Below, piece by piece: positions 1 through 64,000 of a DNA stretch of 64,000 nucleotides (position 1 is its first letter; the number at the start of each line of letters is the position of its first letter). The notes under the pieces are model-generated. The model was not told the origin of the DNA. It did no database searches and saw only the letters and a program-made list of their open reading frames with translations. The DNA is taken from assembly GCA_030054145.1 (NCBI GenBank), contig JASGCK010000011.1:3684-67683 (forward strand). The letters run 5' to 3'. This DNA comes from Cytophagales bacterium. Its GTDB lineage: Bacteria; Pseudomonadota; Gammaproteobacteria; Burkholderiales; Burkholderiaceae_C. The position numbers and the translations under genes are program-made.

Positions 1-107
1 GATGGTGCGGTTGAGGAGTTTTGATACAAAGTAAGAGACCTCGATTGTGTCCAAAGCCTTTAAAGAGTACGCTTATTTTATCTGTTCTAAAGGGTAAACT
101 CCTCTAT

Positions 108-1325
108 ATGACATCTGACTTACACGCATTGCCTACAAACGTTTCCGCTCGTGTGCCTGCGTTGCCAGAGTCGCTGCGCACGGCCGTTATTTTTGCTGCC
201 GCTGTTGCCGTTGTAAACGGTTTTGGGCGCTTTGCTTATGCGCTACTGCTACCTGTGATGCGAGATGATTTGCATTGGGATTACGCGCTGTCTGGTTGGT
301 TGAACACAGCCAATTCGGTCGGTTACGGCCTTGGCGCTATTTTTGGAATGCTACTTTTGGGGCGCATCAAATCTTCCACACTGTTTGTGTGGGGTTTGGC
401 AATTGCTGTGGCAACACTGCTGGCTGGCGGCGTGACGCGTGAGTTGCCTGTCATGATGCTGCTGCGGTTTTTATGCGGCATTGGTTCTTCATGGGTATTT
501 GCTTGCGGCGGAGCGTTGATTGCGACCAAGTACGGAAAATCGCCTGCGCAATCCGCTTCGGCAATTGCGGTTTATTACGCGGGCGGTGGACTAGGTATTG
601 CACTGAGCGGAGTTTTGATCTACCCCGTGCTAAGCCTTAGCTGGACATGGCCTGTGGGCTGGGTTGCGCTTGGCTTGGCGGGATTCGTGCTAGCTATTTG
701 GCCTTCAAAATTAGCGCTCGATATGGGGCAGCCTCTCAATCACGCAGGGGGCAATCAACTCGACGCAACAATGCCTTGGCGGCATTTCCATATTATTTCG
801 TGGGCCTATTTTTTGTTTGGTGTGGGCTATATCGTGTACCTCACATTCGTGGTCGCGTGGTTGCGCGAAATGCAATTAGGCGTTTTAGCGGCGACAGGTG
901 TTTGGTTTTTACTGGGTCTGGCCGCGATGGCCTCAGGCTATTTGTGGAAGGGCGCGATGGCGCGTTGGCAGCCCACCACGACATTTGCGGCAGCATCGCT
1001 TTGCACAGCGCTAGGAACGGCCTTGCCACTCGTTGCACAAAACTTAGGCAGTCTGCTTATATCGGCAGTACTTGTAGGGGGCTCATTTTTTATGGTGCCT
1101 GGATCCATGATGGCGCTCGCGCGTAAAACCTTGCCACAAAGTTTGTGGGCAAAAGCAATGAATTTTTTCACCCTCATTTTTGCGTTAGGACAAGCGGTTG
1201 GTCCTGTTTTGGCGGGGTGGATTGCCGATCACTATGGCATGAATGCTGCGATGACCGCAGGGGCTTTTATTTTGCTGCTTGGCGCTGGCTTGGCAAAGCG
1301 ACAACCCGAGAGGTTGCGGGATTAA
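108..1325 (+). CDS. MFS transporter, YbfB/YjiJ-like
   Basis: The longest ORF starts at TTG 21. The first ATG at 108 gives 405 aa with about 12 hydrophobic spans. The N-terminal 'NGFGRFAYALLLPVMRDDLHWDY' resembles YbfB/YjiJ-type MFS proteins as I recall them. Its stop overlaps the convergent gph stop (TTAA). Confidence 0.75.
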   Translation: MTSDLHALPTNVSARVPALPESLRTAVIFAAAVAVVNGFGRFAYALLLPVMRDDLHWDYALSGWLNTANSVGYGLGAIFGMLLLGRIKSSTLFVWGLAIAVATLLAGGVTRELPVMMLLRFLCGIGSSWVFACGGALIATKYGKSPAQSASAIAVYYAGGGLGIALSGVLIYPVLSLSWTWPVGWVALGLAGFVLAIWPSKLALDMGQPLNHAGGNQLDATMPWRHFHIISWAYFLFGVGYIVYLTFVVAWLREMQLGVLAATGVWFLLGLAAMASGYLWKGAMARWQPTTTFAAASLCTALGTALPLVAQNLGSLLISAVLVGGSFFMVPGSMMALARKTLPQSLWAKAMNFFTLIFALGQAVGPVLAGWIADHYGMNAAMTAGAFILLLGAGLAKRQPERLRD

Positions 1326-2023
1326 AGTAGCGCGATTAATTTTGACGGTTCAGTCAATATATGGTCGGCATTCCAAGTTGTCAGTTGGTGCTCGCCTTCA
1401 TAGCCCCAAGCTGCGGCGATGGTCGCCATGTTTGCGCCGCGTCCAGCATCTATATCGCGCTTGTCGTCGCCCACATACCAACAATCTGCTGGGGTGATAG
1501 TGCGCTGGTTTTGCATTGCTTGGCTTGCCAAGCGGAAAGCCTCTAAAAGCGGCGCGGGATGTGGCTTGGCATGGGGCGTGGTGTCACCACTGACGACTGC
1601 GCACGCGCCGTGCAACAATGCCGTGCAGGCAACGAGTGGCTCAGTAAACCGCTTCGATTTATTGGTCACGATACCCCACAAAATACCTTGTGCCTCAAGG
1701 CTTCGTAACATTTCATGGACACCCGTAAACGCGGTGGTGCGCGCAGTTTTTGCACCAATCGAGGCTTCGTAATTGGCAAAAAATTCTTCGCGCATGATCA
1801 AAAAGTCAGCGTGATCGGGCGAAATATCAAATGCGACTTTGAGCATCCCGCGTGCGCCCGCGCCTGCCATTGGGCGATAAAGCGTGTCAGGCAGCGATGG
1901 CAAACCGCGATCTAGTCGCATTTTGTCAGCAGCAGCGCCTAAGTCAGGTGCGCTGTCGATGAGCGTGCCATCTAAGTCAAAAAAAATGGCGGATGGTTTG
2001 ATCAATTGCTTGGCGAGCCTCAT
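1322..2023 (-). CDS. gph: phosphoglycolate phosphatase (HAD superfamily)
   Basis: 233 aa with HAD motif I 'FFDLDGTLIDS', 'GIVTNK' and 'YVGDDKRDIDAG'. The ATG overlaps the ubiG stop (ATGA), and the ubiG-gph pairing is conserved. Confidence 0.85.
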   Translation of the reverse strand: MRLAKQLIKPSAIFFDLDGTLIDSAPDLGAAADKMRLDRGLPSLPDTLYRPMAGAGARGMLKVAFDISPDHADFLIMREEFFANYEASIGAKTARTTAFTGVHEMLRSLEAQGILWGIVTNKSKRFTEPLVACTALLHGACAVVSGDTTPHAKPHPAPLLEAFRLASQAMQNQRTITPADCWYVGDDKRDIDAGRGANMATIAAAWGYEGEHQLTTWNADHILTEPSKLIALL

Positions 2024-2739
2024 ATTTTTTGTGTCGCAATCATGTAGTTGACGCTGGCATCAGCAGTTAATGCGTAACGCTGTGTGATGGGGTTGTAGGT
2101 CAACCCCTGCATGGCTTTGGGAGCAAGGCCGTTATTTCTCACCCAGCGCATCAACTCAGCAGGCTGAATGAATTTGGCGTATTCATGCGTTCCGCGAGGC
2201 AGCAATCCGAGCAAATATTCGCCCGCAACAATAGCCGAGGCAAATGCTTTTGGGTTGCGGTTGATGGTAGAAAAAAAGACCCAGCCTTTGGGGTTAACGA
2301 GACGCGCACAGGCCTGTACGATCGCCGCAGGATCAGGCACGTGCTCCAACATTTCCATGCAAGTGACCACATCAAAAGATGCGGGTCTTTTTTCAGCCAG
2401 CTCTTCGGCACTGATTGTTTCGTATTGGATGTTGGGTGTTCTTGCTTCCAGTGCGTGTAGTTTTGCAATTTGAAGCGACTGTGCTCCCAGATCAATTCCT
2501 AAAACTTCTGCTCCTGCGCGTGCCATGCTGTCAGCCAAGATGCCGCCACCAGCGCCCACATCAAGCACACGTTTATCTTTGAGTGGGGCGATGTCATTGA
2601 TCCAGCCTAATCGCAATGGATTAATTTTGTGCAACGCACCAAATGAGGCGCTGTCCTCATTCCACCAATCGTGTGCAAGATCGGTAAATTTGGCAAGCTC
2701 AGCTAAGTCGTAGTTTGAATTCATGAGTTGATTGTCCAT
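2020..2739 (-). CDS. ubiG: bifunctional 3-demethylubiquinol 3-O-methyltransferase / 2-polyprenyl-6-hydroxyphenol methylase
   Basis: SAM-binding 'VLDVGAGGGILADSMA' and 'FDVVTCMEMLEHVPDP'. I chose the start at ATG 2739 (MDNQ...) because the longer ORF start at 2754 would lie inside the ompA-like gene's terminator hairpin. Confidence 0.88.
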   Translation of the reverse strand: MDNQLMNSNYDLAELAKFTDLAHDWWNEDSASFGALHKINPLRLGWINDIAPLKDKRVLDVGAGGGILADSMARAGAEVLGIDLGAQSLQIAKLHALEARTPNIQYETISAEELAEKRPASFDVVTCMEMLEHVPDPAAIVQACARLVNPKGWVFFSTINRNPKAFASAIVAGEYLLGLLPRGTHEYAKFIQPAELMRWVRNNGLAPKAMQGLTYNPITQRYALTADASVNYMIATQKI

Positions 2740-2740
2740 A

Positions 2741-2768
2741 AAAAAACCCGCCACGCGGGCGGGTCTTT
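2741..2768 (-). terminator. Rho-independent terminator after the ompA-like gene
   Basis: On the - strand the sequence reads 'GACCCGCC-cgcg-tGGCGGGTTTTTT': a GC stem followed by a T-run, 16 nt after the stop at 2784. Confidence 0.6.
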
Positions 2769-2783
2769 TAGTTAGTAATTGAA

Positions 2784-3470
2784 TTACCTGTTAGCGCGTG
2801 TGCCAACAACTTCAATTTCAACGCGGCGATTTTTAGCGCGGCCTTCTTTTGTTTTGTTGTCGGCAACAGGTTGTTTCTCGCCTTTGCCTTCGGTATAAAC
2901 GCGGTTTTTCTCAATACCTTTCGTTACCAAGTAAGCTTTCACAGCTTCTGCACGGCTAACCGACAGCTTTTGGTTATATGCATCACCACCGACGCTATCG
3001 GTATGACCAACGGCAATAATGACTTCTAAATTGATGTCTTTAACTTTGCTAGTCAAATCGTCCAATTTTGCTTTTCCGTCTGCTTTGATCACCGACTTGC
3101 CTGTGTCAAAGAAAGCATCGGCAGCGTAAGTCACTTTCACAGCAGCTGGAGGCGCAGGAACTGGTTTAGGCGCTACAGCCACTGGCGCAGCAGCTTTAGG
3201 TGCTACGGGAGCAGGCATTGGAGTAGTCGCTGGCATTGGAGCAGGCGCTGGCATTGGAGCGGCTGCTTTTGGTGCAACAGGAACAATCGCGCCATCGCAG
3301 CCTTGAACTGCCGTTGCAGGAGTCCAATTGCTGCTTCTCCAGCAAAGCGTTTTGTCGCCGTTGACCCAGGCACCATTGTTTTGTCCACCAAGCCAGTTTT
3401 GAGTTTGAGCGCTAGCGGTTGCTGTGAGCGCTACAGTTGCTAAAAGCATTGCTACTTTATTGAATTTCAT
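2784..3470 (-). CDS. OmpA-family peptidoglycan-associated protein
   Basis: ATG 3470 follows a GAGGA RBS. It has a signal peptide 'MKFNKVAMLLATVALTATASAQ', a short Cys-pair region, a Pro/Ala-rich linker (APMPAPAPMPATTPMPAP...) and an OmpA_C domain ('GHTDSVGGDAYNQKLSVSRAEAV', 'NRRVEIEV'). Confidence 0.85.
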   Translation of the reverse strand: MKFNKVAMLLATVALTATASAQTQNWLGGQNNGAWVNGDKTLCWRSSNWTPATAVQGCDGAIVPVAPKAAAPMPAPAPMPATTPMPAPVAPKAAAPVAVAPKPVPAPPAAVKVTYAADAFFDTGKSVIKADGKAKLDDLTSKVKDINLEVIIAVGHTDSVGGDAYNQKLSVSRAEAVKAYLVTKGIEKNRVYTEGKGEKQPVADNKTKEGRAKNRRVEIEVVGTRANR

Positions 3471-3639
3471 TGTGAATCCTCGTAAAAAATGAATGGCAGC
3501 AATGCTGCACAAAAATGTCCGTCGAGTGGTTTTTTGCCACACGGCGCTATCGTACACGAAACTTGGGCGCTTTTTCTAACACTTCTCACCTAAAATTGTC
3601 ACTTTTACATAAATACAACAACATCAAGCAAGAAGGCAT

Positions 3640-6270
3640 ATGCAATTCGCTAAAGAAACCCTACCAATCAGTTTAGAAGAGGAAATGCGCCGCAGCTACC
3701 TCGATTACGCGATGAGCGTGATTGTGGGACGCGCTTTGCCCGATGCGCGGGATGGCTTAAAGCCCGTGCATCGCCGCGCACTCTTTGCGATGCATGAACA
3801 AAATAACGATTGGAATCGCCCATTCAAAAAATCGGCGCGTATCGTGGGTGATGTGATGGGTAAATACCATCCGCATGGTGATAGTGCGATTTATGACACG
3901 ATTGTGCGAATGGCGCAACCGTTTTCGCTGCGGCATATGCTGGTTGATGGGCAGGGTAACTTTGGCTCGGTTGATGGTGACAATGCGGCGGCGATGCGTT
4001 ACACCGAGATTCGACTCACCAAAATAGCGCATGAAATGTTGGCGGATATCGACAAGGAGACGGTCGATTTTGGCCCTAACTACGACGGCTCGGAAAAAGA
4101 GCCGCTGGTGTTGCCAAGCCGCATTCCAAATTTGCTCATTAACGGTTCATCGGGAATTGCTGTCGGCATGGCGACCAATATTCCGCCACACAATTTAAAT
4201 GAAGTCGTTGATGCTTGCCTGCATTTGCTACGCAATCCAGATGCATCAATTGATGATTTGATGGAAATTATTCCCGCGCCTGACTTTCCAACTGCTGGCA
4301 TTATTTATGGCATGAGTGGCGTGAAAGAAGGTTACCGCACAGGACGCGGGCGCGTGGTGATGCGCGCCAAAGTGCATTTTGAAGATATTGATAAAGGTCA
4401 GCGCCAATCCATCATCGTGGACGAGTTGCCGTATCAGGTGAACAAAAAGACATTGCAAGAGCGTATAGCAGAGCTTGTGCACGAGAAAAAAATCGAAGGC
4501 ATCTCGCACATTCAAGATGAGTCTGACAAGAGCGGTATGCGCTTAGTCATTGAACTCAAGCGCGGAGAAGTGCCCGAGGTGGTGCTGAATAATTTGTACA
4601 AGCAAACGCAGTTGCAAGACTCGTTTGGCATGAACATGGTGGCATTGATTGATGGTCAACCCAAGCTGTGCAATCTCAAAGATTTGATTGAAGTCTTCTT
4701 GCTGCATCGCCGCGAAGTGGTGAACCGCCGTACGGTGTTTACGCTACGCAAAGCACGGGATCGTGGTCATATCCTAGAAGGTCTTGCGGTGGCGCTTGCC
4801 AATATCGACGACTTTATTGCGCTGATTCGCAACGCACCTACGCCCCCTGTCGCCAAAGCCGCGTTGATGAACCGCACATGGGACAGCGATACGGTCCGCC
4901 AAATGCTCACGCGCACGCGCGATGATGGCTCGGTGGTGAACGCCAGCGACTATCGCCCGGATGGACTTGAGGCGATTTATGGCCTGCAAGATAGCGGTCA
5001 ATATCGCTTGTCCGAAATTCAGGCGCAAGAGATTTTGCAAATGCGCCTGCAACGTTTGACGGGGCTTGAGCAAGACAAAATCGTCTCGGAATACAAAGAG
5101 GTGATGAGCGAAATTGAAGACCTACTCGACATTCTGGCTAAGCCTGAGCGCGTGTCCGTCATCATTAGCGATGAACTCACCGCTGTGCGTACCGAATTCG
5201 GTCAGACCAAGCTGGGCTTGCGCCGTAGTGTGATTGAGCATTCCGCGTTTGACCTATCCACCGAAGATTTGATTACGCCAACCGATATGGTGGTGACCAT
5301 GAGCCACAGCGGCTACATCAAGAGTCAGCCGCTGTCTGAGTACCGTGCACAAAAGCGTGGTGGACGCGGTAAACAGGCGACTGCGACGAAAGAAGATGAT
5401 TGGATTGAGCAGCTCTTTATTGCCAACACGCACGACTACATCCTGTGTTTTAGTAACCGTGGACGGATGTATTGGCTCAAAGTTTGGGAAGTGCCCGCAG
5501 GTTCGCGTGGTTCGCGTGGTCGTCCGATTGTCAATATGTTTCCGCTGCAAGAGGGAGAAAAAATTACCGTCGTGTTGCCGCTCACGGGTGACAACCGTAA
5601 GTTCCCAGCCGATCACTACATCTTCATGGCAACCAGTATGGGCACGGTTAAAAAGACACCGCTGGACGACTTCAATAATCCACGCAAAGCGGGCATTATC
5701 GCTGTCGATTTAGACGAAGGCGATCACTTGATTGGTGCGGCGCTGACCGATGGTCAACATGACGTGATGTTGTTCTCAGACGCTGGCAAAGCCGTGCGCT
5801 TTGATGAAAACGATGTGCGTCCTACGGGGCGCAATTCACGCGGCGTGCGCGGCATGATGGTGGATGAGGGCGTGTCGGTGATTGCCATGCTGGTGGCCGA
5901 AGACGAGCAGCAATCTGTGCTGACCGCCACAGAAAACGGCTTTGGCAAACGCACGCTGATTACCGAGTACACGCGTCACGGACGCGGCACGAAAGGCATG
6001 ATCGCCATTCAACAATCCGAGCGCAACGGCAAAGTCGTGGCGGCAACACTCGCGCACAGCGAAGACGAAGTGATGTTGATTACGGATAAGGGCGTTTTAG
6101 TGCGAACGCGAGTGTCAGAAATCCGCGAAATGGGTCGTGCCACGCAAGGTGTGACTTTGATAGCGTTAGATGATGGCTCAAAGCTCAGCGGCTTGCAGCG
6201 CATCGTGGAGAACGACGCGGCGGCTGATGTGGCAATGGATGGCGCGACTGACGAAGGATCGCCCGAGTGA
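3640..6270 (+). CDS. gyrA: DNA gyrase subunit A
   Basis: 876 aa with '[27 protein letters not shown]', the QRDR '[10 protein letters not shown]' and the catalytic Tyr context '[10 protein letters not shown]'. The C-terminal region shows repeats consistent with the beta-pinwheel domain. Confidence 0.97.
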
Positions 6271-7349
6271 AGTCGCTTTCCCAGTTACGCACGGAGATTG
6301 ACGCGGTTGATCAGCAGATCCTTGCGCTGCTCAATCAGCGTGCAGCGCTTGCGCACGCGGTTGGTGAGGTCAAAAAGTTAGACGGCTCGCCCGTGTTTCG
6401 TCCTGATCGCGAGGCGGCTGTGATTGCCAAAATGCAAGCGGCGCAATCACAGTTGAAGCCCGAGGGCATTGCCGCGATTTGGCGCGAAGTGATGTCGGCT
6501 TGCCGTGCGTTAGAGGAGACGCAAAAGGTCGCATTTTTAGGGCCAAAAGGCACCTACAGCGAAGAGGCGGCGATTGAATTTTTTGGCTCATCCATGGGCG
6601 CTTTACCTTGTCAATCAATTGATGAGGTGTTTCGTGCCACCGCATCGGGCGGCGCTGAGTTTGGCGTGGTACCTATTGAAAATTCAACCGAGGGTGTGAT
6701 TGCTCGCACCATGGATTTGCTGCTTGCCTCCAATGTGCATATTGTGGGCAACGTGAGCTTGAAGGTTCGGCACAACTTGCTGCGCCATTCGTCCGACTCG
6801 ATGGATGGGATCACGGCAGTTTATGGGCATCCTCAAGCCTTGGCGCAGTGCCATGCATGGCTGTCGCAGCACTTGCCTCATGCCGAGCGAAGAGTCGCCT
6901 CAAGCAATGCGGAAGGTGCTCGCCAAGCGAGGTTGGATCAAGCGTTCGCAGCTATTGCTAGCAGCCGCGCGGCGACGGAGTTTGGTTTGCAAACGGTTGC
7001 CAAAGCGATTCAAGACGAGGCGCACAACCGTACTCGTTTCGCGGTTATTTGCCGCCCCGAAGTGTTGCCAATACCTGAAAAAACGGGGAATGACGCGATC
7101 AGTTTGGTGGTCTCCGTTAAAAATCAACCAGGCGCTTTGCATGACTTGTTGGTTCCCTTGAAGACGCATGGCGTATCCATGACGCGCTTCGAGTCACGCC
7201 CCGCGCGTTCGGCTGAGTGGGAATACAACTTTTATATTGATTTGGTTGGTCATTTGGATGACGCAGCCGTATCGGCCGCGCTTGCCGAATTGCAAACGCT
7301 TTGTGCGTTCTATAAGGTGTTGGGTTGCTATCCAGCGGCCACATCGTAG
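6267..7349 (+). CDS. pheA: bifunctional chorismate mutase / prephenate dehydratase (P-protein)
   Basis: The GTG start overlaps the gyrA stop (GTGA). It has a chorismate mutase helix '[20 protein letters not shown]', a dehydratase segment '[15 protein letters not shown]' and a 'TRF...ESRP' ACT region. Confidence 0.92.
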
Positions 7350-7359
7350 TGCGCGCAGC

Positions 7360-8247
7360 ATGAAAAAATTTAAGCAATTAGGACTGATCGGCTGCGGCAT
7401 GATGGGCGGCTCTTTTGCCAAGGCGCTTAGGCGTGCAGGGCTGGTTGAGCGCATCGTGGGCTATAGCAAATCGCCAACGAATACCGAGCACGCCAAGCGC
7501 CTAGGCATTGTGGACGAAGCAGCTGCATCAGCCTTGCAAGCCGTGATGGGATCGGATCTTATTTTGGTTGCGGTGCCCGTATCAGCAACTGGCGAAGTTT
7601 TTAAAGCCTTTCGATTGGGTCTATCCAAGGACTCGCTGGTCATGGATGTCGGTTCGACAAAGCAAGACGTGATTGCCACGGTTGAAGTCATATTTGGTGA
7701 ATTACCCACTCATTTTGTTCCTGCCCATCCGATTGCAGGCAAGGCAGGCGCAGGCATTGAAGAGGCGGAAGTTGATTTGTACACGGATAGGCGGGTCATT
7801 TTGACGCCGACGGCGCGAACGCATGAAGACGCGATTGCCAAAGCCCGAGCGCTGTGGCAGGCATTGGACACTCAAGTTTTTACAATGACAGCCGCGCAGC
7901 ACGACGGTATTTTTGCCGCCGTGAGTCACTTGCCGCACTTACTGGCATTTGCCTACATTCATGGCATCGCAGGCCAAGCTGATGCGCAGCAGTTTTTGCA
8001 CATGGCGGGTCCAGGTTTTCGGGACTTCACGCGGATTGCAGGCGGTGACGTGGATGTTTGGCGCGATATTTTTTTGGCTAATCGCAATGAGATTTTGAAA
8101 CAATTAGCCATCACGCGCACAAGTATCGAGCAGATGGAAAAAGCCTTGCAAAGTAGTCAATCCAAGCCCCTGCGAGATTTAATTGAAGTCGCCAGTGTGG
8201 TGCGAAATGGCTGGAGCATTAACAAGTCCATGACACAGCATGTTTGA
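7360..8247 (+). CDS. tyrA: prephenate dehydrogenase
   Basis: ATG 7360 gives 295 aa with Rossmann motif '[12 protein letters not shown]' and 'VPAHPIAG'. The longer track ORF starting at 7237 overlaps the pheA 3' end and is unlikely. Confidence 0.88.
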
Positions 8248-10237
8248 GACTGTATGTTTAGATATTCCGCCGCTACAAGCCGTGGCTGGATCCGTTCGCC
8301 TACCTGGCTCGAAGAGCATTTCAAATCGGGTGTTATTGCTTGCTGCACTTTGTGAAATGGCTGGCGACCAGCCGACTGTGCTCCACGATTTGCTTGATTC
8401 TGACGATACGCGCGTGATGGTGGCGGCGTTGGCACAATTAAAAGAAAAATCAAACGAAACCAAAAAGCTTTTTTTAGGCAACGCAGGTACGGCAATGCGT
8501 CCTCTGACGGCGGCTTTAGCCTTGCGCGGTGGGCAAACAGGGGGCTATGAGCTATCAGGCGTTGCGCGTATGCACGAGCGCCCGATTGGCGATTTGGTCG
8601 ATGCGCTGAGGCTACTTGGCTGCGACATTCAATACTTAGGACGCGAAGGCTTTCCGCCACTCAAAATCGGCGAGCCAAAACTGAAATTAGATGCGCCCAT
8701 CCGCGTGCGCGGCGATGTATCGAGTCAATTTTTAACCGCGCTACTTTTGGCGCTACCGCTAGTTGCCGCGCAAGATATTCATGTTGATGTTGTGGGGGAG
8801 TTGATATCCAAACCCTACATCGACATCACTATCAAACTGCTGGCACGTTTTGGCGTGACGGTGCGGCAGCAAGGCTGGCGTAGGTTCACTATTCCTGCTG
8901 GCTCACAGTACACATCACCGAGAGAGATTTACGTTGAAGCCGATGCTTCGTCCGCTAGCTACTTTGTGGCGCTGGGTGGGCTGGCGGCCAGAGTAGACAA
9001 GCCTTTGCAGATATTGGGTGTAGGTGCAGATTCGATTCAAGGTGACATCAAATTCATCGACGCTGCGGCGCAAATGGGTGTGCAGGTCCAATCTGAGGCA
9101 AACAGCTTGACCGTTTGGCGCAAAGATTGGGATGCCGCAAGCGGCCAGTGGTCAAAGTCCACAGGATTTTTGAGGGCAATTGATCTCGATTGCAACCACA
9201 TCCCTGATGCTGCGATGACGCTAGCGGTGATGGCGCTCTATGCCGATGGCACAACCACGCTGCGCAATATTGCCAGTTGGCGGGTCAAGGAAACCGACCG
9301 CATTTCGGCGATGGCAGCGGAGCTACGTAAATTGGGCGCAACGATAGATGAAGGCGCAGATTACATCCGCATCACGCCGCCAAGCCTTAACCAGTGGCGC
9401 TTTGCGAGCATTCACACTTACGACGATCACCGCATGGCGATGTGCGCGTCGCTGGCCGCGTTCAATCCTGCGGGCTTGCCTGTGCGCATTGAAGACCCGA
9501 AATGCGTAGCCAAAACTTTCCCCAGTTATTTTGAAGCGCTGTTTTCGGTTGCGCAAACGACTAGTAAAAATATTCCCGTGATTTGTATCGATGGCCCTAC
9601 GGCTTCAGGCAAAGGCACGCTCGCATCCTTAGTAGCGAAGCAATTGGGCTATCACTACCTTGATTCGGGTGCGCTGTATCGCCTTGTTGGTTTTGCCGCT
9701 ACGCAAGCTGGCGTGGACTTGGACGACGAGTTGGCGGTTGCCACTGTCGCCTCACAGATGTTGATTGGTTTTGATGCTGATCGCGTGAGTTTGAATGGCA
9801 GCGATGCGACGAACGATATTCGCTCAGAGGCTTCTGGAATGCTGGCCTCCAAGGTCTCTAGCTATCCAGCTGTTCGTCAAGCTTTGTTGGATAGGCAGCT
9901 TGGATTTCGCAAGCTCCCAGGTTTAGTTGCTGATGGCCGCGACATGGGCACAGTGATCTTCCCTGATGCGCCGCTGAAGGTGTTTTTAACGGCTAACGCG
10001 CAAACCCGCGCACAGCGTCGATACAAGCAATTGATTTCTAAGGGGATTTCTGCTAGTATCGACGCTCTTTGCGCAGACCTTGAGGCACGTGACGCACGGG
10101 ATCAATCCCGTAGCGCCGCGCCTCTTGTAGCTGCCAAAGACGCTTTGCAGTTAGATAACTCCAATCTCACGATTGAAGACTCCGTAGCCCAAGTGCTCTC
10201 GTGGTGGTCTAGTCGCTTTGCACCCAGCCAGCTTTAG
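8240..10237 (+). CDS. aroA: fused 3-phosphoshikimate 1-carboxyvinyltransferase / cytidylate kinase
   Basis: A single 665-aa ORF. The EPSP synthase part has '[10 protein letters not shown]', '[11 protein letters not shown]', 'KETDR' and 'DDHRMAM'. After the linker 'QTTSKN' comes Cmk ('[14 protein letters not shown]', '[13 protein letters not shown]'). No stop separates the two halves. Confidence 0.9.
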
Positions 10238-10317
10238 TCGCCTCCTATAAGCGTGTTCATGGTGAATGCGTACGAGTACCGATTGCAAACAAGCTTGGCT
10301 AAGAAAGAAAAAATGAA

Positions 10318-11994
10318 ATGACTGAATCTTTTGCCGCCCTATTTGAAGAATCCCTACAGCGCAGTGAAATGCGCACGGGTGAAGTTATTACCGCCGAAGT
10401 TGTTCGTGTTGACCACAACCATGTTGTTGTGAATGCAGGCCTCAAGTCGGAGTCGTTTATCGACATCAACGAATTTAAAAATGACCAAGGTGTTTTAGAA
10501 GTTCAAGTGGGCGACTTCGTGTCGGTTGCGATTGACTCTATCGAAAACGGTTTTGGCGACACGATGCTCTCGCGCGATAAAGCCAAGCGTTTGGCTAGCT
10601 GGATGAGCCTTGAGAAAGCGCTTGAGTCTGGCGAATTTGTCACGGGTCAAACCAGTGGCAAAGTTAAAGGTGGACTCATGGTTTTGGTTAATGGCATTCG
10701 TGCGTTCTTGCCAGGCTCATTGATCGAGTCACGCCCAATCAAAGATTTGTCGCCTTACGAAAACAAAACGCTTGAGTTCAAAGTGATCAAACTTGATCGT
10801 AAGCGTAACAACGTCGTTTTGTCGCATCGTGCCGTTCGTGATGTCACGATGGGTGAAGAGCGTGCCAAGGCAATGGAGAGCCTCAAAGAAGGTTCTATCG
10901 TGACGGGTATCGTGAAGAACATTACCGAGTACGGCGCGTTTGTCGACCTTGGCGGTATCGACGGTCTCTTGCACATCACCGACATGGCATGGCGCCGCGT
11001 GCGTCATCCATCTGAAGTGGTGCAGCCTGGTCAAGAAATTAGCGCCAAAATTCTCAAGTTTGATACCGAGAAAAACCGCGTGTCCTTGGGCATCAAACAA
11101 ATGGGCGACGACCCATGGATGGGTGTCAATCGCCGCTACCCACAAGGTACGCGCATGCACGGCAAGATTACCAACATCGCTGACTACGGCGCGTTTGTTG
11201 AAATCGAGCCAGGCATCGAAGGTCTTGTGCACGTCTCCGAGATGGACTGGACAAACAAAAATGTTGCACCAAGCAAATTGGTTGCGCTGGGTGATGAAGT
11301 TGAAGTCATGGTTCTTGAGATCGACGAAGACAAGCGCCGTATCAGCCTTGGTATGAAGCAGTGCAAGGTTAATCCTTGGAACGAATTTGCTGCGAACAAC
11401 AAGCGCGGTGACAAGGTGAAAGGTCCTATCAAATCCATCACCGACTTTGGTGTGTTTGTTGGTTTGGCAACGGGCATCGACGGTCTCGTTCACTTGTCTG
11501 ATCTGTCATGGACAGAAGCAGGCGAAGCGGCTGTGAAGAGCTTCAAAAAGGGTCAAGAGGTTGAGGCTGTTATTTTGGCCATCGACATTGAGCGCGAGCG
11601 TATTAGCCTTGGCATCAAGCAATTGGATGCTGACAGCTTCACCACCTTTACATCGGTGAACGACAAAGGCTCTACCGTCACTGGTAAGGTTAAATCGGTT
11701 GACGCTAAAGGCGCTGAAATTGATTTGGGTGACGACGTAACGGGCTATTTGCGCGTATCAGAAATCAGCCAAGACCGCGTGGAAGATGCACGTTCGGCTT
11801 TGAAAGAGGGCGACGAAGTGACGGCTGTGATCGTGAACATTGATCGCAAATCGCGCGGCATTCAGTTGTCGATCAAAGCAAAAGACAACGCAGATCAGCA
11901 AGAAGCAATGGCCACACTGTCACAGCAGTCCTCTAAAGAGAATGCTGGTACAACAAGTCTTGGCGCGCTGCTACGCGCTAAGTTGGATGCCTAA
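10318..11994 (+). CDS. rpsA: 30S ribosomal protein S1
   Basis: 558 aa starting '[13 protein letters not shown]', with six S1 repeats (for example '[21 protein letters not shown]' and '[22 protein letters not shown]'). Confidence 0.97.
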
Positions 11995-12030
11995 TCGGCA
12001 CGATGGTTTAACGAGCTTGGAATTGAGGCA

Positions 12031-12336
12031 ATGACAAGATCCGAGTTGGTTGAACGCTTGGCATTGCGCATGAGTCAATTGACTTTGCGTGATGCTGAGC
12101 AAGCCGTGAAAACTATGTTTGATGCGATGGCTGGCGCTTTAGCAAAAGGTCATCGCATTGAAATTCGTGGGTTCGGTAGTTTTTCCGTGAATCATCGCAA
12201 GCCCCGCGTGGGGCGCAATCCGCGTTCAGGCGAGTCGGTTTTAGTGCCCGAGAAACGCGTGGCACATTTCAAGCCTGGGAAAATTCTGCGCGCTGCCGTG
12301 GAGCCTGTGATCGACGAGAAAGTTCCCCAGTCATGA
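12031..12336 (+). CDS. ihfB: integration host factor subunit beta
   Basis: 101 aa with the HU/IHF fold signature '[28 protein letters not shown]', located directly after rpsA as is conserved. Confidence 0.92.
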
Positions 12337-13379
12337 TGCTGGACTGGACTTGGCTGCTCTTTGCGTTGCCAGTTGTTTTTGCCTTAGGTTGGTTTTTTTC
12401 GCGTTTAGATATTCGTCATTGGCGGCTTGAGTCACGCCATCAACCCAGAGCCTATTTCAAAGGATTGAACCATTTATTAAACGGTCAGCAAGACCGTGCA
12501 GTAGATAGTTTTATCGAGGCGGTGCAAAACGACCCTGATACGTCTGAGCTGCATTTCACGCTAGGTAATTTATTTCGTAGGCGCGGCGAATATGACCGCG
12601 CTGTGCGCGTTCACGAGCATTTGCTGGCGCGGGCGGATCTCTCGCAAGCCGACCGTGAACGGGCGCAATTTGCCTTGGCACAAGATTTTTCAAAAGCAGG
12701 TTTGCTTGATCGCGCTGAGAGTGCGCTCGCAAATTTAAATACGGTCTCTGCCAAGCAGTTATTGCTTGCGGTTTATGAACGCGGACGCGATTGGGCGGGC
12801 GCAAGCCTGGTGGCCGAGCAGCTTGAAACGATGGGCGCGGGCAGTTATAAAAAACGACGCGCACATTATTTATGCGAACAAAAGCGTTTTGACGAGGCGA
12901 TAACGCTATCGCCTGAATCACCGCGTGCTTATTTGGAGTTATCCAAACAAAGCACGCCACAGCAGGGCTTTCAATTGCTGCGCTTGGCATTTGAGAGAGC
13001 CCCGCAGTCCATCTCGCTTGTGTGTGCACCGCTGGCGCAGGTGGCCAAAACCATTGGACAAGAAACGCAGGCAATCACGCTGCTTGAGGGCGCTTACGAA
13101 GAGACAAAAAGTCTGGATGTGTTGCAAGCCTTGATTTCATTGGGCTGGAAGAGTGAGCGTGCAGCTTATGCCGTGCATTTAACGCACGCGTCTTCGCTGG
13201 TGGCGGCTAGTCATTTGATCGAGATACCTGAGACGCAAGCAACGCTTCAGCGTGCCACAGAGCCTTTGCTGCGCTACCGCTGTGCGGCTTGCGGGTTTGA
13301 GGCTAAGCAATATTTTTGGCAATGTCCTGGCTGTCAAGCTTGGGATACTTATCCGTTTAAGCGCGTTGAAGAACTCTAA
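12333..13379 (+). CDS. lapB: lipopolysaccharide assembly protein LapB (YciM)
   Basis: ATGA overlap with ihfB. It has an N-terminal TM helix, TPR repeats ('[19 protein letters not shown]') and a C-terminal rubredoxin-like '[23 protein letters not shown]'. Confidence 0.85.
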
Positions 13380-13395
13380 TTTACGCTTGGTTTTG

Positions 13396-14619
13396 ATGTT
13401 CGCCTCATTTGCTGCGGCGTACTTTATTTCGGCAGCGCTGCGCACCGTGACCGCGACGGTAGCGCCTCTTTTGACGCAAGAGTTTGCGCTCCAAGCCCGT
13501 GACTTAGGACTTCTGTCGGGCGGTTATTTTTTGGGATTTGCAGCGCTGCAAATCCCGCTTGGTAATTGGCTTGATCGCTTTGGTCCTAAGCGCGTGATTG
13601 TGGTCATGCTTGCCATTGCTGTATTGGGCTGCGTATCGTTTGCCATGGCGCACAGTTTTTATGGTTTGCTGTTAGCTCGTGTTTTGTGCGGCTTGGGTGT
13701 TAGCGTTTGCCTGATGGCACCGCTGACCGCTTATCGCCGCTGGTTCAACCCCGACATTCAATTGCGCACCAATTCATGGATGCTGATGACAGGCTCACTC
13801 GGGATGCTCTGCGCAACGCTGCCCGTGCAAGCTGCCCTGCCGCATTTGGGCTGGCGCGGCATATTTGTGGTCATAGCAGGGCTGGTGATGGTGTGCATGG
13901 TGCTGATTGCAACGCTAGTCCCCACTTGGTCGGAAGCCAATCAACATAAGCCTTCGCAGCAGGTGGACGTGCGCAAGCAAGGTAATCTGGGCATTTGGCG
14001 CGATCCGAATTTTGTGCGTATGGTGCCGATTGGTTTTGTGATTTATGGCGGGATGATTGCGATTCAAACGCTCTGGGCGGGACCATGGATGACCAAGGTT
14101 GCTGGCTATACCGCAGTGCAAGCTGCGGGCGGTTTATTCGCGATTAACTTGGCCATGCTTTTTAATTATTTGATTTGGGGCTGGCTGAATCCAAAACTAG
14201 CGGCTCGCGGCTGGGATGCCGTGCGCTTGATTCGCGTAGGACTGCCGTTTAGTTTGCTAGCCCTAGCACTTGCGATTGGCGTGGCAACTGATGCATCCTT
14301 GCCCTTGGGCCTTCATATCCCTATTTGGTTGATTTGGATTTTTTATTTTTTGGCAACCTCGTTTGTTTCATTGGCGCAGCCTGCGGTGGGTATGGCTTTT
14401 CCCAGCCACATGGCTGGCAGGGCACTGACAGCCTATAACTTGGTCATCTTTATGGGTGTGTTCGTCATGCAGTGGGGTATAGGACTCAGCATTGATTTGT
14501 TCGTGTGGTTAGGGCTAGAGACTGTGCGGGCGTATCAAGCGGCGCTGGGTGTTTTTTGGATCGGTAGCGCGCTTTCATACGCGCATTTTTGGCATGGCTC
14601 GCAGGCTGCTAAAGGATAA
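13396..14619 (+). CDS. MFS transporter
   Basis: ATG 13396 gives 407 aa with about 12 TM spans and an MFS loop 'GNWLDRFGPKRV'. The track ORF starting at 13252 overlaps lapB and is unlikely. Confidence 0.8.
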   Translation: MFASFAAAYFISAALRTVTATVAPLLTQEFALQARDLGLLSGGYFLGFAALQIPLGNWLDRFGPKRVIVVMLAIAVLGCVSFAMAHSFYGLLLARVLCGLGVSVCLMAPLTAYRRWFNPDIQLRTNSWMLMTGSLGMLCATLPVQAALPHLGWRGIFVVIAGLVMVCMVLIATLVPTWSEANQHKPSQQVDVRKQGNLGIWRDPNFVRMVPIGFVIYGGMIAIQTLWAGPWMTKVAGYTAVQAAGGLFAINLAMLFNYLIWGWLNPKLAARGWDAVRLIRVGLPFSLLALALAIGVATDASLPLGLHIPIWLIWIFYFLATSFVSLAQPAVGMAFPSHMAGRALTAYNLVIFMGVFVMQWGIGLSIDLFVWLGLETVRAYQAALGVFWIGSALSYAHFWHGSQAAKG

Positions 14620-14626
14620 TTGGACG

Positions 14627-15547
14627 ATGAAGCCCCATTTATTGAATGCAAAAGTTTTGGTAGTTGGAGATGCGATGCTGGATCGCTATTGGTATGGCGC
14701 GGTGGAGCGCATTAGCCCTGAAGCGCCAGTGCCTGTCGTCAAAATCAATAAACGAGAGGATCGCGTAGGTGGTGCTGCCAACGTGGCGTACAACGCGGCT
14801 GTTTTGGGCGCAAAAACTTCTTTTTTAAGCGTGGTGGGTGACGATGACGCAGGGCGCGAGCTAGAAGCATTGATGCGTAAGACGGGTATTGCCACTTACT
14901 TAACGCGGGATGCCAAATTGGAGACGACGGTCAAGCTGCGCGTGATTGGACGAGCGCAGCAGCTGATCCGCCTTGATTTTGAAAATACACCTGAGCACGA
15001 TGTGCTTGCGGCACAAACCGATACGTTTAAGCGATTGGTTGCCGAGCACGATTCGGTTTTGTTTTCCGATTACGCCAAAGGCGGCTTGGCTCACGTTGCA
15101 AAAATGATCGAGATAGCCCGCGCTGCGGGCAAGCCCGTACTGATTGACCCCAAAGGCTCAAGCTATGAACGCTACCAAGGCGCGACGGTGATTACGCCTA
15201 ATCGCCACGAACTCCAGCAAGTGATTGGCTCTTGGTCGAGTGAAGATGACTTGCGCATCAAAGCACAAAATCTACGGACCGCTTTAAATTTGGAGACGCT
15301 CTTGTTTACGCGCAGCGAGGAGGGGATGAGTCTGTACGATGCGGCAGGTGATCTGCACGTGAAAGCTGCTGCGCATGAGGTGTTTGACGTGACGGGGGCG
15401 GGCGATACGGTGATTGCCACGTTGGCATCACTTGTCGCTTCGGGTATGTCTTTGCGTGAAGCCATGCCGCACGCCAACCGCGCAGGCGGTATTGTGGTGG
15501 GCAAGTTTGGCACGGCAGCGGTGAGCTTTGAGGAGTTATTTCAATGA
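14627..15547 (+). CDS. hldA: D-glycero-beta-D-manno-heptose-7-phosphate kinase (RfaE domain I type)
   Basis: 306 aa, a PfkB-family kinase with '[15 protein letters not shown]' and '[11 protein letters not shown]'. It is followed by hldD with an ATGA overlap. Confidence 0.87.
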
Positions 15548-16533
15548 CAACTTACGTGGTGACAGGCGCAGCTGGATTTATTGGTAGCAATATCGTGCAA
15601 GGCTTAAATGCGCGCGGGATGACCGACATCATTGCCGTGGATGATTTGACCCAAGGCGATAAGTTTTGCAATCTAGCCGACCTGCAAATTAGCGACTACG
15701 TGGATGCGGATGATTTTTATGATCGGTTTAGCAATGGCGCGTATGGCAAGGTGGAGGCGGTCTTTCACGAGGGCGCTTGCAGCGACACGATGGAGAGCGA
15801 TGGCGCGTACATGATGCGCAATAACTTTGGCGTGTCGTGTCAGTTGTTTGAGGCTTGCCAAGCGCAGGGTACGCGTTTGCTTTACGCATCATCGGCAGCG
15901 GTGTATGGCGGCTCGGACACGTTTAAGGAGTTCCCTGAATGTGAGCGACCGCTGAATGTATATGGTTACAGCAAGCTGTTATTTGACCAGTGGGTGCGAC
16001 GCAAAACGGTGATGTTTACGCGCCAAACAACGCAAGTCACAGGCTTTCGCTATTTCAACGTGTATGGACCACGTGAGCAGCACAAAGGACGCATGGCCAG
16101 CGTGGCGTTTCATCAATTTAATCAGTTCCAAGCGGAGGGCGTTGTCAAGCTCTTTGGCGGCTACGATGGCTATGCCGCAGGCGAGCAAAAGCGCGACTTC
16201 GTCTATGTGGATGATGTGGTGGCGGTGAATCTTTGGTTTCTCGATCACGCCAATCAATCGGGTATTTTTAACCTAGGCACGGGATGTGCGCAACCCTTTA
16301 ATGACGTGGCTTTGGGGGTCATTCAAGGCTTGGATGATGCAAACAACATGACCCTGCCGCAAATGGTGTCGGCCAATAAGGTGCAATACCTAGATTTTCC
16401 CGAAGCGCTAAAAGGCAAATATCAAAGCTATACGCAAGCCGATTTAACCGCCCTACGTGCTGCGGGTTGCGATCATGTTTTTGCGGATGTGAAGCAAGGT
16501 GTTTCAAGCTATTTGAAGCAGTTGTCAACCTAG
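15544..16533 (+). CDS. hldD: ADP-glyceromanno-heptose 6-epimerase
   Basis: 329 aa, an SDR with '[11 protein letters not shown]' and catalytic 'YGYSK'. Confidence 0.93.
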
Positions 16534-16607
16534 CACACGCGCCTGCGTTGATCGAATACGCGCCTAGTCGTTTACTGGGTTTTCTTTTACATCTTGAAAG
16601 GATTTTT

Positions 16608-16937
16608 ATGATTAAGAAACTAATAGTGGCACTCAGTATGTTGGCGGCCATGCTGTATGCGACAGCTAGTTTTGCAGCCGTGGACGTCAACAAAGCGACC
16701 GCCGCTGAGTTGGATGCCGTCAAGGGCATTGGTCCTTCGATCTCAACAAAGATTCTTGATGAGCGCAAAAAAGGCGATTTCAAAGATTGGAATGACTTTG
16801 TTAGTCGCGTCCAAGGCATTGGCGAAAAAAGTGCGGCTAAGTTGTCTACAAATGGCTTGACCGTTGGCGGCGCATCTTTTAAAGGTGCTGCCCCTGCAAA
16901 GGCTGATAAAGCTCCCGCAGAAGCTGCTAAGAAGTAA
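16608..16937 (+). CDS. ComEA-like helix-hairpin-helix DNA-binding periplasmic protein
   Basis: ATG 16608 follows a GAAAGGA RBS. It has a signal peptide 'MIKKLIVALSMLAAMLYATASFA' and two HhH motifs ('VNKATAAELDAVKGIGPSIS', 'VQGIGEKSAAKL'). Confidence 0.75.
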   Translation: MIKKLIVALSMLAAMLYATASFAAVDVNKATAAELDAVKGIGPSISTKILDERKKGDFKDWNDFVSRVQGIGEKSAAKLSTNGLTVGGASFKGAAPAKADKAPAEAAKK

Positions 16938-16960
16938 GACCGATTTTCAGCTTCCTCAAA

Positions 16961-16988
16961 AACCCGCCACAATTGGCGGGTTTTTTAT
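16961..16988 (+). terminator. Rho-independent terminator
   Basis: 'CCCGCCAcaatTGGCGGG' followed by TTTTTTAT, 25 nt after the ComEA-like stop. Confidence 0.75.
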
Positions 16989-17003
16989 GTTGATAATGAA
17001 GCC

Positions 17004-17789
17004 ATGATTTTCCTTTTATCGCCCGCCAAATCACTCGATTACGAAACGCCTGTTGGTGCTGATTTGCCTAGCACGAAGCCGCCGTACATTCATGAAGCGG
17101 CTGAGTTGATTGATATTTTGAAACGTCAAACACCTGCGCAACTTGCGACGTTGATGAGTTTGAGTGACAACTTGGCGACGCTTAACGCTGTGCGTTATGA
17201 GGCGTGGAAGTTGCGAGCGACACCTAAAAATGCGAAGCAGGCGATCCTTGCTTTTAATGGTGATGTCTACGATGGACTCCAAGCAAAAACACTCGATCAC
17301 GAGCAACTGGCTTGGGCGCAAGAGCATATTGTGATGCTCAGTGGTTTGTACGGCGTGCTGAGACCGCTGGATTTGCTGCAACCTTATCGACTAGAGATGG
17401 GCACACGTTTGGCAACGAGCCGAGGCGCAAATTTGTATCAATTTTGGGGTGACAAAATTGCAACGCATTTGAATAAGTTGCAAAAGTCCAATCCACTTCC
17501 TGTGGTGATTAATCTTGCGTCGCAGGAGTATTTCAAAGTCGTGGATAAAAAAATCTTGCACGCCCGTGTGATTGAATGCGTGTTTGAAGAGCGTAAAAAT
17601 GGCGCGTACAAGGTGATTAGCTTTATGGCAAAAAGAGCGCGCGGGATGATGGCGCGTTTTGCGATTGAGCAAAAAATCATAGAGCCAGAAAAATTGAAGC
17701 TATTTAAAACAGATGGTTATGCATTTGCCAAATCTGCATCAAGCGATGACCGCTGGGTATTCCGCCGGAGCATTGCTTCATGTCGTTGA
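17004..17789 (+). CDS. yaaA: peroxide stress protein YaaA (UPF0246/DUF328)
   Basis: 261 aa starting '[16 protein letters not shown]', with '[13 protein letters not shown]' typical of YaaA. Confidence 0.9.
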
Positions 17790-18631
17790 CGAACCTCTCG
17801 CAAGCCCCATTGGGTAAGGCTTCTAGCTATGTTGATCAATATGATGCGAGATTGCTTTTCCCGATCCCTCGCGCTGAGAAACGAGCAGAGATTGGCGTGA
17901 CAACTTCAATGCCATTTTTTGGCGCGGATATGTGGACAGCTTTTGAAGTGTCATGGTTGAATCCGCGCGGTAAGCCCCAGCTAGCTTTGGCGCACATCAC
18001 CGTGCCGTGCGAGAGTCCGAACATCATTGAAAGTAAATCGCTCAAGCTCTATCTCAATAGTTTGAATAACACCGCGTTTGCGGATATTGAAGCAGTCGCT
18101 GCTCAAATAAAGCGTGACCTTGGCGCGGCCGTTTGGCAGGGCGCCAGCGTGCAAGGTGCTGTGGGTGTTCGGTTGGTAGACCCCTCTTTGTTTGACGCGC
18201 AGCCCATTCACGAGCTAGATGGTCTCAGTCTTGATCGTTTGGATATTGATTGCACGCGCTATGCACCTGCGCCAGATTTGCTGCATACGGAGATGGACAG
18301 CGCACCCGTGTCAGAGGTGCTCGTGAGTAACTTGTTAAAAAGTAATTGCTTGGTAACGGGGCAGCCTGATTGGGGATCGGTGCAAATTAGTTATAGCGGC
18401 CAAGCGATTAACCAAGAGGGGTTGTTGCAATACATTGTGAGTTTTCGTAATCACAATGAGTTCCACGAGCAATGCGTTGAGCGCATTTTTATGGATATTT
18501 GGACGCGGTGTCAGCCGATCCGCTTAGCGGTCTATGCGCGTTACACAAGGCGCGGTGGGCTGGACATCAATCCGTATCGCACCAGTTATCCTGCGGCATT
18601 ACCTGCGAACATCCGCACGGCGCGGCAATAA
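17780..18631 (+). CDS. queF: NADPH-dependent 7-cyano-7-deazaguanine reductase (two-domain type)
   Basis: 283 aa with '[11 protein letters not shown]', '[16 protein letters not shown]' and '[13 protein letters not shown]'. Confidence 0.92.
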
Positions 18632-18649
18632 AGAGCTTCTAAAGAGAGA

Positions 18650-18916
18650 TTAGGCGATCAGCTCATTCACGCCGTAAAGCGTGGCGAGCTGGGTCAGCCG
18701 AGCGGGCGCGTTGTGTACTTGCAGGGATGCGCTCGCCGCTACCGCTTTGCGCCTTAAGTCGAGTAACAGAGCCAGCGCAGATGAATCAAAGGTTTGTAGC
18801 CCGGCTGCATCAATTTGCCAGCCAGCTAGGCGTGCCTGCTCTAACCAATTGGCATTTTTGCTTGATGCCACTTCTTCATGATTAAGCTTGGCAGGAAGGG
18901 CTAGCATGGCTGTCAT
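18650..18916 (-). CDS. mlaB: STAS-domain protein, MlaB-like
   Basis: 88 aa, small and STAS-like. It is the last gene of the mla operon, and its start overlaps the mlaC stop by one base. Confidence 0.65.
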   Translation of the reverse strand: MTAMLALPAKLNHEEVASSKNANWLEQARLAGWQIDAAGLQTFDSSALALLLDLRRKAVAASASLQVHNAPARLTQLATLYGVNELIA

Positions 18917-19539
18917 TATTTTTTGACACCTTTATTTTTTTCGGTGAGTGATTTGATTAAACCATCAATACCGTTCGCATTAATTTCTTGGGAAAACTGA
19001 CCACGGTATGTTTCAACTAGCCATACGCCCAAGATGTTGATGTCGTGAATTTTCCAAACCGAGTTAGCGCCATCTTGGACTTTGCCAACGCGGTAATCAA
19101 GTTGCACGGGATCGCCTTTGCCGCGCACTTCGGAGCGAACAATGACGCTGGTATCTTCGGGGGCAGCTTTGAGCGGCTTAACGGTCACCGTTTGATCTTT
19201 GATTTCTTTGACAGCGCCCGCATAGGTGCGCACCAAAAGCATCTTGAACTCTTCTTGCAGACGCTTTTGTTGCTCAGGCGTTGCACTGCGCCATGCGGGA
19301 CCAACCGAGGAAGCCGTCATGCGCTGAAAGTTGACAAAAGGAATCACCTTGGCATCAATTAAAGCGGCAACCTTAGTGACATCACCCGTTGCCAATGCTT
19401 TGTCTGATTTCACGGCATCGGTTACCTCAACAGCTAGCCGCCTGACCAAAGCATCTGGGGCTTCTGGTGCAGTCTGGGCAAAGCTAAGCAAAGCGCTAGC
19501 AGTTAAAAAAATGCTAAAAAAATAACGTTTCATGTTCAT
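18916..19539 (-). CDS. mlaC: phospholipid-binding periplasmic protein MlaC (Ttg2D family)
   Basis: 207 aa with a signal peptide. Called from its position between mlaA and mlaB and from 'FVNFQRMTASSVGPAWRSATPEQQ', which is typical of MlaC. Confidence 0.85.
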   Translation of the reverse strand: MNMKRYFFSIFLTASALLSFAQTAPEAPDALVRRLAVEVTDAVKSDKALATGDVTKVAALIDAKVIPFVNFQRMTASSVGPAWRSATPEQQKRLQEEFKMLLVRTYAGAVKEIKDQTVTVKPLKAAPEDTSVIVRSEVRGKGDPVQLDYRVGKVQDGANSVWKIHDINILGVWLVETYRGQFSQEINANGIDGLIKSLTEKNKGVKK

Positions 19540-19596
19540 ATGAGGACTCCTTGATACCCTACCTTAACGGGAAAAGAGCGCAAACGGTGTACATCG

Positions 19597-20397
19597 TCAC
19601 TTTAAGATTCCAGAAGGTAGGGTGATCGGTAGGGGGGGTAACTTTGGCATCACTTGTTCGGGCACTTGCTTGCGGGAGTTATCGACCGAATAGTCAATAT
19701 CGTCATCGCTTGATGGTTTTTCTGGCTTGATTTGGCTTTGACGACGCTTGAGATACACGTCGCGAATGAAACTATATTTATCAAGTGCAATCTCATCGAC
19801 CGCATCGGTTGCACCCAGTAACTTAGCGCGTATATCGACTAGGCGAGTGGCGGTCAATACATTGCGGGTTGCGTTATCGGGCACGTTGTTGACGGGGTCA
19901 GAGTAGGTTGCCGTCACGGTTCCGACACCATCCCGAACACTGGAGGGGCCCAGTAACGGCAGCATCACAAAAGGGCCACTGGGGATGCCCCATTTACCAA
20001 AGGTTTGCCCAAGGTCAGCTTTGGGCGGTTGGATACCTGCATCAGAGGCAAGATCAAGTACCCCGCCAAGCCCAAGAAATGTATTCAGGCCAAGGCGAGC
20101 GGCGGTTTGTCCTGCATAGTTAAATTCAAATTGCAGTAGATGATTGAACATCGACCAGACATCGCCCAAATTACTAAAGAAGTTACTCACGCCCTGGCGA
20201 ATGGGCGACGGCACGACATTTTTATAACCTGTGGCAACAGGTTTGAGCACGGCGCCATCAATCGCATCGTTGAACTTGTACATGGCACGGTTCATCGGCT
20301 CTAATGGGTCGGCGGGGTTGGCATTGGGACCTGTCGCACAACCCGCAAACAGCGAGAACAGGGACGCTGCGAGTAAAAAACGGAAAATTCGATTCAT
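19597..20397 (-). CDS. mlaA: outer-membrane lipoprotein MlaA/VacJ
   Basis: Lipobox 'LFAGCATG' plus 'DPLEPMNRAMYKFND' and 'GPFVMLPLLGPSSVRD'. Confidence 0.88.
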   Translation of the reverse strand: MNRIFRFLLAASLFSLFAGCATGPNANPADPLEPMNRAMYKFNDAIDGAVLKPVATGYKNVVPSPIRQGVSNFFSNLGDVWSMFNHLLQFEFNYAGQTAARLGLNTFLGLGGVLDLASDAGIQPPKADLGQTFGKWGIPSGPFVMLPLLGPSSVRDGVGTVTATYSDPVNNVPDNATRNVLTATRLVDIRAKLLGATDAVDEIALDKYSFIRDVYLKRRQSQIKPEKPSSDDDIDYSVDNSRKQVPEQVMPKLPPLPITLPSGILK

Positions 20398-20888
20398 TAT
20401 TTAGCTGGCTTATCTGCGGCAGATGTGTCGGTGTTATCAGCGGCTTTGCTGTATAAAAATTTGCTAATCAAATCTTCCAACACAACGGCTGATTGTGTGC
20501 TGCTGATAGCGTCTCCGTTGGCGAGATTTTTATCATCCGCGCCTGCCGCAATGCCGATGTATTGCTCACCCAGTAAGCCGCTCGTCAAAATTTTAAGTGA
20601 ACTGTCTTTCGGAAAAGCAAACTTGTTTTGCATGGACAGCACGACCTTGGCTTGAAACGTTTTGCCGTCAAACGTGATCGACTCCACGCGCCCCACCACC
20701 ACGCCAGCGCTCTTGACGGCGGCTTTGGGCTTGAGTCCACCAATGTTGTCGAATTTAGCTGTGACTTTGTAGTTGGAGTCGAAGCTCAGTGACAGCAAGT
20801 TAGCAGATTGCAGAGCAAGAAACAAGATGGCGGAAAAACCAATCACCACAAAAAGTCCAACCCATACATCATTTTTAGAACGCGTCAT
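20397..20888 (-). CDS. mlaD: MCE-domain protein MlaD
   Basis: 163 aa with an N-terminal TM helix and an MCE domain 'GGLKPKAAVKSAGVVVGRV'. Confidence 0.9.
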   Translation of the reverse strand: MTRSKNDVWVGLFVVIGFSAILFLALQSANLLSLSFDSNYKVTAKFDNIGGLKPKAAVKSAGVVVGRVESITFDGKTFQAKVVLSMQNKFAFPKDSSLKILTSGLLGEQYIGIAAGADDKNLANGDAISSTQSAVVLEDLISKFLYSKAADNTDTSAADKPAK

Positions 20889-20921
20889 GTTTCACTCCAG
20901 AATTCATTGTTCAATGTCAAA

Positions 20922-21707
20922 TTAAATACTAAACATCAGGGCGGTCAAGATGAAATCGAGCCCAAGCACCGCGAGCGATCCCATGACCACGGTGCGGGTG
21001 GTTGCGCGCGATACGCCCTCTGGCGTGGGGTCGGCGAGGTAGCCTTGCAACAAAGCAACGAATGTCACAGTGACGCCAAACACCAAGCTCTTGACCACGC
21101 CATTGCCCACGTCGTGCCACCAATCAACACCGCCTTGCATTTGGCTCCAAAACGAACCTGCATCAATGCCAATCATCAGTACGCCCACCGCCCAGCTGCC
21201 AATGATGCCGACGGCGCTAAATACCGCTGCCAGCATGGGCATGACAATCACGCCGCCCCAAAAACGCGGTGCAAGAATGCGGCGCACGGGGTCAACTGCC
21301 ATCATCTCCATCGCAGATAGTTGCTCGCCTGCTTTCATAAGTCCGATCTCCGCCGTGAGCGATGTGCCCGCACGCCCCGCAAACAAAAGCGCGGTGATGA
21401 CGGGCCCGAGTTCCCGTACCAAACTGAGCGCAACCAGCAAGCCCAGCGCTTCGGCAGAGCCATAAAGCTGCAAGGTGTAGTAACCCTGAAGCGCCAGCAC
21501 AAATCCCACAAACAAGCCAGAAATAGCGATGATGGAGAGTGAGTAATTACCTAAAAAATGCACCTGATCGCGCACCAGCCCAAAGCGCTTTAAGCAAGCG
21601 CCGCCATAGACGATGAGGCGTGCAAACAATCCAGCGCCGTAGCCAATTTCGGTCAGTTTAGTGCGCACACCGTAGCCGATGTTGGCAATCGTTGATGTCA
21701 ATTTCAT
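20922..21707 (-). CDS. mlaE: ABC permease MlaE
   Basis: 261 aa, polytopic, with 'RELGPVITALLFAGRAGTSLTAEIG'. Confidence 0.92.
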   Translation of the reverse strand: MKLTSTIANIGYGVRTKLTEIGYGAGLFARLIVYGGACLKRFGLVRDQVHFLGNYSLSIIAISGLFVGFVLALQGYYTLQLYGSAEALGLLVALSLVRELGPVITALLFAGRAGTSLTAEIGLMKAGEQLSAMEMMAVDPVRRILAPRFWGGVIVMPMLAAVFSAVGIIGSWAVGVLMIGIDAGSFWSQMQGGVDWWHDVGNGVVKSLVFGVTVTFVALLQGYLADPTPEGVSRATTRTVVMGSLAVLGLDFILTALMFSI

Positions 21708-22516
21708 GCTGCAACTCCAAAGTCTTCTGCCACGGTTTTGGCAGGATAGTGGAATCGGACAGGGCCGTCGGGCAAGGCGTGCACGAATTGATGAACGAGC
21801 GGATCGGTACTTGATCCAACCATATCAGGCGTACCCTGTGCCGCAATTTTGCCATTGGCCAGCACAATCACTTGGTCGGCGATATGGAAGGTTTCCTCAA
21901 GGTCGTGCGAGACGATCACGCTGGTGATGCCAAGCGTATCGTTGAGGCTACGAATAAGCCGCGCCGCCGTGCCCAGCGAAATTGGATCAAGTCCTGCAAA
22001 AGGTTCGTCGTACATGATGAGGTCGGGGTCAAGCGCAATGGCTCTAGCAAGTGCCACGCGGCGTGCCATACCGCCCGATATTTCGCTAGGCATTAAATCC
22101 CGCGCACCACGCAAGCCCACGGCGTTGAGCTTCATCAGCACGATGTCGCGAATCATGGCTTCGGATACTTGTGTGTGCTCGCGTAGCGGGAAGGCTACGT
22201 TATCAAAAACGGTCGAATCCGTGAAGAGCGCACCGAACTGAAACAGCATTCCCATACGACGGCGCATGGCGTAGAGCGCCTCTTGATTCATTTGACCAAT
22301 ATCTGCGCCATCAAACATCACGCATCCGCTATTGGCGCGGTACTGCCCCGCAATCAGTCGCAAGATGGTGGTCTTACCACCACCCGACGCACCCATAATG
22401 GCTGTGACTTTGCCGCGAGGAATCGACAAAGTGATACTGTCCAAAATGACTCGATCACTTTTTGCTGAAGGGTATGAAAAAGTGAGGTCTTGGCAGGTGA
22501 CGAGGTTGTCTTGCAT
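21704..22516 (-). CDS. mlaF: ABC ATPase MlaF
   Basis: Walker A 'GASGGGKTT', signature 'ISGGMARRVALARA' and Walker B 'LIMYDEP'. Confidence 0.93.
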   Translation of the reverse strand: MQDNLVTCQDLTFSYPSAKSDRVILDSITLSIPRGKVTAIMGASGGGKTTILRLIAGQYRANSGCVMFDGADIGQMNQEALYAMRRRMGMLFQFGALFTDSTVFDNVAFPLREHTQVSEAMIRDIVLMKLNAVGLRGARDLMPSEISGGMARRVALARAIALDPDLIMYDEPFAGLDPISLGTAARLIRSLNDTLGITSVIVSHDLEETFHIADQVIVLANGKIAAQGTPDMVGSSTDPLVHQFVHALPDGPVRFHYPAKTVAEDFGVAA

Positions 22517-22568
22517 AGCGGACTATTTTGCCACGCGTTTACGTCGAACTGTAAACCAAGGTTTATAT

Positions 22569-24050
22569 TTAGCGCGGCAAATCGGATGCCCCCATTAAAA
22601 ACTCATCCACCGCGCGTGCAGCTTGGCGACCTTCGCGGATGGCCCACACCACAAGCGATTGCCCACGGCGCATATCGCCAGCGGCAAACACGCCTGCCAC
22701 ATTCGTTTTGTAGCCGCCGTCAAACTCGGTGGATGCTTTCGCATTGCCGCGTGCGTCTTTGTCCACGCCAAAGGCTTCTAAAACGGTAGCCACGGGATTG
22801 ACAAAGCCCATTGCGAGCAGAACGAGGTCGGCTTTGTAGGTTTGCTCAGATCCCGCCACTTCCACCATCTTGCCGTCTTTCATCTCGATACGCACCGTCG
22901 TCAGCTCAGTGACTTGGCCATCTTTGCCACTAAATGACTTGGTTGAAATCGCAAACTCGCGATCCAGCAGCCCCTTTTCTATGCCTTCGTCGTGGCTGGA
23001 GCTAGTGCGTAATTTGAGTGGCCAATACGGCCACGTCATGGGGCGATTTTCTACTTCGGGCGGCTGGGGCATCACTTCAAATTGCGTGACCGATTGTGCG
23101 CCGTGCCGAATGCTCGTGCCCACGCAGTCGCTACCCGTGTCGCCGCCGCCAATCACGATCACGTGTTTGCCATCGGCGCGGAGTTGATCTTTGAGTTTGT
23201 CGCCCGTATTGACCTTGTTTTGCTGCGGCAAAAACTCCATCGCAAAATGAATCCCCGCAAGCTCGCGTCCAGGCACAGGCAGATCACGCGACTGCTCTGC
23301 GCCGCCTGTGAGCAGCACCGCGTCAAAATCTTTTTTGAGTTGCTCGGCGCTGATAGTTTCTTTGGCCCAGTTCGTGACTTTGCTGTCTTTGGGGAAGCTG
23401 CCTATCAAAACACGGGTGCGAATCGTCACGCCCTCAGCCGTCATTTGCTCCACGCGGCGGTCGATGTGCGACTTCTCCATTTTGAAATCAGGAATGCCAT
23501 AACGCAGCAAGCCGCCTACGCGGTCGTTCTTTTCAAACAAAGTGACATCGTGACCAGCACGCGCCAATTGCTGCGCGGCCGCCATGCCCGCAGGGCCTGA
23601 GCCGACAATCGCAATCTTCTTCCCCGTCTTGTGCTTGGCGATTTGCGGCGTAACCCAGCCCTCTTGCCAAGCCTTGTCGATGATGGCGTGTTCAATCGAC
23701 TTGATGCCAACCGCGTCGTCGTTGACGTTGAGCGTGCAAGCCGCCTCGCAAGGCGCAGGACAGATGCGCCCCGTGAACTCAGGGAAGTTGTTCGTGCTGT
23801 GCAACACCGTGATCGCGTTCTTCCAATCGCCTTGGTACACGAGGTCGTTGAAATCAGGAATGATGTTGTTGACAGGGCAACCGTTATTGCAAAACGGCGT
23901 GCCGCAATCCATACAGCGTGCGGCTTGCAGCTTCGATCCCGCCTCGTCGAGGCCGATAACAAACTCTTTGTAATGCTTGAGCCGCTCTGGCACTGGCTTG
24001 TAGCCCTCTTCCAAGCGTTCGATTTCCATGAATCCTGTGATTTTTCCCAT
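22569..24050 (-). CDS. gltD: glutamate synthase small subunit
   Basis: 493 aa with the Fe-S Cys cluster '[14 protein letters not shown]' and the dinucleotide fold '[14 protein letters not shown]'. Confidence 0.95.
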
Positions 24051-24053
24051 GAT

Positions 24054-25169
24054 TTACTCTTCCTTAAATGTCAGTTTTTGATTGCTATAAAAATCTTCAA
24101 TCGCTTGGCGCTCGCGCAAAAGCTCGGTGCGCAACTCCTCTTCGGTTGGCAGTGCCAGCTTGTACTTACTGGCAAACAGTTGCTCGCTGCCGTGCAGCAC
24201 AGAATAACGAACCACCGCCTCGTCCTTGTGCGAACACAAAATAATGCCCAGCGTCGGGTTATCGGTTGCGTCCCGCTTTAGGTCGTCAAACATCCGCACA
24301 TACATATCCATTTGCCCAATGTCTTGGTGCGTGAGCTTGGTGGTCTTCAGTTCAAACAATATGAAGCACTTGAGCACGTAATGGTAGAAAACCAAATCAA
24401 TATAAAAATCTTGCGACTCCGTGCTGATGCGCTGCTGCCTGCCAATAAACGAAAAACCGCGCCCCAGCTCTAGTAAAAAGCTTTGCAGTTTGTCCATTAA
24501 AGCGGCTTCTAGGTTTGATTCCAGCAGCTTGCCCGTCTCAGGCAAACCTAAAAACTCAAGCATTACGGGATCGTGGATAAGGCTGCGGGGTAGCGCCGCC
24601 ATAGCACCTGCACTCGTTTTTTTCAAAGCTTCAGCCCGCACCGCCTGTTTGTCCGCACTAAGCACAAGGCGGTCGTAATACAAGGTGCTAATTTGACGGT
24701 CAAGCGCGCGAACACTCCAGTTTTGCTTAACCGCTTCCGCTAAATACCAAAGCCGCGCAGCTTCACTTTCGACACGTACAAGCGTGCGGTAATGCGACCA
24801 ACTCAATTCGTGACACACTGTGTCACGAATTGGAAAAGCCCTAAAAAATCCACGCATATAACGCAAATTGGATTCATCAAAACCTTTACCAAACTCTTCA
24901 GTTAAAGCTTTTGACAAGATAACAAGTAATTGTTTTCCATACAAAGCACGCGCCTCGCCCGCCTGCTCAAACTCCACAATATGCCGCCCAATTTCCCAGC
25001 AAGTTTGCACCTGCACCATATCCACAGCCCGCAAGGCGCGTTGCCTGCCGACTTGAATAAGCTCCCGCAACGCATCGATGAGCGTGGCGGGGGCTGAGAG
25101 GGTGGTGATGGTGTTGGTCACAGTAGTAAAAATAAATGGTAGTTTTGAATTCGCGACGCAGTGCGTCAC
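24054..25169 (-). CDS. DUF1016/YhcG-family PD-(D/E)XK nuclease-like protein
   Basis: N-terminal helical part 'VQTCWEIGRHIVEFEQAGEARALYGKQLL...GKGFDESNLRYMR' and a C-terminal nuclease-like core 'YIDLVFYHYVLKCFILFELK'. The start is uncertain: GTG 25169 (GTGA overlap with the cupin stop), GTG 25121 or TTG 25274. The stop lies 3 nt before the gltD ATG. Confidence 0.72.
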   Translation of the reverse strand: MTHCVANSKLPFIFTTVTNTITTLSAPATLIDALRELIQVGRQRALRAVDMVQVQTCWEIGRHIVEFEQAGEARALYGKQLLVILSKALTEEFGKGFDESNLRYMRGFFRAFPIRDTVCHELSWSHYRTLVRVESEAARLWYLAEAVKQNWSVRALDRQISTLYYDRLVLSADKQAVRAEALKKTSAGAMAALPRSLIHDPVMLEFLGLPETGKLLESNLEAALMDKLQSFLLELGRGFSFIGRQQRISTESQDFYIDLVFYHYVLKCFILFELKTTKLTHQDIGQMDMYVRMFDDLKRDATDNPTLGIILCSHKDEAVVRYSVLHGSEQLFASKYKLALPTEEELRTELLRERQAIEDFYSNQKLTFKEE

Positions 25170-25486
25170 GAATTGCGTTCTCCGCCTTTGGGTCCCCAAA
25201 ATACCACCCAAGTTACAAAATCCGAGGTGAAATTCAAAAACCGATGCTCCGCACCCGCAGGAACAAACAGGCAATCACCAGTCTGGCATTTTTCTGTAGT
25301 GCCAGCTAGATAGAAGTCGGCCTCTCCTGATTGCACAAAATAAAGTTCGTCTTGATCGTGTGGCTTTTGTGGGTCGCTTAACTTTGGGGCATAAAGTTCC
25401 ACCGACATTGAGCCGTGCGCTATGGCCTTGATAAATCGGACATCTGTAGGCAGATTGTTTAACAAAGGTTTCAAAGAAGCTTTCAT
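25166..25486 (-). CDS. cupin-domain protein
   Basis: ATG 25486 follows an AGGA RBS and gives 106 aa. Cupin motifs 'HDQDELYFVQSGEADF' and 'CLFVPAGAEHRF'. Confidence 0.7.
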   Translation of the reverse strand: MKASLKPLLNNLPTDVRFIKAIAHGSMSVELYAPKLSDPQKPHDQDELYFVQSGEADFYLAGTTEKCQTGDCLFVPAGAEHRFLNFTSDFVTWVVFWGPKGGERNS

Positions 25487-25538
25487 AGCAATTCCTGCCT
25501 TTCGCATCCGTTAATAGAGCCCAACTTGTTTGTCCAAT

Positions 25539-25673
25539 TCAATTGAGATTGTTGCCACAGTTTAGTAGCAAAGCAGCCGTGGCATCCACTTCAGCAGGCA
25601 TAAGCATGGCAAGCACCATACTGTTGTCTAGTATGGCAAGTCCCTGCGGCAGTGTTGAATAAGTTGCCACCAT
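25539..25673 (-). pseudogene. truncated PIN-domain (VapC-like) toxin remnant, 44 codons
   Basis: Not in the ORF track. The ATG shares a TAATG junction with the upstream zinc-finger antitoxin stop. The translation 'MVATYSTLPQGLAILDNSMVLAMLMPAEVDATAALLLNCGNNLN*' aligns with residues about 10-40 of the intact VapC at 26424..26852 ('LVVLDNSAALGLLLPDERGAESTAHLM'). Confidence 0.5.
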
Positions 25674-25999
25674 TACCACTTACGCCCATCGTCTTTAAGT
25701 CTCAAAATCTCAGATCGACTTAAGCGGGCACCGCCCTGCGATTGCAGTGCAGCGAGCGCTTTGATCGATTCAGCAATTTGTGCCTCGCGGTGCGATTCAA
25801 AACCTCCCTCAACGGGAATTGTTTTTTCAGCAGATGACAGAACACGACTCGTAACTTTACTCGTAAAGTAACTCTCCCCGCAGTTCTCGCACACCATTGC
25901 AGGCACATTCTTAAAAGCCACCACGCGGGCATCGCGTGCCAAAGTGAAAGTGGCGTGGGAGGAGCGGGTTTCACCCAGTTTGCAAATGACGCATTTCAT
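25673..25999 (-). CDS. YgiT/MqsA-type zinc-finger antitoxin with a VapB-like C-terminal tail
   Basis: ATG 25999 gives 108 aa. A CxxC...CxxC zinc ribbon ('MKCVICKLGE...MVCENCGESYF') and a C-terminal 45 aa similar to the Phd-type antitoxin at 26852..27121 (shared 'REAQI' and 'S..E......GRK[WY]' end). Confidence 0.62.
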   Translation of the reverse strand: MKCVICKLGETRSSHATFTLARDARVVAFKNVPAMVCENCGESYFTSKVTSRVLSSAEKTIPVEGGFESHREAQIAESIKALAALQSQGGARLSRSEILRLKDDGRKW

Positions 26000-26028
26000 A
26001 AAAGCTTCTTTTTGGTACTGAATATCAT

Positions 26029-26412
26029 CTATTGGCGGCAACTCATATCGCCTTCAACGCATTTTGTTCGTTGCTGCAACTCTTTTGTTCTTTGTATCGT
26101 TCGACCAGTTAAGCACATGACTCTCGCAACAGGGGCAAAACTTCCATCTTGAGGAGAAAAAAACTTGCAGTCCAAGTCTCTAAATTTAATCCATGCCAAT
26201 TGAACTTCTTTGAGTTGCGTTTGTGCAGTCGCGTCAAGGATTGCTTTGTACTCGTTGTAAACACCATTTAGTTGCGAGTTTGCTTTCTTAAGTTCGATAT
26301 CAGCACACTGCTGCATGTCAAGTGTGGTGTTTTGGTTTTTGCAGTTTTGTGCAAACGATGCACTTACCCAGAGCAAGAGAGATACGAGTAGAGAGTATTT
26401 TAAAAATTTCAT
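26029..26412 (-). CDS. LprI-family (DUF1311) secreted protein
   Basis: 127 aa with signal peptide 'MKFLKYSLLVSLLLWVSASFA'. DUF1311 pattern 'T.DM..C...ELKKAN..LN..Y' plus 'LAWIKFRDLDC'. Confidence 0.72.
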   Translation of the reverse strand: MKFLKYSLLVSLLLWVSASFAQNCKNQNTTLDMQQCADIELKKANSQLNGVYNEYKAILDATAQTQLKEVQLAWIKFRDLDCKFFSPQDGSFAPVARVMCLTGRTIQRTKELQQRTKCVEGDMSCRQ

Positions 26413-26423
26413 TGAATGACTCT

Positions 26424-26852
26424 CTAAATGAGTTCAATCGCAGATGCAATCGCCGCCGCTTTAAGTTGCTTATCACTCGTAGCCAGCTTGGCATTCAACC
26501 GAACCGCCAATTCCAAATACGCCGCGTCATAACCCGTCAGGCCTGAGCTTTGAGCCGTGCGCACTAGCACTTCGGGGCTTTGCTCGTCATCTAAAACTCG
26601 GATATCCAGATTTTTTATTTCTGCATACATCCAAGTTAAGTCGTCTTTTTCAATTCGCCCACGGCGTAGCGCCATATTGAGAGCATTGGCAATTTCGTAC
26701 CGCCAAAGCGCGGGGGCAATGAATTGCACGTAGGGCGCTTGCGCCATCAGATGTGCTGTGCTTTCAGCACCGCGCTCGTCGGGCAGCAACAGCCCCAGCG
26801 CCGCACTGTTATCAAGCACAACGAGAGACTTCGAACGTGGCGCAGTTGCCAT
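26424..26852 (-). CDS. vapC: PIN-domain ribonuclease toxin VapC
   Basis: 142 aa with acidic PIN residues in 'VLDNSAAL', 'YEIANAL', 'GYDAAYLELA' and 'LATSDKQL'. TAATG junction with the upstream antitoxin. Confidence 0.85.
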   Translation of the reverse strand: MATAPRSKSLVVLDNSAALGLLLPDERGAESTAHLMAQAPYVQFIAPALWRYEIANALNMALRRGRIEKDDLTWMYAEIKNLDIRVLDDEQSPEVLVRTAQSSGLTGYDAAYLELAVRLNAKLATSDKQLKAAAIASAIELI

Positions 26853-27121
26853 TAGTATTTACGCCCTTCGTTAATCCATTCTTTCCATTCGGCTTGGCTG
26901 ACGCGGGGTGTTTTAGGATCGGCATGACGCGCTTTGATACGCTCAATCGCTGCTCGAATCTGTGCTTCCCGAGGGTCTTCTTGCATGGACTCTAGCGGAG
27001 GTGAAATTCTCGCTACTGGTTTCCCGTGGCTAGTCACAGTGAAACTTTCTCCAGCGGTCGCCCGTTGGATGTAGCTCGAAAAATGCGTCCTTGCTTCGTA
27101 AACGGATAGTCGTGCTTCCAT
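26852..27121 (-). CDS. Phd/YefM-type antitoxin (VapC partner)
   Basis: 89 aa. The N-terminal 'LSVYEARTHFSSYIQRATAGESFTVTSHGKPVARI' is typical of Phd/YefM. The tail is charged. Its stop overlaps the vapC ATG. Confidence 0.8.
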   Translation of the reverse strand: MEARLSVYEARTHFSSYIQRATAGESFTVTSHGKPVARISPPLESMQEDPREAQIRAAIERIKARHADPKTPRVSQAEWKEWINEGRKY

Positions 27122-27132
27122 GATGAAATCCT

Positions 27133-27163
27133 ATTTGACTAGAATTTTTATATTTTAGTCAAA

Positions 27164-27164
<1 letters not shown>
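27133..27164 (-). promoter_or_regulatory. perfect 9-bp inverted repeat, candidate TA operator
   Basis: 'ATTTGACTA'-N14-'TAGTCAAAT' lies 12-43 nt upstream of the antitoxin ATG (27121) in a very AT-rich spacer. Its distal end overlaps the gltB stop codon. Confidence 0.4.
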
Positions 27165-31909
<4,745 letters not shown>

Positions 31910-31962
31910 GGCAACACCTCGTAAAAATCAGTAGTTACCCGATAATAAAGATTTTTTAAGGC

Positions 31963-32039
31963 AATTAATTGGGGACAGACCCTAATTAAATGATGTCGCC
32001 AAAGGCGAGCATTTAATTAGGGTCTGTCCCCAATTAATT
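31963..32039. repeat. REP family 1 inverted pair (perfect 30-bp arms)
   Basis: 'AATTAATTGGGGACAGACCCTAATTAAATG' (31963-31992) and its exact reverse complement (32010-32039) flank a 17-nt loop. The right arm contains the stop codon of the tyrosine transposase. Confidence 0.85.
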
Positions 32040-32723
32040 GCCGCGTGCAGGCCGTCCCGCGTTTTGTTTGATGACGCGTCTTGGCGTGGATGCTTGAATT
32101 TCGGCGGTAAAGGATTCGTCCCCTAGCGCCCAGCCTTTGAATGCGGATTCGGTAAGCAGTTTTTGTTGGTCTTGGCTAATACCTGCTAGCACCAACTCCC
32201 GATAAGCCCGTTCGCGCGAAAACGGCGTATTCCCCAGCGTCCACATCAGTTTGTGAGCAGTCACTAGCGGCTGCAGCTGCTGTCCGATATAGTGCCGATG
32301 CGTTGACCAAGCGTAATTGGCAGGGTCAGTTACCATGCCAGCGCGGACAGGATTGAGGTCAATATACGCCATGCACGCCAGTAAATAACGATCCGACTGC
32401 ACCACGGTCGATTTGTAACGCCCCTCCCACAAGGTGCCCGTATGCTTATGAAAGTAGTTGTAGCTTTGGGTATAGCGCTGCGCCAGTGACTGCATGAAGC
32501 CAGAGAGCGCTTGCTCCGTACTAGGCGTGAGCAGCAAGTGCGTGTGATTGTCCATCAGCACAAAAGCGTGAATAGCGACATCGAATTTCTGTGCGTACTC
32601 TGCCAGCCAAGCCAAATAAGCCTTGCGGTCTTCGTCGGTGTGAAAAATAACCTGCCGATTGTTCCCGCGCTGGATGATGTGATGCGGATAACCCGCAACA
32701 GAAAGCCGAGGTTGCCTAGCCAT
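32034..32723 (-). CDS. REP-associated tyrosine transposase (RAYT; IS200/IS605 Y1 family)
   Basis: 229 aa with 'YPHHIIQRGNNRQVIF', the HUH motif 'DNHTHLLL' and the catalytic Tyr region 'YIDLNPVRAGMV'. REP copies flank it on both sides. Confidence 0.85.
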   Translation of the reverse strand: MARQPRLSVAGYPHHIIQRGNNRQVIFHTDEDRKAYLAWLAEYAQKFDVAIHAFVLMDNHTHLLLTPSTEQALSGFMQSLAQRYTQSYNYFHKHTGTLWEGRYKSTVVQSDRYLLACMAYIDLNPVRAGMVTDPANYAWSTHRHYIGQQLQPLVTAHKLMWTLGNTPFSRERAYRELVLAGISQDQQKLLTESAFKGWALGDESFTAEIQASTPRRVIKQNAGRPARGN

Positions 32724-32733
32724 GCTTGCTCCA

Positions 32734-32760
32734 AATAATTAGGGTCTGTCCCCAATTATT
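32734..32760. repeat. REP family 1, single copy
   Basis: 'AATAATTAGGGTCTGTCCCCAATTATT' lies between the RAYT start and the aroB stop. The aroB stop codon lies inside it. Confidence 0.75.
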
Positions 32761-33859
32761 TTAGCGCCGCAATCACCATGTCGTTGGGGGCGGCTTGTAC
32801 CTTGGCGTGTCCCAGTTTGTCGATAACGACGAATTTAATTTGTCCGCCTGCCGCTTTTTTATCCACACTCATGTGGTGAATGTAGTCATCGGCTGACATA
32901 GACGCGGGTCCTACCGTAGGCAAGCCCGCGCGAGTTATTAACCGCGTCACGCGCTCTACAAACGCATGATCGACATACCCCAAGCTTTGCGATAACCGTG
33001 CCGCCATTACCATGCCGCAACCCACCGCCTCGCCGTGTAGCCATACGCCAAAACCCAGTCCCGCCTCAATGGCGTGACCGAAGGTGTGCCCAAAGTTGAG
33101 CGTTGCCCGAATGCCACTCAATCCCTCGCGCTCATCCAAACTCACCACGCGCGCCTTGATTTCGCAGCTACGCCTTACAGCATAAGCCAAAGCAGGCACA
33201 TCACCCCGCAAAAGCCCGTCCATATTGGCTTCCAGCCATTCAAAGAACGCCCAATCTGCCATGATGCCATGCTTGATCACTTCGGCAAGGCCTGCCGAGA
33301 GTTCTCGCCCAGGCAGCGTTGCCAATGTGCCGATGTCTGATACCACCAGCGCAGGCTGATAAAACGCGCCAATCATGTTTTTACCAATTGGGTGATTGAT
33401 GGCGGTTTTGCCGCCAACCGACGAATCCACCTGCGACAGCAGGGTTGTGGGCACTTGTACAAACGGCACGCCGCGCATATAGGCACTGGCCGCAAAGCCC
33501 GTCATGTCGCCAATCACCCCGCCGCCCAGCGCAAACAAAACTGTTTGGCGGTCGCAGCCATTTTGCAGCAGTGCATCAAAAATCAGGTTTAGCGTTTGCC
33601 AATCTTTGTATGCTTCGCCGTCAGGCAAAATGACCTGTAACACCCGCTGGTATTGACCTGCAAGCGCACTCGCCAATTGCGCGGCATAGAGCGGCGCGAC
33701 GGCGGTGTTGCTCACAATCATGGCGGCGTTGGCTTTGGGTAGCGCGGCATAAGTCGCTGGACTGCCCAGTAACGCCTCGCCAATGACGATGTTGTAACTG
33801 CGCTCGCCCATGTCGATATCGACAATGTCAGGCAAGGTATTGGGGGAATTAGATGACAC
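32756..33859 (-). CDS. aroB: 3-dehydroquinate synthase
   Basis: 367 aa (GTG start) with '[10 protein letters not shown]', '[13 protein letters not shown]' and '[12 protein letters not shown]'. Confidence 0.93.
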
Positions 33860-34385
33860 CTGTGAGCTCCAATTTCGATTGAATTTGATGGATGAGATGG
33901 CTCATCGACGGACGTGATGTTTCATACGTATCGTGCGCCGTCTCAAGGTACAGCGGATGCCGCGTGGCGTACAAATCGCGTAGCTTGGCGAGCGGATCAC
34001 TCACCTGCAAAAGCGGGCGCGTGCCATCGTGCCGAATGCGGCGATACAGCTCCTCTGGCGTGGCTTTGAGGTAAATGCAGTGCGAGCGCGTATTCAAATG
34101 TTCGCGGTTTGCCAGCCGCCCGCAAGCACCGCCGCCCGTTGACAAAATCGCGTTATTTTTGAGCGTCAACTCTTCGATGACTGATTCTTCTAAATCACGA
34201 AAACGCTGCTCGCCCTCTTGCTCAAAAAACGTGCGCAGCGAATAGCCTAAGCGCTCCTCGATGACGTGATCGGTATCAAAAAAATCGAGTTTCAAGCGGC
34301 GTGACAAAGCCCGCCCCAAAGTCGTTTTGCCACTACCCATTAAGCCGACGAAAGAAATAAGCACGAGGGAAATTCCGAAAAACAA
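33849..34385 (-). CDS. aroK: shikimate kinase
   Basis: P-loop 'GLMGSGKTT' and 'LSTGGG'. The longest ORF starts at TTG 34385. GTG 34364 ('[14 protein letters not shown]') is an equally plausible start. Confidence 0.88.
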
Positions 34386-34426
34386 ATGTCACACAGCGCA
34401 ACACCGTAAGCGGCAATTATCCCCGC

Positions 34427-35155
34427 TCAAAACAACCAAGCCCCCGCGCAGTTGGCGTTGCCTGTAGAAGTCCATGTGTTGGCTACGACACCTGGCACCG
34501 TCATGCCTGCGCAATTGGCGGTCGTATCCGCGCCGTCCGAGGTGCTTTGCCGAAACAAGCCCGTGTACGGCACACCGTCATCGGCCTTTTGATCGACTTG
34601 TTGCAAGATAGCGGCGGTGACCTTCGAGCCCGTGGTCAGCACATTGCGATCAGGCATGGCGGTGGTGAGCTTGTCGTACCAATACACGCCCGTTGCTGAT
34701 GCGGCTACCGTACCAAATTGCAGTGATTGGCTGTACGAGTTAATGGGTGAGTTCCCCGTTGTAGCGGCGGCATTGCCGGTCACACTCATGCAGCTTGCGC
34801 ACGATAAAAAGCTGGTCGCCGTCAAATTTTGAAACACCAAAACCGACTCGCTATTGATGTCAATCCTGCCGTCACCACTGACAACTGAGCCACTTGTCGT
34901 CGAGGCAACAACGCCACTACCAACAAACGAAGCTTGCGCGGCGGTTAAATCCCCCGACATGAGTTGGTAGCGATTTGAAAAACCAAGATAGGCCGTTTGG
35001 ATGCTGCTCTTTTGGTCAATGATGTGGCGCGCCTTCGCTGAGTTAATCAGCTCTTGACCGCGCAGTACACCCGTCACAACCAAGGTGAAGATGACGAGAA
35101 CAATAGCAAGCTCAACCAAGGTAAAGCCGCGAGCGATGCGGCGTTTCATGGCCAT
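34427..35155 (-). CDS. prepilin-type protein, paralog of the two tandem pilins at 46400..48034
   Basis: Leader 'MAMKRRIARG|FTLVELAIVLVIF' with G-1/F+1/E+5. It shares 'LRGQELINSA', 'SC.SCM', 'DQKADDGVPYTG' and a C-terminal Cys...Cys loop with the other two. An alternative ATG at 35149 gives an ATGA overlap. Confidence 0.75.
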   Translation of the reverse strand: MAMKRRIARGFTLVELAIVLVIFTLVVTGVLRGQELINSAKARHIIDQKSSIQTAYLGFSNRYQLMSGDLTAAQASFVGSGVVASTTSGSVVSGDGRIDINSESVLVFQNLTATSFLSCASCMSVTGNAAATTGNSPINSYSQSLQFGTVAASATGVYWYDKLTTAMPDRNVLTTGSKVTAAILQQVDQKADDGVPYTGLFRQSTSDGADTTANCAGMTVPGVVANTWTSTGNANCAGAWLF

Positions 35156-36081
35156 ACTCCTGCGTTGAGCATTTTGGCGGCGAGGGTTGTGGATGACATA
35201 AAGCTCATCAAGTCGTCGTATTCGCCCGTGTTGCTGCTGGCATCTGTTCGTGCGCGCATCACAAACATACGGCGATTAGCGGCGGTTGCGGTCACTCCTG
35301 TTAGTCGTTCGGTTGCATTGACCGTTTGATCGGGTGGTGCATTGCTAGCTGGGAAGGCTTTTGTGACAGAAACGTTATTGATACTGGTTGCGCCATAAGC
35401 ATTTGCGCCCATGGAATACACCACAAAAACAGCGTTGGTACTAACTGAGTAGGCGGGTGATGTGGTGGATGAACACCCTAGCGCGGCTGTCGTGCTGGTC
35501 GTTGTTGCCGGGTTGCCGCAACGGATATCGAGTTGATAAGTATTAGTGCAGCCAAGATTGGTCAAGCCAAAATTGCCACCACAAACATTTACCGAGCCTA
35601 CCTTCTTGCCTACCTGCGTGGTGAGCGGTGTAAATACCGCGTAGCGCAGTCTATTGCTCCAAGCGTCCGCGTTACTAGGGGCGGATAACCCCAGCGTTTG
35701 CCACGGCAGATCACCCCAGCTAGCTTCTTCTGGGTCGGAGTGGTAGTTGGCGGCAGTTGATGCTGTCCCCGCAATGCCTATGCTGCAACCATCAATAAAG
35801 GTAGTTCCGCTCACGGTCGTTGTATGAACATCCTCTATGCCATCACGGTTATCACTTGCAACCGTGTTTGTATTCATATCTGGGCAAGGCAGGCGGCGAT
35901 TTAAGGCAGCAAATCCCACCAATGCCTCAACGGCTCTATCGATATTGTTTTGCGTGTCGGTGTATTGTTGTTCAACAAGGCGTTTACTCATGGGGACGGC
36001 TAGTCCGCCAATGACGAGGGCGACGATAGTCAGCGCTACCGCCAATTCAATCAAGGTGAAGCCACGAGATTGATGAGTCAT
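35146..36081 (-). CDS. minor pilin-like prepilin protein
   Basis: 311 aa with 'MTHQSRG|FTLIELAVALTIVALVIGG'. It shares an 'RRLPCPD' motif with the upstream 514-aa protein. Confidence 0.7.
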   Translation of the reverse strand: MTHQSRGFTLIELAVALTIVALVIGGLAVPMSKRLVEQQYTDTQNNIDRAVEALVGFAALNRRLPCPDMNTNTVASDNRDGIEDVHTTTVSGTTFIDGCSIGIAGTASTAANYHSDPEEASWGDLPWQTLGLSAPSNADAWSNRLRYAVFTPLTTQVGKKVGSVNVCGGNFGLTNLGCTNTYQLDIRCGNPATTTSTTAALGCSSTTSPAYSVSTNAVFVVYSMGANAYGATSINNVSVTKAFPASNAPPDQTVNATERLTGVTATAANRRMFVMRARTDASSNTGEYDDLMSFMSSTTLAAKMLNAGVWP

Positions 36082-36096
36082 AGATACCTCACTTGT

Positions 36097-37641
36097 CTAG
36101 GGGCTTAGTTGAATTAAAACGTCGTTGCTACTCGCGGGTTGTGGAACGCGATAGTTGACGCTGGCTAAGTGGTCTGCTGGGGTTTTTAATGGTGTTGTAT
36201 AGGCCGCATGAACGGTTGCTTTGTTGCTAGAGTCTTCTAAACATCCTGCGATATTGGGCGCGGAGGCAGTGCCTTTTGTTTGATAAGCTTGGCAACTAGT
36301 TTGAGTTGTACGCATTCTTCCGCGCATCAAAATAATGGCAGCAGGGCCATTCGTGCCCGTACCCAAATTAACTCGGGCAGCATCTCTGCAAGGTACAGCT
36401 TTTTTCAAGGTAACAAGCTGAACGGAATCAACAACTGCTGGCGTTCCACGTACACCCGTCTTACTGCCGATGCAGTCTTCGGATACTGCATAGTGACTGT
36501 GTGCCGCCCATCCGTCAAGGTCGGTGGGTACAAATCTTGTTCCAAGATCAAGATCGTTCGCGCCCACAAGTCCGCTACACGTATAGGGCATATAGCCTTG
36601 AAGCAAGGTAGGGTCGCAACTTCCGCCTAGCGTAGAGGCGGCTCCAGGATAAAAACCATTGGCACTTACAAAAGCATGGATGGCGCTGGCGTATAGGTTG
36701 GCAGTGCGCTTTGTGGCTGCTTTTGCAAACTCTTCTGCCGTAATCCAAATCACTTGGTCGTTGAGTTGCTCTCGTCCTACATCCGCCGTGATAAATGTCT
36801 TATAGGAGTTGTTGGCGGTTGCACTTTGGGTATTTTTACTTAGGTTGACGGATGTGAAGTTGGTAATGATGGTTTGATTATTGGCGCGACTATTTCCAGA
36901 AATGTTGACATCAAGGTAGTTTTTGAAATAACTAGGGGCTGACGCTTGTGCATCAACACCCGTAAGCGCACATACTCGATTGGTACCTGTGGCGGATTGC
37001 GTTTGAGCGCCGCCTGCGGGGCCTGGCGCAATGATGACGGCGACGACTCTGTCGGGTGAGTTGGGTGTGGTTGTGGACTCATTTCCCGCTAACAATTTAT
37101 CTTGCCAAGTAATAGTGCCATCGGACGCAACGTATTTAACGGGTTGAATGACCGAAAAACTGCCAAAAGAGTCCGCATTCACAAAGTTTGAGGATGAACT
37201 ACCCGCCTTAAAGTAACCATCTACCGCATACCAAAGGCATTGATGTGCCGCGTCACGAATAACAGGAGTATTCAGAGTCGCCCAAGGGAATAGACCAAAG
37301 GCGTGATAGCCCTCACCTGTCGCAGTTCCAGATCCGCAAGAGCTAGGTGTGCTGCTGTCGCCTGCCGCATTGGGACAGGGTAGTCGCCCATTGATCGCCG
37401 TCAGTATTTGGGCTTGAATCAGTGTCGTGTCGCGACCCACCGCCACATACGTGAGCAGCGCCTCCTTCGCCTGCCGCAGCGCTTCTTGCGTGACCTTGGT
37501 TTGATACGCCCGTGGGTCGCCGCCCCACAGGTCTTTGGTCATTATGGTGACGGTGAGCATGGCTAGGCTGACTAAAAGCAAAATCGCGACCAGACCGCGC
37601 TGCTGTGCGGGTTGACGGCGATAGGGCTGGCGCGGTCTCAT
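36097..37641 (-). CDS. large GspK/PilX-like pilin-related protein (no Glu+5)
   Basis: 514 aa. 'QQRGLVAILLLVSLAMLTV' is a pilin-like hydrophobic N-terminus that lacks E+5. It has a 'GRLPCPN' motif and a Cys-, Ser- and Thr-rich periplasmic body. ATGA overlap with the upstream gene. Confidence 0.5.
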   Translation of the reverse strand: MRPRQPYRRQPAQQRGLVAILLLVSLAMLTVTIMTKDLWGGDPRAYQTKVTQEALRQAKEALLTYVAVGRDTTLIQAQILTAINGRLPCPNAAGDSSTPSSCGSGTATGEGYHAFGLFPWATLNTPVIRDAAHQCLWYAVDGYFKAGSSSSNFVNADSFGSFSVIQPVKYVASDGTITWQDKLLAGNESTTTPNSPDRVVAVIIAPGPAGGAQTQSATGTNRVCALTGVDAQASAPSYFKNYLDVNISGNSRANNQTIITNFTSVNLSKNTQSATANNSYKTFITADVGREQLNDQVIWITAEEFAKAATKRTANLYASAIHAFVSANGFYPGAASTLGGSCDPTLLQGYMPYTCSGLVGANDLDLGTRFVPTDLDGWAAHSHYAVSEDCIGSKTGVRGTPAVVDSVQLVTLKKAVPCRDAARVNLGTGTNGPAAIILMRGRMRTTQTSCQAYQTKGTASAPNIAGCLEDSSNKATVHAAYTTPLKTPADHLASVNYRVPQPASSNDVLIQLSP

Positions 37642-38300
37642 GGTTTGGCTTTCGATGTGGTGGTTGCGGCGGTGGTGGCGGACGAAGCCGCGCCTTCTGG
37701 CGCTGCGCTTGGTGTGGCTAGTGTGGCGGCGGCGGCTTGCCCCGCTGCCCTTTCGGCTTTGGCTTCCTCTAGCGTTTGCGGTCTTGTGAGGCTGTCGCCA
37801 ATTTTGGCGAATTCGGTTTTGCCTTTGGCAACGACGGAGTTCATGCCGATGATTTCGCCCTTGTTATTGCGCACGAGGCTCAGGCCATACGGCAAGCTGG
37901 CTTCGGCGAATGGCTTGCCGTTAATCCACACGCTGATGCGCTGGCCTGCGGGACGGTCGGGGCGGTGGCTTAGGCCTTCGATGCGCAGTACGCTGGGCAC
38001 TTCGACTTCGACTGCGGTTTTGATTTTTGCTTCGATGAGGGCGACGGCCTTCACGTTGAAGCGGTTGTCGTCGATGCGCGAGCGTTCGCTCTCAGTCGTC
38101 AGCAGTCGCCCAAGGCCCAGGCCATAACGCACTTGGGCGTGCGCGGCAGCTGCGATGCAGCCGATGGCAAGAGTGAGGGCGAGGGTGAGTACAGAGGCGA
38201 CCAGCCCAAGCCTTGTGCGCTTCCTTGTGCGCTTTGCCGCGTGGTGTGATGAGGCTTGCGCTGCGGCGCGAGAGGATGGGTGCAGAAGTGAGTTCATCAT
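37638..38300 (-). CDS. hypothetical lipoprotein-like periplasmic protein (PilP/GspC-position)
   Basis: 220 aa. Basic n-region 'KRTRKRTR', h-region and possible lipobox 'LAIGC', about 120 aa of beta-rich sequence, and an Ala/Thr-rich tail. No family recognised by eye. Confidence 0.4.
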   Translation of the reverse strand: MMNSLLHPSSRAAAQASSHHAAKRTRKRTRLGLVASVLTLALTLAIGCIAAAAHAQVRYGLGLGRLLTTESERSRIDDNRFNVKAVALIEAKIKTAVEVEVPSVLRIEGLSHRPDRPAGQRISVWINGKPFAEASLPYGLSLVRNNKGEIIGMNSVVAKGKTEFAKIGDSLTRPQTLEEAKAERAAGQAAAATLATPSAAPEGAASSATTAATTTSKAKP

Positions 38301-38309
38301 GGCACTGGC

Positions 38310-39059
38310 TCAAGGGTTGTAGGCGTTCATGCTGACCCACGTGAGGGCGCAATCGGCCTCAATGCCATCGCCCACAATCTCGTCAGGTGTACGCTGCGCC
38401 TCGGAGTTGCTGGGGCGTTTGAAATTGCACTGCTTGACGCTGAATAAGCCCAAGTTGGCTGCTTTGAGTTCGTCAAAAATAGCAAATACATCACCTTCAT
38501 GCAAGAGGCGCAAGGTCAGTTTCATGTCGGTGCTAAACACCGAAAAGTTTTTAACGGGATCGCCGTTTGGCAGCTTAGCGCCCGCAGTAGGCTGGGGCGG
38601 CGGCACGTTTGTCCCTTCTTTGAATAAGATTTTTTGCGGCGCAATATCGTACTTAATGGTGATGCCCAGCCAGCGTTTTTCGATGGTGCGCAGCTGCTCG
38701 ACCCACTCCAGCCGCTTCTCTTCGCCAAAGATGCCTTTGGCTTCTAAGTCGCGCAAAATCGGCAAGTGTTTGACGATGCTATCGCGCTCTTGTCCACTGT
38801 CGCGCAGTTTGGCTTCGGCATTGGCTTTGAGTCCATTTTGCGTGCTGAGTTTTTGCGATAAATCTTTGTCTTGTTCTTGTAAAAACCAGATTGCGGCAAT
38901 GGCGAGCACTACGATAACGGCAAGCAAAACGGCGGCGCGGCGCAAGTTGCTGGGCCAACTCTTCCAGCTCCATGTGAGGCTATCTTGCGCGGCGGTGGTG
39001 CCTGGATTTTCATCGTCTTCGCCAATTAGCCCCGTTTGACTCTGGATTACCGTTGCCAT
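38310..39059 (-). CDS. bitopic inner-membrane protein, PilO/GspM-like topology
   Basis: 249 aa. A roughly 45-aa acidic cytoplasmic N-terminus, the TM helix 'AAVLLAVIVVLAIAAIWFL', a coiled-coil ('LSQKLSTQNGLKANAEAKLRD') and a roughly 130-aa periplasmic domain. Confidence 0.45.
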   Translation of the reverse strand: MATVIQSQTGLIGEDDENPGTTAAQDSLTWSWKSWPSNLRRAAVLLAVIVVLAIAAIWFLQEQDKDLSQKLSTQNGLKANAEAKLRDSGQERDSIVKHLPILRDLEAKGIFGEEKRLEWVEQLRTIEKRWLGITIKYDIAPQKILFKEGTNVPPPQPTAGAKLPNGDPVKNFSVFSTDMKLTLRLLHEGDVFAIFDELKAANLGLFSVKQCNFKRPSNSEAQRTPDEIVGDGIEADCALTWVSMNAYNP

Positions 39060-40582
39060 AGTTTGACCTCGAAATTCAGTTCAGATTTTTCCTGCCTGCT
39101 AGAGCCCGACAGAGCTGCCTTGGTACTCAGATCTAGCGGCTTTTTGGTAATTTCGGCGCGAAGATTGGGCTGACGATTCAGGTCAGCCAAAAACCTTGCC
39201 AGTGCATCGCGCGTGCCGCGCAGGTCGGTGCTGGCAATGCCGCGAATCGTGCCGCGCATCGAAAGCGTTGAGCTGACTTTGTTGTCTTTGGCGGGCGTGG
39301 GCGGCGTGCCTGCGGCAGGATGTGTTGTCGCCGAATGGGGCGCTTCGGTTGCCCACTGCAACTCATCAATCACCATGCCAGGGTGTCGCTCTAAGACTTG
39401 CCCTGCCGCCACCAAAATGGGACGCATAGAGGGCAAGGTGCTCGCCTCAATGCCTTGCCAACGACTGGCCATCTCCGTTAATTGCGCGGCGGTTAGCGGG
39501 GTTATCGGGTAGGTTTTTGCAATCGCCAAATATTGCTGCGAGGCTCGGTTGTGTGCCCGAGTCGAGGTGTCAATATCCACTTGCTTTTGCCACAGCTGTG
39601 ATGCACCCAAAGCCAAATAAAGCATCGCACAAGCCGCCACAATGGCTGCGCCGATGTAGGTGGCGCTGGTCGCGCGGATGCTTTGGTCGCGCTTGATGTA
39701 AGGCAGTGGCGCGAGCTGTAACGCTGGCTGCTGTTTTGCCAGTGCAGCAACGTAGACTAAATGCGTGAGCGGGCTATCAATCCAGTGGTATTGATCACGC
39801 GCGTGCTGAGTGTCAGCACCGATCGCCTGCGCTGGGCGTGTGTGCTCTGGCAGCACGGTGTACAGGCTCATACCTGCGCGGTCATTTTTAAGTTGACCAT
39901 TGCCAATTAAGTATTCGCGCAGCCGTGCAGTTTCTTGGTACACCGTGGCAAACCACGACACGCCTACGGTTGGCGGATGCAGCGCGAGGCGTGAAAACCG
40001 CACACGACCACCAGCTAGCACCGTTTGGCGAAGCCCTTCGGCGTGCGGCGTAACTAAAACGCCGATTGACTCTTCGCTTTTGAGTGGTTTGACTTTGAGC
40101 AAAGCAATAGCAGCTGGTGTCAGCATGACGGGCGAGTAAACACCCCGAATGCGTACTTCGCAAGTGTGTAGCGCATCCAGCCAAGGGGTGACGGATTCTG
40201 GGCGGCCAAGGGTGTAGCCCAAAACGCGCATTTTGTCGGATTGGTTGCGGCTTTTGCCTTGCATATCCGACCAACGGTAGGGGCTGTCCATGCCCGATTG
40301 CTCCGACATACGGTCAATCCAAACCGAACGCGCCTTGCCGCGCATGAAGGGCATCACACCGCCCCAAAAAGTTTCTTCACTTTGATCGACCAAAATCACC
40401 CAAGGTTTGTTGGGTAATTGAGTCGCCCATTCCGCCAAGTCTTGTGCTTGTTCTAAGCCGCCTTGAAGCTGCACGAGGCTTGCACCGCGTGCGCCCACGT
40501 CGTAAATTTCCGCTTTGCCCGAGGCAAGGTGCAAGATGTAGAGCGGGTGCCGGCTTTTGATAAAGGGAAGGGGATTGCGCAT
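39047..40582 (-). CDS. bitopic protein, GspL / PilM-PilN-fusion-like topology
   Basis: 511 aa. A roughly 310-aa cytoplasmic part, one TM helix 'YIGAAIVAACAMLYLALGA' and a roughly 170-aa periplasmic part. TAATG junction with the platform gene. No actin-like ATP motifs recognised. Confidence 0.42.
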   Translation of the reverse strand: MRNPLPFIKSRHPLYILHLASGKAEIYDVGARGASLVQLQGGLEQAQDLAEWATQLPNKPWVILVDQSEETFWGGVMPFMRGKARSVWIDRMSEQSGMDSPYRWSDMQGKSRNQSDKMRVLGYTLGRPESVTPWLDALHTCEVRIRGVYSPVMLTPAAIALLKVKPLKSEESIGVLVTPHAEGLRQTVLAGGRVRFSRLALHPPTVGVSWFATVYQETARLREYLIGNGQLKNDRAGMSLYTVLPEHTRPAQAIGADTQHARDQYHWIDSPLTHLVYVAALAKQQPALQLAPLPYIKRDQSIRATSATYIGAAIVAACAMLYLALGASQLWQKQVDIDTSTRAHNRASQQYLAIAKTYPITPLTAAQLTEMASRWQGIEASTLPSMRPILVAAGQVLERHPGMVIDELQWATEAPHSATTHPAAGTPPTPAKDNKVSSTLSMRGTIRGIASTDLRGTRDALARFLADLNRQPNLRAEITKKPLDLSTKAALSGSSRQEKSELNFEVKLWQR

Positions 40583-41787
40583 TAGATTTTTCCTCCGCCA
40601 ATCACTGACTCATAAAGCGGCCCTAGCGTAAAGACCATGATGAGTGCCATGATGCCGCCCAAGATCACGGTCATGATGGGCTGCAAACTGGCTTGCAAAT
40701 TCTCCACCGCATCACGCGCTTCGCGGGTGTACATATAGCTCACATTTTTGAGTGATTTATCGAGTGAACCCGTGGCCTCGCCCACGCGCAGCATACTGAC
40801 GACCATTGGCGGAAACAGAGCGCTGCCCGAGAACGCCGCTGACAAACTTTTCCCCTTGGTGATTTGTATCCGAGCACTTTTAATAGCCTCCGCCATCGCT
40901 TGATTGCCGACGGCTTTCTCGACAACTTTGAGCGCATCCGTCACCGTTACGCCCGCCGCATAAAGGATTGCCAGCACATACGAAAACCGCGCCAGTGCAA
41001 TGCGTGACAGCACTTTGCCGAGCACGGGCAGTTTGAGTTTGAGGTTGTCGGTGTGCGTGCGCATTTTGCCTGGGACTTTTGCTACGAACGCAATGAAGGC
41101 CATCCCTCCGCCCACAAACAGTGCCAGCAAAAGCCAATGGTTCAAAATGACATCAGACATCCACATCAGCGCCCGCGTTTGCCACGGCAATTCGATTTGC
41201 ATGGTCTTCAAGAGCTGCGTAATTTGCGGCACAACGTAGCCCAGCATAAAGAGCAGGACACCCGTAATCACCACGGTCACGATGATTGGGTAGGTCAGCG
41301 CTTTTCTGGTTTGGCTCGCCATTTCGTATTGCCATTTAATCGTCTCGGTGAGGTCTTCTAAAACTTCGATGAACTGTCCCGTTTGCTCGCCTGCTTGAAT
41401 CAAATTGACATACACCGAGTCAAACACTTTGGGCTGCGTCAGCATGGCTTGCGAGAGCGTTTTGCCGCTGGACAGCGCATCAATTAATTTGCCAATCACT
41501 TCGCGCATGGCGGAGTTGCCCTCGCCCTCGGACACGTCGCGCAGCGCATCCAAAATCGTCACACCCGCACGCAGCATCATGCTGAGTTGAAAGCTGAAAT
41601 TGAGCAGTTGTTCGCGTCCCGTTTTGGCGGCAAACAGCGTCAAGCCTGGGCGCACAATCGTCGCTTTGAGTAGTAGCTGTCCCGATTGCTCAAGACTCAA
41701 GGCGAGCGCCGTTTGGTCAACCGCTTGGCTTTTGCCAGACTGCGTTTTTCCTTCGGTATTAATGGCTTTCCAGGCGAATACAGGCAT
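40582..41787 (-). CDS. type II secretion / type IV pilus inner-membrane platform protein (GspF/PilC/MshG family)
   Basis: 401 aa. An internally duplicated T2SSF domain ('LSMMLRAGVTILDAL...' and 'LAILYAAGVTVTDAL...') with three TM segments. Confidence 0.9.
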   Translation of the reverse strand: MPVFAWKAINTEGKTQSGKSQAVDQTALALSLEQSGQLLLKATIVRPGLTLFAAKTGREQLLNFSFQLSMMLRAGVTILDALRDVSEGEGNSAMREVIGKLIDALSSGKTLSQAMLTQPKVFDSVYVNLIQAGEQTGQFIEVLEDLTETIKWQYEMASQTRKALTYPIIVTVVITGVLLFMLGYVVPQITQLLKTMQIELPWQTRALMWMSDVILNHWLLLALFVGGGMAFIAFVAKVPGKMRTHTDNLKLKLPVLGKVLSRIALARFSYVLAILYAAGVTVTDALKVVEKAVGNQAMAEAIKSARIQITKGKSLSAAFSGSALFPPMVVSMLRVGEATGSLDKSLKNVSYMYTREARDAVENLQASLQPIMTVILGGIMALIMVFTLGPLYESVIGGGKI

Positions 41788-41802
41788 AGGTTCTTCCTGG
41801 AG

Positions 41803-43488
41803 TTAGCGTTGCACCAAACTGACGACGCGGCTGACTTCTTCGATGGTGCTGTCCCCCGCTAAAACGCGGCGAATAGCATCATCACGCAGCGTGACAAAGC
41901 CCGCACTTCGCGCGTATCTGGCCAGTTCGGGCGGACTGGCATTGGTCGCAACGAGTTCATCCATTTTTTCGTCAAAGATCAATACTTCCATCAACACAAA
42001 TCGACCGCGATAGCCCGATTGACTACAGTGTGCGCAGCCTACGGCTTTGTAGATATGGGTTTTGGTGGCGTCGCCAATGGCTACGCCAAGCAGCTGCTGG
42101 TCGTGCGGGCTTAGCTGGGCAGGCGCTTTGCAATGCACGCACAGTTTGCGCGAGAGGCGCTGACCGATCACGCCAATCATGTTGCCTGCCAAAATTTCGG
42201 AACTCACGCCAATATCGCGCAGGCGCTGTACGGCTGCAAGCGCTGAGTTGGTGTGCAAAGTGGCAAATACTTGATGCCCCGTCATCGCGGCACGAAACGC
42301 CATCTCAGCGGTTTCTTGATCGCGAATTTCGCCCACCAAAATCACGTCAGGATCTTGCCGCATCAAGGCGCGAACGCCGTCTGCAAACGTGAGTTTTTCG
42401 GTAATTTGGGTTTGCCGAATGAGTGGCAGCGGATATTCAATGGGGTCTTCCAGCGTCATCACGTTCACGTCTTCGTTGCTAACGGAGGACAGCACCGAGT
42501 ACAGCGTGGTGGTTTTGCCGCTACCCGTGGGACCCGTTACCAGCACAATGCCTTCGGGTTTGGCCACTGCTGCATTGATGCAGCGCCTTGCGTGATCGCT
42601 GATATCCACACGCTTAAATGGCACGATGTTTTTGTTTTTATCCAGCAAGCGCAGCACAATGTTTTCACCGTGTGCGGTGGGCAAGCAAGCGGCGCGAAAG
42701 TCAATGTCGTTAATGCCCAATTGAAAACCAAAGCGCCCATCTTGCGGCAGGCGACTCTCGGCAATGTTCATGCCTGCCAGCACCTTGAGTTTGACCGCCA
42801 GCCCCGACCAAATGGAGGCGTGCAGTAAATGGGATTGCTTCAAAATGCCATCAATGCGCAGCCGCACACGCAGGAAATACTCGTCTGGTTCAAAGTGAAT
42901 ATCGGATGCTTCGCTGTCATAGGCTTGCTGCAAAATGGCTTCGACAATTTTTTCAATGGGCGGCTCTCGTCCGCCTGTTGCCAAAATGCTTTCAACTGAA
43001 ATGCGTTCACCAAAAACGCGGTCAATTTCGCGGTGCAATTCGGTTTCGGCTGCCAAGCCCAGTTTGACGTGTACAACGCCTTGACTGCGCAAATGTGCCG
43101 TGACTTGATCAATGCCAATTAAATCATGGGGGTCGGATACTGCCAGCAGCACGCGCCCCGTATTCGATTTGGCAACAGGCAACATTTTGTGGTACCGCGC
43201 CAACGCGCCCGAGATCAAGCGCTCAATAGTGGGGTCGGGGCGCTGGGCCGCAATATCGACAACGGGCAGTTGCAATAAATTCGCGCGGATGTCGCGCAGT
43301 ATGGACACAGACATCAAGCCTAAACGGGTGATATGGCTATGCAGCTGTCCGCCAAGTCTTTTTTGCTCCGCCATCGCAATGCCCAGTTCGCTTGACGACA
43401 AATGCTTCTCCGCGAGCAGTTTGTCGGCTAGCTCGCGGTCTGTTTTGCGTAACAAGCCATTGCTGACTTCGCTTGGCAGTGTATTCAT
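41803..43488 (-). CDS. GspE/PilB/MshE-family assembly ATPase
   Basis: 561 aa. Walker A 'GPTGSGKTTTL', Asp box, Walker B 'DPDVILVGEIRD', His box 'TGHQVFATLHTN' and a tetracysteine 'CVHC...CAHC'. The N-terminal domain is T2SSE_N-like. Confidence 0.92.
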   Translation of the reverse strand: MNTLPSEVSNGLLRKTDRELADKLLAEKHLSSSELGIAMAEQKRLGGQLHSHITRLGLMSVSILRDIRANLLQLPVVDIAAQRPDPTIERLISGALARYHKMLPVAKSNTGRVLLAVSDPHDLIGIDQVTAHLRSQGVVHVKLGLAAETELHREIDRVFGERISVESILATGGREPPIEKIVEAILQQAYDSEASDIHFEPDEYFLRVRLRIDGILKQSHLLHASIWSGLAVKLKVLAGMNIAESRLPQDGRFGFQLGINDIDFRAACLPTAHGENIVLRLLDKNKNIVPFKRVDISDHARRCINAAVAKPEGIVLVTGPTGSGKTTTLYSVLSSVSNEDVNVMTLEDPIEYPLPLIRQTQITEKLTFADGVRALMRQDPDVILVGEIRDQETAEMAFRAAMTGHQVFATLHTNSALAAVQRLRDIGVSSEILAGNMIGVIGQRLSRKLCVHCKAPAQLSPHDQQLLGVAIGDATKTHIYKAVGCAHCSQSGYRGRFVLMEVLIFDEKMDELVATNASPPELARYARSAGFVTLRDDAIRRVLAGDSTIEEVSRVVSLVQR

Positions 43489-43515
43489 AAGCAGGGTCGT
43501 AGGACTTGGGTGGGA

Positions 43516-44334
43516 CTAGGGCGTGGCCGTCAAGATGCGCAGTCTGGCGCGGGCAATATCACGGTTAAATACGGCATTGGTTTGATTTGATAAATTGAGC
43601 GCTAGTACGTATTGCCGCGCGGCATCGCGGGTGCGGCCTAAGCGGTCCAAAGCCAATGCTTGGTTGTAGGCGTAATCGGGCTGCTCTGGCTCCATCGCAC
43701 ACGCACGGCTAAAGGCGCGTTCGGCTTCACCAAAGCGATCTTGGTCGAAGTACAAGACGCCTAGTGTGTAGTGCAAGGCAGCGGGATGCTCGCTTCGCTC
43801 TAACAAAGATTGGAAGCGCGATTCTTCCGCCTGCAAATCACCCCCCGAGATTAAAAAAATCGCACTGCTGGCAGCGCTGTCGCGTGGGTAGAGTTCAATC
43901 AAACGGCGCAGCGTTGACAAGGCTTGCTCGGTGTTGCCCAGCGCGTAGTGCGCGTAGGCAATGCCCAGCAAGGCATCGCGCTGCGTAGGGTTGCGAGCCA
44001 GCGCTTGGCTATATGCCTCACGTGCAGGACTAAATTGATTTAGCTGCAAAGCTTTGTAGCCGCGCAGCACATCGGGATCAACGGAAGAGGCCAGTTGACC
44101 GCGTTTGATTTGCGGTGGTGGATCGACTTGATCCATCACGGTTTGCGCTGTTTGGATGTTGGGATTGGTGGTGGCGGTGGTGGCGGTGGTGGCGGTGGCC
44201 GAGGTGGCCGAAGCGGCATTGCTGCTGGCGTTCACATTGACGGGCGCACTTTTAGGACGACGCTGGGCCTGCGCGTTGGCTTGCGCTACCACTAAGCAAA
44301 GCGCGATGAAGAGACTCGATAAAAGTAATTTCAT
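43516..44334 (-). CDS. secreted TPR-repeat protein (MshN-position)
   Basis: ATG 44334 overlaps the secretin stop (ATGA). Signal peptide 'MKLLLSSLFIALCLVVAQANA', an Ala/Thr run 'SATSATATTATTATT' encoded by a GGTGGCGGT repeat, then TPRs ('AREAYSQALARNP', 'AERAFSRACAMEP'). Confidence 0.75.
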   Translation of the reverse strand: MKLLLSSLFIALCLVVAQANAQAQRRPKSAPVNVNASSNAASATSATATTATTATTNPNIQTAQTVMDQVDPPPQIKRGQLASSVDPDVLRGYKALQLNQFSPAREAYSQALARNPTQRDALLGIAYAHYALGNTEQALSTLRRLIELYPRDSAASSAIFLISGGDLQAEESRFQSLLERSEHPAALHYTLGVLYFDQDRFGEAERAFSRACAMEPEQPDYAYNQALALDRLGRTRDAARQYVLALNLSNQTNAVFNRDIARARLRILTATP

Positions 44335-46310
44335 TTGGGTGCTCCCCATGCTTGTGCTGCTGTGCCGCTAAAGAACGTACTGGTCGGCAGCTGCGATTTG
44401 TACTCTTTGTAGTCGCCTGTAATTGACGCGTCCTTAATCACCACGGGGCGCATAAAAACAACCAATTCAGTCTTGGTGCGCGAGGTGCTGCGTTGCCCCG
44501 TCAACGTACCTAGCACGGGCGTGCGGTTCAAGCCTGGAATGCCTTGCTCGGCCGAGATGTCGGACTCTTGCATGAGTCCACCCAGCACCGCGATTTCGCC
44601 ACTTTGCACACGCAAAATGGATTCCAACTCGCGCGACTGAACCACAGGAATTAAGTTGGTAATGGGCGGCGTGGCGGTCAGTAGTGCAGGATTGGGATCG
44701 ACGAGGGTGCTAATGACCCGCGTGATGCTGGGATGCACATTGAGCGTTACGTCGCCCGCATCCGAGATTTGCGGTGTCACCGTCATCACAAAGCCCACAG
44801 GCACGGTGTTGATGTTGGACGTATAGACCGCTGGCGAAAGCAAAACCCCCGTATTGCTGATGGAGGCGGGCGTGTAGGACAGCGTAACGTACACGTAGTT
44901 GTCAATCACTTTGATGATAGCGGTTTGGTTGTTAATCACGGAGAGCTTGGGGCTTGATAAAACCTTGGTTTTGCCAAAGCTCTCTAGCAAACTAATGGCG
45001 GCCGAGATGCTGCCCCAAACCGTATTGGTTGTACCCGTATTGGGGTAACGCAACGTGGCGGAGGTTGCATTGGTCACGGATGAGGAGGGTGTCAAATTGA
45101 TACTCAATCCAGTTGCTGCGCCATTGGTGATGAGTTGCGACCAGTTAATGCCCGATTGCGATGCGGCGCTGAGTTGCACTTCCACAATCGTCGCCTCGAT
45201 CAGCACTTGGCGGCGTGCGCCCGCCATCACACGGTCGAGAAATGCACGCACGCGTTCGTGACCTTTGGAGGTGGTGTTCACGCCGACCACGCCCGACTCC
45301 TTGTTCACCATGAGCGGATTGTTTGTGTTGCCCGTGCCGCCTGCGCCCGTACCGCCTGCGCCGCCGCAAGTCAGTGCGCCCGTGGTTGCCGTCTGTGCGC
45401 TGCCTGCCGCTGCACCACCGCCCGCCGCCACGTTGCCCGCCGCCGCATTGCCCGTAGCAACAACGCCATTGCCCAATACGGATGCGGTGCTAGATGTGGG
45501 CGCTGTGCGCAGGCTGTTGCTGTCCATCACTTGGCGCATTAAGTCGGCCGCAGCTGCGGAGTTCGCGCTCGCACCCCCAGCGCCCGCCGCGCCGCTGCTT
45601 TGCAGCGCCTTGGTCAGCTCCAGCGCCACCCGCAGACGGTCATCGCGCTCTTGGCTGATTTGGCGCGTGATTTGCTCGTCGCGCTGATTGCGGTTTTGAT
45701 TAGCCGTCAGCACGATTTGACAAACGTTAGAGACCAAGGTGTCCCAAAATCGATTGTCCGCCGTTGATTTGATAGACGAATCCGATCCACCCGCGCTGCT
45801 GACTGCTGCGCCGCCCAGCGAGGAACTGACGGAGACATTGCTACTGGACTGACGCAGCAAATTGACGTAATCAATGGTGTAGTTTTGCAGGTAAGGCGCA
45901 TCGGGCTGGACACGCAGCAAACTGCCGTTAATCTCGTAGCGAATATCGGTTTGCGCAGCAATGCGCTCCAGCAATTGCGGCAGTGTTTGGTCAGTCGCGT
46001 TCAACGTGACGCGCCCGCCGACCGAGGGATGAATGTCCACATTCAGCTTGTTGTCGCGTGCCAAAGCAAACAGCAGCGTTTTGACTGATACATCGTTCAC
46101 CACCACGCTAAACACTTCCTGCGCGGCACGTGGCACGGGCGCTGGCGGCATGGCGGGAAGACGCACGGGCTTCATGCTAGGCGGCGTGACGGCAGCAATG
46201 ACTTCGGGCTTGGCGCTGACGTGGCGATCGCTCATCACCTGCGGCGGCAAACCACAAGAGCAAAGCAAAAAGCTTGTGGCAAAAGCAAAGGTGGAGAGCG
46301 CAAATTTCAT
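44331..46310 (-). CDS. secretin (GspD/PilQ/MshL family), probable lipoprotein
   Basis: ATG 46310 gives 659 aa with signal/lipobox 'MKFALSTFAFATSFLLCSCG'. The C-terminal secretin domain has 'GEIAVLGGLMQE', 'GIPGLNRTPVLGTL' and 'TELVVFMRPVVI'. A roughly 100-aa Ala/Gly/Ser/Thr low-complexity insert lies mid-protein. Confidence 0.88.
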   Translation of the reverse strand: MKFALSTFAFATSFLLCSCGLPPQVMSDRHVSAKPEVIAAVTPPSMKPVRLPAMPPAPVPRAAQEVFSVVVNDVSVKTLLFALARDNKLNVDIHPSVGGRVTLNATDQTLPQLLERIAAQTDIRYEINGSLLRVQPDAPYLQNYTIDYVNLLRQSSSNVSVSSSLGGAAVSSAGGSDSSIKSTADNRFWDTLVSNVCQIVLTANQNRNQRDEQITRQISQERDDRLRVALELTKALQSSGAAGAGGASANSAAAADLMRQVMDSNSLRTAPTSSTASVLGNGVVATGNAAAGNVAAGGGAAAGSAQTATTGALTCGGAGGTGAGGTGNTNNPLMVNKESGVVGVNTTSKGHERVRAFLDRVMAGARRQVLIEATIVEVQLSAASQSGINWSQLITNGAATGLSINLTPSSSVTNATSATLRYPNTGTTNTVWGSISAAISLLESFGKTKVLSSPKLSVINNQTAIIKVIDNYVYVTLSYTPASISNTGVLLSPAVYTSNINTVPVGFVMTVTPQISDAGDVTLNVHPSITRVISTLVDPNPALLTATPPITNLIPVVQSRELESILRVQSGEIAVLGGLMQESDISAEQGIPGLNRTPVLGTLTGQRSTSRTKTELVVFMRPVVIKDASITGDYKEYKSQLPTSTFFSGTAAQAWGAPK

Positions 46311-46391
46311 AGGGTTTCTCAATAGATGTTCTCTAGTTTTGAAAACAATTGTCTTGTTATGAATAATTTTTAGCTAATAATTTTTATCAAT

Positions 46392-46420
46392 ATAAAAACT
46401 TAAAACAAGGACACTCCTTG
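46392..46420 (-). terminator. weak terminator/attenuator-like hairpin overlapping the pilin stop
   Basis: On the - strand: 'CAAGGAgtgTCCTTG' followed by 'TTTTAAGTTTTTAT'. The stem is only 6 bp and the loop only 3 nt. Confidence 0.3.
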
Positions 46421-47200
46421 GCAAATGGCTGGTGGACTAATGAGCCATGCATAAGAAGTTTGAGCTGCTAAGCTAGGTGTGACGCAGGCTAAACTGGCGT
46501 GACCACTTGCGGTTGAGAAAAAGTCGCTGTATCTAATTTTCCCCGTGGCGGGTGCGCCGTCATCATCTTTTCTATCCATTTCCGCCAGTAGTCGGGAGTC
46601 GATTCCGTCCCCTGTTGAGAGCATCGGTTTGGTGCCTTCGTTTTGCATGGTTGAGAGATAGAACGAGCCCGCAGCATTGCTATTGGGCATGGTCGCGGGG
46701 TTGGGGTAGGTGAAATAGAGTGGACGCCCCAAAAAGTTGTACGGACTATTCAAAGTCGTGCCGCCAGTGGTGCCAGAAGTGGTGGGTGTCATGCACTGCG
46801 AGCAGCTAATCAAGCCTGCTTGCGCGAGGTTATTAAAAAATTCGGGACTGTCATTAATCGGAACCCAGCCATCGCCCGCAAAATCAGTCGCACTCGTATT
46901 CGTTGCAACTAATGCGCCGCCCAAGTTGGCATCCGACAACAAGCCGCTACCCAGCTTGACCGTCACCGCCTGCGCCAAGGTTAAATCCCCTGGCAGGGCG
47001 TTGTAGCGATCTTGAAAGGCATAAAACGCAACTTGAATCGCTTTTTGTTGATCCATGATGTTACGCACCCGCGCCGAGTTAATCATTTCTTGACCACGCA
47101 AAATTCCACCAATGAGCAAACCGATGACCACCAGCACAATCGCTATCTCAACGAGGGTAAAACCTCGTTGAGATGATGATTGAGCAGCTGATCGAGTCAT
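46400..47200 (-). CDS. type IV pilin-like protein (large, 266 aa)
   Basis: 'MTRSAAQSSSQRG|FTLVEIAIVLVVIGLLIGGILRGQEMINSAR', 'SCSQCM', 'DRKDDDGAPATG' and a C-terminal Cys...Cys loop ending 'CQGVSLF'. Confidence 0.8.
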   Translation of the reverse strand: MTRSAAQSSSQRGFTLVEIAIVLVVIGLLIGGILRGQEMINSARVRNIMDQQKAIQVAFYAFQDRYNALPGDLTLAQAVTVKLGSGLLSDANLGGALVATNTSATDFAGDGWVPINDSPEFFNNLAQAGLISCSQCMTPTTSGTTGGTTLNSPYNFLGRPLYFTYPNPATMPNSNAAGSFYLSTMQNEGTKPMLSTGDGIDSRLLAEMDRKDDDGAPATGKIRYSDFFSTASGHASLACVTPSLAAQTSYAWLISPPAICQGVSLF

Positions 47201-47221
47201 GTTTGTTGCTCGACAAAGTCG

Positions 47222-48034
47222 CTACATGAGGCTTGCACCTTGGCAATTACCGCCTGGGGGCGCAACCATCCAAGGTGTCGTCCCTGCCATATTGGCTGCG
47301 AGTGTGACACCACCTACAGCTGCTCCGCCCTCATTGAGGCAATTAGCAATGCCTACTGCGGCTGCGGGGGTAACGGTAAAGTTGATATCACTAAAGCGAA
47401 AGATGCCGCGCGTTGGATCGCCATCATCCACTTTGCGATCCACCTCTGCCAACATCGCCGAGGAGATGCCCAGTCCCGTGACCACCATTGGCTTTGTTGC
47501 AAATTCAGCAGTCGTTGAAATAAAGAGCGAGCTTGCCGCTATACCGCCTTGGGCAGCAGGCTGCAAAGTGAACCAAACAGGGCTACCAAACGTATTAGCG
47601 GGGCTATTGGTCGTGGTCAGTATGGTCGCTGTAGTACCAACTGTAGCTAATGTACCATTTTGCGTCATGCACTGCGAGCAAGATATCATGCCCGCTTGCG
47701 CGATGTTGTTAAAGAATTCTGGGCTTTCTAAGGGGGGTACGACACCATTGCCTTGTATGCCTGTTGCTTGCGAGGTGCTGGCATTTACTAACGCTGCTTG
47801 CGCCGCAGTTAAATCTCCAGGCAGTGCTTTGTAGCGATCTAAAAATCCGTAATACGCGGTTTGAATACTCGATTGCTGCGCAATGACGCTACGGGTGCGT
47901 GCCGTGTTAATTAACTCTTGCCCGCGCAAAATGCCACCAATCAGCAAACCAATAATGACCAAAACAATGGCAATCTCAACAAGGGTAAAACCTCGTTGCG
48001 TTTGTTTTTTTATGCTAGATAATGATGTTTTCAT
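47222..48034 (-). CDS. type IV pilin-like protein (large, 270 aa), first gene of the cluster
   Basis: A strong AGGAG RBS. 'MKTSLSSIKKQTQRG|FTLVEIAIVLVIIGLLIGGILRGQELINTAR', 'SCSQCM', 'DRKVDDGDPTRG' and a C-terminal loop 'C...CQGASLM'. Confidence 0.8.
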   Translation of the reverse strand: MKTSLSSIKKQTQRGFTLVEIAIVLVIIGLLIGGILRGQELINTARTRSVIAQQSSIQTAYYGFLDRYKALPGDLTAAQAALVNASTSQATGIQGNGVVPPLESPEFFNNIAQAGMISCSQCMTQNGTLATVGTTATILTTTNSPANTFGSPVWFTLQPAAQGGIAASSLFISTTAEFATKPMVVTGLGISSAMLAEVDRKVDDGDPTRGIFRFSDINFTVTPAAAVGIANCLNEGGAAVGGVTLAANMAGTTPWMVAPPGGNCQGASLM

Positions 48035-48252
48035 GTTAGAAACTCCTATGAAATTGAGTGATTTTGTGATTTATTCTTTCTAAAATCACATTTTAATGCT
48101 AACATGATCACATAAATATGTTATAGGGTTTATACCTATGTTTGATTTTATTGCATGATGACAACTAGGCAGAACTATTGAATTCTTAAGTATTCATAAG
48201 TATTCATAAAATAATCACGATTGCTTGACTAAATACTTGCCAACAACGAACC
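48035..48252. promoter_or_regulatory. AT-rich divergent control region (pilin operon / ABC operon)
   Basis: A 218-bp intergenic region, much more AT-rich than its flanks. Inverted repeat TGTGATTT-N9-AAAATCACA (48065-48090), further TGAT(C)ACA-like half-sites, and a 10-bp direct repeat AAGTATTCAT x2 (48188-48207). Confidence 0.45.
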
Positions 48253-49059
48253 ATGAATCAACCATTACAAAAAAATAGTACCGCTGTTTGGGCGTTGACC
48301 AAACTCGTTTTATTGGAATCTTGGCGTGGACGCAGTGGACGATTTCTTTTTTTGGCGCTTATTGCCATCCAACTGATCGCCAGTTTGGTAACGGAGATGG
48401 CGGTCACGGAGTCGCTGGAGTTGCGCATCACGACATCGGCTTTTTTGTATCGCTTATCGCTCATTTTTGCGCTGGGTGTCTCCATGATTGCCAGTGTGGT
48501 GCGCGAGCATGAAAGTGGCTTTGTGTATGTGCTACTTGCGCACCCTATCTCGCGGATGCATTACGTGCTGGGGCGAATGTTTGGCTATGGCTTGACGGCA
48601 GGGTTGGCGGCGCTGTCGGTCATGTTGGTGATGGCGATTTGGGTGCCTGTTGAGCATTGGCAGGCGCTGCTTATTTGGACGAGTTCGCTGTGGCTGGAGT
48701 TGATGGTGTCAGGTGCTGCGGCGCTGTTTTTTGCGCTGGGTTTGCGCAATATGGTGGGTAGCATGGTGATGTGGCTGGCGTTTTACATCTTGGCGCGGGT
48801 GCTGGATGTGGCTCGCGCGATGGCAGCCAGTCCGATTGGGCAAGACCCGAATAGCTTGCAGGTGCTGGTGGGTCAATGGGCGTTTCAAGCAATGGGCTGG
48901 GTGATCCCGCCGCTGGGCACATTTACGCGGGCGGAGTGGCTCTTGGGCAACGTAGTGCCCGCGCCCGAGATGTGTTTGATTTTGGCGGGCTGGGCGCTGC
49001 TCTATAGCGCGATTTGCGTGGTAGCCGCCGCGATTGATTTTTACCGCCATGAGATTTAA
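48253..49059 (+). CDS. polytopic membrane protein, ABC-2/NosY-like permease
   Basis: 268 aa with about 6 TM segments. Called from its operon with an ABC ATPase two genes downstream. No diagnostic motif. Confidence 0.55.
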   Translation: MNQPLQKNSTAVWALTKLVLLESWRGRSGRFLFLALIAIQLIASLVTEMAVTESLELRITTSAFLYRLSLIFALGVSMIASVVREHESGFVYVLLAHPISRMHYVLGRMFGYGLTAGLAALSVMLVMAIWVPVEHWQALLIWTSSLWLELMVSGAAALFFALGLRNMVGSMVMWLAFYILARVLDVARAMAASPIGQDPNSLQVLVGQWAFQAMGWVIPPLGTFTRAEWLLGNVVPAPEMCLILAGWALLYSAICVVAAAIDFYRHEI

Positions 49060-49810
49060 ACCGCTGGCTTTTGCTCGCACGGCGGTGCAGCAATTCTTTG
49101 CCAAACGCAAGGCGCAAGCACCTGCACCAACTTGGCTGTGGGTCATGCTGGTTGTGGGGCTGCTGGCAGGTGCGGGACTCTCGACCCTGCGCGGTGCGCC
49201 CCAAGCTAGCGCAGAAGCTTTGGGTTTGCCGCCCAGCGTTGTGGGCGCTCGGCTGTTGTCACTGGATGAGCCTGTGGCGCTTGCCAAAATCTTGAATCTC
49301 GTGGTGCAGTCACACGATGCGCAGCCTGGCTTGTCGCTGCGTTACGGACAGCTTAATTACGAGCAGCTCACGGCATGGATGGATTTATCGCTGGCGCTTG
49401 ATCCGACGGGGCAATATCCGCTCTTGGCGGGGGCACGCCTCTACACGCAAAACTCGGCCGACCGAGCGCGGCAGCGCAAGATGACCGATTGGGTTGCCAC
49501 GCGGTTTTTGGATGATCCCGCGCGGCGCTGGCCATGGATTGCGCACGTGGCTTACGTGGCTAAAACGCAGTTCAAAGATATGTCGCTGGCCATGCGCTAC
49601 GCCGAAACCTTGCGCAATAAAACCGAGCGCTTGCCAGATGTGCCTGCGTGGGCGCGGCAAATGGATATCTTTTTAAAGATCGAAATGAAGGACTCGGATA
49701 CCGCCAAGTTTTTAATTGGCGGCTTGCTGCAAAGCGGGCAAATAAAAGATCCGAACGAGCTGCGGTTTTTAGCGCACACGCTTAAAGAATTGGAAGAAGG
49801 CAGACGATGA
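49049..49810 (+). CDS. hypothetical membrane-anchored helical-repeat protein
   Basis: ATG 49049 lies inside the permease 3' end. One N-terminal TM helix 'WLWVMLVVGLLAGAGL', then a roughly 210-aa helical region. ATGA overlap with the downstream ATPase. Confidence 0.5.
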   Translation: MRFKPLAFARTAVQQFFAKRKAQAPAPTWLWVMLVVGLLAGAGLSTLRGAPQASAEALGLPPSVVGARLLSLDEPVALAKILNLVVQSHDAQPGLSLRYGQLNYEQLTAWMDLSLALDPTGQYPLLAGARLYTQNSADRARQRKMTDWVATRFLDDPARRWPWIAHVAYVAKTQFKDMSLAMRYAETLRNKTERLPDVPAWARQMDIFLKIEMKDSDTAKFLIGGLLQSGQIKDPNELRFLAHTLKELEEGRR

Positions 49811-50571
49811 ATACAGGACAAGACCCAGTACAAGAAAACTCCCCAGCCAACGTGGCTTTGCGGGCTACCAACGTTGAAAAAATCTATCCCACACGCCCCG
49901 ACTTTAAAGCCTTGAATGACGTGAGCCTGAGCGTAGCGGCAGGTGAGTGCTTTGCCTTGGTTGGCGTGAACGGCGCGGGCAAAACGACGCTCATCAAAAG
50001 CTGGTTGAACCTCACGCAGGTCAGCCGTGGCTCGCTCGCTATTTTTGGTGTGGATGCAACCACGCTAGAGGCACGCACGCAACTGGCGTATATGCCCGAG
50101 CGCTTTGCGCCGCACGGCTGGCTGAAGACCCGCGACTACATCCAGCTGGTGCTCTCCTTGCACGGCGTTGCTTGGAGCGAAGCAGATGCCGTGCAGACCT
50201 TATCCGATATGGGCTTGCAGGCAGGTGTCCTGAAGCTCGCGATGCGGGAATGCAGCAAAGGCATGAGTCAAAAAATCGGTTTGGCGGCGGCGTTTTTGTC
50301 AAAACGCGAACTGCTTATTTTGGATGAGCCGATGAGCGGACTCGATCCGATTTCGCGCGTGCAAGTCAAAGGTTTGATTCGCCGTATGAGGGAGCTGGGT
50401 CGCACGGTTTTTATGTGTACCCATGCGCTAGGCGATGTGGGCGAGCTGGCGGATAGACTGGCGGTGATGCACGGCGGCGAAATTCGTTTTGTTGGCACCG
50501 TGCCTGAGTGGCTAGCCGCGCACAACACCGATAATCTAGAGTTGGCTTATTTGGCGACGGTGCAGGGGTGA
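49807..50571 (+). CDS. ABC transporter ATP-binding protein
   Basis: 254 aa. Walker A 'GVNGAGKTT', signature 'CSKGMSQKIGLAAA' and Walker B 'LLILDEP'. Confidence 0.88.
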   Translation: MNTGQDPVQENSPANVALRATNVEKIYPTRPDFKALNDVSLSVAAGECFALVGVNGAGKTTLIKSWLNLTQVSRGSLAIFGVDATTLEARTQLAYMPERFAPHGWLKTRDYIQLVLSLHGVAWSEADAVQTLSDMGLQAGVLKLAMRECSKGMSQKIGLAAAFLSKRELLILDEPMSGLDPISRVQVKGLIRRMRELGRTVFMCTHALGDVGELADRLAVMHGGEIRFVGTVPEWLAAHNTDNLELAYLATVQG

Positions 50572-50660
50572 TTTAATTGGGGACAGACCCTAATTAATTT
50601 GATACACGCTCCTGGTTCGAGATCACGCCTCCCATTAATTAGGGTCTGTCCCCAATTTAA
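50572..50660. repeat. REP family 1 inverted pair
   Basis: 'TTTAATTGGGGACAGACCCTAATTAA' (50572-50597) and 'TTAATTAGGGTCTGTCCCCAATTTAA' (50635-50660) flank a 37-nt loop. Same family as the REPs around the RAYT gene. Confidence 0.82.
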
Positions 50661-50678
50661 TTTATGAAGGACATCAAA

Positions 50679-51761
50679 ATGAAAGTGGCAGTTTTAGCGG
50701 GTGACGGCATTGGGACAGAAATTGTGGCGGAGGCCGTCAAGGTTCTCAAGGCTTTGGATTTAAAAATGGAGATGGAGTCCGCGCTGGTGGGCGGGGTGGC
50801 TTACGATGCGCACGGTCATCCGTTGCCGCCTGCAACGCTGGCACTGGCTAAAGCCGCCGATGCGGTTTTGTTTGGCGCGGTGGGCGATTGGAAGTACGAC
50901 AAGCTGGAGCGCCAATTCCGTCCTGAGCAAGCGATTTTGGGACTGCGCAAAGAGCTTGGCTTGTTCGCCAATTTCCGCCCCGCGATTTGTTACGAAGAGT
51001 TGGTTGGCGCATCCAGCCTCAAGCCCGAGCTGATTTCGGGGCTGGATATTCTCATCATCCGCGAACTCACGGGCGATATTTATTTTGGTACGCCGCGTGG
51101 TCGCCGCGTCGCAACCGATGGACATTTCCCGGGCGCGGAAGAAGCCTTCGACACCATGCGTTACAGCCGCCCAGAGATTGAACGCATCGGGCACGTAGCG
51201 TTTCAGGCGGCGCAAAAACGTAGCAAGCGCGTGACCAGCGTGGATAAAAACAATGTGCTGGAAACATCGCAACTTTGGAAAGACGTGATGGTGGAAGTTG
51301 CCAAGCAGTATCCCGATGTGGCGCTAGACCATATGCTGGTAGACAACGCCGCGATGCAACTGGTGAAAGAGCCGAAAAAGTTTGACGTACTCGTCACAGG
51401 CAATATGTTTGGCGATATTTTGAGTGACGAGGCCTCCATGCTGACGGGCTCGATTGGGATGCTGCCTTCCGCATCGCTCAATAGCAAAAACCAAGGTTTG
51501 TACGAACCCAGTCACGGTTCTGCGCCTGATATTGCTGGTAGAGGCATTGCCAATCCACTAGCCACGATTTTGTCGGCCGCCATGATGCTGCGCTTTAGTT
51601 TGAATCAAGCGGCCAGTGCTGAGCGGATTGAAACTGCCGTGAAAGCCGTGCTGGCAAAGGGTCTTCGCACAGCAGACATCTACGGCAAGGGCGGCGCTGG
51701 CATGACCAAAGTCAGTACGCGCGAAATGGGCGACGCAGTGGTTGCGGCGCTAGCCAATTAA
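50679..51761 (+). CDS. leuB: 3-isopropylmalate dehydrogenase
   Basis: ATG 50679 follows a GAAGGA RBS. '[15 protein letters not shown]' and '[26 protein letters not shown]'. Confidence 0.93.
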
Positions 51762-51765
51762 GCGT

Positions 51766-51790
51766 TCCCCCGTGCGGGGGGACTTTTTTA
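51766..51790 (+). terminator. Rho-independent terminator after leuB
   Basis: 'TCCCCCgtgcGGGGGGA' followed by CTTTTTTA immediately after the stop. Confidence 0.65.
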
Positions 51791-51797
51791 AGTGTCT

Positions 51798-52451
51798 ATG
51801 GAAATCATCACTTTTTTGTTTGACCTCATCATGCACATTGATGTGCATTTGGAGTTGTTCGTCAGGCATAACGGCGCTTGGGTTTATGCGCTTTTATTTC
51901 TCATCATCTTTGTGGAAACGGGCTTGGTGGTCATGCCATTTTTGCCGGGCGATTCGTTGCTCTTCGTCGTCGGAGCCCTAGCTGGCGTGGGCTTGATGAG
52001 CTATCCGCTCTCGGTTGCGATTTTGATTGCGGCGGCTGTTGCGGGTAATCAAACCAATTACGCGATTGGCCGCAAGGTGGGTGATCGTGCGCTGGGTTGG
52101 AAAAATTCTAAGTGGTTTAACAAAGATGCTTTTGACAAAGCCCACGCTTTTTATGAGCGCAATGGTGGCATCACGATTGTGGCGGCGCGGTTCATGCCGT
52201 TCATGCGTACCTTCGCGCCGTTCGTGGCAGGCGTTGCCCAAATGACACGCTCACGCTTTACGCTGTTTGATGTGACGGGCGGCGCACTGTGGGTTGGCTC
52301 TATCGTGACGATTGGCTATTTTTTTGGTAATTTGCCTTGGGTCAAAGCGCACCTCAGCCACATCATTTGGGCGATGATTCTGATTCCAGGGGTGGTGGTT
52401 TTGGTGGGCTATTTCAAAGACAAGAATAAGAGCCAGAGCCGTTTGGACTGA
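51798..52451 (+). CDS. DedA-family inner membrane protein
   Basis: 217 aa from ATG 51798. 'FVETGLVVMPFLPGDSLLF' and 'ARFMPFMRTFAPFVAG'. Confidence 0.87.
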   Translation: MEIITFLFDLIMHIDVHLELFVRHNGAWVYALLFLIIFVETGLVVMPFLPGDSLLFVVGALAGVGLMSYPLSVAILIAAAVAGNQTNYAIGRKVGDRALGWKNSKWFNKDAFDKAHAFYERNGGITIVAARFMPFMRTFAPFVAGVAQMTRSRFTLFDVTGGALWVGSIVTIGYFFGNLPWVKAHLSHIIWAMILIPGVVVLVGYFKDKNKSQSRLD

Positions 52452-52506
52452 GTTTGTCGAAGTCCTGTCGCCTAGCATTGCCCGTCGACAGGCCCAGGGT
52501 CAACGG
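52441..52506. repeat. REP family 2 hairpin (GTTCGCCCTGAGCTTGTCGAAGGG type, degenerate copy)
   Basis: 'GTTTGGACTGAGTTTGTCGAAG' ... 'CGTCGACAGGCCCAGGGTCAACGG' sits between convergent genes. Both flanking stop codons (dedA 52449-52451; amidohydrolase 52500-52502) lie inside the arms. Confidence 0.7.
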
Positions 52507-53954
52507 TGTCTTGCCGCGCTTGCCAACTCTAGCGCCAAGCGGTTATGCGCTTCAATGAGCGGCTCAATCTCTAGCGTAGCGAGCCGTCCTTCGCGCACCA
52601 CCACGCGGCCATTCACGATGGTGTAGTCCGCATTGCCGCTGGCGCACAGCATGAGCGCCCCCACAGGGTCATGCACTGCGCCGCCCGCCATAGCCAGTGT
52701 GTCGGTGCGAAACATCGCAATGTCTGCACAAAAACCTTCTCTGATTTGCCCAATAGCATGCGCACGCCCCAGCACCTCTGCGCCGCCGCGTGTGGCAAGG
52801 CGTAGTGCATCACGAGGGGTCATCTCAGAGGGCCCCGCATCGCAGCCCAATGGCTCTAGCGCTTTGCCAACGCGTGCCAACAGCATCGCTTGCCGTGCTT
52901 CATTCAAGATGTGCGCCGCATCGTTGCTGGCGCTGCCATCCACACCAAGGCCCACAGGCACGCCTGCGTTCAACATTTTGCGCAGCGGCAAGATACCGCT
53001 AGATAGGCGCATATTGCTGCATGGGCAATGCGCAATGCCGGTGCGTGTGGCGGCAAAAAGCGAGATGCCGACATCGTCCAATTTAACGCAGTGCGCGTGC
53101 CATACGTCTGCGCCTACCCAACCCAAATCTTCGGCGTACTGGGCAGGCGTGCGGTTGAATTTTTCTTGGCTATATGCCACATCGTGATCATTTTCGGCAA
53201 GGTGCGTATGCAAACGCACGCCGTAGCTACGCGCTAATTTTGCGGATTCGCGCATGAGGTCTGTACTCACACTAAACGGCGAGCAAGGCGCAAGCGCCAC
53301 TTGCACCATCGCACCATGCGCAGCATCGTGATAGGTCTCGATTAAGCGCTGCGATTCTTTGAGGATGAATGGTTCGCGCTCCACCACGCGATCGGGTGGC
53401 AAGCCACCTGCGCTCTCGCCCACGCTCATGCTACCGCGCGTGGCAGTAAAGCGCATCCCGATAGCCTGCGCTGCTTCGATGCTGTCGTCTAGGCGAATGC
53501 CGTTGGGATAGATATAGAGATGGTCGCTGCTCGTCGTGCAGCCCGATAGCAATAATTCCGCCATCGCAATTTTGTTGGAGACTTGCACCATCTCGGGCGT
53601 GAGTCCCGCCCAAATGGGATAAAGCCCTTTGAGCCAAGAAAAGAGTTCTGCGCTTTGCACGGAGGGAATAGCCCGCGTCAGGCTTTGCACCATGTGGTGA
53701 TGCGTATTGACCATGCCTGGAACGACCACGTGATGCCGCGCGTCGATGATCTCTACCCCCGTGGAAGCCTTATCCAGTATGGCTTGCAGAGCCGTTTCAT
53801 CATCCGCATCGCCTTTTTTGAAGATGCGTTCTATCCGCCCGTTCTTCAAAAAAAGCGACGCGCCGTACAGTTCGCCAGTCGCATTGTTGGGCTCTGTACG
53901 CGCGTCGTCTTGGGTTGCAATGCACCCTGCTCGTAGGATTAATAAAGGTGTCAT
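52500..53954 (-). CDS. amidohydrolase-superfamily deaminase (8-oxoguanine/guanine deaminase-like)
   Basis: 484 aa. Metal-binding 'VVPGMVNTHHHM', 'HTHLAEN' and 'VGLGVDGSASND'. It lies downstream of a BMP-type nucleoside ABC operon. Confidence 0.78.
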   Translation of the reverse strand: MTPLLILRAGCIATQDDARTEPNNATGELYGASLFLKNGRIERIFKKGDADDETALQAILDKASTGVEIIDARHHVVVPGMVNTHHHMVQSLTRAIPSVQSAELFSWLKGLYPIWAGLTPEMVQVSNKIAMAELLLSGCTTSSDHLYIYPNGIRLDDSIEAAQAIGMRFTATRGSMSVGESAGGLPPDRVVEREPFILKESQRLIETYHDAAHGAMVQVALAPCSPFSVSTDLMRESAKLARSYGVRLHTHLAENDHDVAYSQEKFNRTPAQYAEDLGWVGADVWHAHCVKLDDVGISLFAATRTGIAHCPCSNMRLSSGILPLRKMLNAGVPVGLGVDGSASNDAAHILNEARQAMLLARVGKALEPLGCDAGPSEMTPRDALRLATRGGAEVLGRAHAIGQIREGFCADIAMFRTDTLAMAGGAVHDPVGALMLCASGNADYTIVNGRVVVREGRLATLEIEPLIEAHNRLALELASAARHR

Positions 53955-53967
53955 CGTCTTTAAAAGT

Positions 53968-54042
53968 GCCGTTCTGACTGAGCTTGTCGGGAGCCTGCTT
54001 GGCGCAGTGACAAAGCCCCTCGACAGGCTCAGGGCGAACGGG
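53968..54042. repeat. REP family 2 hairpin
   Basis: 'GCCGTTCTGACTGAGCTTGTCGGGAG' ... 'CCTCGACAGGCTCAGGGCGAACGGG' lies between the binding-protein stop and the amidohydrolase start. Confidence 0.72.
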
Positions 54043-54047
54043 ATTTC

Positions 54048-55202
54048 TTACTTCTTACCGCTGGGCACTTTGCCTTCTACACCTTTAACGTAGAACGTGA
54101 TGCCGCTCATAAATTTATCGTCGGCGACTTCATCCTTTTTCAAAACCTCTTTGCCGTCTTGTCCAAGGATAGGACCTTTCCAGATGGTGAATGAGCCAGA
54201 TTTGAGACCTGCTTTGACTTCATCCAACTTGGTTTTTACGTCGGCGGGCACATCGGCGGCGACGGATACGAAATCAATGGCGCCTTCTTTCACGCCCCAC
54301 CACGCTTGGCCTGTTGCCCATTTGCCCTCTAGCGCATCTTTGGTCGCTTTGATGTAGTAGGGTGCCCAGTTAATCACAGCAGAACCTAAGTGTGCTTTAG
54401 GACCATAGGCGGTCATGTCCGAGTCCCAGCCAAAGGCGCGTTTACCGAGCTTTTCTGCGGTTTGCAAAACGGCAGGTGAGTCAGTGTTTTGCATCAGTAC
54501 GTCTGCGCCGCCGTTAATCAAACTGGTTGCCGCTTCGGTTTCTTTGGGCGGTGCGAACCACTCGCCAACCCATACCACACGGGTTTTGATTTTTGGATTA
54601 ACGCTTTGCGCGCCAAGCGTAAAGCTGTTGATGTTGCGGATCACTTCTGGAATTGGGATTGAGCCCACCACACCCAGCGTATTGGACTTGGTCATCTTGC
54701 CCGCAATCACGCCCGCCATGTATGCGCCTTCGTATGTGCGGCTGTCGTAGGTGCGCATATTCTCAGCTGTTTTGTAACCCGTGGCGTGTTCAAACTTCAC
54801 GTCTTTAAATTCAGGCGCAACTTTGAGCATGGGATCCATATAGCCAAATGTTGTGCCAAAAATGAGTTTGTTGCCTTGGCTAGCCATGTCGCGAATCACG
54901 CGCTCGGCATCCGCAGACTCGGGCACATTTTCAACAAACGATGTTTTGATTTTGTCGCCAAACTCTTTTTCTAAAGCCTTGCGTGCGGTGTCATGTGCAA
55001 ACGTCCAGCCACCGTCACCGACGGGACCCACGTAAGCGAAAGCGATTTTGAGTGGATCAGCCTTGGGCGCAGCTGCCGCAGGCGCTGGCGCAGCAGCTTC
55101 TTTCTTGCCGCAACCGATTAAGGCCGCAGTCACTAATGCTGCTGCCGCGATGGCGGTAGCTTGAAGTGCAAAACGTTTATTCAGATTCATGGAGAGACTC
55201 AC
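54048..55202 (-). CDS. BMP-family (Med/PnrA-like) ABC substrate-binding lipoprotein
   Basis: 384 aa with lipobox 'ALIGCGK'. 'KIAFAYVGPVGDGGWTFAHD' and 'GTTFGYMDP' are typical of BMP purine-nucleoside binders. Confidence 0.9.
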   Translation of the reverse strand: MSLSMNLNKRFALQATAIAAAALVTAALIGCGKKEAAAPAPAAAAPKADPLKIAFAYVGPVGDGGWTFAHDTARKALEKEFGDKIKTSFVENVPESADAERVIRDMASQGNKLIFGTTFGYMDPMLKVAPEFKDVKFEHATGYKTAENMRTYDSRTYEGAYMAGVIAGKMTKSNTLGVVGSIPIPEVIRNINSFTLGAQSVNPKIKTRVVWVGEWFAPPKETEAATSLINGGADVLMQNTDSPAVLQTAEKLGKRAFGWDSDMTAYGPKAHLGSAVINWAPYYIKATKDALEGKWATGQAWWGVKEGAIDFVSVAADVPADVKTKLDEVKAGLKSGSFTIWKGPILGQDGKEVLKKDEVADDKFMSGITFYVKGVEGKVPSGKK

Positions 55203-55274
55203 TTTCTGGGAGGGTTAAAAAAATGACGACCGATAAATTGTATACACGCAAGGGGGGGGCGTTATTTCCCCTTG

Positions 55275-56198
55275 TCAATTTGGATGAAACGGCTTACCCA
55301 AAGACGCTGGCATATTGACTTTAATCCAATCGGGCTTGCGCGAGATGAGTACCAACACAACGATGGTTGCCATGTAGGGCAGCATATTTAAAAACTCGGC
55401 GGCAATATCGACCCCCGCGCCTTGCAAATGGAATTGCAGCATCGTGACACCGCCAAACAAATACGCGCCCAGCAGTACCCGTGCGGGTCGCCACGTGGCA
55501 AAGGTGGTCAGCGCCAGCGCAATCCAGCCCTTGCCTGCAACCATGCCCTCAACCCACAGCGGCGTGTAGACGAGGGCGAGATACGCTCCCGCCAAACCGC
55601 ACAGCGCACCGCCTGCGACGACCGCCATTAATCTAATACGCCGCACGTTGTAACCCAGTGCGTGTGCGGATTCTGGGCTTTCACCCACGGCACGCAGTAT
55701 CAGCCCTGCACGAGTTTTGTAGAGAAAGTAAATCAGTCCTAGCGCCAATCCAACCGCCGCATAGACCAGTGGGTGCTGCTTGAATAGAGCCACTCCAACG
55801 AGCGGAATGTCAGACAAATAAGGCACAGCAAAATGCAGACGCGGCGGCAGCATCGCTTGCACATAGCTGGTTCCCGCAAAAGCGGACAAGCCTGCGCCAA
55901 ACAGCGATAGCGCCAGTCCTGATGCATAGCTATTCGCGCCTAACCAAATCACCAGCAGCCCAAAAACCCAAGCCAAGATCGCACCCGATGCCATGCCCGC
56001 GCAAAAGCCCAGCCAGTCTTGCCCCGTAGCCACCACCGTGGCAAAGCCCGCCAGCGCCGAGCACAGCATCATGCCTTCTGCGCCCAAGTTGACAACGCCA
56101 GCTTTCTCGTTGATGAGAAGCCCCAGCGCCGCCAATGCCAGTACCGTGCCAGCCGCTAAGGTTGAGCCGATGAGAAGTGCGTAGGTTTCCATATCCAT
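55275..56198 (-). CDS. ABC transporter permease (BMP-type system, second permease)
   Basis: ATG 56198 (MDMETY...) gives 307 polytopic aa. The longer track ORF starting at 56345 reads through a REP ('FDKLSPNG') and is rejected. Confidence 0.87.
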   Translation of the reverse strand: MDMETYALLIGSTLAAGTVLALAALGLLINEKAGVVNLGAEGMMLCSALAGFATVVATGQDWLGFCAGMASGAILAWVFGLLVIWLGANSYASGLALSLFGAGLSAFAGTSYVQAMLPPRLHFAVPYLSDIPLVGVALFKQHPLVYAAVGLALGLIYFLYKTRAGLILRAVGESPESAHALGYNVRRIRLMAVVAGGALCGLAGAYLALVYTPLWVEGMVAGKGWIALALTTFATWRPARVLLGAYLFGGVTMLQFHLQGAGVDIAAEFLNMLPYMATIVVLVLISRKPDWIKVNMPASLGKPFHPN

Positions 56199-56215
56199 AC
56201 CTATAGATCCGTTCT

Positions 56216-57358
56216 CTATATGTCCGTTCGGGCTGAGCTTGTCGAAGCCCCGCCTGTTAATTTTCCGCCAGTTAATTTGCCTCTCGACAGGCGCAGGGCG
56301 AACGGTTTGCGCATGGTGATTGTGTAAGCAATCAACGTATCGCAAGCCAAGAGCGAGAACAAGAGCAAACCTTGGAATACGCCTGTCACCGATTTAGGAA
56401 TGCCCATGCGTGATTGCGCCATTTCTCCGCCAATGTAGAAGAGACTCATGAGTAAGCTTGCCAGCACCACGCCCACAGGATGCAGTCTGCCCACATACGC
56501 CACGATGATGGCGGCAAAGCCATAGCCTGCGGGCACGTAGGGTGTTAGCTGACCAATAGGCCCTGCAACTTCTAATGCGCCCGCCAAGCCTGCGGCCCCG
56601 CCCGAAATCAGCAGTGCTGTCCATAATGCCGATCTGCTGGAGAAGCCCGCGTAGCGTGCGGCACGCGGCGCAAGTCCCCCGACGGTGAGCGCAAATCCCG
56701 CTTTGCTTCTAAACAAAAATAGCCATAAACCAGCCGCGCCCAAAAGACCCAGCACCATGCCGATGCTGACGCGCGAGCCTTTCATGAGCCTTGGAATTTG
56801 CGTCACCGCTTCAAAGCTTTTACTTTGCGGAAAGTTATAGCCTGCGGGGTCTTTGAATGGACCATTGACCATAAAATTAAGCGTAAACACGGCGATATAA
56901 ACCAGCATTAAGCTGACCAAAATTTCATTGGCATGAAAGCGATCTTTGAGCAGCGCGGTGATGCCCGCCCAGAACATTCCGCCCAAAATGCCCGCGAGCA
57001 AAAGGGCGGGAATGATCCAAGCGCCGGTCTCTTTGCTAGCGCCAAGGGCAACCCAGCTAGCAACGATAGCGCCCATCACAAACTGCCCCTCCGCGCCAAT
57101 GTTCCAAACACCCGAGCGAAAGCACACCGACAACCCCAGCGCAATGATGAGCAGCGGTGTTGCTTTGACGAGTAGCTCGCCAATGGCGTAACCCGATTTG
57201 ATAGGTTCCCAAAAAAACATCGTGAGACCGCGCACGGGGTCTTTGCCCAGCAAACTAAAAATCGTCAGCCCCACCAGCACCGTGATGACCAGTGCGAGCA
57301 GCGGCGACGCGTATGTCCAAACGCGAGAAGGTGCGGGGCGGGCGATGAGCTTAAGCAT
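56216..57358 (-). CDS. ABC transporter permease (BMP-type system, first permease)
   Basis: 380 aa, polytopic. The last roughly 28 codons ('KPFALRLSRGKLTGGKLTGGASTSSARTDI') and the stop are encoded by the REP family 2 element. Confidence 0.87.
   Translation of the reverse strand: MLKLIARPAPSRVWTYASPLLALVITVLVGLTIFSLLGKDPVRGLTMFFWEPIKSGYAIGELLVKATPLLIIALGLSVCFRSGVWNIGAEGQFVMGAIVASWVALGASKETGAWIIPALLLAGILGGMFWAGITALLKDRFHANEILVSLMLVYIAVFTLNFMVNGPFKDPAGYNFPQSKSFEAVTQIPRLMKGSRVSIGMVLGLLGAAGLWLFLFRSKAGFALTVGGLAPRAARYAGFSSRSALWTALLISGGAAGLAGALEVAGPIGQLTPYVPAGYGFAAIIVAYVGRLHPVGVVLASLLMSLFYIGGEMAQSRMGIPKSVTGVFQGLLLFSLLACDTLIAYTITMRKPFALRLSRGKLTGGKLTGGASTSSARTDI
56223..56305. repeat. REP family 2 hairpin
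   Basis: 'TCCGTTCGGGCTGAGCTTGTCGAAGCCCC' ... 'CTCGACAGGCGCAGGGCGAACGG'. The loop holds an internal direct repeat (TTAATTTTCCGCCAGTTAATTTGCC). Confidence 0.72.
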
Positions 57359-58967
57359 TTGTGAGGTCGTTGCCGTGGATTCCCGCCTTCGCGGGAATGA
57401 CAGGTGTGGTGGCGGGAATGACAGGTGTGGTAGCGGGAATGACAGGTGTGGTGGCGGGAATGACAGGTGCGGTAGCGGGGATGACGGGTGTGGTGGCGGG
57501 AATGACAGGGGGTGCTTCCCAAAGTCCGCTCATCCACTCGCCCACCAAGCTGGGCGTGGCCTCTAGGGCACTCATGCTGGGTGAGAGGCGGCCTTTGGCA
57601 ATTACGTGCAAGCGGTCGCAAACTTCAAATAGTTCGTCCAACTCGTCGCTGATAACCAGCACGGCACAGCCTTTGGCACGCAGCGCAAGTAACTCGCCTC
57701 GGATCTGCGCTGCCGCGCCTACATCGACTCCCCAAGTTGGCTGCGCGACCACGAGCACTTGGGGGTTGGCATCCATTTCGCGACCCACAATAAATTTTTG
57801 CAAATTACCGCCTGAGAGCGACTGAGCCAAAGCCGCGCTGCCTTTGCCTGATCCTGCTTTGACGTTGAAGGCGTGGATGATGCGCGTGGCTTGTTCATGC
57901 AACTTTTTAGGCGCAATCCACTCCATGCCCAAGCGCCGCGTAATGGCTTCGCTCCGCGTGAGTAGCAAGTTATCGGCCAGACTCATAGACGGCACTGCGC
58001 CGCAGCCGAGGCGCTCTTCGGGCACGATATGCAGTTTGTACGTACCACTAAATTGGCGTGTTGAAATGGCCGCCAATAATTCCTTTTGTCCATTGCCCGA
58101 TACGCCAGCAATGCCCACAACTTCACCTGCCCGCACATCAAGGTTGATCGCATTTAAATCGATACCAAATGGGTCGGACTTTGGCTCAGAGAAATGCTGG
58201 ATGACTAGGCGCGATTCGCCCGTTTGCATTGCATCACGCGCCAGCGCCCGAGGCTCAAAGCCAATCATCATGCGGGCTAGCGAGGCATTGGTCTGGGCGC
58301 TTGGCACGCATTCGCCCGTTACACGTCCTGCACGTAGCACCGTACAAGCGTCGCACAAAGCGCGGATTTCATCTAGCTTGTGACTGATGTACAAAATCGC
58401 ACAGCCCTCGCTCGCCAGCTTTCGCAGCACAATAAATAATTTCTCAACCGCTTGCGGAGTCAGCACCGATGTGGGCTCATCCAAAATCAACAGCTTGGGA
58501 TTGGTCAGCAAGGCGCGGATGATCTCCACGCGTTGCCGCTCGCCCACCGCCAGCGTATGCACGGGGCGTAGCGGATCAATGTCCAAGCCATACACGGCGG
58601 CCTTTTGCGTGATTTGCGCCGTTACGTCTTTGAGGCTCAGCGACTGGTCGAGTCCCAGCCAAACGTTCTCGGCAACCGATAACGTATCAAACAAACTGAA
58701 ATGCTGAAACACCATGCTAATGCCAAGCGAGCGAGCCGCTTGCGGATTCGCAATTTGCACCGCGTTGCCATCAAATAAAACTTGACCACGGTCTGGTTTT
58801 ACCGCGCCATAAATAATTTTCATCAACGTCGATTTACCCGCACCGTTCTCGCCCAGTACCGCGTGAATGCTGCCAGCGGCAACGGCAAGCGAGATGTCGT
58901 CGTTGGCCAGCACAGCAGGGTAGCGCTTGGTGATGGTTTGCAGGACGAGGCGGGCTGGGGAGGTCAT
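57351..58967 (-). CDS. ABC transporter ATP-binding protein, duplicated NBD (BMP/sugar type)
   Basis: 538 aa. NBD1 has 'GENGAGKST' and 'LILDEPTS'. NBD2 has 'GVSGNGQKEL', 'LSGGNLQKF' and 'LVVAQPTWGVD'. The C-terminal roughly 50 aa are the repeat-encoded (PVIPATT)n tail. Confidence 0.92.
   Translation of the reverse strand: MTSPARLVLQTITKRYPAVLANDDISLAVAAGSIHAVLGENGAGKSTLMKIIYGAVKPDRGQVLFDGNAVQIANPQAARSLGISMVFQHFSLFDTLSVAENVWLGLDQSLSLKDVTAQITQKAAVYGLDIDPLRPVHTLAVGERQRVEIIRALLTNPKLLILDEPTSVLTPQAVEKLFIVLRKLASEGCAILYISHKLDEIRALCDACTVLRAGRVTGECVPSAQTNASLARMMIGFEPRALARDAMQTGESRLVIQHFSEPKSDPFGIDLNAINLDVRAGEVVGIAGVSGNGQKELLAAISTRQFSGTYKLHIVPEERLGCGAVPSMSLADNLLLTRSEAITRRLGMEWIAPKKLHEQATRIIHAFNVKAGSGKGSAALAQSLSGGNLQKFIVGREMDANPQVLVVAQPTWGVDVGAAAQIRGELLALRAKGCAVLVISDELDELFEVCDRLHVIAKGRLSPSMSALEATPSLVGEWMSGLWEAPPVIPATTPVIPATAPVIPATTPVIPATTPVIPATTPVIPAKAGIHGNDLTNA
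57391..57511. repeat. 21-bp tandem repeat, about 5.7 copies, in-frame within the ATPase 3' end
   Basis: Units of GCGGGAATGACAGGTGTGGTG start at 57391, 57412, 57433, 57454, 57475 and 57496 with a few substitutions. A palindrome ATTCCCGC-cttc-GCGGGAAT (57379-57398) precedes them. Confidence 0.9.
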
Positions 58968-59124
58968 TGGAATAATCGTAACATGAGAGCCAAGGGATAC
59001 TGTGATTGCCTGCCACTTCGGTTGGTTGTTGCAAGTGGCGGATAACGCAGAGCCGCCTCGCCGCCTCGCCGCATCGCTCTTGCTGGGCGAGTGGCGCGCA
59101 ATTGTTTATTGTGGATTAAGGGCT

Positions 59125-59224
59125 CTCTGCATAATCCGTTCGCCCTGAGCTTGTCGAAGGGTAAGTGTTTGATTTGCTTTGGCTTCGACAGGCTCAGCCC
59201 GAACGGAAATGAAGTTATGCAGAG
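59125..59224. repeat. REP family 2 hairpin with extended outer arms
   Basis: 'CTCTGCATAATCCGTTCGCCCTGAGCTTGTCGAAGGG' ... 'CTTCGACAGGCTCAGCCCGAACGGAAATGAAGTTATGCAGAG', located upstream of the ABC operon and directly after the DUF3025 stop. Confidence 0.75.
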
Positions 59225-59229
59225 TGTCC

Positions 59230-59985
59230 TTAAGCATTTTTTGGACGAAAAACTTGTTGGTCTTCATAAAACGCCGTGTCTGCGTTTTCTGCGCACCAAT
59301 TGGGTACGCCCATAACTGGCAAGGGTGTGAAGGGCTTGGCGGCCATCAACTCGGACGAGAGCAGCGCGGCAATTGCCGCATCGTTTGCGGCGTGCATGGG
59401 TGCTGGCGGACAAAATAAATGCGCCGTGATGGCCTTGCGCGGGGCAGTTAATTTTTCTAATAGGGCATGACCAAAAATGACGACTTGCGCCTGCGCCCAA
59501 AGTGCCCGATGCTGTATGAATACAGCGTTCCAATCTTTATTTTGGATAGCTTTCAGCAGCGATGATGGGCTGTTGGGTTCGATTAAAAACGCCGCGTTTT
59601 CGTCAAATAAGGTGAGTGCGTCGCGCAGCTTGCCTCGATGCTGCGTCACGCCTGCCGCCTCAATGGCGGCTGCTTGCAATGCGTTTAATCGGGTTTTGAT
59701 TTTTGGAAAGTGCAGCCACATCAAACCATTAAAAAAATCGTGCAAATTGTTGCGTGTGGGCACGCTTTTGGTTTGCCAAATAAAGGACTCGTAAGCGGCC
59801 ACGCCTTGGGCTTTTTCTGGCGCGACAAAGCGCACGGGGCAGGCGATTTGTGGGTTTGCAACCAGTGCATGATTCAAAGCCGCATGGACTGGACTTCCCA
59901 GGGCAATTTGCTCCGCGAGCCTTATTCCTATTGGCTTGTAGGGCTTTAGCCACGGCGCACTCCAATTGATTAAATGAAACGCCAC
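59230..59985 (-). CDS. DUF3025-like protein
   Basis: '[11 protein letters not shown]' and '[18 protein letters not shown]' match my recollection of DUF3025, which commonly follows pyrC in betaproteobacteria. The start is uncertain: GTG 59985, or the longest ORF at 60057, which would overlap pyrC by 88 nt. Confidence 0.65.
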
Positions 59986-61034
59986 GCAAGCTGCTCCCCG
60001 CCAGCCAATGGTTTTAACAGCGCCTCTCCAAACGCAAAACTCTCGGGCGCTGTCCATGCCTCGCGCTTTAATGTGATCGTGCCAGTGTTGCGCGGCAAGC
60101 CATAAAAATCTGCGCCAAAGAAACTGGCGAAGCCCTCTAGTTTGTCCATCTTGCCAACTGAGTCAAACGCTGCCGCGTAGAGTTCCATCGCGGCGTGCGC
60201 GGTGTAGCAACCTGCGCAGCCAACGGCGTGCTCTTTCAAGTGCGCGGCGTGCGGGGCGCTGTCGGTGCCTAAAAAGAATGCGGGATTGCCGCTGGTGGCG
60301 GCTTCTAACAACGCCAAGCGATGCGTTTCGCGCTTCAAGACAGGCAGGCAGTAATAGTGCGGGCGCACACCGCCCGTGAAGATGGCGTTTCGGTTGTAGA
60401 GCAGATGCTGCGCGGTGATGGTTGCGCCTAGCGTGAGCTTGCCCGTCTTGCTGGCGGCTTCGCCCGCCACATAATCTGCGGCTTCTTTTGTGGTGATGTG
60501 CTCCATCACGATTGTGAGTTCAGGGAAATCTTTGCGCAGCGGGATGAGGTGCTGATCGATGAACGCGGCTTCGCGGTCGAAGAGGTCGATCTCAGGCGAG
60601 GTGACTTCGCCGTGAACGAGCAGCAGCAGTCCTGACTTTTGCATCGCTTCCAGCGTTTTGTAGGTTTTGCGGATATCCGTCACGCCCGCGTCCGAGTTAG
60701 TCGTTGCGCCAGCGGGATAGAGCTTGAGCGCCACCACGCCAGCACCCTTGGCGCGAGCGATTTCATCGGGCGGCGTGTTGTCGGTCAGGTACAGCGTCAT
60801 CAAAGGCTCAAAACGCATACCAACTGGAATAGCAGCTTGGATGCGAGCCTTGTAGGACGTGGCCTGCGCGGCCGTCGTGACAGGCGGCTTCAGGTTGGGC
60901 ATGACGATGGCCCGCGCGAACTGCGCGGCAGTGTGCGGCACAACGGTTTGCAAAGCCGCGCCGTCGCGCAGGTGAATGTGCCAGTCGTCTGGGCGCGTAA
61001 GAGTGATGGTTTGAGTGGTGGGTGCGTTTATCAT
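59970..61034 (-). CDS. pyrC: dihydroorotase (homodimeric class II type)
   Basis: ATG 61034 gives 354 aa. '[14 protein letters not shown]', 'AIVMPNL', '[11 protein letters not shown]' and 'FLGTDSAPH'. Confidence 0.92.
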
Positions 61035-61114
61035 GGTGGCTTGATTATCTCTAGGCTTGGCTTGCGTGGAATAGCAGGTATATACTTCTAGGATATACAA
61101 AGGGGAGATTTAAC

Positions 61115-61372
61115 ATGAACACAGCACAAGCACTTGCACAGATAGCGCCGAGAACGACGACCGTCTTCACGTCTGGAAACAGCCAAGCCGTGCGCCTGCC
61201 CAAAGAGTTCCGCTTCGATAGCAAGCAAGTGTTTATCGAGCGGCGCGGCGCTGAGATTGTGCTCAGGTCAAAGCCGCTGACCATGCGCGAGTTTTTAGAC
61301 GAGCTGCCGCACATCCCAGATGCGCCATTGCAGGATACTGACCCAATCGAGCCTTCGATTCAAGCTTGGTAA
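61115..61372 (+). CDS. vapB: AbrB/SpoVT-type antitoxin VapB
   Basis: 85 aa with 'TTVFTSGNSQAVRLPKEFRF' (swapped-hairpin AbrB-like). An AGGGGAG RBS precedes it and a PIN gene follows 6 nt downstream. Confidence 0.8.
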   Translation: MNTAQALAQIAPRTTTVFTSGNSQAVRLPKEFRFDSKQVFIERRGAEIVLRSKPLTMREFLDELPHIPDAPLQDTDPIEPSIQAW

Positions 61373-61378
61373 GCCTCC

Positions 61379-61783
61379 ATGAGCGGTTACTTGATTGACA
61401 CCAATATTTGGAGTTTTTTGCAACAACGCAAATATCCAAAACTTGAAGCGCGATTTGCTAAGTGCAGTCCCGATCAGCTCTATCTCTCAGCCATCGTTCG
61501 CGGGGAGTTGGAGGTGGGCTTTGAGAAAGGCGACAAGCGAATTGAGCGGCGCATCAGCCTAGACAAAATCATCAAGGCAACGCAGCACTTAAGCGTGAGC
61601 CCTGCCGTTGCCGTGATGTATGCCAAGGTGCGGGCAGATCTAGAAACAAAGGGAACGCCAATTGGCGGTAACGATACATGGATAGCTGCCGAGGCATTGC
61701 ATCATCATTTGGTGCTTATTACCGATAACATCCGAGAGTTTGAGCGAGTGGCTGGGCTTCGGGTGGAAAATTGGGCGGAGTAG
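61379..61783 (+). CDS. vapC: PIN-domain toxin VapC
   Basis: 134 aa with 'YLIDTNIW', 'GELEVG', 'IGGNDTWIAAEAL' and 'LITDNIREFERV'. Confidence 0.88.
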   Translation: MSGYLIDTNIWSFLQQRKYPKLEARFAKCSPDQLYLSAIVRGELEVGFEKGDKRIERRISLDKIIKATQHLSVSPAVAVMYAKVRADLETKGTPIGGNDTWIAAEALHHHLVLITDNIREFERVAGLRVENWAE

Positions 61784-61892
61784 GTAAAAAAATGAGCAAC
61801 ACTAAAAATCCATACACAACTCGCACCAGACGTCTACAAGACGGAATTGCCGCCATTCAACATATGGCAACTTATGAAAAGCGGAAATAGCC

Positions 61893-63083
61893 ATGCTGAT
61901 TGATTTCTTCTACGCCCTACGCGCCGCCAAACTTCCCGTCTCTGTTAAAGAGCATCTCTCTTTGCTGGAGGCTTTGCAGTCCAATGTGATTGGGCCGCGC
62001 TCGGATGATGCGGCTTCGATGGATGATTTTTATTACCTCTCGCGGGCAACGCTTATCAAGGACGAAAAGCACTACGACAAGTTTGATCGTGCTTTTGCGC
62101 AGTATTTCAAAGGCGTGGAGTCCGTCGCTGATTTCAATAAAGAGATTCCTGCTGAGTGGTTGCGTAAAAATTTGGAGTCCATGCTCTCTGCTGAAGAAGC
62201 CGCCAAGCTCAAAGCGATGGGCTGGGACGAGTTGATGGAGACGCTCAAAAAGCGTTTGGAAGAGCAAAAAGAGCGGCACGAAGGCGGCTCTAAATGGATT
62301 GGTACGGGCGGCACGTCGCCGTTTGGTGCGTATGGACAAAACCCAGCGGGCATTCGGATTGGGCAAGCGGGCAGCCGCAACAAAAGCGCTGTCAAAGTGT
62401 GGGATCAACGCGCTTACAAGGACTACGACGATACGCAGGAATTGGGCACGCGAAACATCAAAATCGCGCTGCGGCGCTTGCGCAAGTTCGCCCGCGAAGG
62501 GCATGAGGACGAATTAGATCTCGATGCAACCATCACCAAAACGGCGGCTAACGCGGGCTTTTTAGACATCAAGATGCGCCCCGAGCGGCACAACAACGTG
62601 AAGGTGCTGATCTTGATGGACGTAGGCGGCACGATGGACGAGCACATCCAGCGCGTAGAAGAAATGTTCTCTGCCGCGAAGGCCGAATTCAAGCACATGG
62701 AGTTTTATTATTTCCACAACTGCGTGTACGACTTCATGTGGAAAAACAACCGCCGCCGCTACGCTGAAAAGTTTGAAACGTGGGACATTTTGCGCAAGTA
62801 CAACAAGGACTACAAGCTCATCTTTATTGGCGACGCGACCATGAGTCCTTACGAGATTGTGCAACCAGGCGGCAGCGTGGAGTACAACAACGCTGAGGCA
62901 GGCGCGGAGTGGCTTGCGCGGCTCATCAATCAGTTTCCTAAGCACGCTTGGATTAACCCCGAGCCGCAAGGCGTGTGGCAATACCGCCAAAGCATTGCGA
63001 TCATCCAGCAAATTGTGGGCAACAAGATGTATCCGATGACGCTCAAGGGCTTGGAAGAAGCCATGCGGCAGTTGACGAAATGA
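61893..63083 (+). CDS. VWA-domain protein (CoxE-like, COG3552-type)
   Basis: 396 aa. The N-terminal 'LIDFFYALRAAKLPVSVKEHLSLLEAL' is typical of CoxE-like proteins. MIDAS-like 'VLILMDVGGTMDE' in the C-terminal half. Confidence 0.78.
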   Translation: MLIDFFYALRAAKLPVSVKEHLSLLEALQSNVIGPRSDDAASMDDFYYLSRATLIKDEKHYDKFDRAFAQYFKGVESVADFNKEIPAEWLRKNLESMLSAEEAAKLKAMGWDELMETLKKRLEEQKERHEGGSKWIGTGGTSPFGAYGQNPAGIRIGQAGSRNKSAVKVWDQRAYKDYDDTQELGTRNIKIALRRLRKFAREGHEDELDLDATITKTAANAGFLDIKMRPERHNNVKVLILMDVGGTMDEHIQRVEEMFSAAKAEFKHMEFYYFHNCVYDFMWKNNRRRYAEKFETWDILRKYNKDYKLIFIGDATMSPYEIVQPGGSVEYNNAEAGAEWLARLINQFPKHAWINPEPQGVWQYRQSIAIIQQIVGNKMYPMTLKGLEEAMRQLTK

Positions 63084-64000
63084 GTCATTCTTCGGCGCAT
63101 TTAGACCCTAGAGACTTTTTAAAAAACCTCTACCAAGCCGCCGTGCGCCGCGCCCAGCCCTCGCACGTGATGGCGAACTTCATGCCAACACCGCCAAAAG
63201 GACGAACGGTGGTGGTGGGCGCTGGCAAGGCGGCAGGTGCGATGGCGCTGGCATTTGAAGAGCTGTGGCTTATTCGGTACCCCGATGCTGCGATGCGCGG
63301 TTTAGTGGTGACACGCTACGGACATACGCCGCCTGTGTCGCCCGCCTTGCAAGCCTTGCGGGATAAGGCTTCTAGCGGTTCTGAATCAATAAAAATTATC
63401 GAGGCCGCGCATCCTGTGCCTGACGCTGCGGGGTTGGCGGCAGCCGAGCAAATTTTGCAATCGGTACAAGGTTTGACGCAGGACGATTTGGTGGTGTGCT
63501 TGATCTCGGGTGGCGGGTCTTCACTACTCACGTTGCCTTGCGAGGGTCTCAGTTTCCCTGAAAAGCAAGCGATCAACCAAGCGCTTTTGATGAGCGGCGC
63601 AAACATCGGCGAGATGAACTGCGTGCGCAAACATCTCTCACGCATCAAGGGCGGACGGCTGGCGGCTGCGTGCGGCGCGGCGCGACTGGTGACGCTGGCG
63701 ATCAGCGATGTGCCAGGTGATGATGTGTCCGTGATTGCCAGCGGTCCTACGGTGCTAGACGAGACAACTTGCGCCGATGCGCTCGCCATCCTTACGAAAT
63801 ATGCGATTGCTCTGCCAGCCAATATCCACGCGGCTTTGCAGGCAGGCGGGCTGGAAACGCCCAAGGGTATTGGCTTGCAAGGCAAGGGCGCAAATCAAGT
63901 GCAGCTGATTGCCACGCCGCAGCAATCGCTAGAAGCCGCAGCCGATGCAGCGCGGGCGCTGGGCATCACGCCCTACATCTTGTCGGATGAAATCGAGGGC
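63080..64000 (+). CDS. glycerate 2-kinase / hydroxypyruvate reductase family protein (DUF4147+MOFRL), 5' partial in window
   Basis: Absent from the ORF track because it runs off the window. The ATG overlaps the VWA stop (ATGA). The frame stays open for 307 codons, with 'VVVGAGKAAGAMA', 'EAAHPVPD', 'LISGGGSSLL' and 'CVRKHLSRIKGGRLA'. Confidence 0.85.
   Translation, partial: MSHSSAHLDPRDFLKNLYQAAVRRAQPSHVMANFMPTPPKGRTVVVGAGKAAGAMALAFEELWLIRYPDAAMRGLVVTRYGHTPPVSPALQALRDKASSGSESIKIIEAAHPVPDAAGLAAAEQILQSVQGLTQDDLVVCLISGGGSSLLTLPCEGLSFPEKQAINQALLMSGANIGEMNCVRKHLSRIKGGRLAAACGAARLVTLAISDVPGDDVSVIASGPTVLDETTCADALAILTKYAIALPANIHAALQAGGLETPKGIGLQGKGANQVQLIATPQQSLEAAADAARALGITPYILSDEIEG

What the first reader, a model, noticed from the sequence alone, without database searches (positions are those of the whole stretch)
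24054..27163. A 3.1-kb co-directional accessory islet splits the gltB-gltD operon
gltB (stop at 27164) and gltD (start at 24050) are normally adjacent. Here six ORFs plus one gene remnant sit between them, all on the same strand and tightly packed with gaps of 0-52 nt. The last stop is only 3 nt before the gltD ATG. They are a Phd-type antitoxin, VapC, an LprI/DUF1311 secreted protein, a zinc-finger antitoxin, a vapC remnant, a cupin and a DUF1016 PD-(D/E)XK nuclease-like protein. Part of the islet (about 25.5-26.5 kb) is visibly more AT-rich than gltBD. gltD expression must depend either on read-through across TA and nuclease genes or on an internal promoter.
Basis: partly seen in the sequence, partly recalled or inferred. 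Interest (0 to 1): 0.6.

Follow-up and report, generated by a model that had tools for sequence, protein, structure and literature searches.

The report
Toxin-antitoxin/defence islet splitting gltB-gltD
The two glutamate synthase genes of this bacterium are separated by a real 3.1-kb patch of toxin-antitoxin, defence-type and small accessory genes; the same spot is empty in sister species and holds differently shuffled cargo in other relatives, so it is a natural gene-swapping hotspot of a known general kind in an unusual place.

Summary
On the minus strand, between the gltB stop (27164) and the gltD ATG (24050), lie Phd-VapC, LprI, a YgiT zinc-finger antitoxin, a vapC relic, a cupin and a DUF1016/YhcG nuclease. 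All are co-directional, with gaps of 0-52 nt.

Four congeners have a 27-nt gltB-gltD spacer instead, inside an otherwise collinear 20 kb. A fifth congener and about ten metagenome contigs carry other cargo at the same site. These range from Phd-VapC alone to Phd'-cupin-AIPR. Two other genera hold unrelated inserts: a DUF4258/ZnF pair and a GIY-YIG gene.

The islet here is a mosaic. Its left part matches one allele type (Phd-VapC-LprI-ZnF) and its right part another (VapC-cupin), joined inside an antitoxin gene. DUF1016 was added in front of the old gltD spacer.

There is no integrase, attC site or flanking repeat. The intact genes are under purifying selection.

The best reading is an integrase-free toxin-antitoxin/defence spot, founded by a self-regulated Phd-VapC cassette. 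It is reshuffled by recombination between alleles and probably read through to gltD.

Interest is moderate. It is a new member of a known kind.

The parts
27164..31909 (-). gltB (glutamate synthase large subunit), left flank of the islet
   Evidence: 1581-aa ORF. It is 92-94% identical in protein to congeners. The alignment to empty-site congeners resumes exactly at 27163/27164.
27122..27163 (-). Left junction: 42-nt spacer with the palindrome TTTGACTA-N14-TAGTCAAA. Probable Phd-VapC operator, overlapping a TATAAA -10-like box.
   Evidence: Inverted repeat I14 has arms at 27133-27145 and 27152-27164. The hairpin energy z-score is -4.1. The same sequence directly follows the gltB stop in L042, L163, L164 and L166. 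The operator and promoter roles are inferred.
26852..27121 (-). phd: Phd/YefM-type antitoxin, 89 aa
   Evidence: PF02604 E 2.5e-8. TIGR01552. dN/dS is 0.13-0.20. The N-terminal 69 residues are 96% identical to L166, but the C-terminal 19 are only about 37% identical, co-varying with the toxin type.
26424..26852 (-). vapC1: PIN-domain toxin, 142 aa, intact
   Evidence: PF01850 E 2.6e-6, above the cut-off. The start overlaps the phd stop (TAATG). Acidic residues D14, E53, D118 and D136 were seen by inspection. The closest relatives (95%, 89%) are also at gltB|gltD. dN/dS is 0.17.
26029..26412 (-). lprI: secreted LprI/DUF1311 protein, 127 aa; the most AT-rich gene of the islet
   Evidence: PF07007 E 1.5e-22. 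GC is 0.41, at the 1st percentile. An 83%-identical copy sits at the same place in L166-L168. dN/dS is 0.26. A weak promoter-like site lies at 26426-26397.
25673..25999 (-). Chimeric orphan antitoxin, 108 aa: YgiT-type zinc finger at the N-terminus fused at '..HREAQI..' to a Phd-like toxin-binding tail
   Evidence: TIGR03831 E 6.6e-11. Residues 1-60 are 92% identical to the 73-aa free-standing ZnF of L166. The DNA match to L166 ends at 25818. The tail 'ARLSRSEILRLKDDGRKW' resembles the Phd tail. The 23-nt junction repeat D4 is shared with the phd/vapC1 junction.
25539..25673 (-). vapC2 relic: N-terminal 44 codons, then a stop
   Evidence: The relic reads '..LAILDNSMVLAMLMPAE..', against VapC1 '..VVLDNSAALGLLLPDE..'. 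It gives no Pfam hit as a fragment. It has the same TAATG start overlap as vapC1.
25487..25510 (-). vapC2 relic: last ~7 codons (..RKAGIA) abutting the cupin ATG
   Evidence: Compare G000 'cgaaaggcaggaattgctATGA' with the L042 vapC end 'gaaaaagcgggaattgcattgctATGA'. In L042 and L037 an intact vapC overlaps the cupin start in the same way.
25166..25486 (-). Small single-domain cupin, 106 aa; the most widely shared cargo gene of the site
   Evidence: PF07883 E 7.8e-12. Copies 75-79% identical lie between gltB and gltD in G005, L037, L038, L042, L043 and L044. dN is 0.15-0.19 with saturated dS, as for gltD.
25148..25175 (.). Orphan DUF1016-type palindrome (AATTCGCGACGCAGTGCGTCACGAATTG) over the cupin stop codon; a recurrent cargo junction
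   Evidence: It is 86% identical to the palindrome inside the DUF1016 gene. These are the only two copies in the genome. It is present upstream of the gltD spacer in L042, L043, L044 and L166, which lack an intact DUF1016. In G005 only the left arm is kept and AIPR cargo follows. RNA hairpin energy is -20.7 kcal/mol, z -4.0.
24054..25121 (-). DUF1016/YhcG PD-(D/E)XK nuclease-like protein, about 355 aa from GTG 25121; candidate defence gene PDC-S02
   Evidence: PF17761 E 1e-42 and PF06250 E 7e-56. PADLOC PDC-S02 E 3e-139. The D..ELK motif was seen by inspection. There are three further paralogs in the genome. L043 keeps only its last 25 codons.
24804..24832 (.). Perfect 14+14 palindrome inside the DUF1016 coding sequence; a family-wide feature
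   Evidence: The equivalent position is palindromic, with different arm sequences, in the paralogs on C19 and C5 and in 27 of 30 DUF1016 genes from other genomes.
24051..24065 (-). gltD ribosome-binding region: AAGGAAGAG TAA ATC, i.e. the last codons and stop of DUF1016, 3 nt before the gltD ATG
   Evidence: It is homologous to the pre-gltD spacer of other alleles: L166 'aaggaaaagtaaatcATG', with 96% identity from 24065 onward. It is retained in the DUF1016-deletion allele L043.
22569..24050 (-). gltD (glutamate synthase small subunit), right flank, followed by mlaF, mlaE and mlaD
   Evidence: Fer4_20 and Pyr_redox_2 domains. mlaFED lie downstream. The alignment to empty-site congeners ends exactly at 24053.

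Best explanation
**What it is.** The stretch is one allele of a hypervariable, integrase-free toxin-antitoxin/defence spot. It occupies the gltB-gltD spacer in this small-genome genus of a large Burkholderiales-type family.

**How it was probably built.**
- A self-contained Phd-VapC cassette, with its own palindromic operator, sits immediately after the gltB stop codon. It is the likely founder.
- Further promoterless or weakly promoted genes have accumulated between it and the ancestral gltD ribosome-binding spacer. These are the cupin, LprI, a ZnF antitoxin, a second VapC, and DUF1016 or AIPR.
- Alleles are reshuffled by recombination. Some breakpoints lie between paralogous modules (vapC1/vapC2; phd and ZnF at 'REAQI'). 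Others lie at a DUF1016-type palindrome. The very conserved gltB and gltD presumably serve as homology arms for exchange between strains.
- This window's allele is a composite: a left part (Phd-VapC1-LprI-ZnF) fused to a right part (Phd tail-VapC2-cupin), plus DUF1016. VapC2 has since been destroyed, leaving an orphan antitoxin.

**How it probably works.**
- Every gene is co-directional with the operon.
- No strong terminator is present.
- The gltD Shine-Dalgarno sequence is always preserved.
- gltD is therefore most likely still transcribed from the gltB promoter through the islet, possibly supplemented by the TA promoter.
- The islet genes in turn ride on gltBD expression.

**Shown:** anatomy, variability, mosaic structure, purifying selection.
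**Inferred:** founder role of the TA cassette, homologous exchange between strains, read-through transcription, toxicity, and any defence activity.
For: **Gene content and tight co-directional packing:**

**Empty site:** a 27-nt spacer in G001, G002, G004 and G006, within 20 kb of collinear synteny.

**At least 11 other architectures at the same site:**
- Phd-VapC only (L163).
- Phd-VapC-LprI-ZnF (L166-168).
- Phd-VapC-cupin-ZnF' (L042).
- VapC-cupin (L037).
- Phd'-cupin (L044).
- GFA-cupin-DUF1016 relic (L043).
- Phd'-cupin-AIPR/AbiU-like (G005 and L038).
- Phd-VapC1 followed by a membrane protein (L164).
- DUF433 pair-GNAT-Phd-VapC (L169).
- DUF4258-ZnF-286 aa (G035, another genus).
- GIY-YIG (G028, another genus).

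**Other points:**
- The left junction and operator are shared by G000, L042, L163, L164 and L166.
- A mosaic map with sharp identity breaks was obtained.
- dN/dS is 0.07-0.26 for phd, vapC1, lprI, ZnF and cupin.
- GC3 and codon use are atypical.
- No strong terminator was found, and terminator-like hits are at background level.
- The Shine-Dalgarno sequence is retained in every allele.
- No Rfam element is present.
- The model fits published accounts of TA spots with toxin erosion (PMC13617665) and of core-gene-flanked defence hotspots (PMC10250203, PMC10121019).
Against: - Read-through is therefore unproven.
- The 13-bp hairpin at the cupin end (-20.7 kcal/mol) could attenuate transcription.
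- No mobility gene or repeat explains the first insertion.
- The local-gene tree fits one gain plus one loss and two independent gains equally well. It is also built from genes that may themselves recombine.
- The defence role of DUF1016 (PDC-S02) is only a candidate annotation.
- The cupin, LprI and GFA are not defence genes, so 'defence islet' describes only part of the cargo.
- Hotspot frequency in the wider family is low in my sample: about 4 of some 31 genomes in which both flanks could be placed.
Confidence: 0.75

Rival explanations
1. History rival. The islets of G000 and G005, and of the metagenome lineages, are independent or recent horizontal acquisitions into an ancestrally empty spacer. 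On this view they are not an old genus-level core that was later lost in the clade of empty species.
For: - The empty species keep a short spacer ending in '..ACATC ATG', as do out-group genera. A clean loss back to 27 nt is unusual.
- The junctions of G000 and G005 differ on both sides.
- On the tree, two gains are as parsimonious as one gain plus one loss.
- Mosaic identities point to lateral exchange: gltD is 96% identical to L166, but the left part only 86%.
Against: - The Phd N-terminus and the cupin are homologous in G000 and G005, at the same site.
- Cupin divergence (75% nt, saturated dS) matches that of the flanking genes.
- The pre-gltD spacer of islet alleles resembles the 3' part of the empty spacer. 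A deletion from just after the gltB stop to that spacer is therefore also plausible.
Confidence: 0.3
2. The islet is an integron-type cassette array without an integrase (CALIN). Cassettes would be captured at attC sites and expressed from an upstream promoter.
For: - The genes are co-directional, compact and TA-rich, like chromosomal integron arrays.
Against: - Spacers are 0-52 nt, too short for attC sites.
- Apart from two short arm pairs at the vapC1-lprI boundary (I12 and I21, 13-15 nt, 80-85% complementary), the repeat search found no inverted repeats at gene boundaries other than the TA operator and the DUF1016-type palindrome.
- Breakpoints lie inside genes: in phd codon ~70, in vapC and in ZnF codon ~60. 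They do not lie at cassette borders.
- No integrase lies next to the site.
Confidence: 0.03
3. Cargo is exchanged by a site-directed process at the DUF1016-type palindrome. The palindrome would form a hairpin or cruciform that is cut or bound by the DUF1016 nuclease, or be a template-switch hotspot. General homologous recombination would then not be the main route.
For: - A palindrome copy lies at the boundary between the shared part and the variable right-end cargo in G000, L042, L043, L044 and L166.
- In G005 the cargo changes exactly after the left arm.
- The palindrome inside the gene is family-wide, with co-varying arms.
- Earlier scan notes report rearrangements clustering at such sites.
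Against: - Many breakpoints are not at the palindrome: within phd, within vapC, within ZnF, and the DUF1016 deletion in L043.
- The minimal allele L163 has no palindrome.
- Upstream orphan copies are rare in other DUF1016 loci, about 2-3 of 21 loci with arms long enough to test.
- No assay of any DUF1016 protein exists. Later checks in the scan priced the 'own nuclease acts on it' idea at 6-12%.
Confidence: 0.1
4. Some of the inserted genes, especially the conserved cupin, are functional accessories of nitrogen assimilation, recruited to the gltBD operon for co-regulation. On this view they are not selfish or defence cargo.
For: - The cupin is kept under purifying selection next to gltD in at least 7 alleles.
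- GFA and GNAT enzymes also appear at the site.
- Expression from a nitrogen-regulated operon would couple them to glutamate synthesis.
Against: - Four congeners and almost all other genera do without any of these genes.
- The minimal allele has only the TA pair.
- A 64%-identical cupin homologue lies in a leucine-catabolism cluster elsewhere.
- No known role links such cupins to GOGAT.
Confidence: 0.07

Closest known systems
Chromosomal toxin-antitoxin 'spots' with acquisition, streamlining and toxin erosion (Belot et al. 2026, PMC13617665)
   Same: Small discrete regions between conserved genes that accumulate type II TA pairs. They show high turnover, toxin pseudogenisation that leaves orphan antitoxins (vapC2 here), and patchy distribution within a genus.
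   Different: Here the spot lies inside an operon, between the genes for the two subunits of one enzyme, and everything is co-directional with that operon. No transposase or integrase is associated. TA genes are mixed with defence-type genes (DUF1016, AIPR), which that study found to be uncommon.
Core-gene-flanked defence hotspots (P. aeruginosa cDHS1/2, Johnson et al. 2023, PMC10250203; E. coli defence-island hotspots, PMC10121019)
   Same: Fixed flanking core genes and different cargo in different strains. The cargo includes candidate defence genes (PDC-S02, AbiU/AIPR-like).
   Different: This islet is far smaller (0.7-3.1 kb, against a median of 6-26 kb). No mobile-element hallmarks were found. 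The flanks are an operon whose downstream gene must still be expressed across the insert.
Integron cassette arrays / CALIN
   Same: Compact, co-directional, largely promoterless genes rich in TA pairs, placed downstream of a promoter.
   Different: No attC sites and no integrase are present, and recombination breakpoints lie inside genes. Membership was tested and not met.
Other gltB|gltD insertions noted by this scan in other phyla (e1-1575912 Omnitrophota; e1-769724 CALIN; e1-1324952 and e1-3885870 HEPN pairs). These are AI notes and are treated as leads only.
   Same: TA-type cassettes wedged between gltB and gltD on the same strand, ending a few nucleotides before the gltD start.
   Different: The lineages, TA families and, in one case, the mechanism (attC) differ. 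I did not re-examine those genomes.
YhcG/DUF1016 nuclease genes with their internal co-varying palindrome (scan notes e1-1210767, e1-004482 and others; not found in the searched literature)
   Same: The islet's DUF1016 gene has the palindrome at the family position (+289 nt), plus a loose copy at the gene's upstream edge.
   Different: Here the loose copy persists at the cargo junction in alleles that have lost or lack DUF1016. This ties it to the islet's rearrangement history.

Membership tests
Type II toxin-antitoxin, Phd/YefM antitoxin with VapC (PIN) toxin | Upstream small antitoxin with a Phd/YefM domain | tested here: met
   PF02604 scores 34 bits against a 29.8 cut-off. TIGR01552 scores 32 bits against 20.8.
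Type II toxin-antitoxin, Phd/YefM antitoxin with VapC (PIN) toxin | Downstream PIN-domain toxin with conserved acidic residues, translationally coupled to the antitoxin | tested here: met
   PF01850 scores 28.5 bits against a 23.6 cut-off. The genes overlap at TAATG. D14, E53, D118 and D136 were read by eye in the translation.
Type II toxin-antitoxin, Phd/YefM antitoxin with VapC (PIN) toxin | Palindromic operator in the promoter region | tested here: inconclusive
   The TTTGACTA-N14-TAGTCAAA palindrome is present and conserved in five alleles. Binding and promoter activity were not tested, and the consensus promoter scan did not call it.
Type II toxin-antitoxin, Phd/YefM antitoxin with VapC (PIN) toxin | Toxin arrests growth and the antitoxin neutralises it | not testable with these tools
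   This needs a kill/rescue assay.
MqsA-type antitoxin | N-terminal zinc ribbon plus a C-terminal HTH-XRE DNA-binding domain, paired with an MqsR toxin | tested here: not met
   Only the YgiT zinc finger matches (TIGR03831, above its cut-off). The PF15731 score is 20.3 bits, below the 30-bit cut-off, and covers profile positions 1-57 only. The tail is Phd-like and the neighbouring toxin is a vapC relic.
Integron cassette array / CALIN | attC recombination sites (about 55-140 nt imperfect inverted repeats) between cassettes | tested here: not met
   Intergenic gaps are 0-52 nt. No attC-like repeats were found.
Integron cassette array / CALIN | Cassette-wise variation, with breakpoints at cassette borders | tested here: not met
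   Breakpoints lie inside phd, vapC and the ZnF gene.
Core-gene-flanked variable TA/defence hotspot | Conserved flanking core genes with conserved synteny | tested here: met
   gltB and gltD-mlaFE flank the site in all genomes examined.
Core-gene-flanked variable TA/defence hotspot | Presence/absence and different cargo among related genomes | tested here: met
   There are four empty congeners and at least 11 other architectures.
Core-gene-flanked variable TA/defence hotspot | Cargo includes recognised or candidate defence genes | tested here: met
   PADLOC PDC-S02 matches at E 3e-139 in G000. AbiU matches at E 7e-36 and AIPR at E 9e-45 in G005. These are HMM-level annotations only.
Classical genomic island / integrative element | Integrase or transposase, a tRNA or att site, and flanking direct repeats | tested here: not met
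   There is no such gene in the islet and no boundary repeats. The RAYT-like gene upstream of gltB is syntenic in relatives, and its REP-type hairpins are not at the junctions.
DUF1016 / YhcG PD-(D/E)XK nuclease family (PADLOC PDC-S02) | DUF1016_N domain plus a YhcG_C nuclease domain, full length | tested here: met
   PF17761 matches profile positions 2-137 of 137. PF06250 matches 2-156 of 157. PDC-S02 matches 13-344 of 351.
DUF1016 / YhcG PD-(D/E)XK nuclease family (PADLOC PDC-S02) | Anti-phage or nuclease activity | not testable with these tools
   The searched papers report no assay. PDC-S02 is a candidate system.

The most novel reading that the evidence does not exclude
The gltB-gltD junction may act as an integrase-free 'expression platform' for selfish and defence cassettes, functionally analogous to an integron.
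- A founder TA pair anchors the site against loss.
- The strong, nitrogen-regulated gltBD transcript supplies expression to promoterless cargo.
- The need to keep gltD translated enforces co-orientation, the absence of terminators and a preserved Shine-Dalgarno sequence.
- The exceptionally conserved gltB and gltD serve as universal homology arms, so whole alleles move between species.

If the similar cases noted by the scan in Omnitrophota, Poribacteria-like and other phyla are real, this would be a convergent, cross-phylum rule about where such cassettes can live.
Probability: 0.15. Interest if true: 0.7.

Novelty: new member of a known kind. Interest (0 to 1): 0.45.

Why it matters
**Unusual placement.** A variable toxin-antitoxin/defence spot can sit inside an essential metabolic operon, between the genes for the two subunits of glutamate synthase. 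It does so without separating them functionally, as far as sequence can tell.

**A dense allele series.** The series runs from the empty site, through TA only, to seven-gene composites. It gives a clear natural record of how such spots grow, recombine and erode:
- module swaps inside an antitoxin gene;
- deletion between paralogous toxin genes;
- a toxin reduced to a relic, leaving an orphan chimeric antitoxin;
- the tail of a dead nuclease gene kept because it carries the next gene's ribosome-binding site.

**Practical uses.**
- The gltB|gltD junction can serve as a simple anchor for mining new small defence or TA genes in freshwater Burkholderiales.
- The site offers a testable case of TA and defence expression coupled to nitrogen status.

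Tried and rejected
- **Integron/attC reading.** Rejected on spacer length, on repeats and on breakpoints lying inside genes.
- **REP/RAYT link.** A RAYT-like Y1 gene lies upstream of gltB (NCBIfam 77.4 bits, just under the 80-bit cut-off). However, the islet palindrome occurs only twice in the genome, both times at the DUF1016 gene. It is therefore not a REP family.
- **Operator idea for the DUF1016 palindrome.** I looked for upstream copies in 30 other loci. They are rare, so a general promoter-plus-internal operator pair is not supported.
- **32-nt imperfect direct repeat.** Copies at 24150-24181 and 27242-27273 are 75% identical and 3092 nt apart. They are not the insertion junctions. They encode the family-conserved motifs FASKYKLAL (DUF1016) and FPNEYKRAL (GltB), so I treat the match as chance resemblance.
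- **Naming the organism.** The genome-contig scan with the cupin profile returned only distant cupins at 49-64% identity, in Nitrosomonas, Nitrosospira, Steroidobacteraceae and others. Records near the window's genome are withheld.
- **Family-wide frequency.** The 400-genome flank search listed only the first 150 matches, all of them contiguous. It did not give spacer lengths for the rest. My frequency estimate therefore rests.
- **Rfam.** No hit in the region.
- **Literature.** No paper was found on TA or defence genes between gltB and gltD, or on a palindrome in DUF1016 genes.

Full report
**1.

On the minus strand the window encodes gltB (27164-31909) and gltD (22569-24050). Between them lie seven co-directional reading frames.

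| Gene | Coordinates | Evidence |
|---|---|---|
| Phd/YefM antitoxin | 26852-27121 | PF02604; TIGR01552 |
| PIN/VapC toxin | 26424-26852 | PF01850; start overlaps the phd stop as TAATG |
| Secreted LprI/DUF1311 protein | 26029-26412 | PF07007 |
| YgiT-type zinc-finger protein | 25673-25999 | TIGR03831 |
| vapC N-terminal fragment, 44-46 codons | 25539-25673 | by comparison with VapC1 |
| Single-domain cupin | 25166-25486 | PF07883 |
| Full-length DUF1016_N + YhcG_C nuclease-like protein | 24054-25121, probable GTG start | PADLOC candidate defence gene PDC-S02, E 3e-139 |

- Gaps between genes are 42, -1, 11, 29, -1, 52 and 44 nt. The last stop is 3 nt before the gltD ATG.
- Downstream of gltD lie mlaF, mlaE and mlaD. 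Upstream of gltB lie a RAYT-like Y1 transposase homologue and aroB.
- Composition is atypical. Genome GC is 0.525. GC3 is 0.64 for gltB and 0.66 for gltD, but 0.41-0.55 for the islet genes. lprI has GC 0.41, at the 1st percentile of 877 long ORFs.

**2. It is accessory and the site is variable**

- In four species of the same genus (G001, G002, G004, G006) gltB and gltD are separated by 27 nt: TAA-tcgacatagaaatcggagctagacatc-ATG.
- Over 20 kb, three of them are collinear with the window, and their alignments stop at 24053 and resume at 27163/27164.
- In about 26 genomes of other genera of the family the spacer is 15-104 nt.

Other occupants of the same site:

| Source | Content between gltB and gltD |
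|---|---|
| G005 (same genus) | 2.6 kb: truncated Phd fused to a VapC C-terminal tail; cupin 76% identical to this one; 625-aa AIPR/AbiU-like protein |
| L163 | Phd-VapC only, then 12 nt to gltD |
| L166-L168 | Phd-VapC-LprI-ZnF (73 aa) |
| L042 | Phd-VapC-cupin-ZnF remnant |
| L037 | VapC-cupin |
| L044 | Truncated Phd-cupin |
| L043 | GFA enzyme-cupin-last 25 codons of DUF1016 |
| L164 | Phd-VapC1 (95% identical) followed by an unrelated membrane protein |
| L169 | DUF433 pair-GNAT-Phd-VapC |
| G035 (another genus) | DUF4258 toxin-ZnF antitoxin-286-aa protein, ending 13 nt before gltD; the contig breaks inside the islet |
| G028 (another genus) | 709-nt spacer with a GIY-YIG gene and repeats |

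It is clearly not met.

**3. Anatomy of this allele: a mosaic**

- **Left junction.** The gltB stop is followed by TTTGACTAAAATATAAAAATTCTAGTCAAA. This junction is the same in G000, L042, L163, L164 and L166. It is a palindrome of the kind that serves as a TA operator, and it straddles a TATAAA box. The operator and promoter roles are inferred.
- **Segment map (blastn).**

| Window segment | Content | Best matches |
|---|---|---|
| 27300-26417 | gltB end, phd, vapC1 | 90% to L164/L165 |
| 26537-25818 | vapC 3' end, lprI, first 60 codons of ZnF | 85.6% to L166 |
| 25818-25444 | | no match in any of the eleven related loci compared |
| 25444-25132 | cupin plus a palindrome | 75-79% to six other alleles |
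| 25132-24126 | DUF1016 | not found in any other allele |
| 24126 onward | DUF1016 3' end, gltD | matches L043 |
| 24065 onward | | 96% to L166 |

- **Module swap in phd.** Phd residues 1-69 are 96% identical between G000 and L166. The last 19 residues are only about 37% identical, and the VapC partners only 47%. The toxin-binding tail and the toxin were therefore swapped as a unit behind a constant DNA-binding head.
- **Chimeric ZnF.** The ZnF protein of G000 follows the free-standing 73-aa ZnF of L166 up to '..HRE'. It then continues with a Phd-like tail, 'AQIAESIKAL...DDGRKW' (compare Phd 'REAQIRAAIERIKA...NEGRKY'), and runs into a vapC start with the same TAATG overlap ([D4], 85).
- **VapC2 relic.** Of that second vapC, only 44 N-terminal codons and about 7 C-terminal codons (..RKAGIA, abutting the cupin ATG) remain. 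In L042 and L037 an intact vapC ends in the same way on the cupin start.
- **Simplest reading (inference).** An unequal exchange occurred between an L166-type allele (Phd-VapC-LprI-ZnF) and an L042-type allele (Phd-VapC-cupin), at the REAQI microhomology. VapC2 then decayed.
- **L037.** It looks like the reciprocal kind of event. Its vapC is 90% identical to vapC1 over most of its length but ends like vapC2 and is followed by the cupin.

**4. The right end and gltD translation**

- In L042, L044 and L166 the sequence upstream of gltD is '..aatttattgagaaaa(a/g)gaaa..atcATG'.
- The tail of the G000 DUF1016 ORF, '..caaaaactgacatttaaggaagagTAAatcATG', resembles this spacer. The nuclease ORF apparently runs into the old spacer and stops 3 nt before gltD, so that its last codons (AAGGAAGAG) are the gltD Shine-Dalgarno sequence.
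- The DUF1016-deletion allele L043 has kept exactly these last 25 codons.
- The minimal allele L163 has TAAGGAAA over the vapC stop.
- Every variant thus keeps a ribosome-binding site at the right distance. This is what selection for gltD expression predicts.
- On the coding strand the scan finds no convincing terminator. Its weak hits are at background frequency (23 found; 15.5 ± 4.1 expected). It finds one weak promoter-like site, before lprI.
- A 13-bp hairpin at the cupin end (-20.7 kcal/mol, z -4.0) lacks a U-tract but could attenuate transcription.
- Read-through from the gltB promoter, possibly helped by the TA promoter, is therefore the most likely way gltD is expressed.

**5. Age and selection**

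- dN/dS is 0.07-0.26 for phd, vapC1, lprI, the ZnF head and the cupin. The intact genes are therefore maintained.
- Cupin alleles have saturated dS, like gltD between the same lineages.
- The cupin of G005 is 75% identical in DNA, like the surrounding genes.
- A tree of GltB+GltD+MlaF+MlaE gives (out-groups,(G005,(G000,(G002,(G004,G001))))), with 99-100% support for the clade of empty species.
- This fits one old gain with one loss, or two gains. The shared Phd head and cupin favour the first; the short intact spacer of the empty species favours the second. I leave this open at about 0.6 to 0.3.
- The tree uses local genes that may recombine.

**6. What it is not**

- Not an integron array: no room for attC sites, no attC-like repeats, and breakpoints lie inside genes.
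- Not a classical island: no integrase, tRNA or boundary repeats.
- Not an assembly artefact: independent contigs share the junctions.
- Not a REP element.
- No Rfam family matches.

**7. The DUF1016 palindrome (side finding)**

- The DUF1016 gene contains a perfect 14+14 palindrome at 24804-24832. A near copy (24 of 28) overlaps the cupin stop at 25148-25175. These are the only two copies in the genome.
- The paralogs on C19 and C5 have palindromes with different arm sequences at the same codon position.
- So do 27 of 30 DUF1016 genes drawn from 150 genomes of the class, at +262 to +338 nt. The encoded peptide changes to keep the symmetry.
- This agrees with many earlier notes of this scan. 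I found nothing on it in the searchable literature.
- Locally, the orphan copy marks the boundary of the variable right-end cargo in five alleles, and G005 switches cargo right after its left arm.
- Many other breakpoints lie elsewhere, so I rate palindrome-directed exchange as a minor rival (0.1).

**8. Comparison with what is known**

- The closest descriptions are chromosomal TA spots with high turnover and toxin erosion (PMC13617665) and core-gene-flanked defence hotspots (PMC10250203, PMC10121019).
- This case shares their defining features: fixed core flanks, variable cargo, TA and defence-type genes.
- It differs in three ways. It is tiny, it lacks mobile-element hallmarks, and it lies inside an operon whose downstream gene encodes the partner subunit of the upstream one.
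- I found no paper describing inserts between gltB and gltD.
- Earlier AI notes of this scan list similar inserts in other phyla. I treat those as leads only.

**9. Verdict**

- The thing is a new member of a known kind, a variable TA/defence spot, with an unusual intra-operon position and an informative allele series.
- Interest is 0.45.
- The boldest reading not excluded is that gltB|gltD is a convergent, integrase-free expression platform for such cassettes. I give it about 0.15.

Noticed in passing
window 24804-24832; G000 C19 ~251.4 kb and C5 ~55.9 kb; loci L125-L154: DUF1016/YhcG genes carry a palindrome at one fixed codon position, just before the LSW(S/T)H motif, about +290 nt from the start. 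The arm sequences differ between genes and the peptide changes to keep the symmetry. It was seen in 3 G000 paralogs and in 27 of 30 genes from other genomes. It matches many earlier notes of this scan and was not found in the searched literature.
   Followed up: partly
window 25148-25175; L042 1885-1915; L043 711-738; L044 1211-1238; L166 2097-2127: An orphan copy of the DUF1016-type palindrome lies at the boundary of the variable right-end cargo in several alleles, including alleles with no intact DUF1016. In G005 only the left arm remains, and the AIPR segment starts after it.
   Followed up: partly
window 26852-27121 vs L166 753-1022: Modular antitoxin evolution. The Phd DNA-binding head is 96% identical between two alleles. 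The 19-residue toxin-binding tail (~37% identical) and the VapC partner (47% identical) are swapped together.
   Followed up: partly
window 25673-25999: Chimeric antitoxin: a YgiT zinc-finger head joined at '..HREAQI..' to a Phd-like toxin-binding tail. It is now an orphan because its vapC partner is reduced to two fragments.
   Followed up: partly
window 32034-32723; L164 119-817: A RAYT-like Y1 (IS200-type) transposase homologue sits between aroB and gltB. NCBIfam REP_Tyr_transpos scores 77.4 bits against an 80-bit cut-off. It is syntenic in a related metagenome contig, and the region aligns at only 64-73% identity in the congeners, so it looks like a resident, possibly domesticated gene.
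   Followed up: partly
L030 (G028) 1075-1783: In another genus the gltB-gltD spacer holds a 96-aa GIY-YIG nuclease gene. It is flanked by repeats that translate as 'IPAQAGI/IPACAGMT', typical of a small repeat family.
   Followed up: no
L035 (G035) 158-1528: In another genus a DUF4258 toxin, a 75-aa ZnF antitoxin whose sequence resembles this window's ZnF head, and a 286-aa protein with no Pfam hit lie directly upstream of gltD. The contig breaks inside the islet.
   Followed up: partly
L039 6001-6342: A 64%-identical homologue of the islet cupin lies inside a leucine/isovalerate catabolism cluster (acyl-CoA dehydrogenase, carboxylase subunits, enoyl-CoA hydratase) of a Burkholderiales MAG. 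This hints at the family's native metabolic context.
   Followed up: no
G033 contigs C2 and C22: One genome of the family has two sets of matches to the gltB 3' and gltD 5' flanks. A second gltBD copy is therefore likely.
   Followed up: no
G000 C19 250.7-251.9 kb: The DUF1016 paralog on C19 follows a gene ending like a type I restriction HsdS subunit. This is the usual type I R-M association of this family.
   Followed up: no

Follow-up and report, generated by a model that had tools for sequence, protein, structure and literature searches.

The antitoxin MqsA consists of an N-terminal domain, which binds the toxin, and a C-terminal helix-turn-helix (HTH) domain, which binds DNA (PMC2791442). 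Pairing of DUF4258 with MqsA and fusions thereof have been catalogued (PMC11980606). For the VapBC modules, the individual pairs are described as insulated from one another (review PMC7354431). Proteins related to both kinds of systems are encoded in the window, i.e. the whole stretch of DNA analyzed (64 kb). The intergenic space between gltB and gltD in the source bacterium is a small variable island with the following features:

27135..27162, minus strand: TTGACTA-N14-TAGTCAA, a perfect inverted repeat located 13 nt 5' of the ATG of vapB
26852..27121, minus strand: vapB, intact antitoxin of 89 aa (Phd/YefM; PF02604, E=2.5e-8; TIGR01552, E=5e-8)
26424..26852, minus strand: vapC, intact PIN-domain toxin of 142 aa (Pfam PIN, E=2.6e-6)
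26029..26412, minus strand: LprI/DUF1311-family secreted protein of 127 aa (Pfam LprI, E=1.5e-22)
25673..25999, minus strand: zinc-finger protein of 108 aa, a very probably chimeric ORF (YgiT_finger TIGR03831, E=6.6e-11)
25819..25999, minus strand: its 5' part, YgiT/MqsA-N-type zinc ribbon, residues 1 to ~60 (TIGR03831)
25673..25818, minus strand: its 3' part, derived from a Phd/YefM-type vapB' and comprising the final ~47 codons with linker and tail (similarity to P0008/L004)
25539..25673, minus strand: truncated vapC', a 44-codon ORF termed the stub (similarity to the PIN N-terminus)
25166..25486, minus strand: Cupin_2 gene encoding 106 aa when read from MKASL, with an ORF reaching 25507 (Pfam Cupin_2, E=7.8e-12)
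25147..25175, no strand assigned: REP-like palindrome GAATTCGCGACGCAGTGCGTCACGAATTG, 97% identical to L001 1023-1053
24054..25169, minus strand: YhcG/DUF1016 PD-(D/E)XK nuclease gene (Pfam YhcG_C, E=7e-56; DUF1016_N, E=1e-42)

The intact module fits a VapBC type II toxin-antitoxin (TA) system, in which a PIN toxin with its acidic residues (here D14, E53, D109 and D127) is preceded by a co-oriented Phd/YefM antitoxin. In VapB, the Phd/YefM N-terminal domain covers residues 5-56 and the putative VapC-binding tail at the C-terminus ends with ...VSQAEWKEWINEGRKY. Among solved structures, VapB46 of M. tuberculosis and the antitoxin chain of PDB 3dbo (M. tuberculosis VapBC-5) are nearest. The vapB ortholog in the related locus L124 is 94% identical (dN/dS 0.13), and vapC orthologs of 84-95% identity adjoin gltB in L124, L125, L126 and L001 (dN/dS 0.17-0.20). 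Judging from its sequence, the TTGACTA-N14-TAGTCAA repeat is the putative promoter/operator of the intact vapBC operon; its region is 75% identical to the region 5' of vapB' in L004. The Phd/YefM head would serve DNA-binding and dimerisation and is presumed to repress the operon at this repeat. The C-terminal tail would wrap the PIN RNase VapC, and the terminal ...EGRKY probably reaches the acidic active site of the toxin. Arginines of VapB and FitA tails enter the PIN active site in solved complexes.

The cargo 3' of vapC is not alike in any of the relatives (L124, L125, L126, L127 and L001). The LprI gene is such variable island cargo and lies outside the TA modules; its position is occupied by unrelated genes in the relatives, where L001 has a lipoprotein-like ORF of 207 aa and L124 encodes a membrane protein of 124 aa. 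The cupin gene adjoins a vapBC-family module in the window and in both relatives showing a cupin: in L004 it is located upstream of vapB' (81% DNA identity to the window cupin) and in L126 it overlaps the stop codon of vapC (76% identity). More variable cargo before gltD is the YhcG/DUF1016 gene, which is missing from L001, L126 and L127 and was identified by PADLOC as the candidate defence gene PDC-S02 (E=3.5e-139). The same search gave no match for VapB, VapC, the zinc-finger protein, the cupin or LprI. No Rfam RNA family was found in the window, and a scan for promoters and terminators gave no signal exceeding that of shuffled sequences.

The head of the 108-aa protein has the fold of the MqsA N-domain (Foldseek probability 1.00, TM 0.63-0.72), and its four cysteines C3, C6, C37 and C40 are invariant across the family alignment. 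In the AF2 model, the zinc-finger core reaches a pLDDT of ~80 and is followed by a disordered linker (residues 61-71) and two low-confidence helices. A canonical homolog has the MqsA-N fold with an extra strand (E67-71, mean pLDDT 90.5); this conserved last beta-strand of the family is missing from the window protein, where other sequence replaces it from residue ~61. The models for MqsA proper stay below their cut-offs (TIGR03830, 17 bits vs 61.8; PF15731, 20.8 vs 30) and match at model positions 1-57 only; the chimera has no HTH-XRE C-domain. Taking MqsA as the guide, the head is thus a zinc ribbon of the presumed toxin-binding type and not a known DNA-binding domain, and the 'two DNA-binding heads' proposed in the first-pass annotation reduce to the one of VapB.

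Relatives of the zinc finger have 72-80 aa and end with the conserved strand GVxVEVRxYAA; the head of the chimera is 46-78% identical to members of 73-76 aa. A search of 1.84 billion representatives gave 522 relatives; of the best 150, none carries the tail and none aligns past residue 78. The 90% cluster of the chimera has one member, from one contig of one organism. Because the lineage is thinly sampled, with close relatives known from short metagenomic contigs only, this singleton status may partly reflect sampling. Two candidates for a further tailed member were rejected: L093, matched by tblastn over query residues 1-103, has an ORF of only 77 aa, so that the match reflects no tail, and P0011, an 88-aa zinc finger weakly similar to the Phd tail (E=0.026), has an unrelated C-terminus on inspection. 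Among 48 related loci, 28 of the 37 ORFs upstream of the zinc finger encode DUF4258 (RelE/ParE-type) toxins, and none of 32 downstream ORFs encodes a PIN protein. The toxin gene comes first in this family and overlaps the start of the zinc-finger gene. No DUF4258-like sequence was found in the 64 kb window, where the gene upstream of the chimera is LprI; a search with DUF4258 by sequence against the PDB gave no match. The first-pass annotation had named the absence of PIN partners among zinc-finger homologs as grounds for abandoning its reading, and the 32 downstream ORFs show just this absence. The new architecture it had seen in the joined zinc finger and tail comes down to one protein, and L001 has an untailed form of 73 aa.

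The tail of the chimera, putatively VapC'-binding, ends with ...LSRSEILRLKDDGRKW. It is homologous to the tail of VapB (BLASTP E=6e-6, 32% identity over 71 columns), and the Smith-Waterman score of 46 was reached by one of 5000 shuffles (mean 21.5, sd 4.2). When used as query, the tail of the chimera matches only the chimera itself and P0008, a Phd/YefM antitoxin of 88 aa, whose tail is 76-79% identical. On the DNA level, the tail is 75% identical to L004 417-664. In L004, the vapB' gene encoding P0008 is followed by a PIN gene, the N-terminus of which matches the stub (85% over 27 codons). Hence, the nearest relative of the tail belongs to a normal Phd/YefM VapB, and a swap of DNA-binding domains, as had been proposed, does not agree with this.

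In the stub, the 5' end of a PIN gene is preserved. It is 42% identical to the N-terminus of VapC over 24 residues (BLASTP E=6e-5), a score reached by 0 of 5000 shuffles. When the 1224 window segments were searched with a PIN profile of 52 family members, vapC (E=1e-53) and the stub (E=0.024) were the sole matches. The stub retains PIN profile positions 4-29 of 137 with the first catalytic Asp only; having ~37 homologous codons and a single one of the four acidic residues needed for catalysis, it cannot be an active PIN nuclease. Its homology to the vapC' of L004 stops near 25561, and no PIN remnant was found in the other frames between 25100 and 25760. A gene is called at the stub in the Logan assembly, without a Pfam hit. 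No vapC' ortholog was present among 51 VapC homologs, none of which exceeded ~45-50% identity to the stub or to the vapC' of L004. The second module (25539..25999) therefore fails as a VapBC system, having an incomplete PIN domain and a head which is not of the DNA-binding type. Both antitoxin stop codons overlap the next ATG as TAATG, and the coupling to the stub is intact. The first-pass annotation was right in its coordinates and quoted peptides, the TAATG at both junctions, the similarity of the tails, which it had wanted compared with shuffled controls, and the likeness of the stub to VapC. Its term 'paralogous' applies loosely to the two modules, as members of the same family, and not in the sense of a recent duplication. 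At dS>1, the stub gives a dN/dS of 0.07 and the tail one of 0.11. As the stub is certainly dead and still shows 0.07, most of the divergence is older than the truncation, so that the truncation is recent in comparison.

Comparison with L001 locates the break. The order in L001 is the 3' end of vapC, the 207-aa ORF, a 73-aa zinc finger without tail at the equivalent gltB-gltD site, the palindrome and gltD. The gltD DNA sequences are 96% identical, and the zinc-finger DNA is 88% identical up to 25818 (dN/dS 0.12). Homology then breaks at ~25818-25821. The C-terminus of the L001 zinc finger aligns with the terminal strand of the family (REHREYEAEEYA vs SGVQVEVRQYKAA), which is common to all ~50 other members. 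The palindrome follows the stop codon of the 73-aa gene immediately in L001 and forms the right boundary of the segment differing between window and L001. At the junction, the two parental sequences have no more than about 4 nt (AAAC) in common. The fusion lies exactly at the domain boundary and keeps the reading frame, and the tail ORF is free of stops and frameshifts. Together with the intact TAATG, this is also expected of a selected fusion; since the chance of an in-frame junction is about one in three, the frame says little either way. The gene order is cupin, vapB', vapC' in L004 and tail, stub, cupin in the window, and a tandem duplication of cupin-vapB'-vapC' was weighed against tandem vapBC-cupin units. 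The contigs available for this comparison have 736 bp (L004) and 1276 bp (L001), and no vapB'C' contig longer than L004 was found. An internal deletion, after which the 3' end of vapC' would have survived directly before the cupin, was also considered, prompted by the overlap of vapC stop and cupin start in L126 and by the peptide 'DKQ' encoded in a different frame. It was rejected as the 66 nt 5' of the cupin match no vapC 3' end better than shuffled sequences do; the sole shared piece at the cupin start is the 15-mer TGCTATGAAAGCTTC spanning it.

We infer with good confidence that the 108-aa ORF is a junction chimera, in which an orphan zinc finger is joined to the tail of a second VapB' and behind which a truncated vapC' lies, and thus a scar of TA decay. 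This reading rests on the untailed zinc finger of L001, the origin of the tail shown by P0008 and L004, the singleton status and the genes with which each family is paired. A second, divergent vapB'C' module of the same family as vapBC would have decayed in the island. A rearrangement would have fused codon ~60 of an orphan YgiT/MqsA-N-type zinc-finger gene, the family of which usually would neutralise a DUF4258 RelE/ParE-type toxin encoded upstream, in frame to the last ~47 vapB' codons, and vapC' would have been reduced to about 37 homologous codons. The product would join two toxin-binding modules, i.e. a zinc finger deprived of its strand and an intrinsically disordered VapB' tail. It has neither a DNA-binding or dimerisation domain nor a vapB-type operator upstream, and a cognate toxin of either kind is absent from the window. 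The ORF most likely arose recently as a neutral by-product of TA decay and would be at most an expressed orphan peptide, and the combination of zinc finger and tail looks like a one-off rearrangement product rather than a new antitoxin class.

A functional modular antitoxin, in which a new DNA-binding head took over a VapB tail, outlived its own toxin and protects in trans against VapC or an incoming VapC, appears unlikely. The terminal motif kept family-wide is recognizable (...SxSEIxxLxDDGRKW vs ...SQAEWKEWINEGRKY), a profile built from 40 distant tails ranks the two window tails as the top two of 1224 segments, the ORF has remained intact together with its translational coupling, several different heads bear the tail elsewhere, and a role as anti-addiction modules has been proposed for orphan antitoxins (PMC7354431). 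However, the head has the toxin-binding MqsA-N fold instead of a DNA-binding one, its conserved structural strand is gone, no other zinc finger among the best 150 of 522 carries the tail, no PIN gene is among the 32 downstream ORFs, and the closest relative, in L001, is untailed. Nothing can be concluded from the low dN/dS, as the dead stub gives the same value. Neutralisation of the neighbouring VapC in trans is a priori unlikely, as the identity of the two tails is only 32% and a high degree of insulation is reported for VapBC pairs (PMC7354431). Distinctly unlikely is a newly born, expressed, bispecific orphan antitoxin, the zinc finger of which would bind DUF4258- or MqsR-like toxins and the tail VapC-type PIN toxins, acting without autoregulation as an anti-addiction or anti-defence decoy against TA-bearing elements. 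If true, antitoxin domain recombination would have been caught in the act.

It is very improbable that zinc finger, tail and PIN are the ancestral arrangement, from which L001-like relatives deleted tail and toxin. Deletions are common in such islands and the L001 contig is short, but a deletion is unable to recreate the strand with which the L001 C-terminus aligns to ~50 members, and the Phd/YefM head of the nearest tail relative also speaks against it. An assembly artefact joining two strains in one chimeric metagenomic contig was considered, as the window comes from a MAG contig and the island is polymorphic among co-occurring relatives; we judge it very improbable. An independent Logan assembly (SRR23378605) is 100% identical over 5302 bp across all junctions, which makes an assembler-specific artefact unlikely, and the AAAC shared at the junction is far under any assembler k-mer.

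The tail itself is a portable module in the VapC family. A search of genome contigs with VapC gave best identities of 31-53% and no close relative, and it revealed the diversity of tails and heads: a "...EGRR" tail is paired with distant VapC relatives on Phd/YefM heads, UPF0175 heads, heads of ~80 aa without Pfam match and type III Res proteins of ~950 aa. No published description of the tail motif ...LIxEGRR/K[YFW] as a sub-family feature was found. The modular antitoxin evolution suggested in the first-pass annotation holds in so far as the tail moves across several heads; the zinc-finger architecture forms no family. As a separate observation, a type III restriction enzyme carries the tail at the end of its Res subunit in ~19 gammaproteobacterial MAGs, directly before a coupled PIN gene. 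If real, this would physically tie a restriction enzyme to a latent RNase toxin.

For the locus described here, the value of the junction-chimera reading is mostly corrective. The NCBI label 'MqsA family antitoxin' (MDI9334843.1) is a domain-level call only, given the absent HTH-XRE C-domain and the marginal similarity to MqsA, and the reading as a new architecture is likewise to be corrected. The locus is a clean, datable case of an illegitimate junction attaching a toxin-binding tail to a foreign gene, and such junctions are raw material for antitoxin 'mix-and-match'.

Compared to VapBC systems with a Phd/YefM VapB (VapB46, 3dbo), the intact pair is alike in head, tail, the four acidic PIN residues, the overlapping codons and the upstream inverted repeat. 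The remnant 25539..25818 derives from the same type II family, and the second module differs by the loss of the VapB head and of about 100 of ~140 PIN codons. With the pairs of DUF4258 toxins (RelE/ParE superfamily, BECR fold) and short YgiT/MqsA-N zinc fingers, the head of the chimera shares TIGR03831 and the Cys4 ribbon; it differs in its length of 108 aa, in the VapB' tail in place of the terminal strand and in having no DUF4258 in the window. The zinc-ribbon N-domain fold and the cysteine positions (3, 6, 37, 40) are common to the chimera and E. coli MqsA (YgiT), whereas the sequence similarity is marginal (E=0.5). The HTH-XRE C-domain of MqsA is absent from the chimera, and with it any known part for DNA-binding or dimerisation. 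Orphan antitoxins and degraded TA loci (PMC7354431) likewise show an antitoxin-like ORF without a working toxin beside the debris of a toxin gene; unlike in those, the surviving ORF here mixes two unrelated antitoxin families at a deletion junction.

The interval between gltB and gltD most probably holds an ordinary VapBC module and a decayed second one (vapB', vapC'), the antitoxin tail of which has become part of an orphan zinc-finger gene (MqsA-N type) by fusion. The locus was identical (100% over 5.3 kb) in an independent assembly of SRR23378605. The following features were assigned:

27164..31909: gltB, flank of the interval
26852..27121, minus strand: vapB, 89 aa, Phd/YefM antitoxin (Pfam E = 2.5e-8; TIGR01552 E = 5e-8)
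26424..26852, minus strand: vapC, 142 aa, PIN toxin (E = 2.6e-6)
26029..26412, minus strand: LprI-family gene
25673..25999, minus strand: chimera, 108 aa, YgiT-type zinc ribbon (TIGR03831 E = 6.6e-11)
25539..25673, minus strand: stub, 44 codons
25166..25486 (ORF extending to 25507), minus strand: cupin gene
25147..25175: REP-like palindrome
24054..25169, minus strand: yhcG, YhcG/DUF1016 PD-(D/E)XK nuclease gene
22569..24050: gltD, other flank

For the intact module, domain content and gene arrangement are shown, and VapC has all four acidic residues (D14/E53/D109/D127). An inverted repeat, TTGACTA-N14-TAGTCAA, lies upstream of vapB (27135..27162). By analogy with the VapBC/FitAB literature, VapB dimers would repress at this repeat, the VapB tail would wrap VapC with its terminal Arg/Lys near the acidic site, and loss of VapB would release a Mg-dependent RNase.

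The first-pass annotation had proposed two VapC modules with swapped DNA-binding heads on one tail; its observations hold throughout, its interpretation only in part. The C-terminal regions of VapB and the chimera are similar (BLASTP E = 6e-6; Smith-Waterman score equalled by 1 of 5000 shuffles), the stub aligns with the VapC N-terminus (E = 6e-5; score equalled by none of 5000 shuffles), and the same stop/ATG overlap, TAATG, joins vapB to vapC and the chimera to the stub. When the whole window was searched with a PIN profile of 52 family members, only vapC and the stub matched. The stub retains profile positions 4-29 only, and no further vapC' remnant was detectable in other frames beside it. 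Since only one of the four acidic residues is kept, the stub cannot be a nuclease.

Both halves of the chimera were traced in relatives. The syntenic contig L001 (JGI 3300080851) carries, in order, the vapC 3' end (87% DNA identity to the window), a 207-aa ORF, a 73-aa zinc finger, the palindrome (97%) and gltD (96%). The zinc-finger genes are 88% identical up to window position 25818-25821, after ...SAEKT, beyond which L001 has the family-type C-terminus and the window has IPVEGGFESHREAQIAES... A search with the tail alone returned one protein, P0008, an 88-aa Phd/YefM antitoxin, the last 47-50 residues of which are 76-79% identical to the chimera tail. Its contig, L004, carries a cupin gene (81% DNA-identical to that of the window), vapB' and the 5' part of vapC'; tail and stub (window 25809-25561) are 75% DNA-identical to L004 417-664. 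Given this break and this match, the chimera consists of zinc-finger residues 1 to ~60 followed by VapB' sequence that starts near residue 39 (P0008 numbering); at the joint the two parental sequences have no more than ~4 nt (AAAC) in common. For the zinc-finger part against L001, dS was 0.49 and dN/dS 0.12. Against L004, the tail gave a dN/dS of 0.11 and the stub, certainly non-functional, one of 0.07 (dS > 1 in both). Low values in both tail and dead stub argue that divergence built up before either gene was damaged; relative to the window-L004 divergence, the loss of most of vapC' thus appears recent, and the low value of the tail is uninformative on present selection.

The zinc finger itself was taken in the first-pass annotation for a DNA-binding head, which was not borne out. 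In 48 relative loci it is a 72-80 aa ORF with a conserved GVxVEVRxYAA motif at its C-terminus. No PIN-like sequence occurred among 32 downstream ORFs, and 28 of 37 detectable upstream ORFs were DUF4258-like and overlapped its start. These overlapping pairs (L002 100-614; L003 541-1055; 26 further loci, L078-L120) make up a TA-like family with many members, in which the toxin gene comes first and the antitoxin has the MqsA-N fold only and no DNA-binding domain. DUF4258 is catalogued among toxin families of the RelE/ParE superfamily (BECR fold), and DUF4258-MqsA fusions are on record (PMC11980606); by sequence, it matched no solved structure. No DUF4258 gene was found within the 64-kb window. 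The AF2 model of a canonical 75-aa zinc finger (mean pLDDT 90.5; two long strands and a helix, with E67-71 as the last strand) matched the MqsA N-domain in Foldseek (prob 1.00, TM 0.63-0.72, rmsd 2.2-2.4 Å). As the zinc domain of MqsA binds the toxin MqsR and DNA is bound by its C-terminal HTH (PMC2791442), the head of the chimera is by its fold a toxin-binding module, not a DNA-binding one.

The tailed zinc finger is a singleton. When 5.8 billion clusters were searched by word index, seven relatives came up, only the chimera itself being full-length; the others (73-76 aa) cover its residues 1 to ~78. HMMER, run exhaustively over 1.84 billion representatives, gave 522 relatives, and among the best 150 (median length ~77 aa) none aligned past residue 78. 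In a local BLASTP against 158 proteins (from the first two homolog searches and these best 150), the 47-aa tail matched only the chimera and P0008. The chimera is the sole member of its 90% cluster and occurs on a single contig (MDI9334843.1, annotated as an MqsA family antitoxin). The source MAG is 'Cytophagales bacterium' at NCBI (MDI9334843-846); its gene context looks proteobacterial (gltBD, in relatives preceded by aroB and followed by mlaEDA, and REP-like palindromes), and the NCBI bin taxonomy may be wrong.

The AF2 model of the chimera has a mean pLDDT of 67, with ~80 across residues 11-60, the zinc-finger core. Its linker (residues 61-71) shows no order, the last strand of the family is absent, and two helices of low confidence make up the tail, as would be expected of an antitoxin tail folding on binding. 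Having neither an operator-binding or dimerising part nor a cognate toxin, the chimera would, if translated, be a free decoy peptide at most. Because both tails share the terminal motif, the chimera could in principle neutralise the neighbouring VapC as well; with tails only 32% identical and VapBC pairs reported to be insulated (PMC7354431), this idea is unsupported.

The vapBC pair adjoining gltB is conserved (protein identity 84-95% in contigs L124, L125 and L126, ~72% in L127), and each relative has different cargo around it: a 124-aa membrane protein in L124; a cupin gene that directly overlaps the stop of vapC and is followed by gltD in L126; nothing after vapC in L127, with DUF433, an unassigned 110-aa ORF and a GNAT gene before vapB; and the 207-aa ORF with the zinc finger in L001. 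The region behaves like a small recombination hot spot, with the chimera at one junction. In PADLOC, YhcG matched PDC-S02, a candidate defence family (E = 3.5e-139), and its gene is absent from L001, L126 and L127, so the gap acts as a mini defence/TA island. Three layouts were seen in which a small cupin gene adjoins a vapBC-family module: downstream of the stub (window 25166..25507), upstream of vapB' (L004 3..230) and over the vapC stop (L126 321..665). The perfect palindrome AATTCGYGAC...GTCRCGAATT (window 25147..25175; L001 1023..1053) is the right border of the segment differing between window and L001; a related copy lies within the yhcG coding region (24804..24832), and a Y1_Tnp (RAYT-like) gene lies upstream of gltB in L124. 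Such elements may drive rearrangements.

The idea of modular antitoxins survives for the tail, portable across several heads, but the zinc finger is not among its established heads. At loci of distant VapC relatives (73 loci, 31-53% identity), 63 ORFs were detected just upstream of vapC, and the 40 of them that were screened have the same motif at their end (e.g. ...LSIRELIDEGRRY, ...MSHEEFLEWRDEGRR). The heads are Phd/YefM, UPF0175, ~80-aa heads without Pfam match and 19 proteins of 919-1127 aa. The three of these 19 that were run against Pfam proved to be type III restriction Res subunits (all with ResIII, two also with RE_endonuc). Against a profile of the 40 distant tails, the two window tails (E = 0.012 and 0.021) take the first two places among 1224 window segments. 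The shared motif on differing heads, together with this ranking, marks the tail as a portable VapC-binding module.

In gammaproteobacterial MAGs, Res subunits (ResIII helicase plus RE_endonuc) with a VapB-type tail (...MSHEEFLEWRDEGRR) were seen with a PIN/VapC gene following them (L028 1263-6387; L052 827-6402; L012 3149-6399; also L023, L032, L034, L038, L039, L041, L044, L048, L049, L053, L054, L056, L057, L073, L074 and L077). In most, the PIN start overlaps the res stop, and in L028 and L052 a mod methyltransferase gene lies upstream of res. No paper on this arrangement was found. Tail and gene order together suggest that the restriction enzyme itself could hold a latent RNase toxin, which is conceptually similar to PrrC/EcoprrI.

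Follow-up and report, generated by a model that had tools for sequence, protein, structure and literature searches.

The 64,000-nt stretch of DNA analysed here (the window) contains a locus that probably encodes the complete assembly machine of an MSH-related type IV pilus, that is, of a surface filament passing through an outer-membrane secretin. Judged from its sequences, the system appears to be a derivative of the MSH family and not a separate branch of the type IV filament superfamily, although it is not a canonical MSH, T4aP or T2SS either. This assignment is based on the secretin and ATPase of a distant relative (L012), which pass the MshL and c-di-GMP motif models, on the MshM-like AAA_22 gene present in relatives and on the (M)-L-N-E-G gene order, and on the same grounds it departs from an earlier sequence-only reading of this DNA, which had proposed a separate branch. 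That reading also described the architecture as poorly known, which was confirmed, as the system is conserved, widespread and unannotated.

Twelve ORFs between positions 34427 and 48034 lie on the minus strand in one direction (270, 266, 663, 277, 561, 401, 511, 249, 220, 514, 311 and 242 aa), with the coordinates and lengths given in the sequence-only reading, whose domain calls were also reproduced (four N_methyl prepilins, Secretin, TPR, T2SSE with MshEN and two T2SSF). Its claim of tiny gaps or overlaps throughout holds for most junctions, where ORFs overlap by 19, 13, 10, 4 (ATGA) or 1 nt (TAATG) or are separated by 9-27 nt, but not for the sole outlier, where 77 nt of AT-rich sequence separate the second pilin gene from the secretin gene. 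The conservation of gene order, for which that reading had proposed a survey, was evidenced by the identical 12-gene order in 8 species-level MAGs of Comamonadaceae/Burkholderiaceae, with 42-87% protein identity and identical flanks (the ABC-2 operon at one end and aroK-aroB-RAYT-gltB at the opposite end). Since the same genes, order and flanks recur in these 8 MAGs, the 12 genes form a genuine conserved cluster and are not chance ORFs. All relatives found are MAGs or metagenome contigs, with no characterised homologue among them, and the host lineage looks freshwater, judged from MAG isolate names only. Very probably the functional unit reaches as far as 50571, taking in a divergent operon (48253-50571) encoding an ABC-2 permease, p258 and an ABC ATPase, a linked module that the earlier limits of the cluster omitted (Table 1).

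Table 1. Features of the filament locus and the linked ABC-2 module (positions in the window).
Feature	Position	Strand	Evidence
pil242, prepilin, full-length paralogue of both major pilins	34427..35155	-	N_methyl
pil311, minor prepilin with Glu5	35146..36081	-	N_methyl
p514, large pilin-like protein without Glu5	36097..37641	-	AF2 pLDDT 76, pTM 0.81
p220, predicted exported periplasmic protein	37638..38300	-	alignment of homologues
p249, predicted bitopic protein	38310..39059	-	hydropathy, alignment of homologues
p511, predicted bitopic alignment protein	39047..40582	-	AF2 model (pLDDT 75), Foldseek
Inner-membrane platform, GspF/PilC/MshG type, 401 aa, two T2SSF repeats	40582..41787	-	T2SSF 1e-57
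Assembly ATPase, PilB/GspE/MshE class	41803..43488	-	T2SSE 4e-119 (398 bits), MshEN 7e-11
Secreted TPR protein, MshN position	43516..44349	-	multiple TPR families; signal peptide read from sequence
MshL-type lipoprotein secretin, 663 aa	44331..46322	-	Secretin 1e-33
AT-rich spacer, 77 nt, after pilin genes	46323..46399	.	consensus scans
pil266, prepilin, major-pilin paralogue 2	46400..47200	-	N_methyl/TIGR02532, paralogy
pil270, prepilin, major-pilin paralogue 1	47222..48034	-	N_methyl/TIGR02532
AT-rich divergent control region, pilin operon / ABC-2 operon	48035..48252	.	sequence scan
ABC-2-type permease	48253..49059	+	weak ABC2_membrane_2/3/4 matches; ~6 hydrophobic segments
p258, predicted bitopic protein	49034..49810	+	deposited start gives 253 aa
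ABC transporter ATPase, DrrA/GldA-like class	49807..50571	+	ABC_tran 6e-22

The secretin combines an STN-like N-domain with a long linker rich in Gly, Ala, Ser and Thr, and its lipobox is present in every relative. Its best NCBIfam match, covering the full model length, is MshL (TIGR02519, 232.8 bits, just under the cut-off of 250.2), followed by GspD (143, cut-off 351) and PilQ (98), the HofQ and PilQ models scoring poorly, and the L012 orthologue is above the MshL equivalog cut-off (256.6 bits). The TPR protein, whose position is constant across all relatives, is a candidate secretin or assembly chaperone. The ATPase carries the CxxC...CxxC zinc motif and, from its sequence matches, belongs to the assembly class, as it aligns with PilF/PilB/GspE entries of the PDB at ~325-380 bits and with PilT at ~120. 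It scores alike against PilB, GspE and the Legionella MshE-position ATPase, and both NCBIfam models remain under cut-off (PilB 462 bits; GspE 458, cut-off 630). In alignment to V. cholerae MshEN (5HTL) both halves of the c-di-GMP motif, as defined for MshEN (PMC5013675), are degenerate (ELA.../QLH... for RLG...), whereas the canonical motif is intact in the ATPases of the relatives L010 (by eye) and L012, the latter passing NF053729, an MshE-related c-di-GMP motif model, with 58 bits. For the platform, GspF reached 284 bits against a cut-off of 424. Every NCBIfam equivalog (PilB, GspE, GspF, GspD, PilQ, GspG/H) was under cut-off and MshL missed narrowly, in agreement with the proposal of a filament system outside canonical models; likewise, the description of secretin, TPR protein and ATPase as MSHA-like was supported by the best secretin match, the MshN position and the MshEN domain, respectively.

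Distant relatives preserve the same core order, and several contain the AAA_22 gene, mostly together with a histidine kinase, so that their (M)-L-N-E-G order is that of msh (V. cholerae mshI-F as reference; PMC4624765). The window clade has neither the AAA_22 gene nor the histidine kinase beside it. The gene order, said earlier to match no known arrangement, is not wholly unprecedented, because its L-N-E-G block follows the same order as Vibrio msh. MshM is mandatory in the TXSScan MSH model and is absent from the window. As the sequence-only reading had stated, the cluster yielded no homologue of a prepilin peptidase, PilT, an MshM-type ATPase or PilY1; nor did the larger ORFs elsewhere in the window (ORF list, and a Pfam scan of 1-27 kb that covered ten of the ORFs of at least 200 aa).

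As sequences, p511, p249, p220 and p514 returned no Pfam, NCBIfam or PDB match. The structural model of p511 contains a cytoplasmic actin-like domain (~1-290), a membrane helix (305-331), a long helix and a C-terminal alpha/beta domain, with PilM (5eou/2ych/3jc8) and EpsL 1yf5/PulL 5tkw as top Foldseek matches (E 2e-8 to 2e-5), suggesting a GspL/MshI-type (PilM+PilN-like) architecture. The T2SS-like L/M/C trio proposed earlier is therefore retained in part: p511 matches the cyto-GspL fold, but it matches PilM as well, and Vibrio MshI has itself been called GspL-like (PMC4624765). In p249, two invariant Cys and the conserved motif GEEKRLEWVE were recognized besides a membrane helix (36-64), and by position and topology this protein may be the analogue of PilO/GspM/MshJ; hhalign against the Legionella MshJ-position protein was negative. 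p220 would be the positional analogue of PilP/MshK/GspC-HR. It presents a signal peptide ending AHA/Q and conserved LGRLxTTxxER and W(I/V)NG motifs, and hhalign with the Legionella MshK-position protein was weak and limited to the WINGK segment. The earlier view of p220 as lipoprotein-like is improbable, as its Cys is not conserved and the signal peptides of its homologues end in AHA/Q-type sites. Profile searches for the p249 and p220 families retrieved nothing.

In total, the locus encodes four Glu5 prepilins and one Glu5-less pilin-like protein. pil270, with the leader ...QRG/FTLVEIAIVLVII and 4 Cys including a CxxC, is 48% identical to pil266 and 38% to pil242, and the latter shares 36-38% identity and the same Cys pattern with the two major pilins. 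In close relatives the major pilin occurs in 1-4 tandem copies whose first 25 N-terminal residues are nearly invariant, and this variation in copy number behind a near-invariant N-terminus fits a surface-exposed subunit. Consensus scans detected a terminator-like hairpin (46406-46420) where pil266 ends, as well as a promoter-like site (46363-46390), in counts not above those of shuffled sequences; such elements would give abundant pilin transcript while letting transcription read through into the machinery genes or start anew ahead of them. The divergent control region includes a strong RBS (TAGGAG) ahead of pil270 and a short direct repeat (TTATGAATAC, twice), and no sigma-54 consensus was found in it.

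The N-terminus of p514 (…QQRG/LVAILLLV) continues into a helix (15-68) and beta-rich domains with 10 Cys, the model ending in a beta-strand. Its family is large, with 5474, 3471 and 2322 representatives (50%-identity clusters) at E<=1e-3, 1e-10 and 1e-30, respectively, and the corresponding protein of L020 carries Glu5. The N-terminal ~150 aa, a globular domain common to both proteins, are paralogous to pil311 (27% identity, common LPCP(D/N)...LPWxTLG...YAV motifs), whose gene always lies directly after that of the p514 homologue. The confident p514 model matched neither GspK nor any other PDB entry by Foldseek (best E = 4), so the GspK/PilX-like character attributed to this protein is limited to its Glu5-less N-terminus. 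Subunits of the PilK/GspK type that lack Glu5 sit at the apical tip, and there are large pilin-like adhesins, for example CpaL (PMC13533445); p514 is a candidate for an apical tip subunit or adhesin, a role suggested, as no structural match was obtained, by its N-terminal signature and gene position.

With respect to the linked module, ABC-2 and p258-like genes adjoin the system in six of the six distant lineages with enough flanking sequence (4 sequence-confirmed). Permease homologues are next to the machinery in L010 and L012 (sequence-confirmed) and in L016, L019, L020 and L022 (by position and Pfam), often with a pilin gene inside the ABC-2 operon. No Pfam or NCBIfam match was obtained for p258, and none of the 274 clusters found is annotated. 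Its identity in L012/L010 is 35-48%, compared with only 23-29% for p511, and p258 is better conserved among distant systems than the accessory proteins of the machinery. The ABC ATPase scored under cut-off with drrA (136 bits) and GldA (106 bits); a homologue (39% identity) follows the embedded pilin gene in L012, an ABC_tran gene occupies the same place in L016 and L019, and L020 and L022 lack an adjacent ABC ATPase gene.

Based on this evidence, it can be proposed that pil270, pil266 and possibly pil242 would be processed by a prepilin peptidase whose gene lies outside the locus, as for all MSH loci (a single locus and no prepilin peptidase are MSH traits; PMC6668835), and polymerised by the PilB/MshE-class ATPase on the GspF-type platform. 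p511, by its predicted actin-fold domain, helix and periplasmic domain, would clamp ATPase and platform from the cytoplasm and reach the periplasm, constituting together with p249 (PilO/GspM-like) and p220 (periplasmic) an alignment subcomplex joined to the MshL-type secretin, while the secreted TPR protein may aid secretin or pilus assembly. Glu5-less p514 and its partial paralogue pil311 would act as a priming or tip complex, with the large p514 domains as adhesin, and the filament is probably adhesive. The ABC-2 permease, p258 and the ABC ATPase could be an accessory module required for filament biogenesis or function, a precedent being the Myxococcus xanthus PilGHI transporter encoded beside pilA (PMC6060248). 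In the Comamonadaceae lineage, the MshM-type ATPase and the neighbouring histidine kinase would have disappeared, the assembly ATPase would no longer have its c-di-GMP-binding residues, and the major pilin gene would have been amplified and diversified.

Several of these features would also suit a T2SS-like system in which a short periplasmic pseudopilus pushes folded substrate(s) through the secretin, with p511, p249, p220 and p514 as GspL, GspM, GspC and GspK. The fused GspL-type p511 matches cyto-EpsL/PulL, the Glu5-less large subunit recalls GspK, the locus lacks a retraction ATPase, the platform scores best with GspF and the ATPase about equally with GspE and PilB; moreover, a T2SS of P. 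aeruginosa has been linked to an MshE-type c-di-GMP-binding ATPase (PMC5013675). Nevertheless, this explanation is unlikely, considering that the secretin is MshL-like and far under the GspD cut-off, and that the major subunits are tandem, fast-diversifying proteins of 240-290 aa that match the GspG model (134 positions) over the N-terminal helix only (24 bits, cut-off 88.9). Besides, signatures of GspC (HR+PDZ), GspH, GspI and GspJ are absent, the p514 model is unlike GspK structures and no conserved substrate genes are obvious beside the locus in the relatives' contexts.

The slot upstream of aroK-aroB is the classical pilQ/hofQ site, where pilMNOPQ, comABCDE or hofMNOPQ are located in many proteobacteria. 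In the window and nine relatives (including L013) aroK-aroB-(RAYT)-gltBD is directly downstream of the cluster, as would be expected if the system were itself a pilus for DNA uptake (competence), or another dynamic replacement of T4aP, occupying this slot and retracted by a PilT encoded elsewhere; such retraction of MSHA pili is described for Vibrio (PMC9815625). Such a function is quite unlikely, since distant members sit in chromosomal contexts unrelated to aroK-aroB, making this position a lineage-specific synteny rather than a functional link; ComEA, ComEC or DprA-type genes are absent nearby and, as mentioned, the secretin is poor against HofQ and PilQ. The losses of the window clade (AAA_22 gene, histidine kinase, c-di-GMP motifs) could in turn denote a decaying remnant, a former MSH-type locus deprived of MshM, kinase and c-di-GMP control that no longer assembles a filament. 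This is very improbable given that 12 of 12 ORFs are intact with coupled junctions, at least 8 species have retained the whole set at the identities indicated, the catalytic regions of the ATPase are well conserved (see its T2SSE score) and V. cholerae is still piliated after deletion of mshM or mshN (PMC4624765).

The MSH-related pilus favoured here shares with V. cholerae MSHA (mshIJKLMNEGF/mshBACDOPQ; MSH class of Denise et al., 2019) the MshL-type lipoprotein secretin, the TPR protein at the MshN position, the MshEN-domain ATPase, the GspF-type platform, the L-N-E-G order, a GspL-like fused alignment protein and a single locus devoid of prepilin peptidase and retraction ATPase. It differs in that the I/J/K-equivalents, which precede the secretin in msh, follow the platform gene and have no detectable sequence similarity to the PilM, PilN and PilO families or to an MSH-type Legionella locus, and in that MshM, MshF and an MshQ-like ~1200-aa protein are missing from the window. 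The structural set consists of tandem 240-290-aa major pilins and, besides the Glu5-less 514-aa protein, just one or two minor pilins, in place of MshB/A/C/D/O/P/Q; the degenerate c-di-GMP motifs of this clade and the linked ABC-2/p258 module are further differences. With the T2SS (GspC-M) it has in common the secretin, the GspE-class ATPase, the GspF-class platform, the lack of a retraction ATPase, a fused bitopic GspL-like protein with an actin-like domain followed by a small bitopic GspM-like protein, and a large Glu5-less pseudopilin-like subunit (cf. GspK). Conversely, the GspD, GspE, GspF and GspG models are under cut-off, the GspC and GspH/I/J signatures are lacking, the p514 model does not match GspK and the pilins, twice as long as the GspG model, are present as diversifying tandem copies.

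By gene arrangement, M. xanthus T4aP also resembles this system, with the major pilin gene neighbouring an ABC-type transporter to which an additional uncharacterised protein belongs (PilGHI; PMC6060248) and with PilSR, comparable to the response regulator and histidine kinase beside the pilin in distant relatives, although it is a canonical T4aP with PilMNOPQ, PilB, PilT and PilD. Concerning GspK and Tad CpaL (~600 aa), p514 resembles neither GspK nor any PDB entry in sequence or fold and has only one obligatory partner pilin (pil311-type) instead of the I/J pair of GspK, but it shares with them the class-III-like Glu5-less N-terminus, the long helix, large extra domains, a gene beside minor pilins and a model ending in a beta-strand (concept in PMC13533445). 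Altogether, the locus seems to represent an undescribed yet widespread variant of a known machine, several parts of which belong to unnamed protein families.

All 12 minus-strand ORFs listed in the sequence-only reading were found exactly so, joined by overlaps of -19, -13, -10, -4 (ATGA) or -1 (TAATG) or by 9-27-nt gaps, with the sole exception of an AT-rich 77-nt spacer located 3' of the second pilin gene (pil266). A search of 185,579 species genomes revealed eight related loci, all of them in Comamonadaceae or Burkholderiaceae MAGs. Gene content and order are identical in the six that are long enough to show them, and two shorter loci (L003 and L005) are collinear fragments. The aroK-aroB-RAYT-gltB genes are found on one side wherever the contig of a relative reaches the flanks, and the ABC-2 operon was detected on the opposite flank in the relatives L006 and L008. 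Protein identity across these loci ranges from 42% (the 514-aa protein, p514) to 87% (ATPase) which, together with the conserved content and order, means that the cluster ORFs are not chance ORFs; judged from these comparisons, the cluster genes are conserved under selection. The source MAG was deposited under the label 'Cytophagales bacterium' (locus tags QM533_108xx). Because all related loci belong to Comamonadaceae or Burkholderiaceae and their gltB is 91-94% identical, this label is probably a binning error, the contig having been mis-binned or mislabelled.

Housekeeping genes (gyrA, pheA, tyrA, aroA-cmk, rpsA, a lapB-like gene and gltD) account for the rest of the window ORFs that were scanned or read. 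Some additional features were observed in the window. Five exact copies of a REP-like 21-nt element, AATTGGGGACAGACCCTAATT, were detected (0 expected by chance), flanking the Y1-transposase gene, whose position between aroB and gltB is kept in relatives, and forming an inverted pair directly 3' of the ABC ATPase gene; thus, the 15-gene module formed by the cluster and the ABC-2 operon is closely bordered by REP pairs at either end. A tandem repeat inside another ABC ATPase ORF translates into repeated TPVIPAT heptapeptides at the C-terminal end of this duplicated-ABC ATPase, and its unit resembles betaproteobacterial intergenic repeat elements, here read through. A nuclease gene and an ORF-poor stretch are inserted between gltB and gltD, which are adjacent in the relative L013, and aroA (EPSP synthase) is fused to cmk (cytidylate kinase).

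Features of the window and their positions
Feature	Position	Strand	Remark
12-gene cluster	34427-48034	-	
ABC-2 permease, 258-aa protein (p258), ABC ATPase	48253-50571		upstream, divergent from cluster
Isocitrate/isopropylmalate-dehydrogenase-like gene			upstream, divergent, with the ABC-2 operon genes; read from translation
aroK, aroB, RAYT, gltB			downstream of cluster
RAYT (Y1-transposase)	32034-32723		
gltB	27164-31909		
ORF-poor stretch	25275-27163		~1.9 kb
YhcG/DUF1016 PDDEXK-nuclease gene	24054-25274		
gltD	22569-24050		
Direct repeat, TTATGAATAC twice, then TTAAGAAT	48190-48215		read on minus strand
REP-like element	31967-31987	+	
REP-like element	32015-32035	-	
REP-like element	32737-32757	-	
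REP-like element	50575-50595	+	
REP-like element	50637-50657	-	
ABC ATPase ORF	57351-58967	-	
21-nt tandem repeat	57391-57509		5.7 copies, inside the preceding ORF
aroA-cmk fusion	8240-10237		single 665-aa ORF

Four cluster proteins carry a prepilin leader with Glu5 (residue 5 of the mature pilin). The pilins pil270, pil266 and pil242 (numbers denote length in aa) are full-length paralogues that are 36-48% identical and have a common four-Cys pattern. Relatives vary chiefly in how many major-pilin paralogues stand in tandem at the 5' end, from 1 to 4; most relatives also contain one additional minor pilin between the minor prepilin pil311 and pil242. The 77-nt spacer after pil266 contains a terminator-like hairpin and a promoter-like site, the frequency of this site not being above that in shuffled sequence. 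Scans for sigma-70 promoters and terminators gave matches not above shuffles, and a search for sigma-54 promoters returned 126 matches vs 117 expected, with none in the pilin upstream region. The AT-rich divergent region extending from pil270 to the ABC-2 operon holds a direct repeat (TTATGAATAC twice, followed by TTAAGAAT) that could be a regulator binding site.

The secretin, which has a conserved lipobox, scored 232.8 bits against the MshL equivalog TIGR02519 (cut-off 250.2) along model positions 2-290 of 290, far above its scores with GspD (143 bits, cut-off 351) and PilQ (98 bits, cut-off 284), and its orthologue in the distant relative L012 passes the MshL cut-off (256.6 bits). Searching plasmids with the secretin produced three remote matches only. 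A Legionella 'plasmid' match from this search corresponds to an annotated mshL locus and was used as reference (L014, Legionella adelaidensis NZ_LR134433.1, 257543-268967); the replicon is annotated 'plasmid 24', yet it carries uvrB, cytochrome oxidase and ubiE and is probably a chromosomal segment. This MSH-type locus comprises 4 pilins including a 563-aa one, a PilM-like gene, PilN, two hypotheticals, mshL, an AAA ATPase, a further hypothetical and a GspE-family ATPase. In the window cluster, the TPR protein has a signal peptide and matched generic TPR models only, and the platform is of GspF/PilC type with every equivalog cut-off unreached (GspF 284 bits, cut-off 424).

The ATPase belongs to the assembly class. 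Its scores with PilB (462 bits, cut-off 676) and GspE (458 bits, cut-off 630) are similar and below both cut-offs, and NCBIfam searches, PDB sequence searches and pairwise scores place it equidistant from PilB, GspE and the Legionella ATPase in the MshE position. The N-terminal domain is MshEN (PF05157, 7e-11) and aligns with that of Vibrio cholerae. It was reported that MshE binds c-di-GMP by two 24-residue RLGxx(L/V/I)(L/V/I)xxG... motifs (PMC5013675). Both half-motifs of the window ATPase, ELADKLLAEKHL... and QLHSHITRLGLM..., fail even a relaxed form of this pattern, displaying ELA... and QLH... where RLG... is expected. The motif is canonical in the ATPases of L012 and of L010 (a Burkholderiales MAG), and that of L012 passes the MshE-related c-di-GMP motif model NF053729 (58 bits, cut-off 38).

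The proteins p511, p249, p220 and p514 showed no Pfam or NCBIfam match. In the p511 model, built from a 17-sequence alignment (pLDDT 75), residues 1-290 are predicted to form an actin-like domain with PilM (5eou, 2ych, 3jc8) as best PDB matches, followed by a membrane helix (305-331), a long helix and a C-terminal alpha/beta domain. The model also matches the cytoplasmic domains of EpsL (1yf5, E 7.5e-8) and PulL (5tkw), the fit to PilM being equally good, and all best matches range from E 2e-8 to 2e-5. The modelled architecture is that of a fused GspL-type protein; this trait is non-discriminating because it is common to MshI as well, V. cholerae MshI having been reported as GspL/PilN-like (PMC4624765). 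p249 is bitopic with a conserved periplasmic domain, and p220 has a signal peptide. Based on position and topology, p249 is likely PilO/GspM-like and p220 PilP/MshK-like. Profile searches of the three proteins against all PDB sequences gave nothing meaningful, and comparing the profiles by hhalign with the proteins in I/J/K position at the Legionella mshL locus gave no match; for p220, a faint 32-column similarity in 'WINGK...' (E 0.022, probability 2%) was not counted as evidence. Of the T2SS-like L/M/C trio suggested previously, the match of p511 to GspL stands, tempered by the equal match to PilM and by the lack of a family match for p249 and p220. The putative lipobox Cys of p220 is not conserved across homologues, so that this protein, previously described as lipoprotein-like, was rejected as a lipoprotein and is probably not one.

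The N-terminus of p514 is class-III-like and has no Glu5, as in its close relatives and in L010 and L013; the equivalent in the distant relative L020 retains Glu5. In a confident model (pTM 0.81), beta-rich domains come after a long helix at the N-terminus, and Foldseek against the PDB, GspK structures included, found no match (best E = 4). The description of p514 as GspK/PilX-like and lacking Glu+5 is thus valid for the N-terminal signature only, and a 'GspK-like' fold was rejected as unproven. The motifs LPCP(D/N), LPWxTLG and YAV mark an N-terminal globular domain common to p514 and pil311. PilK/GspK-type proteins without Glu5 are regarded as apical tip subunits, and CpaL exemplifies large pilin-like adhesins located at the tip (PMC13533445); by analogy, these precedents support, but do not prove, that p514 is a tip protein or adhesin. 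No match to p514 was obtained by tblastn against 72,556 plasmids.

The p514 profile retrieved 5,474 representatives (50%-identity clusters) at E<=1e-3 and 2,322 at E<=1e-30, with no Pfam domain in the members sampled. In distant loci a recurring order was evident: (AAA_22/MshM-like) - secretin - TPR - MshEN/T2SSE ATPase - T2SSF platform - ~520 aa - ~200 aa - ~155 aa - p514-like - pil311-like - (histidine kinase, or response regulator plus kinase) - ABC-2 permease - p258-like - major pilin - (ABC ATPase). It was seen in L010, L012, L016, L019, L020 and L022 (a Noviherbaspirillum MAG) and, as far as the contig end, in L015 (a Woeseiaceae MAG); the AAA_22 gene is 5' of the secretin in L010, L012, L016 and L019. 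The family is probably an MSH derivative, as indicated by the L012 secretin exceeding the MshL cut-off, the canonical c-di-GMP motif of the L012 and L010 ATPases, the (M)-L-N-E-G order, which corresponds to a block of mshIJKLMNEGF, and a single locus lacking a prepilin peptidase. The window clade is a reduced version that lacks MshM and an adjacent kinase and has degenerate c-di-GMP motifs, in which the pilin genes were amplified and moved to the operon head and the position upstream of aroK is lineage-specific; L013 is a compact intermediate. The literature searched yielded no characterized or named example, and source annotations for the window and its relatives read 'hypothetical protein' throughout. 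Of the distinct or poorly described branch suggested by the sequence-only reading, the lack of annotation is borne out, and derivation from MSH is more probable than a separate branch.

In two further loci (L017:10001-13751 and L018:440-2649) the p514-like genes are accompanied by small genes, pilin-like or unknown, and no ATPase, platform or secretin was found within the available flank (the L018 contig is 5.5 kb); those in L018 adjoin a MASE3-PAS-GGDEF-EAL protein. These sets may be orphan minor-pilin modules for a machine encoded elsewhere. They rule out p514 as a marker of a full system in every case, so the family size over-estimates the number of systems.

In all distant lineages whose flank is long enough, an ABC-2 permease and a p258-position gene adjoin the system. 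Sequence comparison confirmed p258 in L010, L012, L020 and L022, and in L010 and L012 it confirmed the permease too; position and size identified both genes in L016 and L019. A presumed major pilin gene lies inside the ABC-2 operon in L010, L012, L016 and L019, and in L022 the permease and p258 genes run on from the machinery genes on one strand. Between lineages, the identity of p258 is 35-48%, compared with 23-29% for p511. As the module is adjacent in distant lineages though the surrounding chromosomal contexts differ (except for glnA-ntrBC beside both L012 and L019), it is regarded as part of the filament system. As a precedent, the closest is PilGHI of Myxococcus xanthus, an ABC transporter whose genes adjoin pilA (PMC6060248), an analogy of arrangement (an ABC-type module by a pilin gene).

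The classification of type IV filaments rests on a handful of model systems, and many 'generic' ones, 101 of 309 representatives (Denise et al., 2019), remain unassigned; for one such group, this locus provides a concrete architecture of 15 conserved genes. Its MSH-type core is a known kind of machine; the interest lies in the breadth of the unannotated families (p511, p249, p220, p514 and p258, at least five with no Pfam or NCBIfam model, one of them very large in metagenomes), in the novel fold of the putative tip protein, in the linkage to ABC-2 and in the natural loss of the c-di-GMP motif. A broader proposal, tentative and somewhat short of an even chance, is that of an unrecognized, widespread and monophyletic MSH-related subfamily of Beta- and Gammaproteobacteria jointly defined by four features. 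These would be an alignment subcomplex of three families without sequence relation to PilMNOP, GspLMC or MshIJK; a novel-fold 450-640-aa tip pilin family with >2,000 50%-identity clusters; a tip complex reduced to a p514-type protein and one paralogous minor pilin; and an ABC-2 permease/p258 module that is obligatory and in many cases includes a two-component system and an embedded major pilin gene. The last feature, if true, would represent a new functional coupling of an ABC-type membrane module with filament assembly or pilin handling. Confirmation of the MSH-derived architecture would place environmental Burkholderiales and Gammaproteobacteria among the carriers of MSH-type pili, offer a natural experiment in which an MshE-type motor lost c-di-GMP control, and add a second independent ABC-type module tied to pilus biogenesis after PilGHI. 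HMMs derived from these families would better annotate thousands of 'hypothetical proteins'.

Regarding function, it appears fairly probable that the cluster encodes an MSH-related pilus machine, in which p511, p249 and p220 would form the alignment subcomplex and p514 with pil311 a priming or tip complex, assembling a surface filament from large, diversifying pilins, with the prepilin peptidase and any retraction ATPase supplied from elsewhere in the genome. A T2SS-like secretion system, to which p511 lends some likeness by its GspL pattern of actin-like domain, membrane helix and periplasmic domain, is unlikely because the secretin is of MshL type, the pilins are large and diversified in tandem, and Pfam and NCBIfam searches found no signatures of GspC (HR+PDZ), GspH, GspI, GspJ or GspK beyond the N-terminal methylation helix; the T2SS equivalogs GspD, GspE, GspF and GspG (24 bits, cut-off 89) all stayed under cut-off. 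That the system is a competence pilus or a T4aP replacement seems quite unlikely, as this reading has its sole basis in the aroK position, which is lineage-specific. Of the T4aP traits, the PilB and PilQ cut-offs were not reached, PilM_2, PilN, PilO and PilP Pfam matches are missing, and the multi-locus organization and a PilT, of which there is none among the window ORFs examined, are not found. Decay of a former system is contradicted by the conservation of the complete gene set and seems very improbable.

The TXSScan MSH model treats MshM, an ExeA-like AAA ATPase, as mandatory, and a single-locus layout and the lack of a prepilin peptidase are described as MSH traits (PMC6668835). In agreement with the sequence-only reading, the window and close relatives contain no MshM/ExeA-type ATPase, and no Peptidase_A24 gene was found among the window ORFs examined, so that the cluster departs from MSH in the former respect and resembles it in the latter and in being contiguous. 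Further differences are the degenerate c-di-GMP-binding motifs in an ATPase that keeps its MshEN domain, the absence of F, O, P or Q equivalents, the location of the I/J/K-like genes after G, and the pilins flanking both ends. The gene order had been described as matching no known arrangement; this applies to the full mshIJKLMNEGF and mshBACDOPQ order, whereas the L-N-E-G block is collinear with msh.

Follow-up and report, generated by a model that had tools for sequence, protein, structure and literature searches.

Homologs of the PilMNOP proteins have been reported only from type IVa pili (T4aP), MSH pili and type II secretion systems (T2SS) (PMC6668835). The MshI, MshJ and MshK proteins of the MSHA (type IVe) pilus, known from Vibrio, Aeromonas and Legionella, correspond to GspL, GspM and GspC-HR of the T2SS and to PilM plus PilN, PilO and PilP of type IVa pili (HofMNOP in Escherichia coli). 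PulL corresponds to a PilM-PilN fusion, PilP bridges PilNO and the secretin, and the acquisition of MshN is a hallmark of MSHA systems (PMC10191384).

In an uncultured betaproteobacterium from fresh water, part of the window (the whole stretch of 64,000 nucleotides that was analyzed) is occupied by an operon for pilus assembly, three consecutive genes of which probably encode the inner-membrane alignment subcomplex of a type IV filament machine related to MSHA, namely highly diverged homologs of MshI, MshJ and MshK. This reading is based on the folds of the two larger proteins, profile similarities of all three, co-inheritance, a gene fusion, purifying selection and the MSHA affinity of the core genes. 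All genes lie on the minus strand and are given here in the direction of transcription. Two large pilin paralogs of 266 and 270 aa (46400-48034; N_methyl matches) are located upstream of a MshL-like secretin of 663 aa (44331-46322; Pfam Secretin), a TPR protein of 277 aa in the MshN position (43516-44349; Pfam TPR families), an extension ATPase of 561 aa (41803-43488; Pfam T2SSE and N-terminal MshEN) and a platform protein of 401 aa closest to MshG (40582-41787; two Pfam T2SSF matches). Then follow the triad, encoding proteins of 511 aa (39047-40582), 249 aa (38310-39059) and 220 aa (37638-38300), a conserved 514-aa protein (36097-37641) and two prepilin-type genes of 311 and 242 aa (34427-36081; N_methyl/IV_pilin_GFxxxE matches), which end the operon before aroK. 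The order is that of a canonical msh operon with two blocks swapped: the I-J-K block comes after L-N-E-G instead of preceding it, and MshM is missing. The cluster lies immediately upstream of aroK-aroB, the position of hofMNOPQ in E. coli; unlike the hof and type IVa arrangement, its secretin is away from aroK and is not PilQ-like.

The three reading frames, on the minus strand, have the coordinates and the place directly after the platform gene that an earlier note on this DNA had assigned to them. The platform/511-aa junction is TAATG, the 511- and 249-aa genes overlap by 13 nt, a 9-nt gap separates the 249- and 220-aa genes, and the 220-aa gene meets the next one at ATGA; these junctions indicate translational coupling from the platform gene through the triad. 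Homolog clusters of conserved length number 47, 54 and 27 for the 511-, 249- and 220-aa proteins, respectively, and come from dozens of metagenomes. Synteny is strict across eight MAG loci, and the platform gene always directly precedes the triad both in these loci and in more distant clusters. Across the three genes pN is 0.25–0.42 and pS 0.62–0.78 and, as judged from these values, the triad is under purifying selection in uncultured Comamonadaceae/Burkholderiaceae. The genes are thus real, given their length-conserved homologs, strict synteny and a pN far below pS. The homologs are annotated only as "hypothetical" and long antisense frames overlap the triad, as would be the case if the three frames were spurious, decaying or mis-called and the missing family signal merely that of non-coding or pseudogenized sequence. 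That explanation has practically no chance of being correct and is refuted by the conservation, synteny and pN/pS data together with the coupled junctions and the confident AlphaFold2 (AF2) folds obtained for two of the proteins.

At the sensitivity of HMMER none of the three proteins carries a family signature, as the earlier note had stated for the two smaller ones: Pfam and NCBIfam yield no match above a family cut-off (T2SSL, GspL_C, T2SSM and T2SSC included among the Pfam families without a match), no weak PilO, PilP, GspM or GspC match occurs at E ≤ 10 among the 38 and 27 family members scanned, and the family profiles find no match among PDB sequences. Confident full-length profile matches with conserved nucleotide-binding residues were likewise not found. 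Profile-profile comparison with hhalign gave matches for all three proteins, with probabilities of just 12–28%, below conventional significance. These matches, together with the folds of the 511- and 249-aa proteins, contradict the claim of the same note that the resemblance to GspL/M/C or PilM-N/O/P is only topological. Of the two options that it had offered, highly diverged homologs and non-homologous replacements, the first is upheld; the second is excluded for the two larger proteins and unlikely for the smallest.

The 511-aa protein has, in its AF2 model (pLDDT 81.2), the architecture of GspL or a fused MshI (PilM+PilN), i.e., an actin-like domain, a transmembrane (TM) helix and an alpha-beta-beta-alpha-beta-beta domain. 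The cytoplasmic actin-like (ASKHA) domain (residues 1-290; 39713-40582) is composed, by DSSP element order, of two RNaseH-like halves and a 1C-like insert, the 2B subdomain being absent. The TM helix (residues ~305-331; 39590-39670) is the single hydrophobic segment on the Kyte-Doolittle scale and falls within an AF2 helix spanning residues 293-357. The periplasmic ferredoxin-like domain (residues 365-510; 39053-39490) shows the order alpha-alpha-beta-beta-alpha-beta-beta of the PilN/GspL-periplasmic type, with pLDDT mostly 65–85 and two disordered loops. The one-helix topology previously proposed for this protein is therefore borne out by both methods. In Foldseek searches of the PDB the best matches were PilM (5EOU, E 4.7e-11) and the cytoplasmic domain of EpsL (1YF5, E 1.6e-9), followed by PulL (5TKW), GspL (4PHT) and Thermus thermophilus PilM (2YCH), with FtsA ranking below these; E values for the PilM/GspL-type fold range from 4.7e-11 to 1e-7. 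The target-normalized TM-scores are moderate (0.41–0.55) and are highest for EpsL, PulL and GspL (0.48–0.55). Alignment by hhalign to a set of three GspL sequences extends over 306 collinear columns (P 6e-4) with a score of 37.3, in part a matter of TM-to-TM matching, against a mean of 16.4 and a maximum of 27.8 for shuffled columns (reached by 0/60 shuffles). Residues 307-412 give in addition a weak collinear profile match to MshJ. By inspection rather than superposition, the DxG phosphate-1, DxG phosphate-2 and GG adenosine motifs expected of an ATP-binding actin-like domain such as PilM are absent, which agrees with the earlier reading; "LHLASG" and "VTPHAEG" occupy the corresponding hairpins, as read from the family consensus and its invariant columns. 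The lack of phosphate motifs is the GspL condition and no argument against homology. On the PilM/GspL-type fold and the GspL profile alignment, a non-homologous replacement is excluded for this protein.

The 249-aa protein, an MshJ/PilO/GspM-like bitopic protein with GspM/PilO topology, consists of an acidic, Trp-rich cytoplasmic N-terminus (residues 1-40), a TM segment (~41-60), a coiled coil reaching residue 107 and a ferredoxin-like alpha-beta-beta-alpha-beta-beta domain (116-247), a layout which the earlier note had anticipated in outline and which is sustained by a single Kyte-Doolittle segment (36-64) and by the AF2 model (pLDDT 85–96 over residues 30-250), in which one long helix (37-107) comprises TM segment and coiled coil. 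Its top Foldseek match is Myxococcus xanthus PilO (3JC8_Oa, E 1.8e-4), followed by Pseudomonas aeruginosa PilO (2RJZ and 5UVR), the PilO matches other than 3JC8 having E values of 0.04–0.14. The hhalign score against a MshJ profile is 27.7 compared with a shuffled mean of 14.2 (0/60 shuffles reach it). Given the PilO-type fold of the predicted structure, non-homologous replacement is excluded here as well.

The 220-aa protein is a secreted periplasmic protein, probably of the MshK/PilP/GspC-HR type, as suggested by its sequence profile. The basic n-region previously noted is present as a KRTRKRTR stretch preceding a hydrophobic, signal-like segment (29-57, Kyte-Doolittle), while the proposed "LAIGC" lipobox is not conserved: in homologs the signal peptide is of the ordinary kind, with AQ at its end, and no Cys is conserved. 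Behind the signal peptide (1-56), residues 57-81 form an N-peptide conserved as RYGxGLGRLLTxxxERxxIDxxRF. A variable linker leads to a beta-rich core (~99-172; 37785-38006) with the consensus "L.I.G....RP.RP.GQR.sVWING..y.E..LP.Gl.lvRn..Gev.G", after which come a TRPQTxxEA motif, likewise conserved, and a tail of low-complexity Ala/Thr sequence. By hhalign the core aligns in register over 50 columns with the T2SSB/T2SSC-type domain in a profile of 46 non-redundant genuine MshK sequences (P 6.3e-4), a region in which these references match Pfam T2SSB, T2SSC, Y4YQ_C and CdsD_C. The score of 26.0 compares with a mean of 10.0 (SD 1.9, maximum 16.5) for column shuffles, 0/200 of which reach it, although this null, like that used for the other two proteins, is lenient since shuffling destroys local structure; the reversed (11.5) and cross-family (9.9 and 11.1) controls lie at null level. 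In two distant relatives, P0141 and P0145, a 249-like and a 220-like protein are naturally joined in one chain, encoded in the same kind of cluster.

An unlikely alternative is that only the 511- and 249-aa proteins are true homologs, PilP/MshK/GspC having been replaced by a non-homologous 220-aa protein, i.e., by a new family of periplasmic connectors in which a LGRLFxTPxER peptide and a "WING" beta-domain serve the same function though folded differently. Consistent with this, no close or distant family member matches Pfam T2SSB, T2SSC or PilP, even an extended profile finds no PDB-sequence match, the family is tiny (28 matches among 1.84 billion representatives), the single-sequence AF2 prediction (pLDDT <50) gives no usable or reliable model, and one distant member matches the LptF/LptG periplasmic domain below threshold (E 2e-5; 24.3 bits versus a cut-off of 27.9). 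A precedent is also suggested by comparative cryo-ET, according to which type IVb pili replace PilMNOP by the non-homologous TcpR/TcpD (PMC10191384). Against it, the LptF/G match is confined to that one protein, MshK is the only family that the 220-aa profile matches above the null, and the 220-aa protein agrees with PilP/MshK in gene position, in size, in its export signal and in the succession of an N-peptide, a linker and a small beta-domain.

The secretin, TPR protein, ATPase and platform protein are closest to MshL, MshN, MshE and MshG. In tblastn searches the platform protein scores 141 bits against Aeromonas MshG and 87–93 bits against GspF, and the secretin ranks MshL above GspD, and GspD above HofQ. 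The best family of the secretin is NCBIfam pilus_MshL (232.8 bits, below the 250.2 cut-off), and a sub-threshold Pfam STN match accompanies its N0/STN-like domain (residues 95-139). The ATPase aligns full length with MshE (35% identity) and with GspE only over its C-terminal 382 aa. These affinities weigh against the proposal that the cluster is a T2SS and no pilus, with the triad as GspL, GspM and a PDZ-less GspC, and with the large "pilins" building a pseudopilus in the periplasm to drive substrates out via the secretin. It is prompted by the GspL alignment, the only collinear sequence-profile signal of the 511-aa protein, by the GspL-like lack of nucleotide motifs, by an operon with neither retraction ATPase nor MshM, and by a platform protein whose best NCBIfam model is GspF and an ATPase that scores about equally against GspE and PilB. 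The absence of PilT is, however, also true of MSHA systems (PMC10191384), a TPR gene stands in the MshN position, no pseudopilin equivalogs of the GspG/H/I/J/K type were detected with Pfam or NCBIfam (N-terminal methylation motifs only), and the pilins, at 242–311 aa and in 2–4 paralogs, are unlike GspG. We regard a T2SS as improbable.

Under the preferred MSHA-related assignment, the triad and MSHA have in common an actin-like plus PilN-like part, which some MSHA loci encode as a fusion of ~480 aa, a protein resembling PilO and a small exported protein whose beta-domain is of the secretin-binding type, along with the four partner proteins; the profile matches to MshJ and MshK are weak but specific. 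The triad departs from MSHA in a sequence similarity below HMMER detection, a 220-aa protein about twice as long as MshK (with the extra N-peptide, linker and tail), the 40-residue cytoplasmic N-terminus of the 249-aa protein, unusually large pilins and hosts that are uncultured Comamonadaceae/Burkholderiaceae and not Gammaproteobacteria. Compared with type IVa pili, which supply the best overall structural matches (PilM and PilO), the PilM and PilN parts are fused, the 2B subdomain is missing and the PilP-like protein is not a conserved lipoprotein. In contrast to GspC, the 220-aa protein carries at its N-terminus a signal that is cleavable, in place of a TM anchor, and it has no PDZ or coiled-coil domain.

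All protein-protein contacts, and the filament type (pilus versus secretion pseudopilus), are inferred by analogy. The nucleotide-free actin-like domain of the 511-aa protein would tether the 561-aa ATPase, its presumed partner after GspE-GspL (PDB 4PHT), by the N-terminal part of that enzyme to the membrane beside the platform protein. Spanning the membrane once, the protein would expose its ferredoxin-like domain in the periplasm and pair there with its counterpart in the 249-aa protein through coiled coils and alpha-beta-beta modules. The 220-aa protein may dock on this pair by its conserved N-terminal peptide, while its beta-domain would contact the N0 domain of the secretin, its presumed partner, following the logic of PilP in type IVa pili. 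Motor and outer-membrane pore would thereby be aligned, and the large pilins polymerized and extruded. The triad would thus represent very diverged versions of known linkers between inner-membrane motor and outer-membrane pore, of value for annotation and not a new kind of machine.

The TPR gene is kept between secretin and ATPase in all relatives, which carry 2–4 tandem paralogs of the large pilins. The 514-aa protein next to the triad has no Pfam or NCBIfam match and is not assigned to a family; it has an N-terminal hydrophobic segment (13-38, Kyte-Doolittle) and is syntenic in all relatives at 42–49% identity.

The 511-aa, 249-aa and 220-aa proteins encoded directly after the platform gene represent new, unmodelled sequence families within known classes of fold and function, and the machine to which they belong is of a known type in rearranged form. 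All three are part of one long operon on the minus strand of the window, which comprises two pilin paralogues carrying the N-terminal methylation motif (270 aa, 47222-48034; 266 aa, 46400-47200), a secretin (663 aa, 44331-46322), a TPR protein in the position of MshN (277 aa, 43516-44349), a T2SSE-type ATPase with an MshEN N-domain (561 aa, 41803-43488), a T2SSF platform protein (401 aa, 40582-41787), the 511-aa (39047-40582), 249-aa (38310-39059) and 220-aa (37638-38300) proteins, whose coordinates and lengths are exactly those given in the earlier note, a conserved 514-aa protein (36097-37641) and two prepilin-type proteins (311 aa, 35146-36081; 242 aa, 34427-35155). The genes aroK and aroB, an IS200-like Y1 transposase gene and then gltB are located 3' of the operon. 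The junctions from the platform gene through the 511-, 249- and 220-aa genes to the 514-aa gene (TAATG, a 13-nt overlap, a 9-nt gap and ATGA, respectively) indicate translational coupling.

Kyte-Doolittle scans detected one hydrophobic segment in each of the three proteins (residues 305-331, 36-64 and 29-57 of the 511-, 249- and 220-aa proteins, respectively), in agreement with the topologies described previously. The observation that they bear no family signature was upheld by Pfam, NCBIfam and PDB-sequence profile searches. Pfam and NCBIfam returned nothing relevant for any of the three or for their distant relatives; at E<=1 the 511-aa protein matched neither Pfam T2SSL, GspL_C, PilM_2 and PilN nor the NCBIfam GspL model, and its distant relatives were likewise without match. 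Pfam PilO, T2SSM and T2SSM_b were unmatched in all 38 members of the 249-aa family (E<=10), PilO, PilP, GspM and GspC were not even weakly matched in any member of the 249- and 220-aa families (E<=10), and profile HMMs of the family alignments (A1, A2, A3 and the extended A6, A7, A8) found only noise among PDB sequences. Comparisons by hhalign with single reference sequences (E. coli Hof and Gsp, Legionella Msh, Aeromonas Exe) were without signal, and those with reference sets of two to four sequences gave a signal for the 511-aa protein vs. GspL only. Reference profiles for MshK, MshJ, MshI1 and fused MshI were built from 80 genuine MSHA loci in metagenomes, the MshK profile containing 46 non-redundant sequences and the MshJ profile 37 genuine proteins.

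The 511-aa protein was modelled with AlphaFold2 using its family alignment (pLDDT 81.2, pTM 0.62). In the model, residues 1-290 make up two RNaseH-like halves (beta-beta-beta-alpha-beta-alpha-beta-alpha), with a 1C-like insertion but lacking a 2B subdomain; a single long helix that includes the TM segment spans residues 293-357, and an alpha-alpha-beta-beta-alpha-beta-beta domain residues 365-510. Foldseek searches of the PDB matched this model to Pseudomonas aeruginosa PilM (5EOU, E 4.7e-11), the cytoplasmic domain of Vibrio cholerae EpsL (1YF5, E 1.6e-9), PulL (5TKW, E 5.2e-8), Thermus thermophilus PilM (2YCH, E 9.9e-8) and Vibrio vulnificus GspL in complex with GspE (4PHT, E 1.1e-7), with a probability of 1.00 for the PilM, EpsL, PulL and GspL matches, and more weakly to FtsA, PPX and MreB. 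The cytoplasmic domain is thus predicted to be actin-like (ASKHA) with the PilM/GspL fold, in an overall layout predicted to be that of GspL. PulL has been described as a PilM-PilN fusion (PMC10191384). The order of DSSP elements (H365-381, H387-398, E403-413, E437-446, H454-469, E474-480, E502-510) suggests that the single TM helix is followed by a ferredoxin-like (alpha-beta-beta-type) periplasmic domain. The resemblance of the triad to known alignment proteins had been considered only topological; for the 511-aa protein the modelled fold goes beyond this, however the reported lack of nucleotide-binding motifs is borne out, with 'LHLASG' and 'VTPHAEG' occurring where DxG motifs are expected. 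Inspection of the model hairpins and of family conservation showed 'TPH' to be nearly invariant at the DxG position and the GG adenosine motif to be absent. Judged by inspection of the model, the 511-aa protein, with neither phosphate-1, phosphate-2 or adenosine motifs nor a 2B subdomain, would be GspL-like rather than PilM proper. The hhalign comparison with three GspL sequences (P 6e-4, sub-threshold) comprised 306 collinear columns, which run from the cytoplasmic domain through the TM helix into the beginning of the periplasmic domain; its score of 37.3, which comes partly from TM-on-TM matching, was reached by none of 60 column shuffles (mean 16.4, maximum 27.8).

Residues 30-250 of the 249-aa protein were modelled with pLDDT 85-96 and comprise H37-107 (TM helix and coiled coil), H116-129, E134-144, E171-185, H189-200, E205-214 and E233-247. 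This arrangement predicts, as in PilO, GspM and MshJ, a TM helix at the N-terminus that leads through a coiled coil to a double alpha-beta-beta (ferredoxin-like) domain at the C-terminus. The only Foldseek match below E 1e-3 was to PilO of Myxococcus xanthus in the type IVa machine model (3JC8_Oa, E 1.8e-4, 225 columns), followed by two structures of P. aeruginosa PilO, 2RJZ (probability 1.00) and 5UVR (target-normalised TM-score 0.53). Against the MshJ profile hhalign gave P 2.5e-3 and a score of 27.7, which none of 60 shuffles reached (mean 14.2, maximum 20.5). Residues 1-40 (38940-39059, minus strand) contain a nearly invariant Trp-rich stretch, LTWxWxxWPxNLRR, directly before the TM helix, which loosely resembles the PilM-binding N-terminal peptide of PilN. 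Since the hhalign matches to the PilN and MshI2 profiles extend only over the TM helix and coiled coil, its reading as a PilN-type 'INLLPWR' peptide is not supported. The structure prediction advocated in the earlier note thus recovered PilM/GspL and PilO folds for the 511- and 249-aa proteins, respectively, whereas the 220-aa protein, folded as a single sequence, reached a pLDDT <50.

In the 220-aa protein the hydrophobic segment lies behind a basic stretch, and all homologues have signal-peptide-like N-termini, so that export to the periplasm is predicted. The possible lipobox 'LAIGC' noted earlier is confined to this sequence, its homologues having ordinary signal peptides, and for want of a conserved lipobox a lipoprotein nature was rejected as a family feature. 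A search with an HMM of the conserved core found only 28 proteins among 1.84 billion representatives searched, none of them linking the core to a named family. True distant relatives share an N-peptide, LGRLFxTPxERxxLDxxR, a variable linker and the beta-core 'inGiv.R.dG...vWiNG', for which Pfam and PDB-sequence searches gave no match. When this core was compared with the MshK profile (hhalign P 6.3e-4, probability 28%), 50 columns aligned in register, placing 'L.I.Gi...vWInG.py.E..LP.Gl.lvR' on MshK 'L.L.sI...AIINg....Gd.V.g.rV..I'. The score of 26.0 was reached by none of 200 column shuffles (mean 10.0, SD 1.9, maximum 16.5), and the controls scored 11.5 (reversed), 9.9 (cross-family, vs. MshJ) and 11.1 (vs. 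MshI1). In the aligned region genuine MshK matches Pfam T2SSB (34.1 bits, above the cut-off), T2SSC, Y4YQ_C and CdsD_C; the T2SSB/T2SSC-type region is, we assume, the small secretin-binding domain type common to GspC-HR and PilP. The profile similarity suggests a connector of the MshK/PilP type, and the 220-aa protein is probably such a connector in diverged and enlarged form.

A different fold for the beta-core is the only route left to a more novel outcome, and the sole hint of one comes from the distant relative P0151 (L015 4916-5404), which matches the periplasmic part of LptF/LptG in Pfam below threshold (E 2e-5, 24.3 bits vs. a cut-off of 27.9). This match occurs in no other member of the 220-aa family and, being both sub-threshold and isolated, is probably spurious. 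The broader alternative would be an unclassified type IV filament subtype, so far limited to uncultured freshwater Burkholderiales and a few more distant MAGs, in which the LGRLFxTPxER/'WING' connector, sometimes fused to the PilO-like protein, adopts a new, non-PilP fold and a 13-gene system has taken over the slot upstream of aroK-aroB that pilMNOPQ holds in other Proteobacteria; we regard this as improbable, and the MshK/PilP-type connector is the reading retained here.

The three proteins also appear to be linked in evolution. The distant relatives P0141 (376 aa; L013 5678-6808) and P0145 (455 aa) are natural fusions of a 249-like N-terminal part and a 220-like C-terminal part, in which a linker replaces the signal peptide of the 220-aa protein and which place the 220 N-peptide beside the C-terminal end of the 249-like domain. 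P0141, P0142 and P0151 have like gene neighborhoods, with (secretin-TPR-)ATPase-platform followed by proteins of ~520, ~210 and ~140-160 aa or the fusion. Even in the most distant case the three family HMMs detect the triad at 170, 81 and 36 bits; recognition of distant triads by all three HMMs argues that the proteins are inherited as a set. The cluster with the P0141 fusion adjoins ABC-transporter, isocitrate/isopropylmalate dehydrogenase and VTT-domain genes, which correspond to the flank on the other side of the cluster in the window.

Among 5.8 billion proteins, homologues of the 511-, 249- and 220-aa proteins form 47, 54 and 27 clusters, respectively, at 90% identity; all originate from metagenomes or MAGs, are labelled 'hypothetical' and carry no precomputed Pfam domain. 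The whole cluster occurs with the same gene order in eight genome loci, all from uncultured Comamonadaceae or Burkholderiaceae MAGs, and this order extends to aroK-aroB-transposase-gltB, two of the eight loci ending before the transposase position. Identity to the window in these loci is ~86% for the ATPase, ~80% for the platform protein, ~70% for the secretin and ~62%, ~60% and ~55% for the 511-, 249- and 220-aa proteins. In the triad genes pN (0.25-0.42) is far below pS (0.62-0.78, synonymous differences being saturated), and non-synonymous change is 2-4 times faster than in the ATPase. These values point to functional, fast-evolving genes.

The core genes point to the MSHA type, as far as sequence comparison can tell. 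The best NCBIfam model for the secretin is pilus_MshL (232.8 bits, below the 250.2 cut-off), followed by GspD (143) and PilQ (98), and tblastn ranks MshL above GspD and HofQ; a sub-threshold Pfam match marks an STN/N0-like segment. By tblastn the platform protein is closest to Aeromonas MshG (141 bits vs. 87-93 for GspF). The ATPase aligns with MshE over its full length (35% identity) and with GspE only over the C-terminal 382 residues. For all three, the nearest references are thus those of Msh and not those of Gsp or Hof, although identity is only 29-35%. Acquisition of MshN is considered the step defining MSHA (PMC10191384), and homologues of PilMNOP have been reported only from T4aP, MSH and T2SS (PMC6668835), a distribution that fits an MSHA-related placement; the filament itself may be a pilus on the cell surface or a pseudopilus used in secretion. 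Canonical msh clusters of Aeromonas and Legionella are ordered I-J-K-L-M-N-E-G, whereas the window has these two blocks swapped, as L-N-E-G-I-J-K; in addition, the MshM-type AAA ATPase of canonical clusters is missing from the operon. Residues 14-73 of the ATPase (43300-43488, minus strand) contain two degenerate repeats of the MshEN type ('RLGxxLLxxGLLxxxxLxxxLxxQ'), a repeat associated with c-di-GMP binding; by eye, copy 1 has several key Arg/Gly residues substituted and copy 2 a different spacing.

The contacts that would join these components, all of which we infer by analogy, can be set beside the observed folds, profile similarity, co-inheritance and fusion. The 511-aa protein may tether the ATPase through its nucleotide-free actin-like domain, as in GspE-GspL, and its periplasmic domain may pair with that of the 249-aa protein as in PilM/N/O/P. 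The 220-aa protein would attach to this periplasmic pair through its conserved N-peptide, and its beta-core would reach the N0 domain of the secretin in the manner of GspC/PilP-secretin contacts.

Three 'hypothetical' families of only tens of clusters each can now receive an annotation, namely as alignment subcomplex of a filament system related to MSHA. The genuine Aeromonas MshI1 (L018 4370-5245, the PilM-like half) has no Pfam match at E<=0.1, and MshJ and MshK receive marginal scores only; coverage of the MSHA alignment proteins by current models is poor overall. Since genuine MshI1 escapes Pfam, MshI/J/K constitute a poorly modelled branch of the PilMNOP/GspLMC superfamily, whose members differ only in how far they escape Pfam. 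Some filament systems are classed as generic when components such as GspLM go unidentified (PMC6668835); profiles of the three families, easily built from the present alignments, could help detection pipelines to score clusters of this type as complete. The MSHA pilus is poorly characterized and occurs in only a few Proteobacteria (PMC10191384). The present cluster adds a rearranged, MshM-less, large-pilin variant from planktonic Comamonadaceae and leaves the known mechanism unchanged. The result is a good one for annotation and modestly extends the diversity of the MSHA type to uncultured Comamonadaceae; it brings no new principle.

Several features of the neighborhood deserve mention. The filament operon ends directly upstream of aroK-aroB (window 32756-47200), the slot of hofMNOPQ in E. 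coli and of pilMNOPQ in Pseudomonas and Neisseria; canonical pilMNOPQ is absent from the 64-kb window. Between aroB and gltB, the Y1 transposase gene (32034-32723, minus strand; Pfam Y1_Tnp, E 4e-15) is found at the same place in six of the eight relatives with 67-85% identity, the remaining two loci stopping short of the position, which speaks for a tyrosine transposase that is domesticated or REP-associated and against an active insertion sequence. The 514-aa protein, for which Pfam and NCBIfam searches were empty, has a hydrophobic segment at its N-terminus (residues 13-38) preceded by 'QQRG' and lacks a GFTLIE prepilin motif; its gene is syntenic in all relatives and, at 42-49% identity, the fastest-evolving of the operon. 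The protein may resemble GspK/PilX in its role or be associated with the tip. The pilin-like proteins of 242, 266 and 270 aa are unusually large and mutual paralogues (35-52% identity), and the presence of two to four tandem pilin copies upstream of the secretin in the eight related loci suggests pilin diversification or variation. Antisense ORFs of 236 aa (38329-39039, plus strand) and 171 aa (37612-38127, plus strand) overlap the 249- and 220-aa genes; given their low-complexity, Ser/Ala/Cys-rich translations, both are taken for shadow ORFs that mirror the coding strand. In NCBI, the exact protein matches belong to a MAG with the label 'Cytophagales bacterium' (QM533_108xx). The gltB of the window is 91% identical to that of a Burkholderiaceae MAG and, as the syntenic relatives all belong to Comamonadaceae or Burkholderiaceae, this label is probably wrong, through mis-binning or mislabelling.
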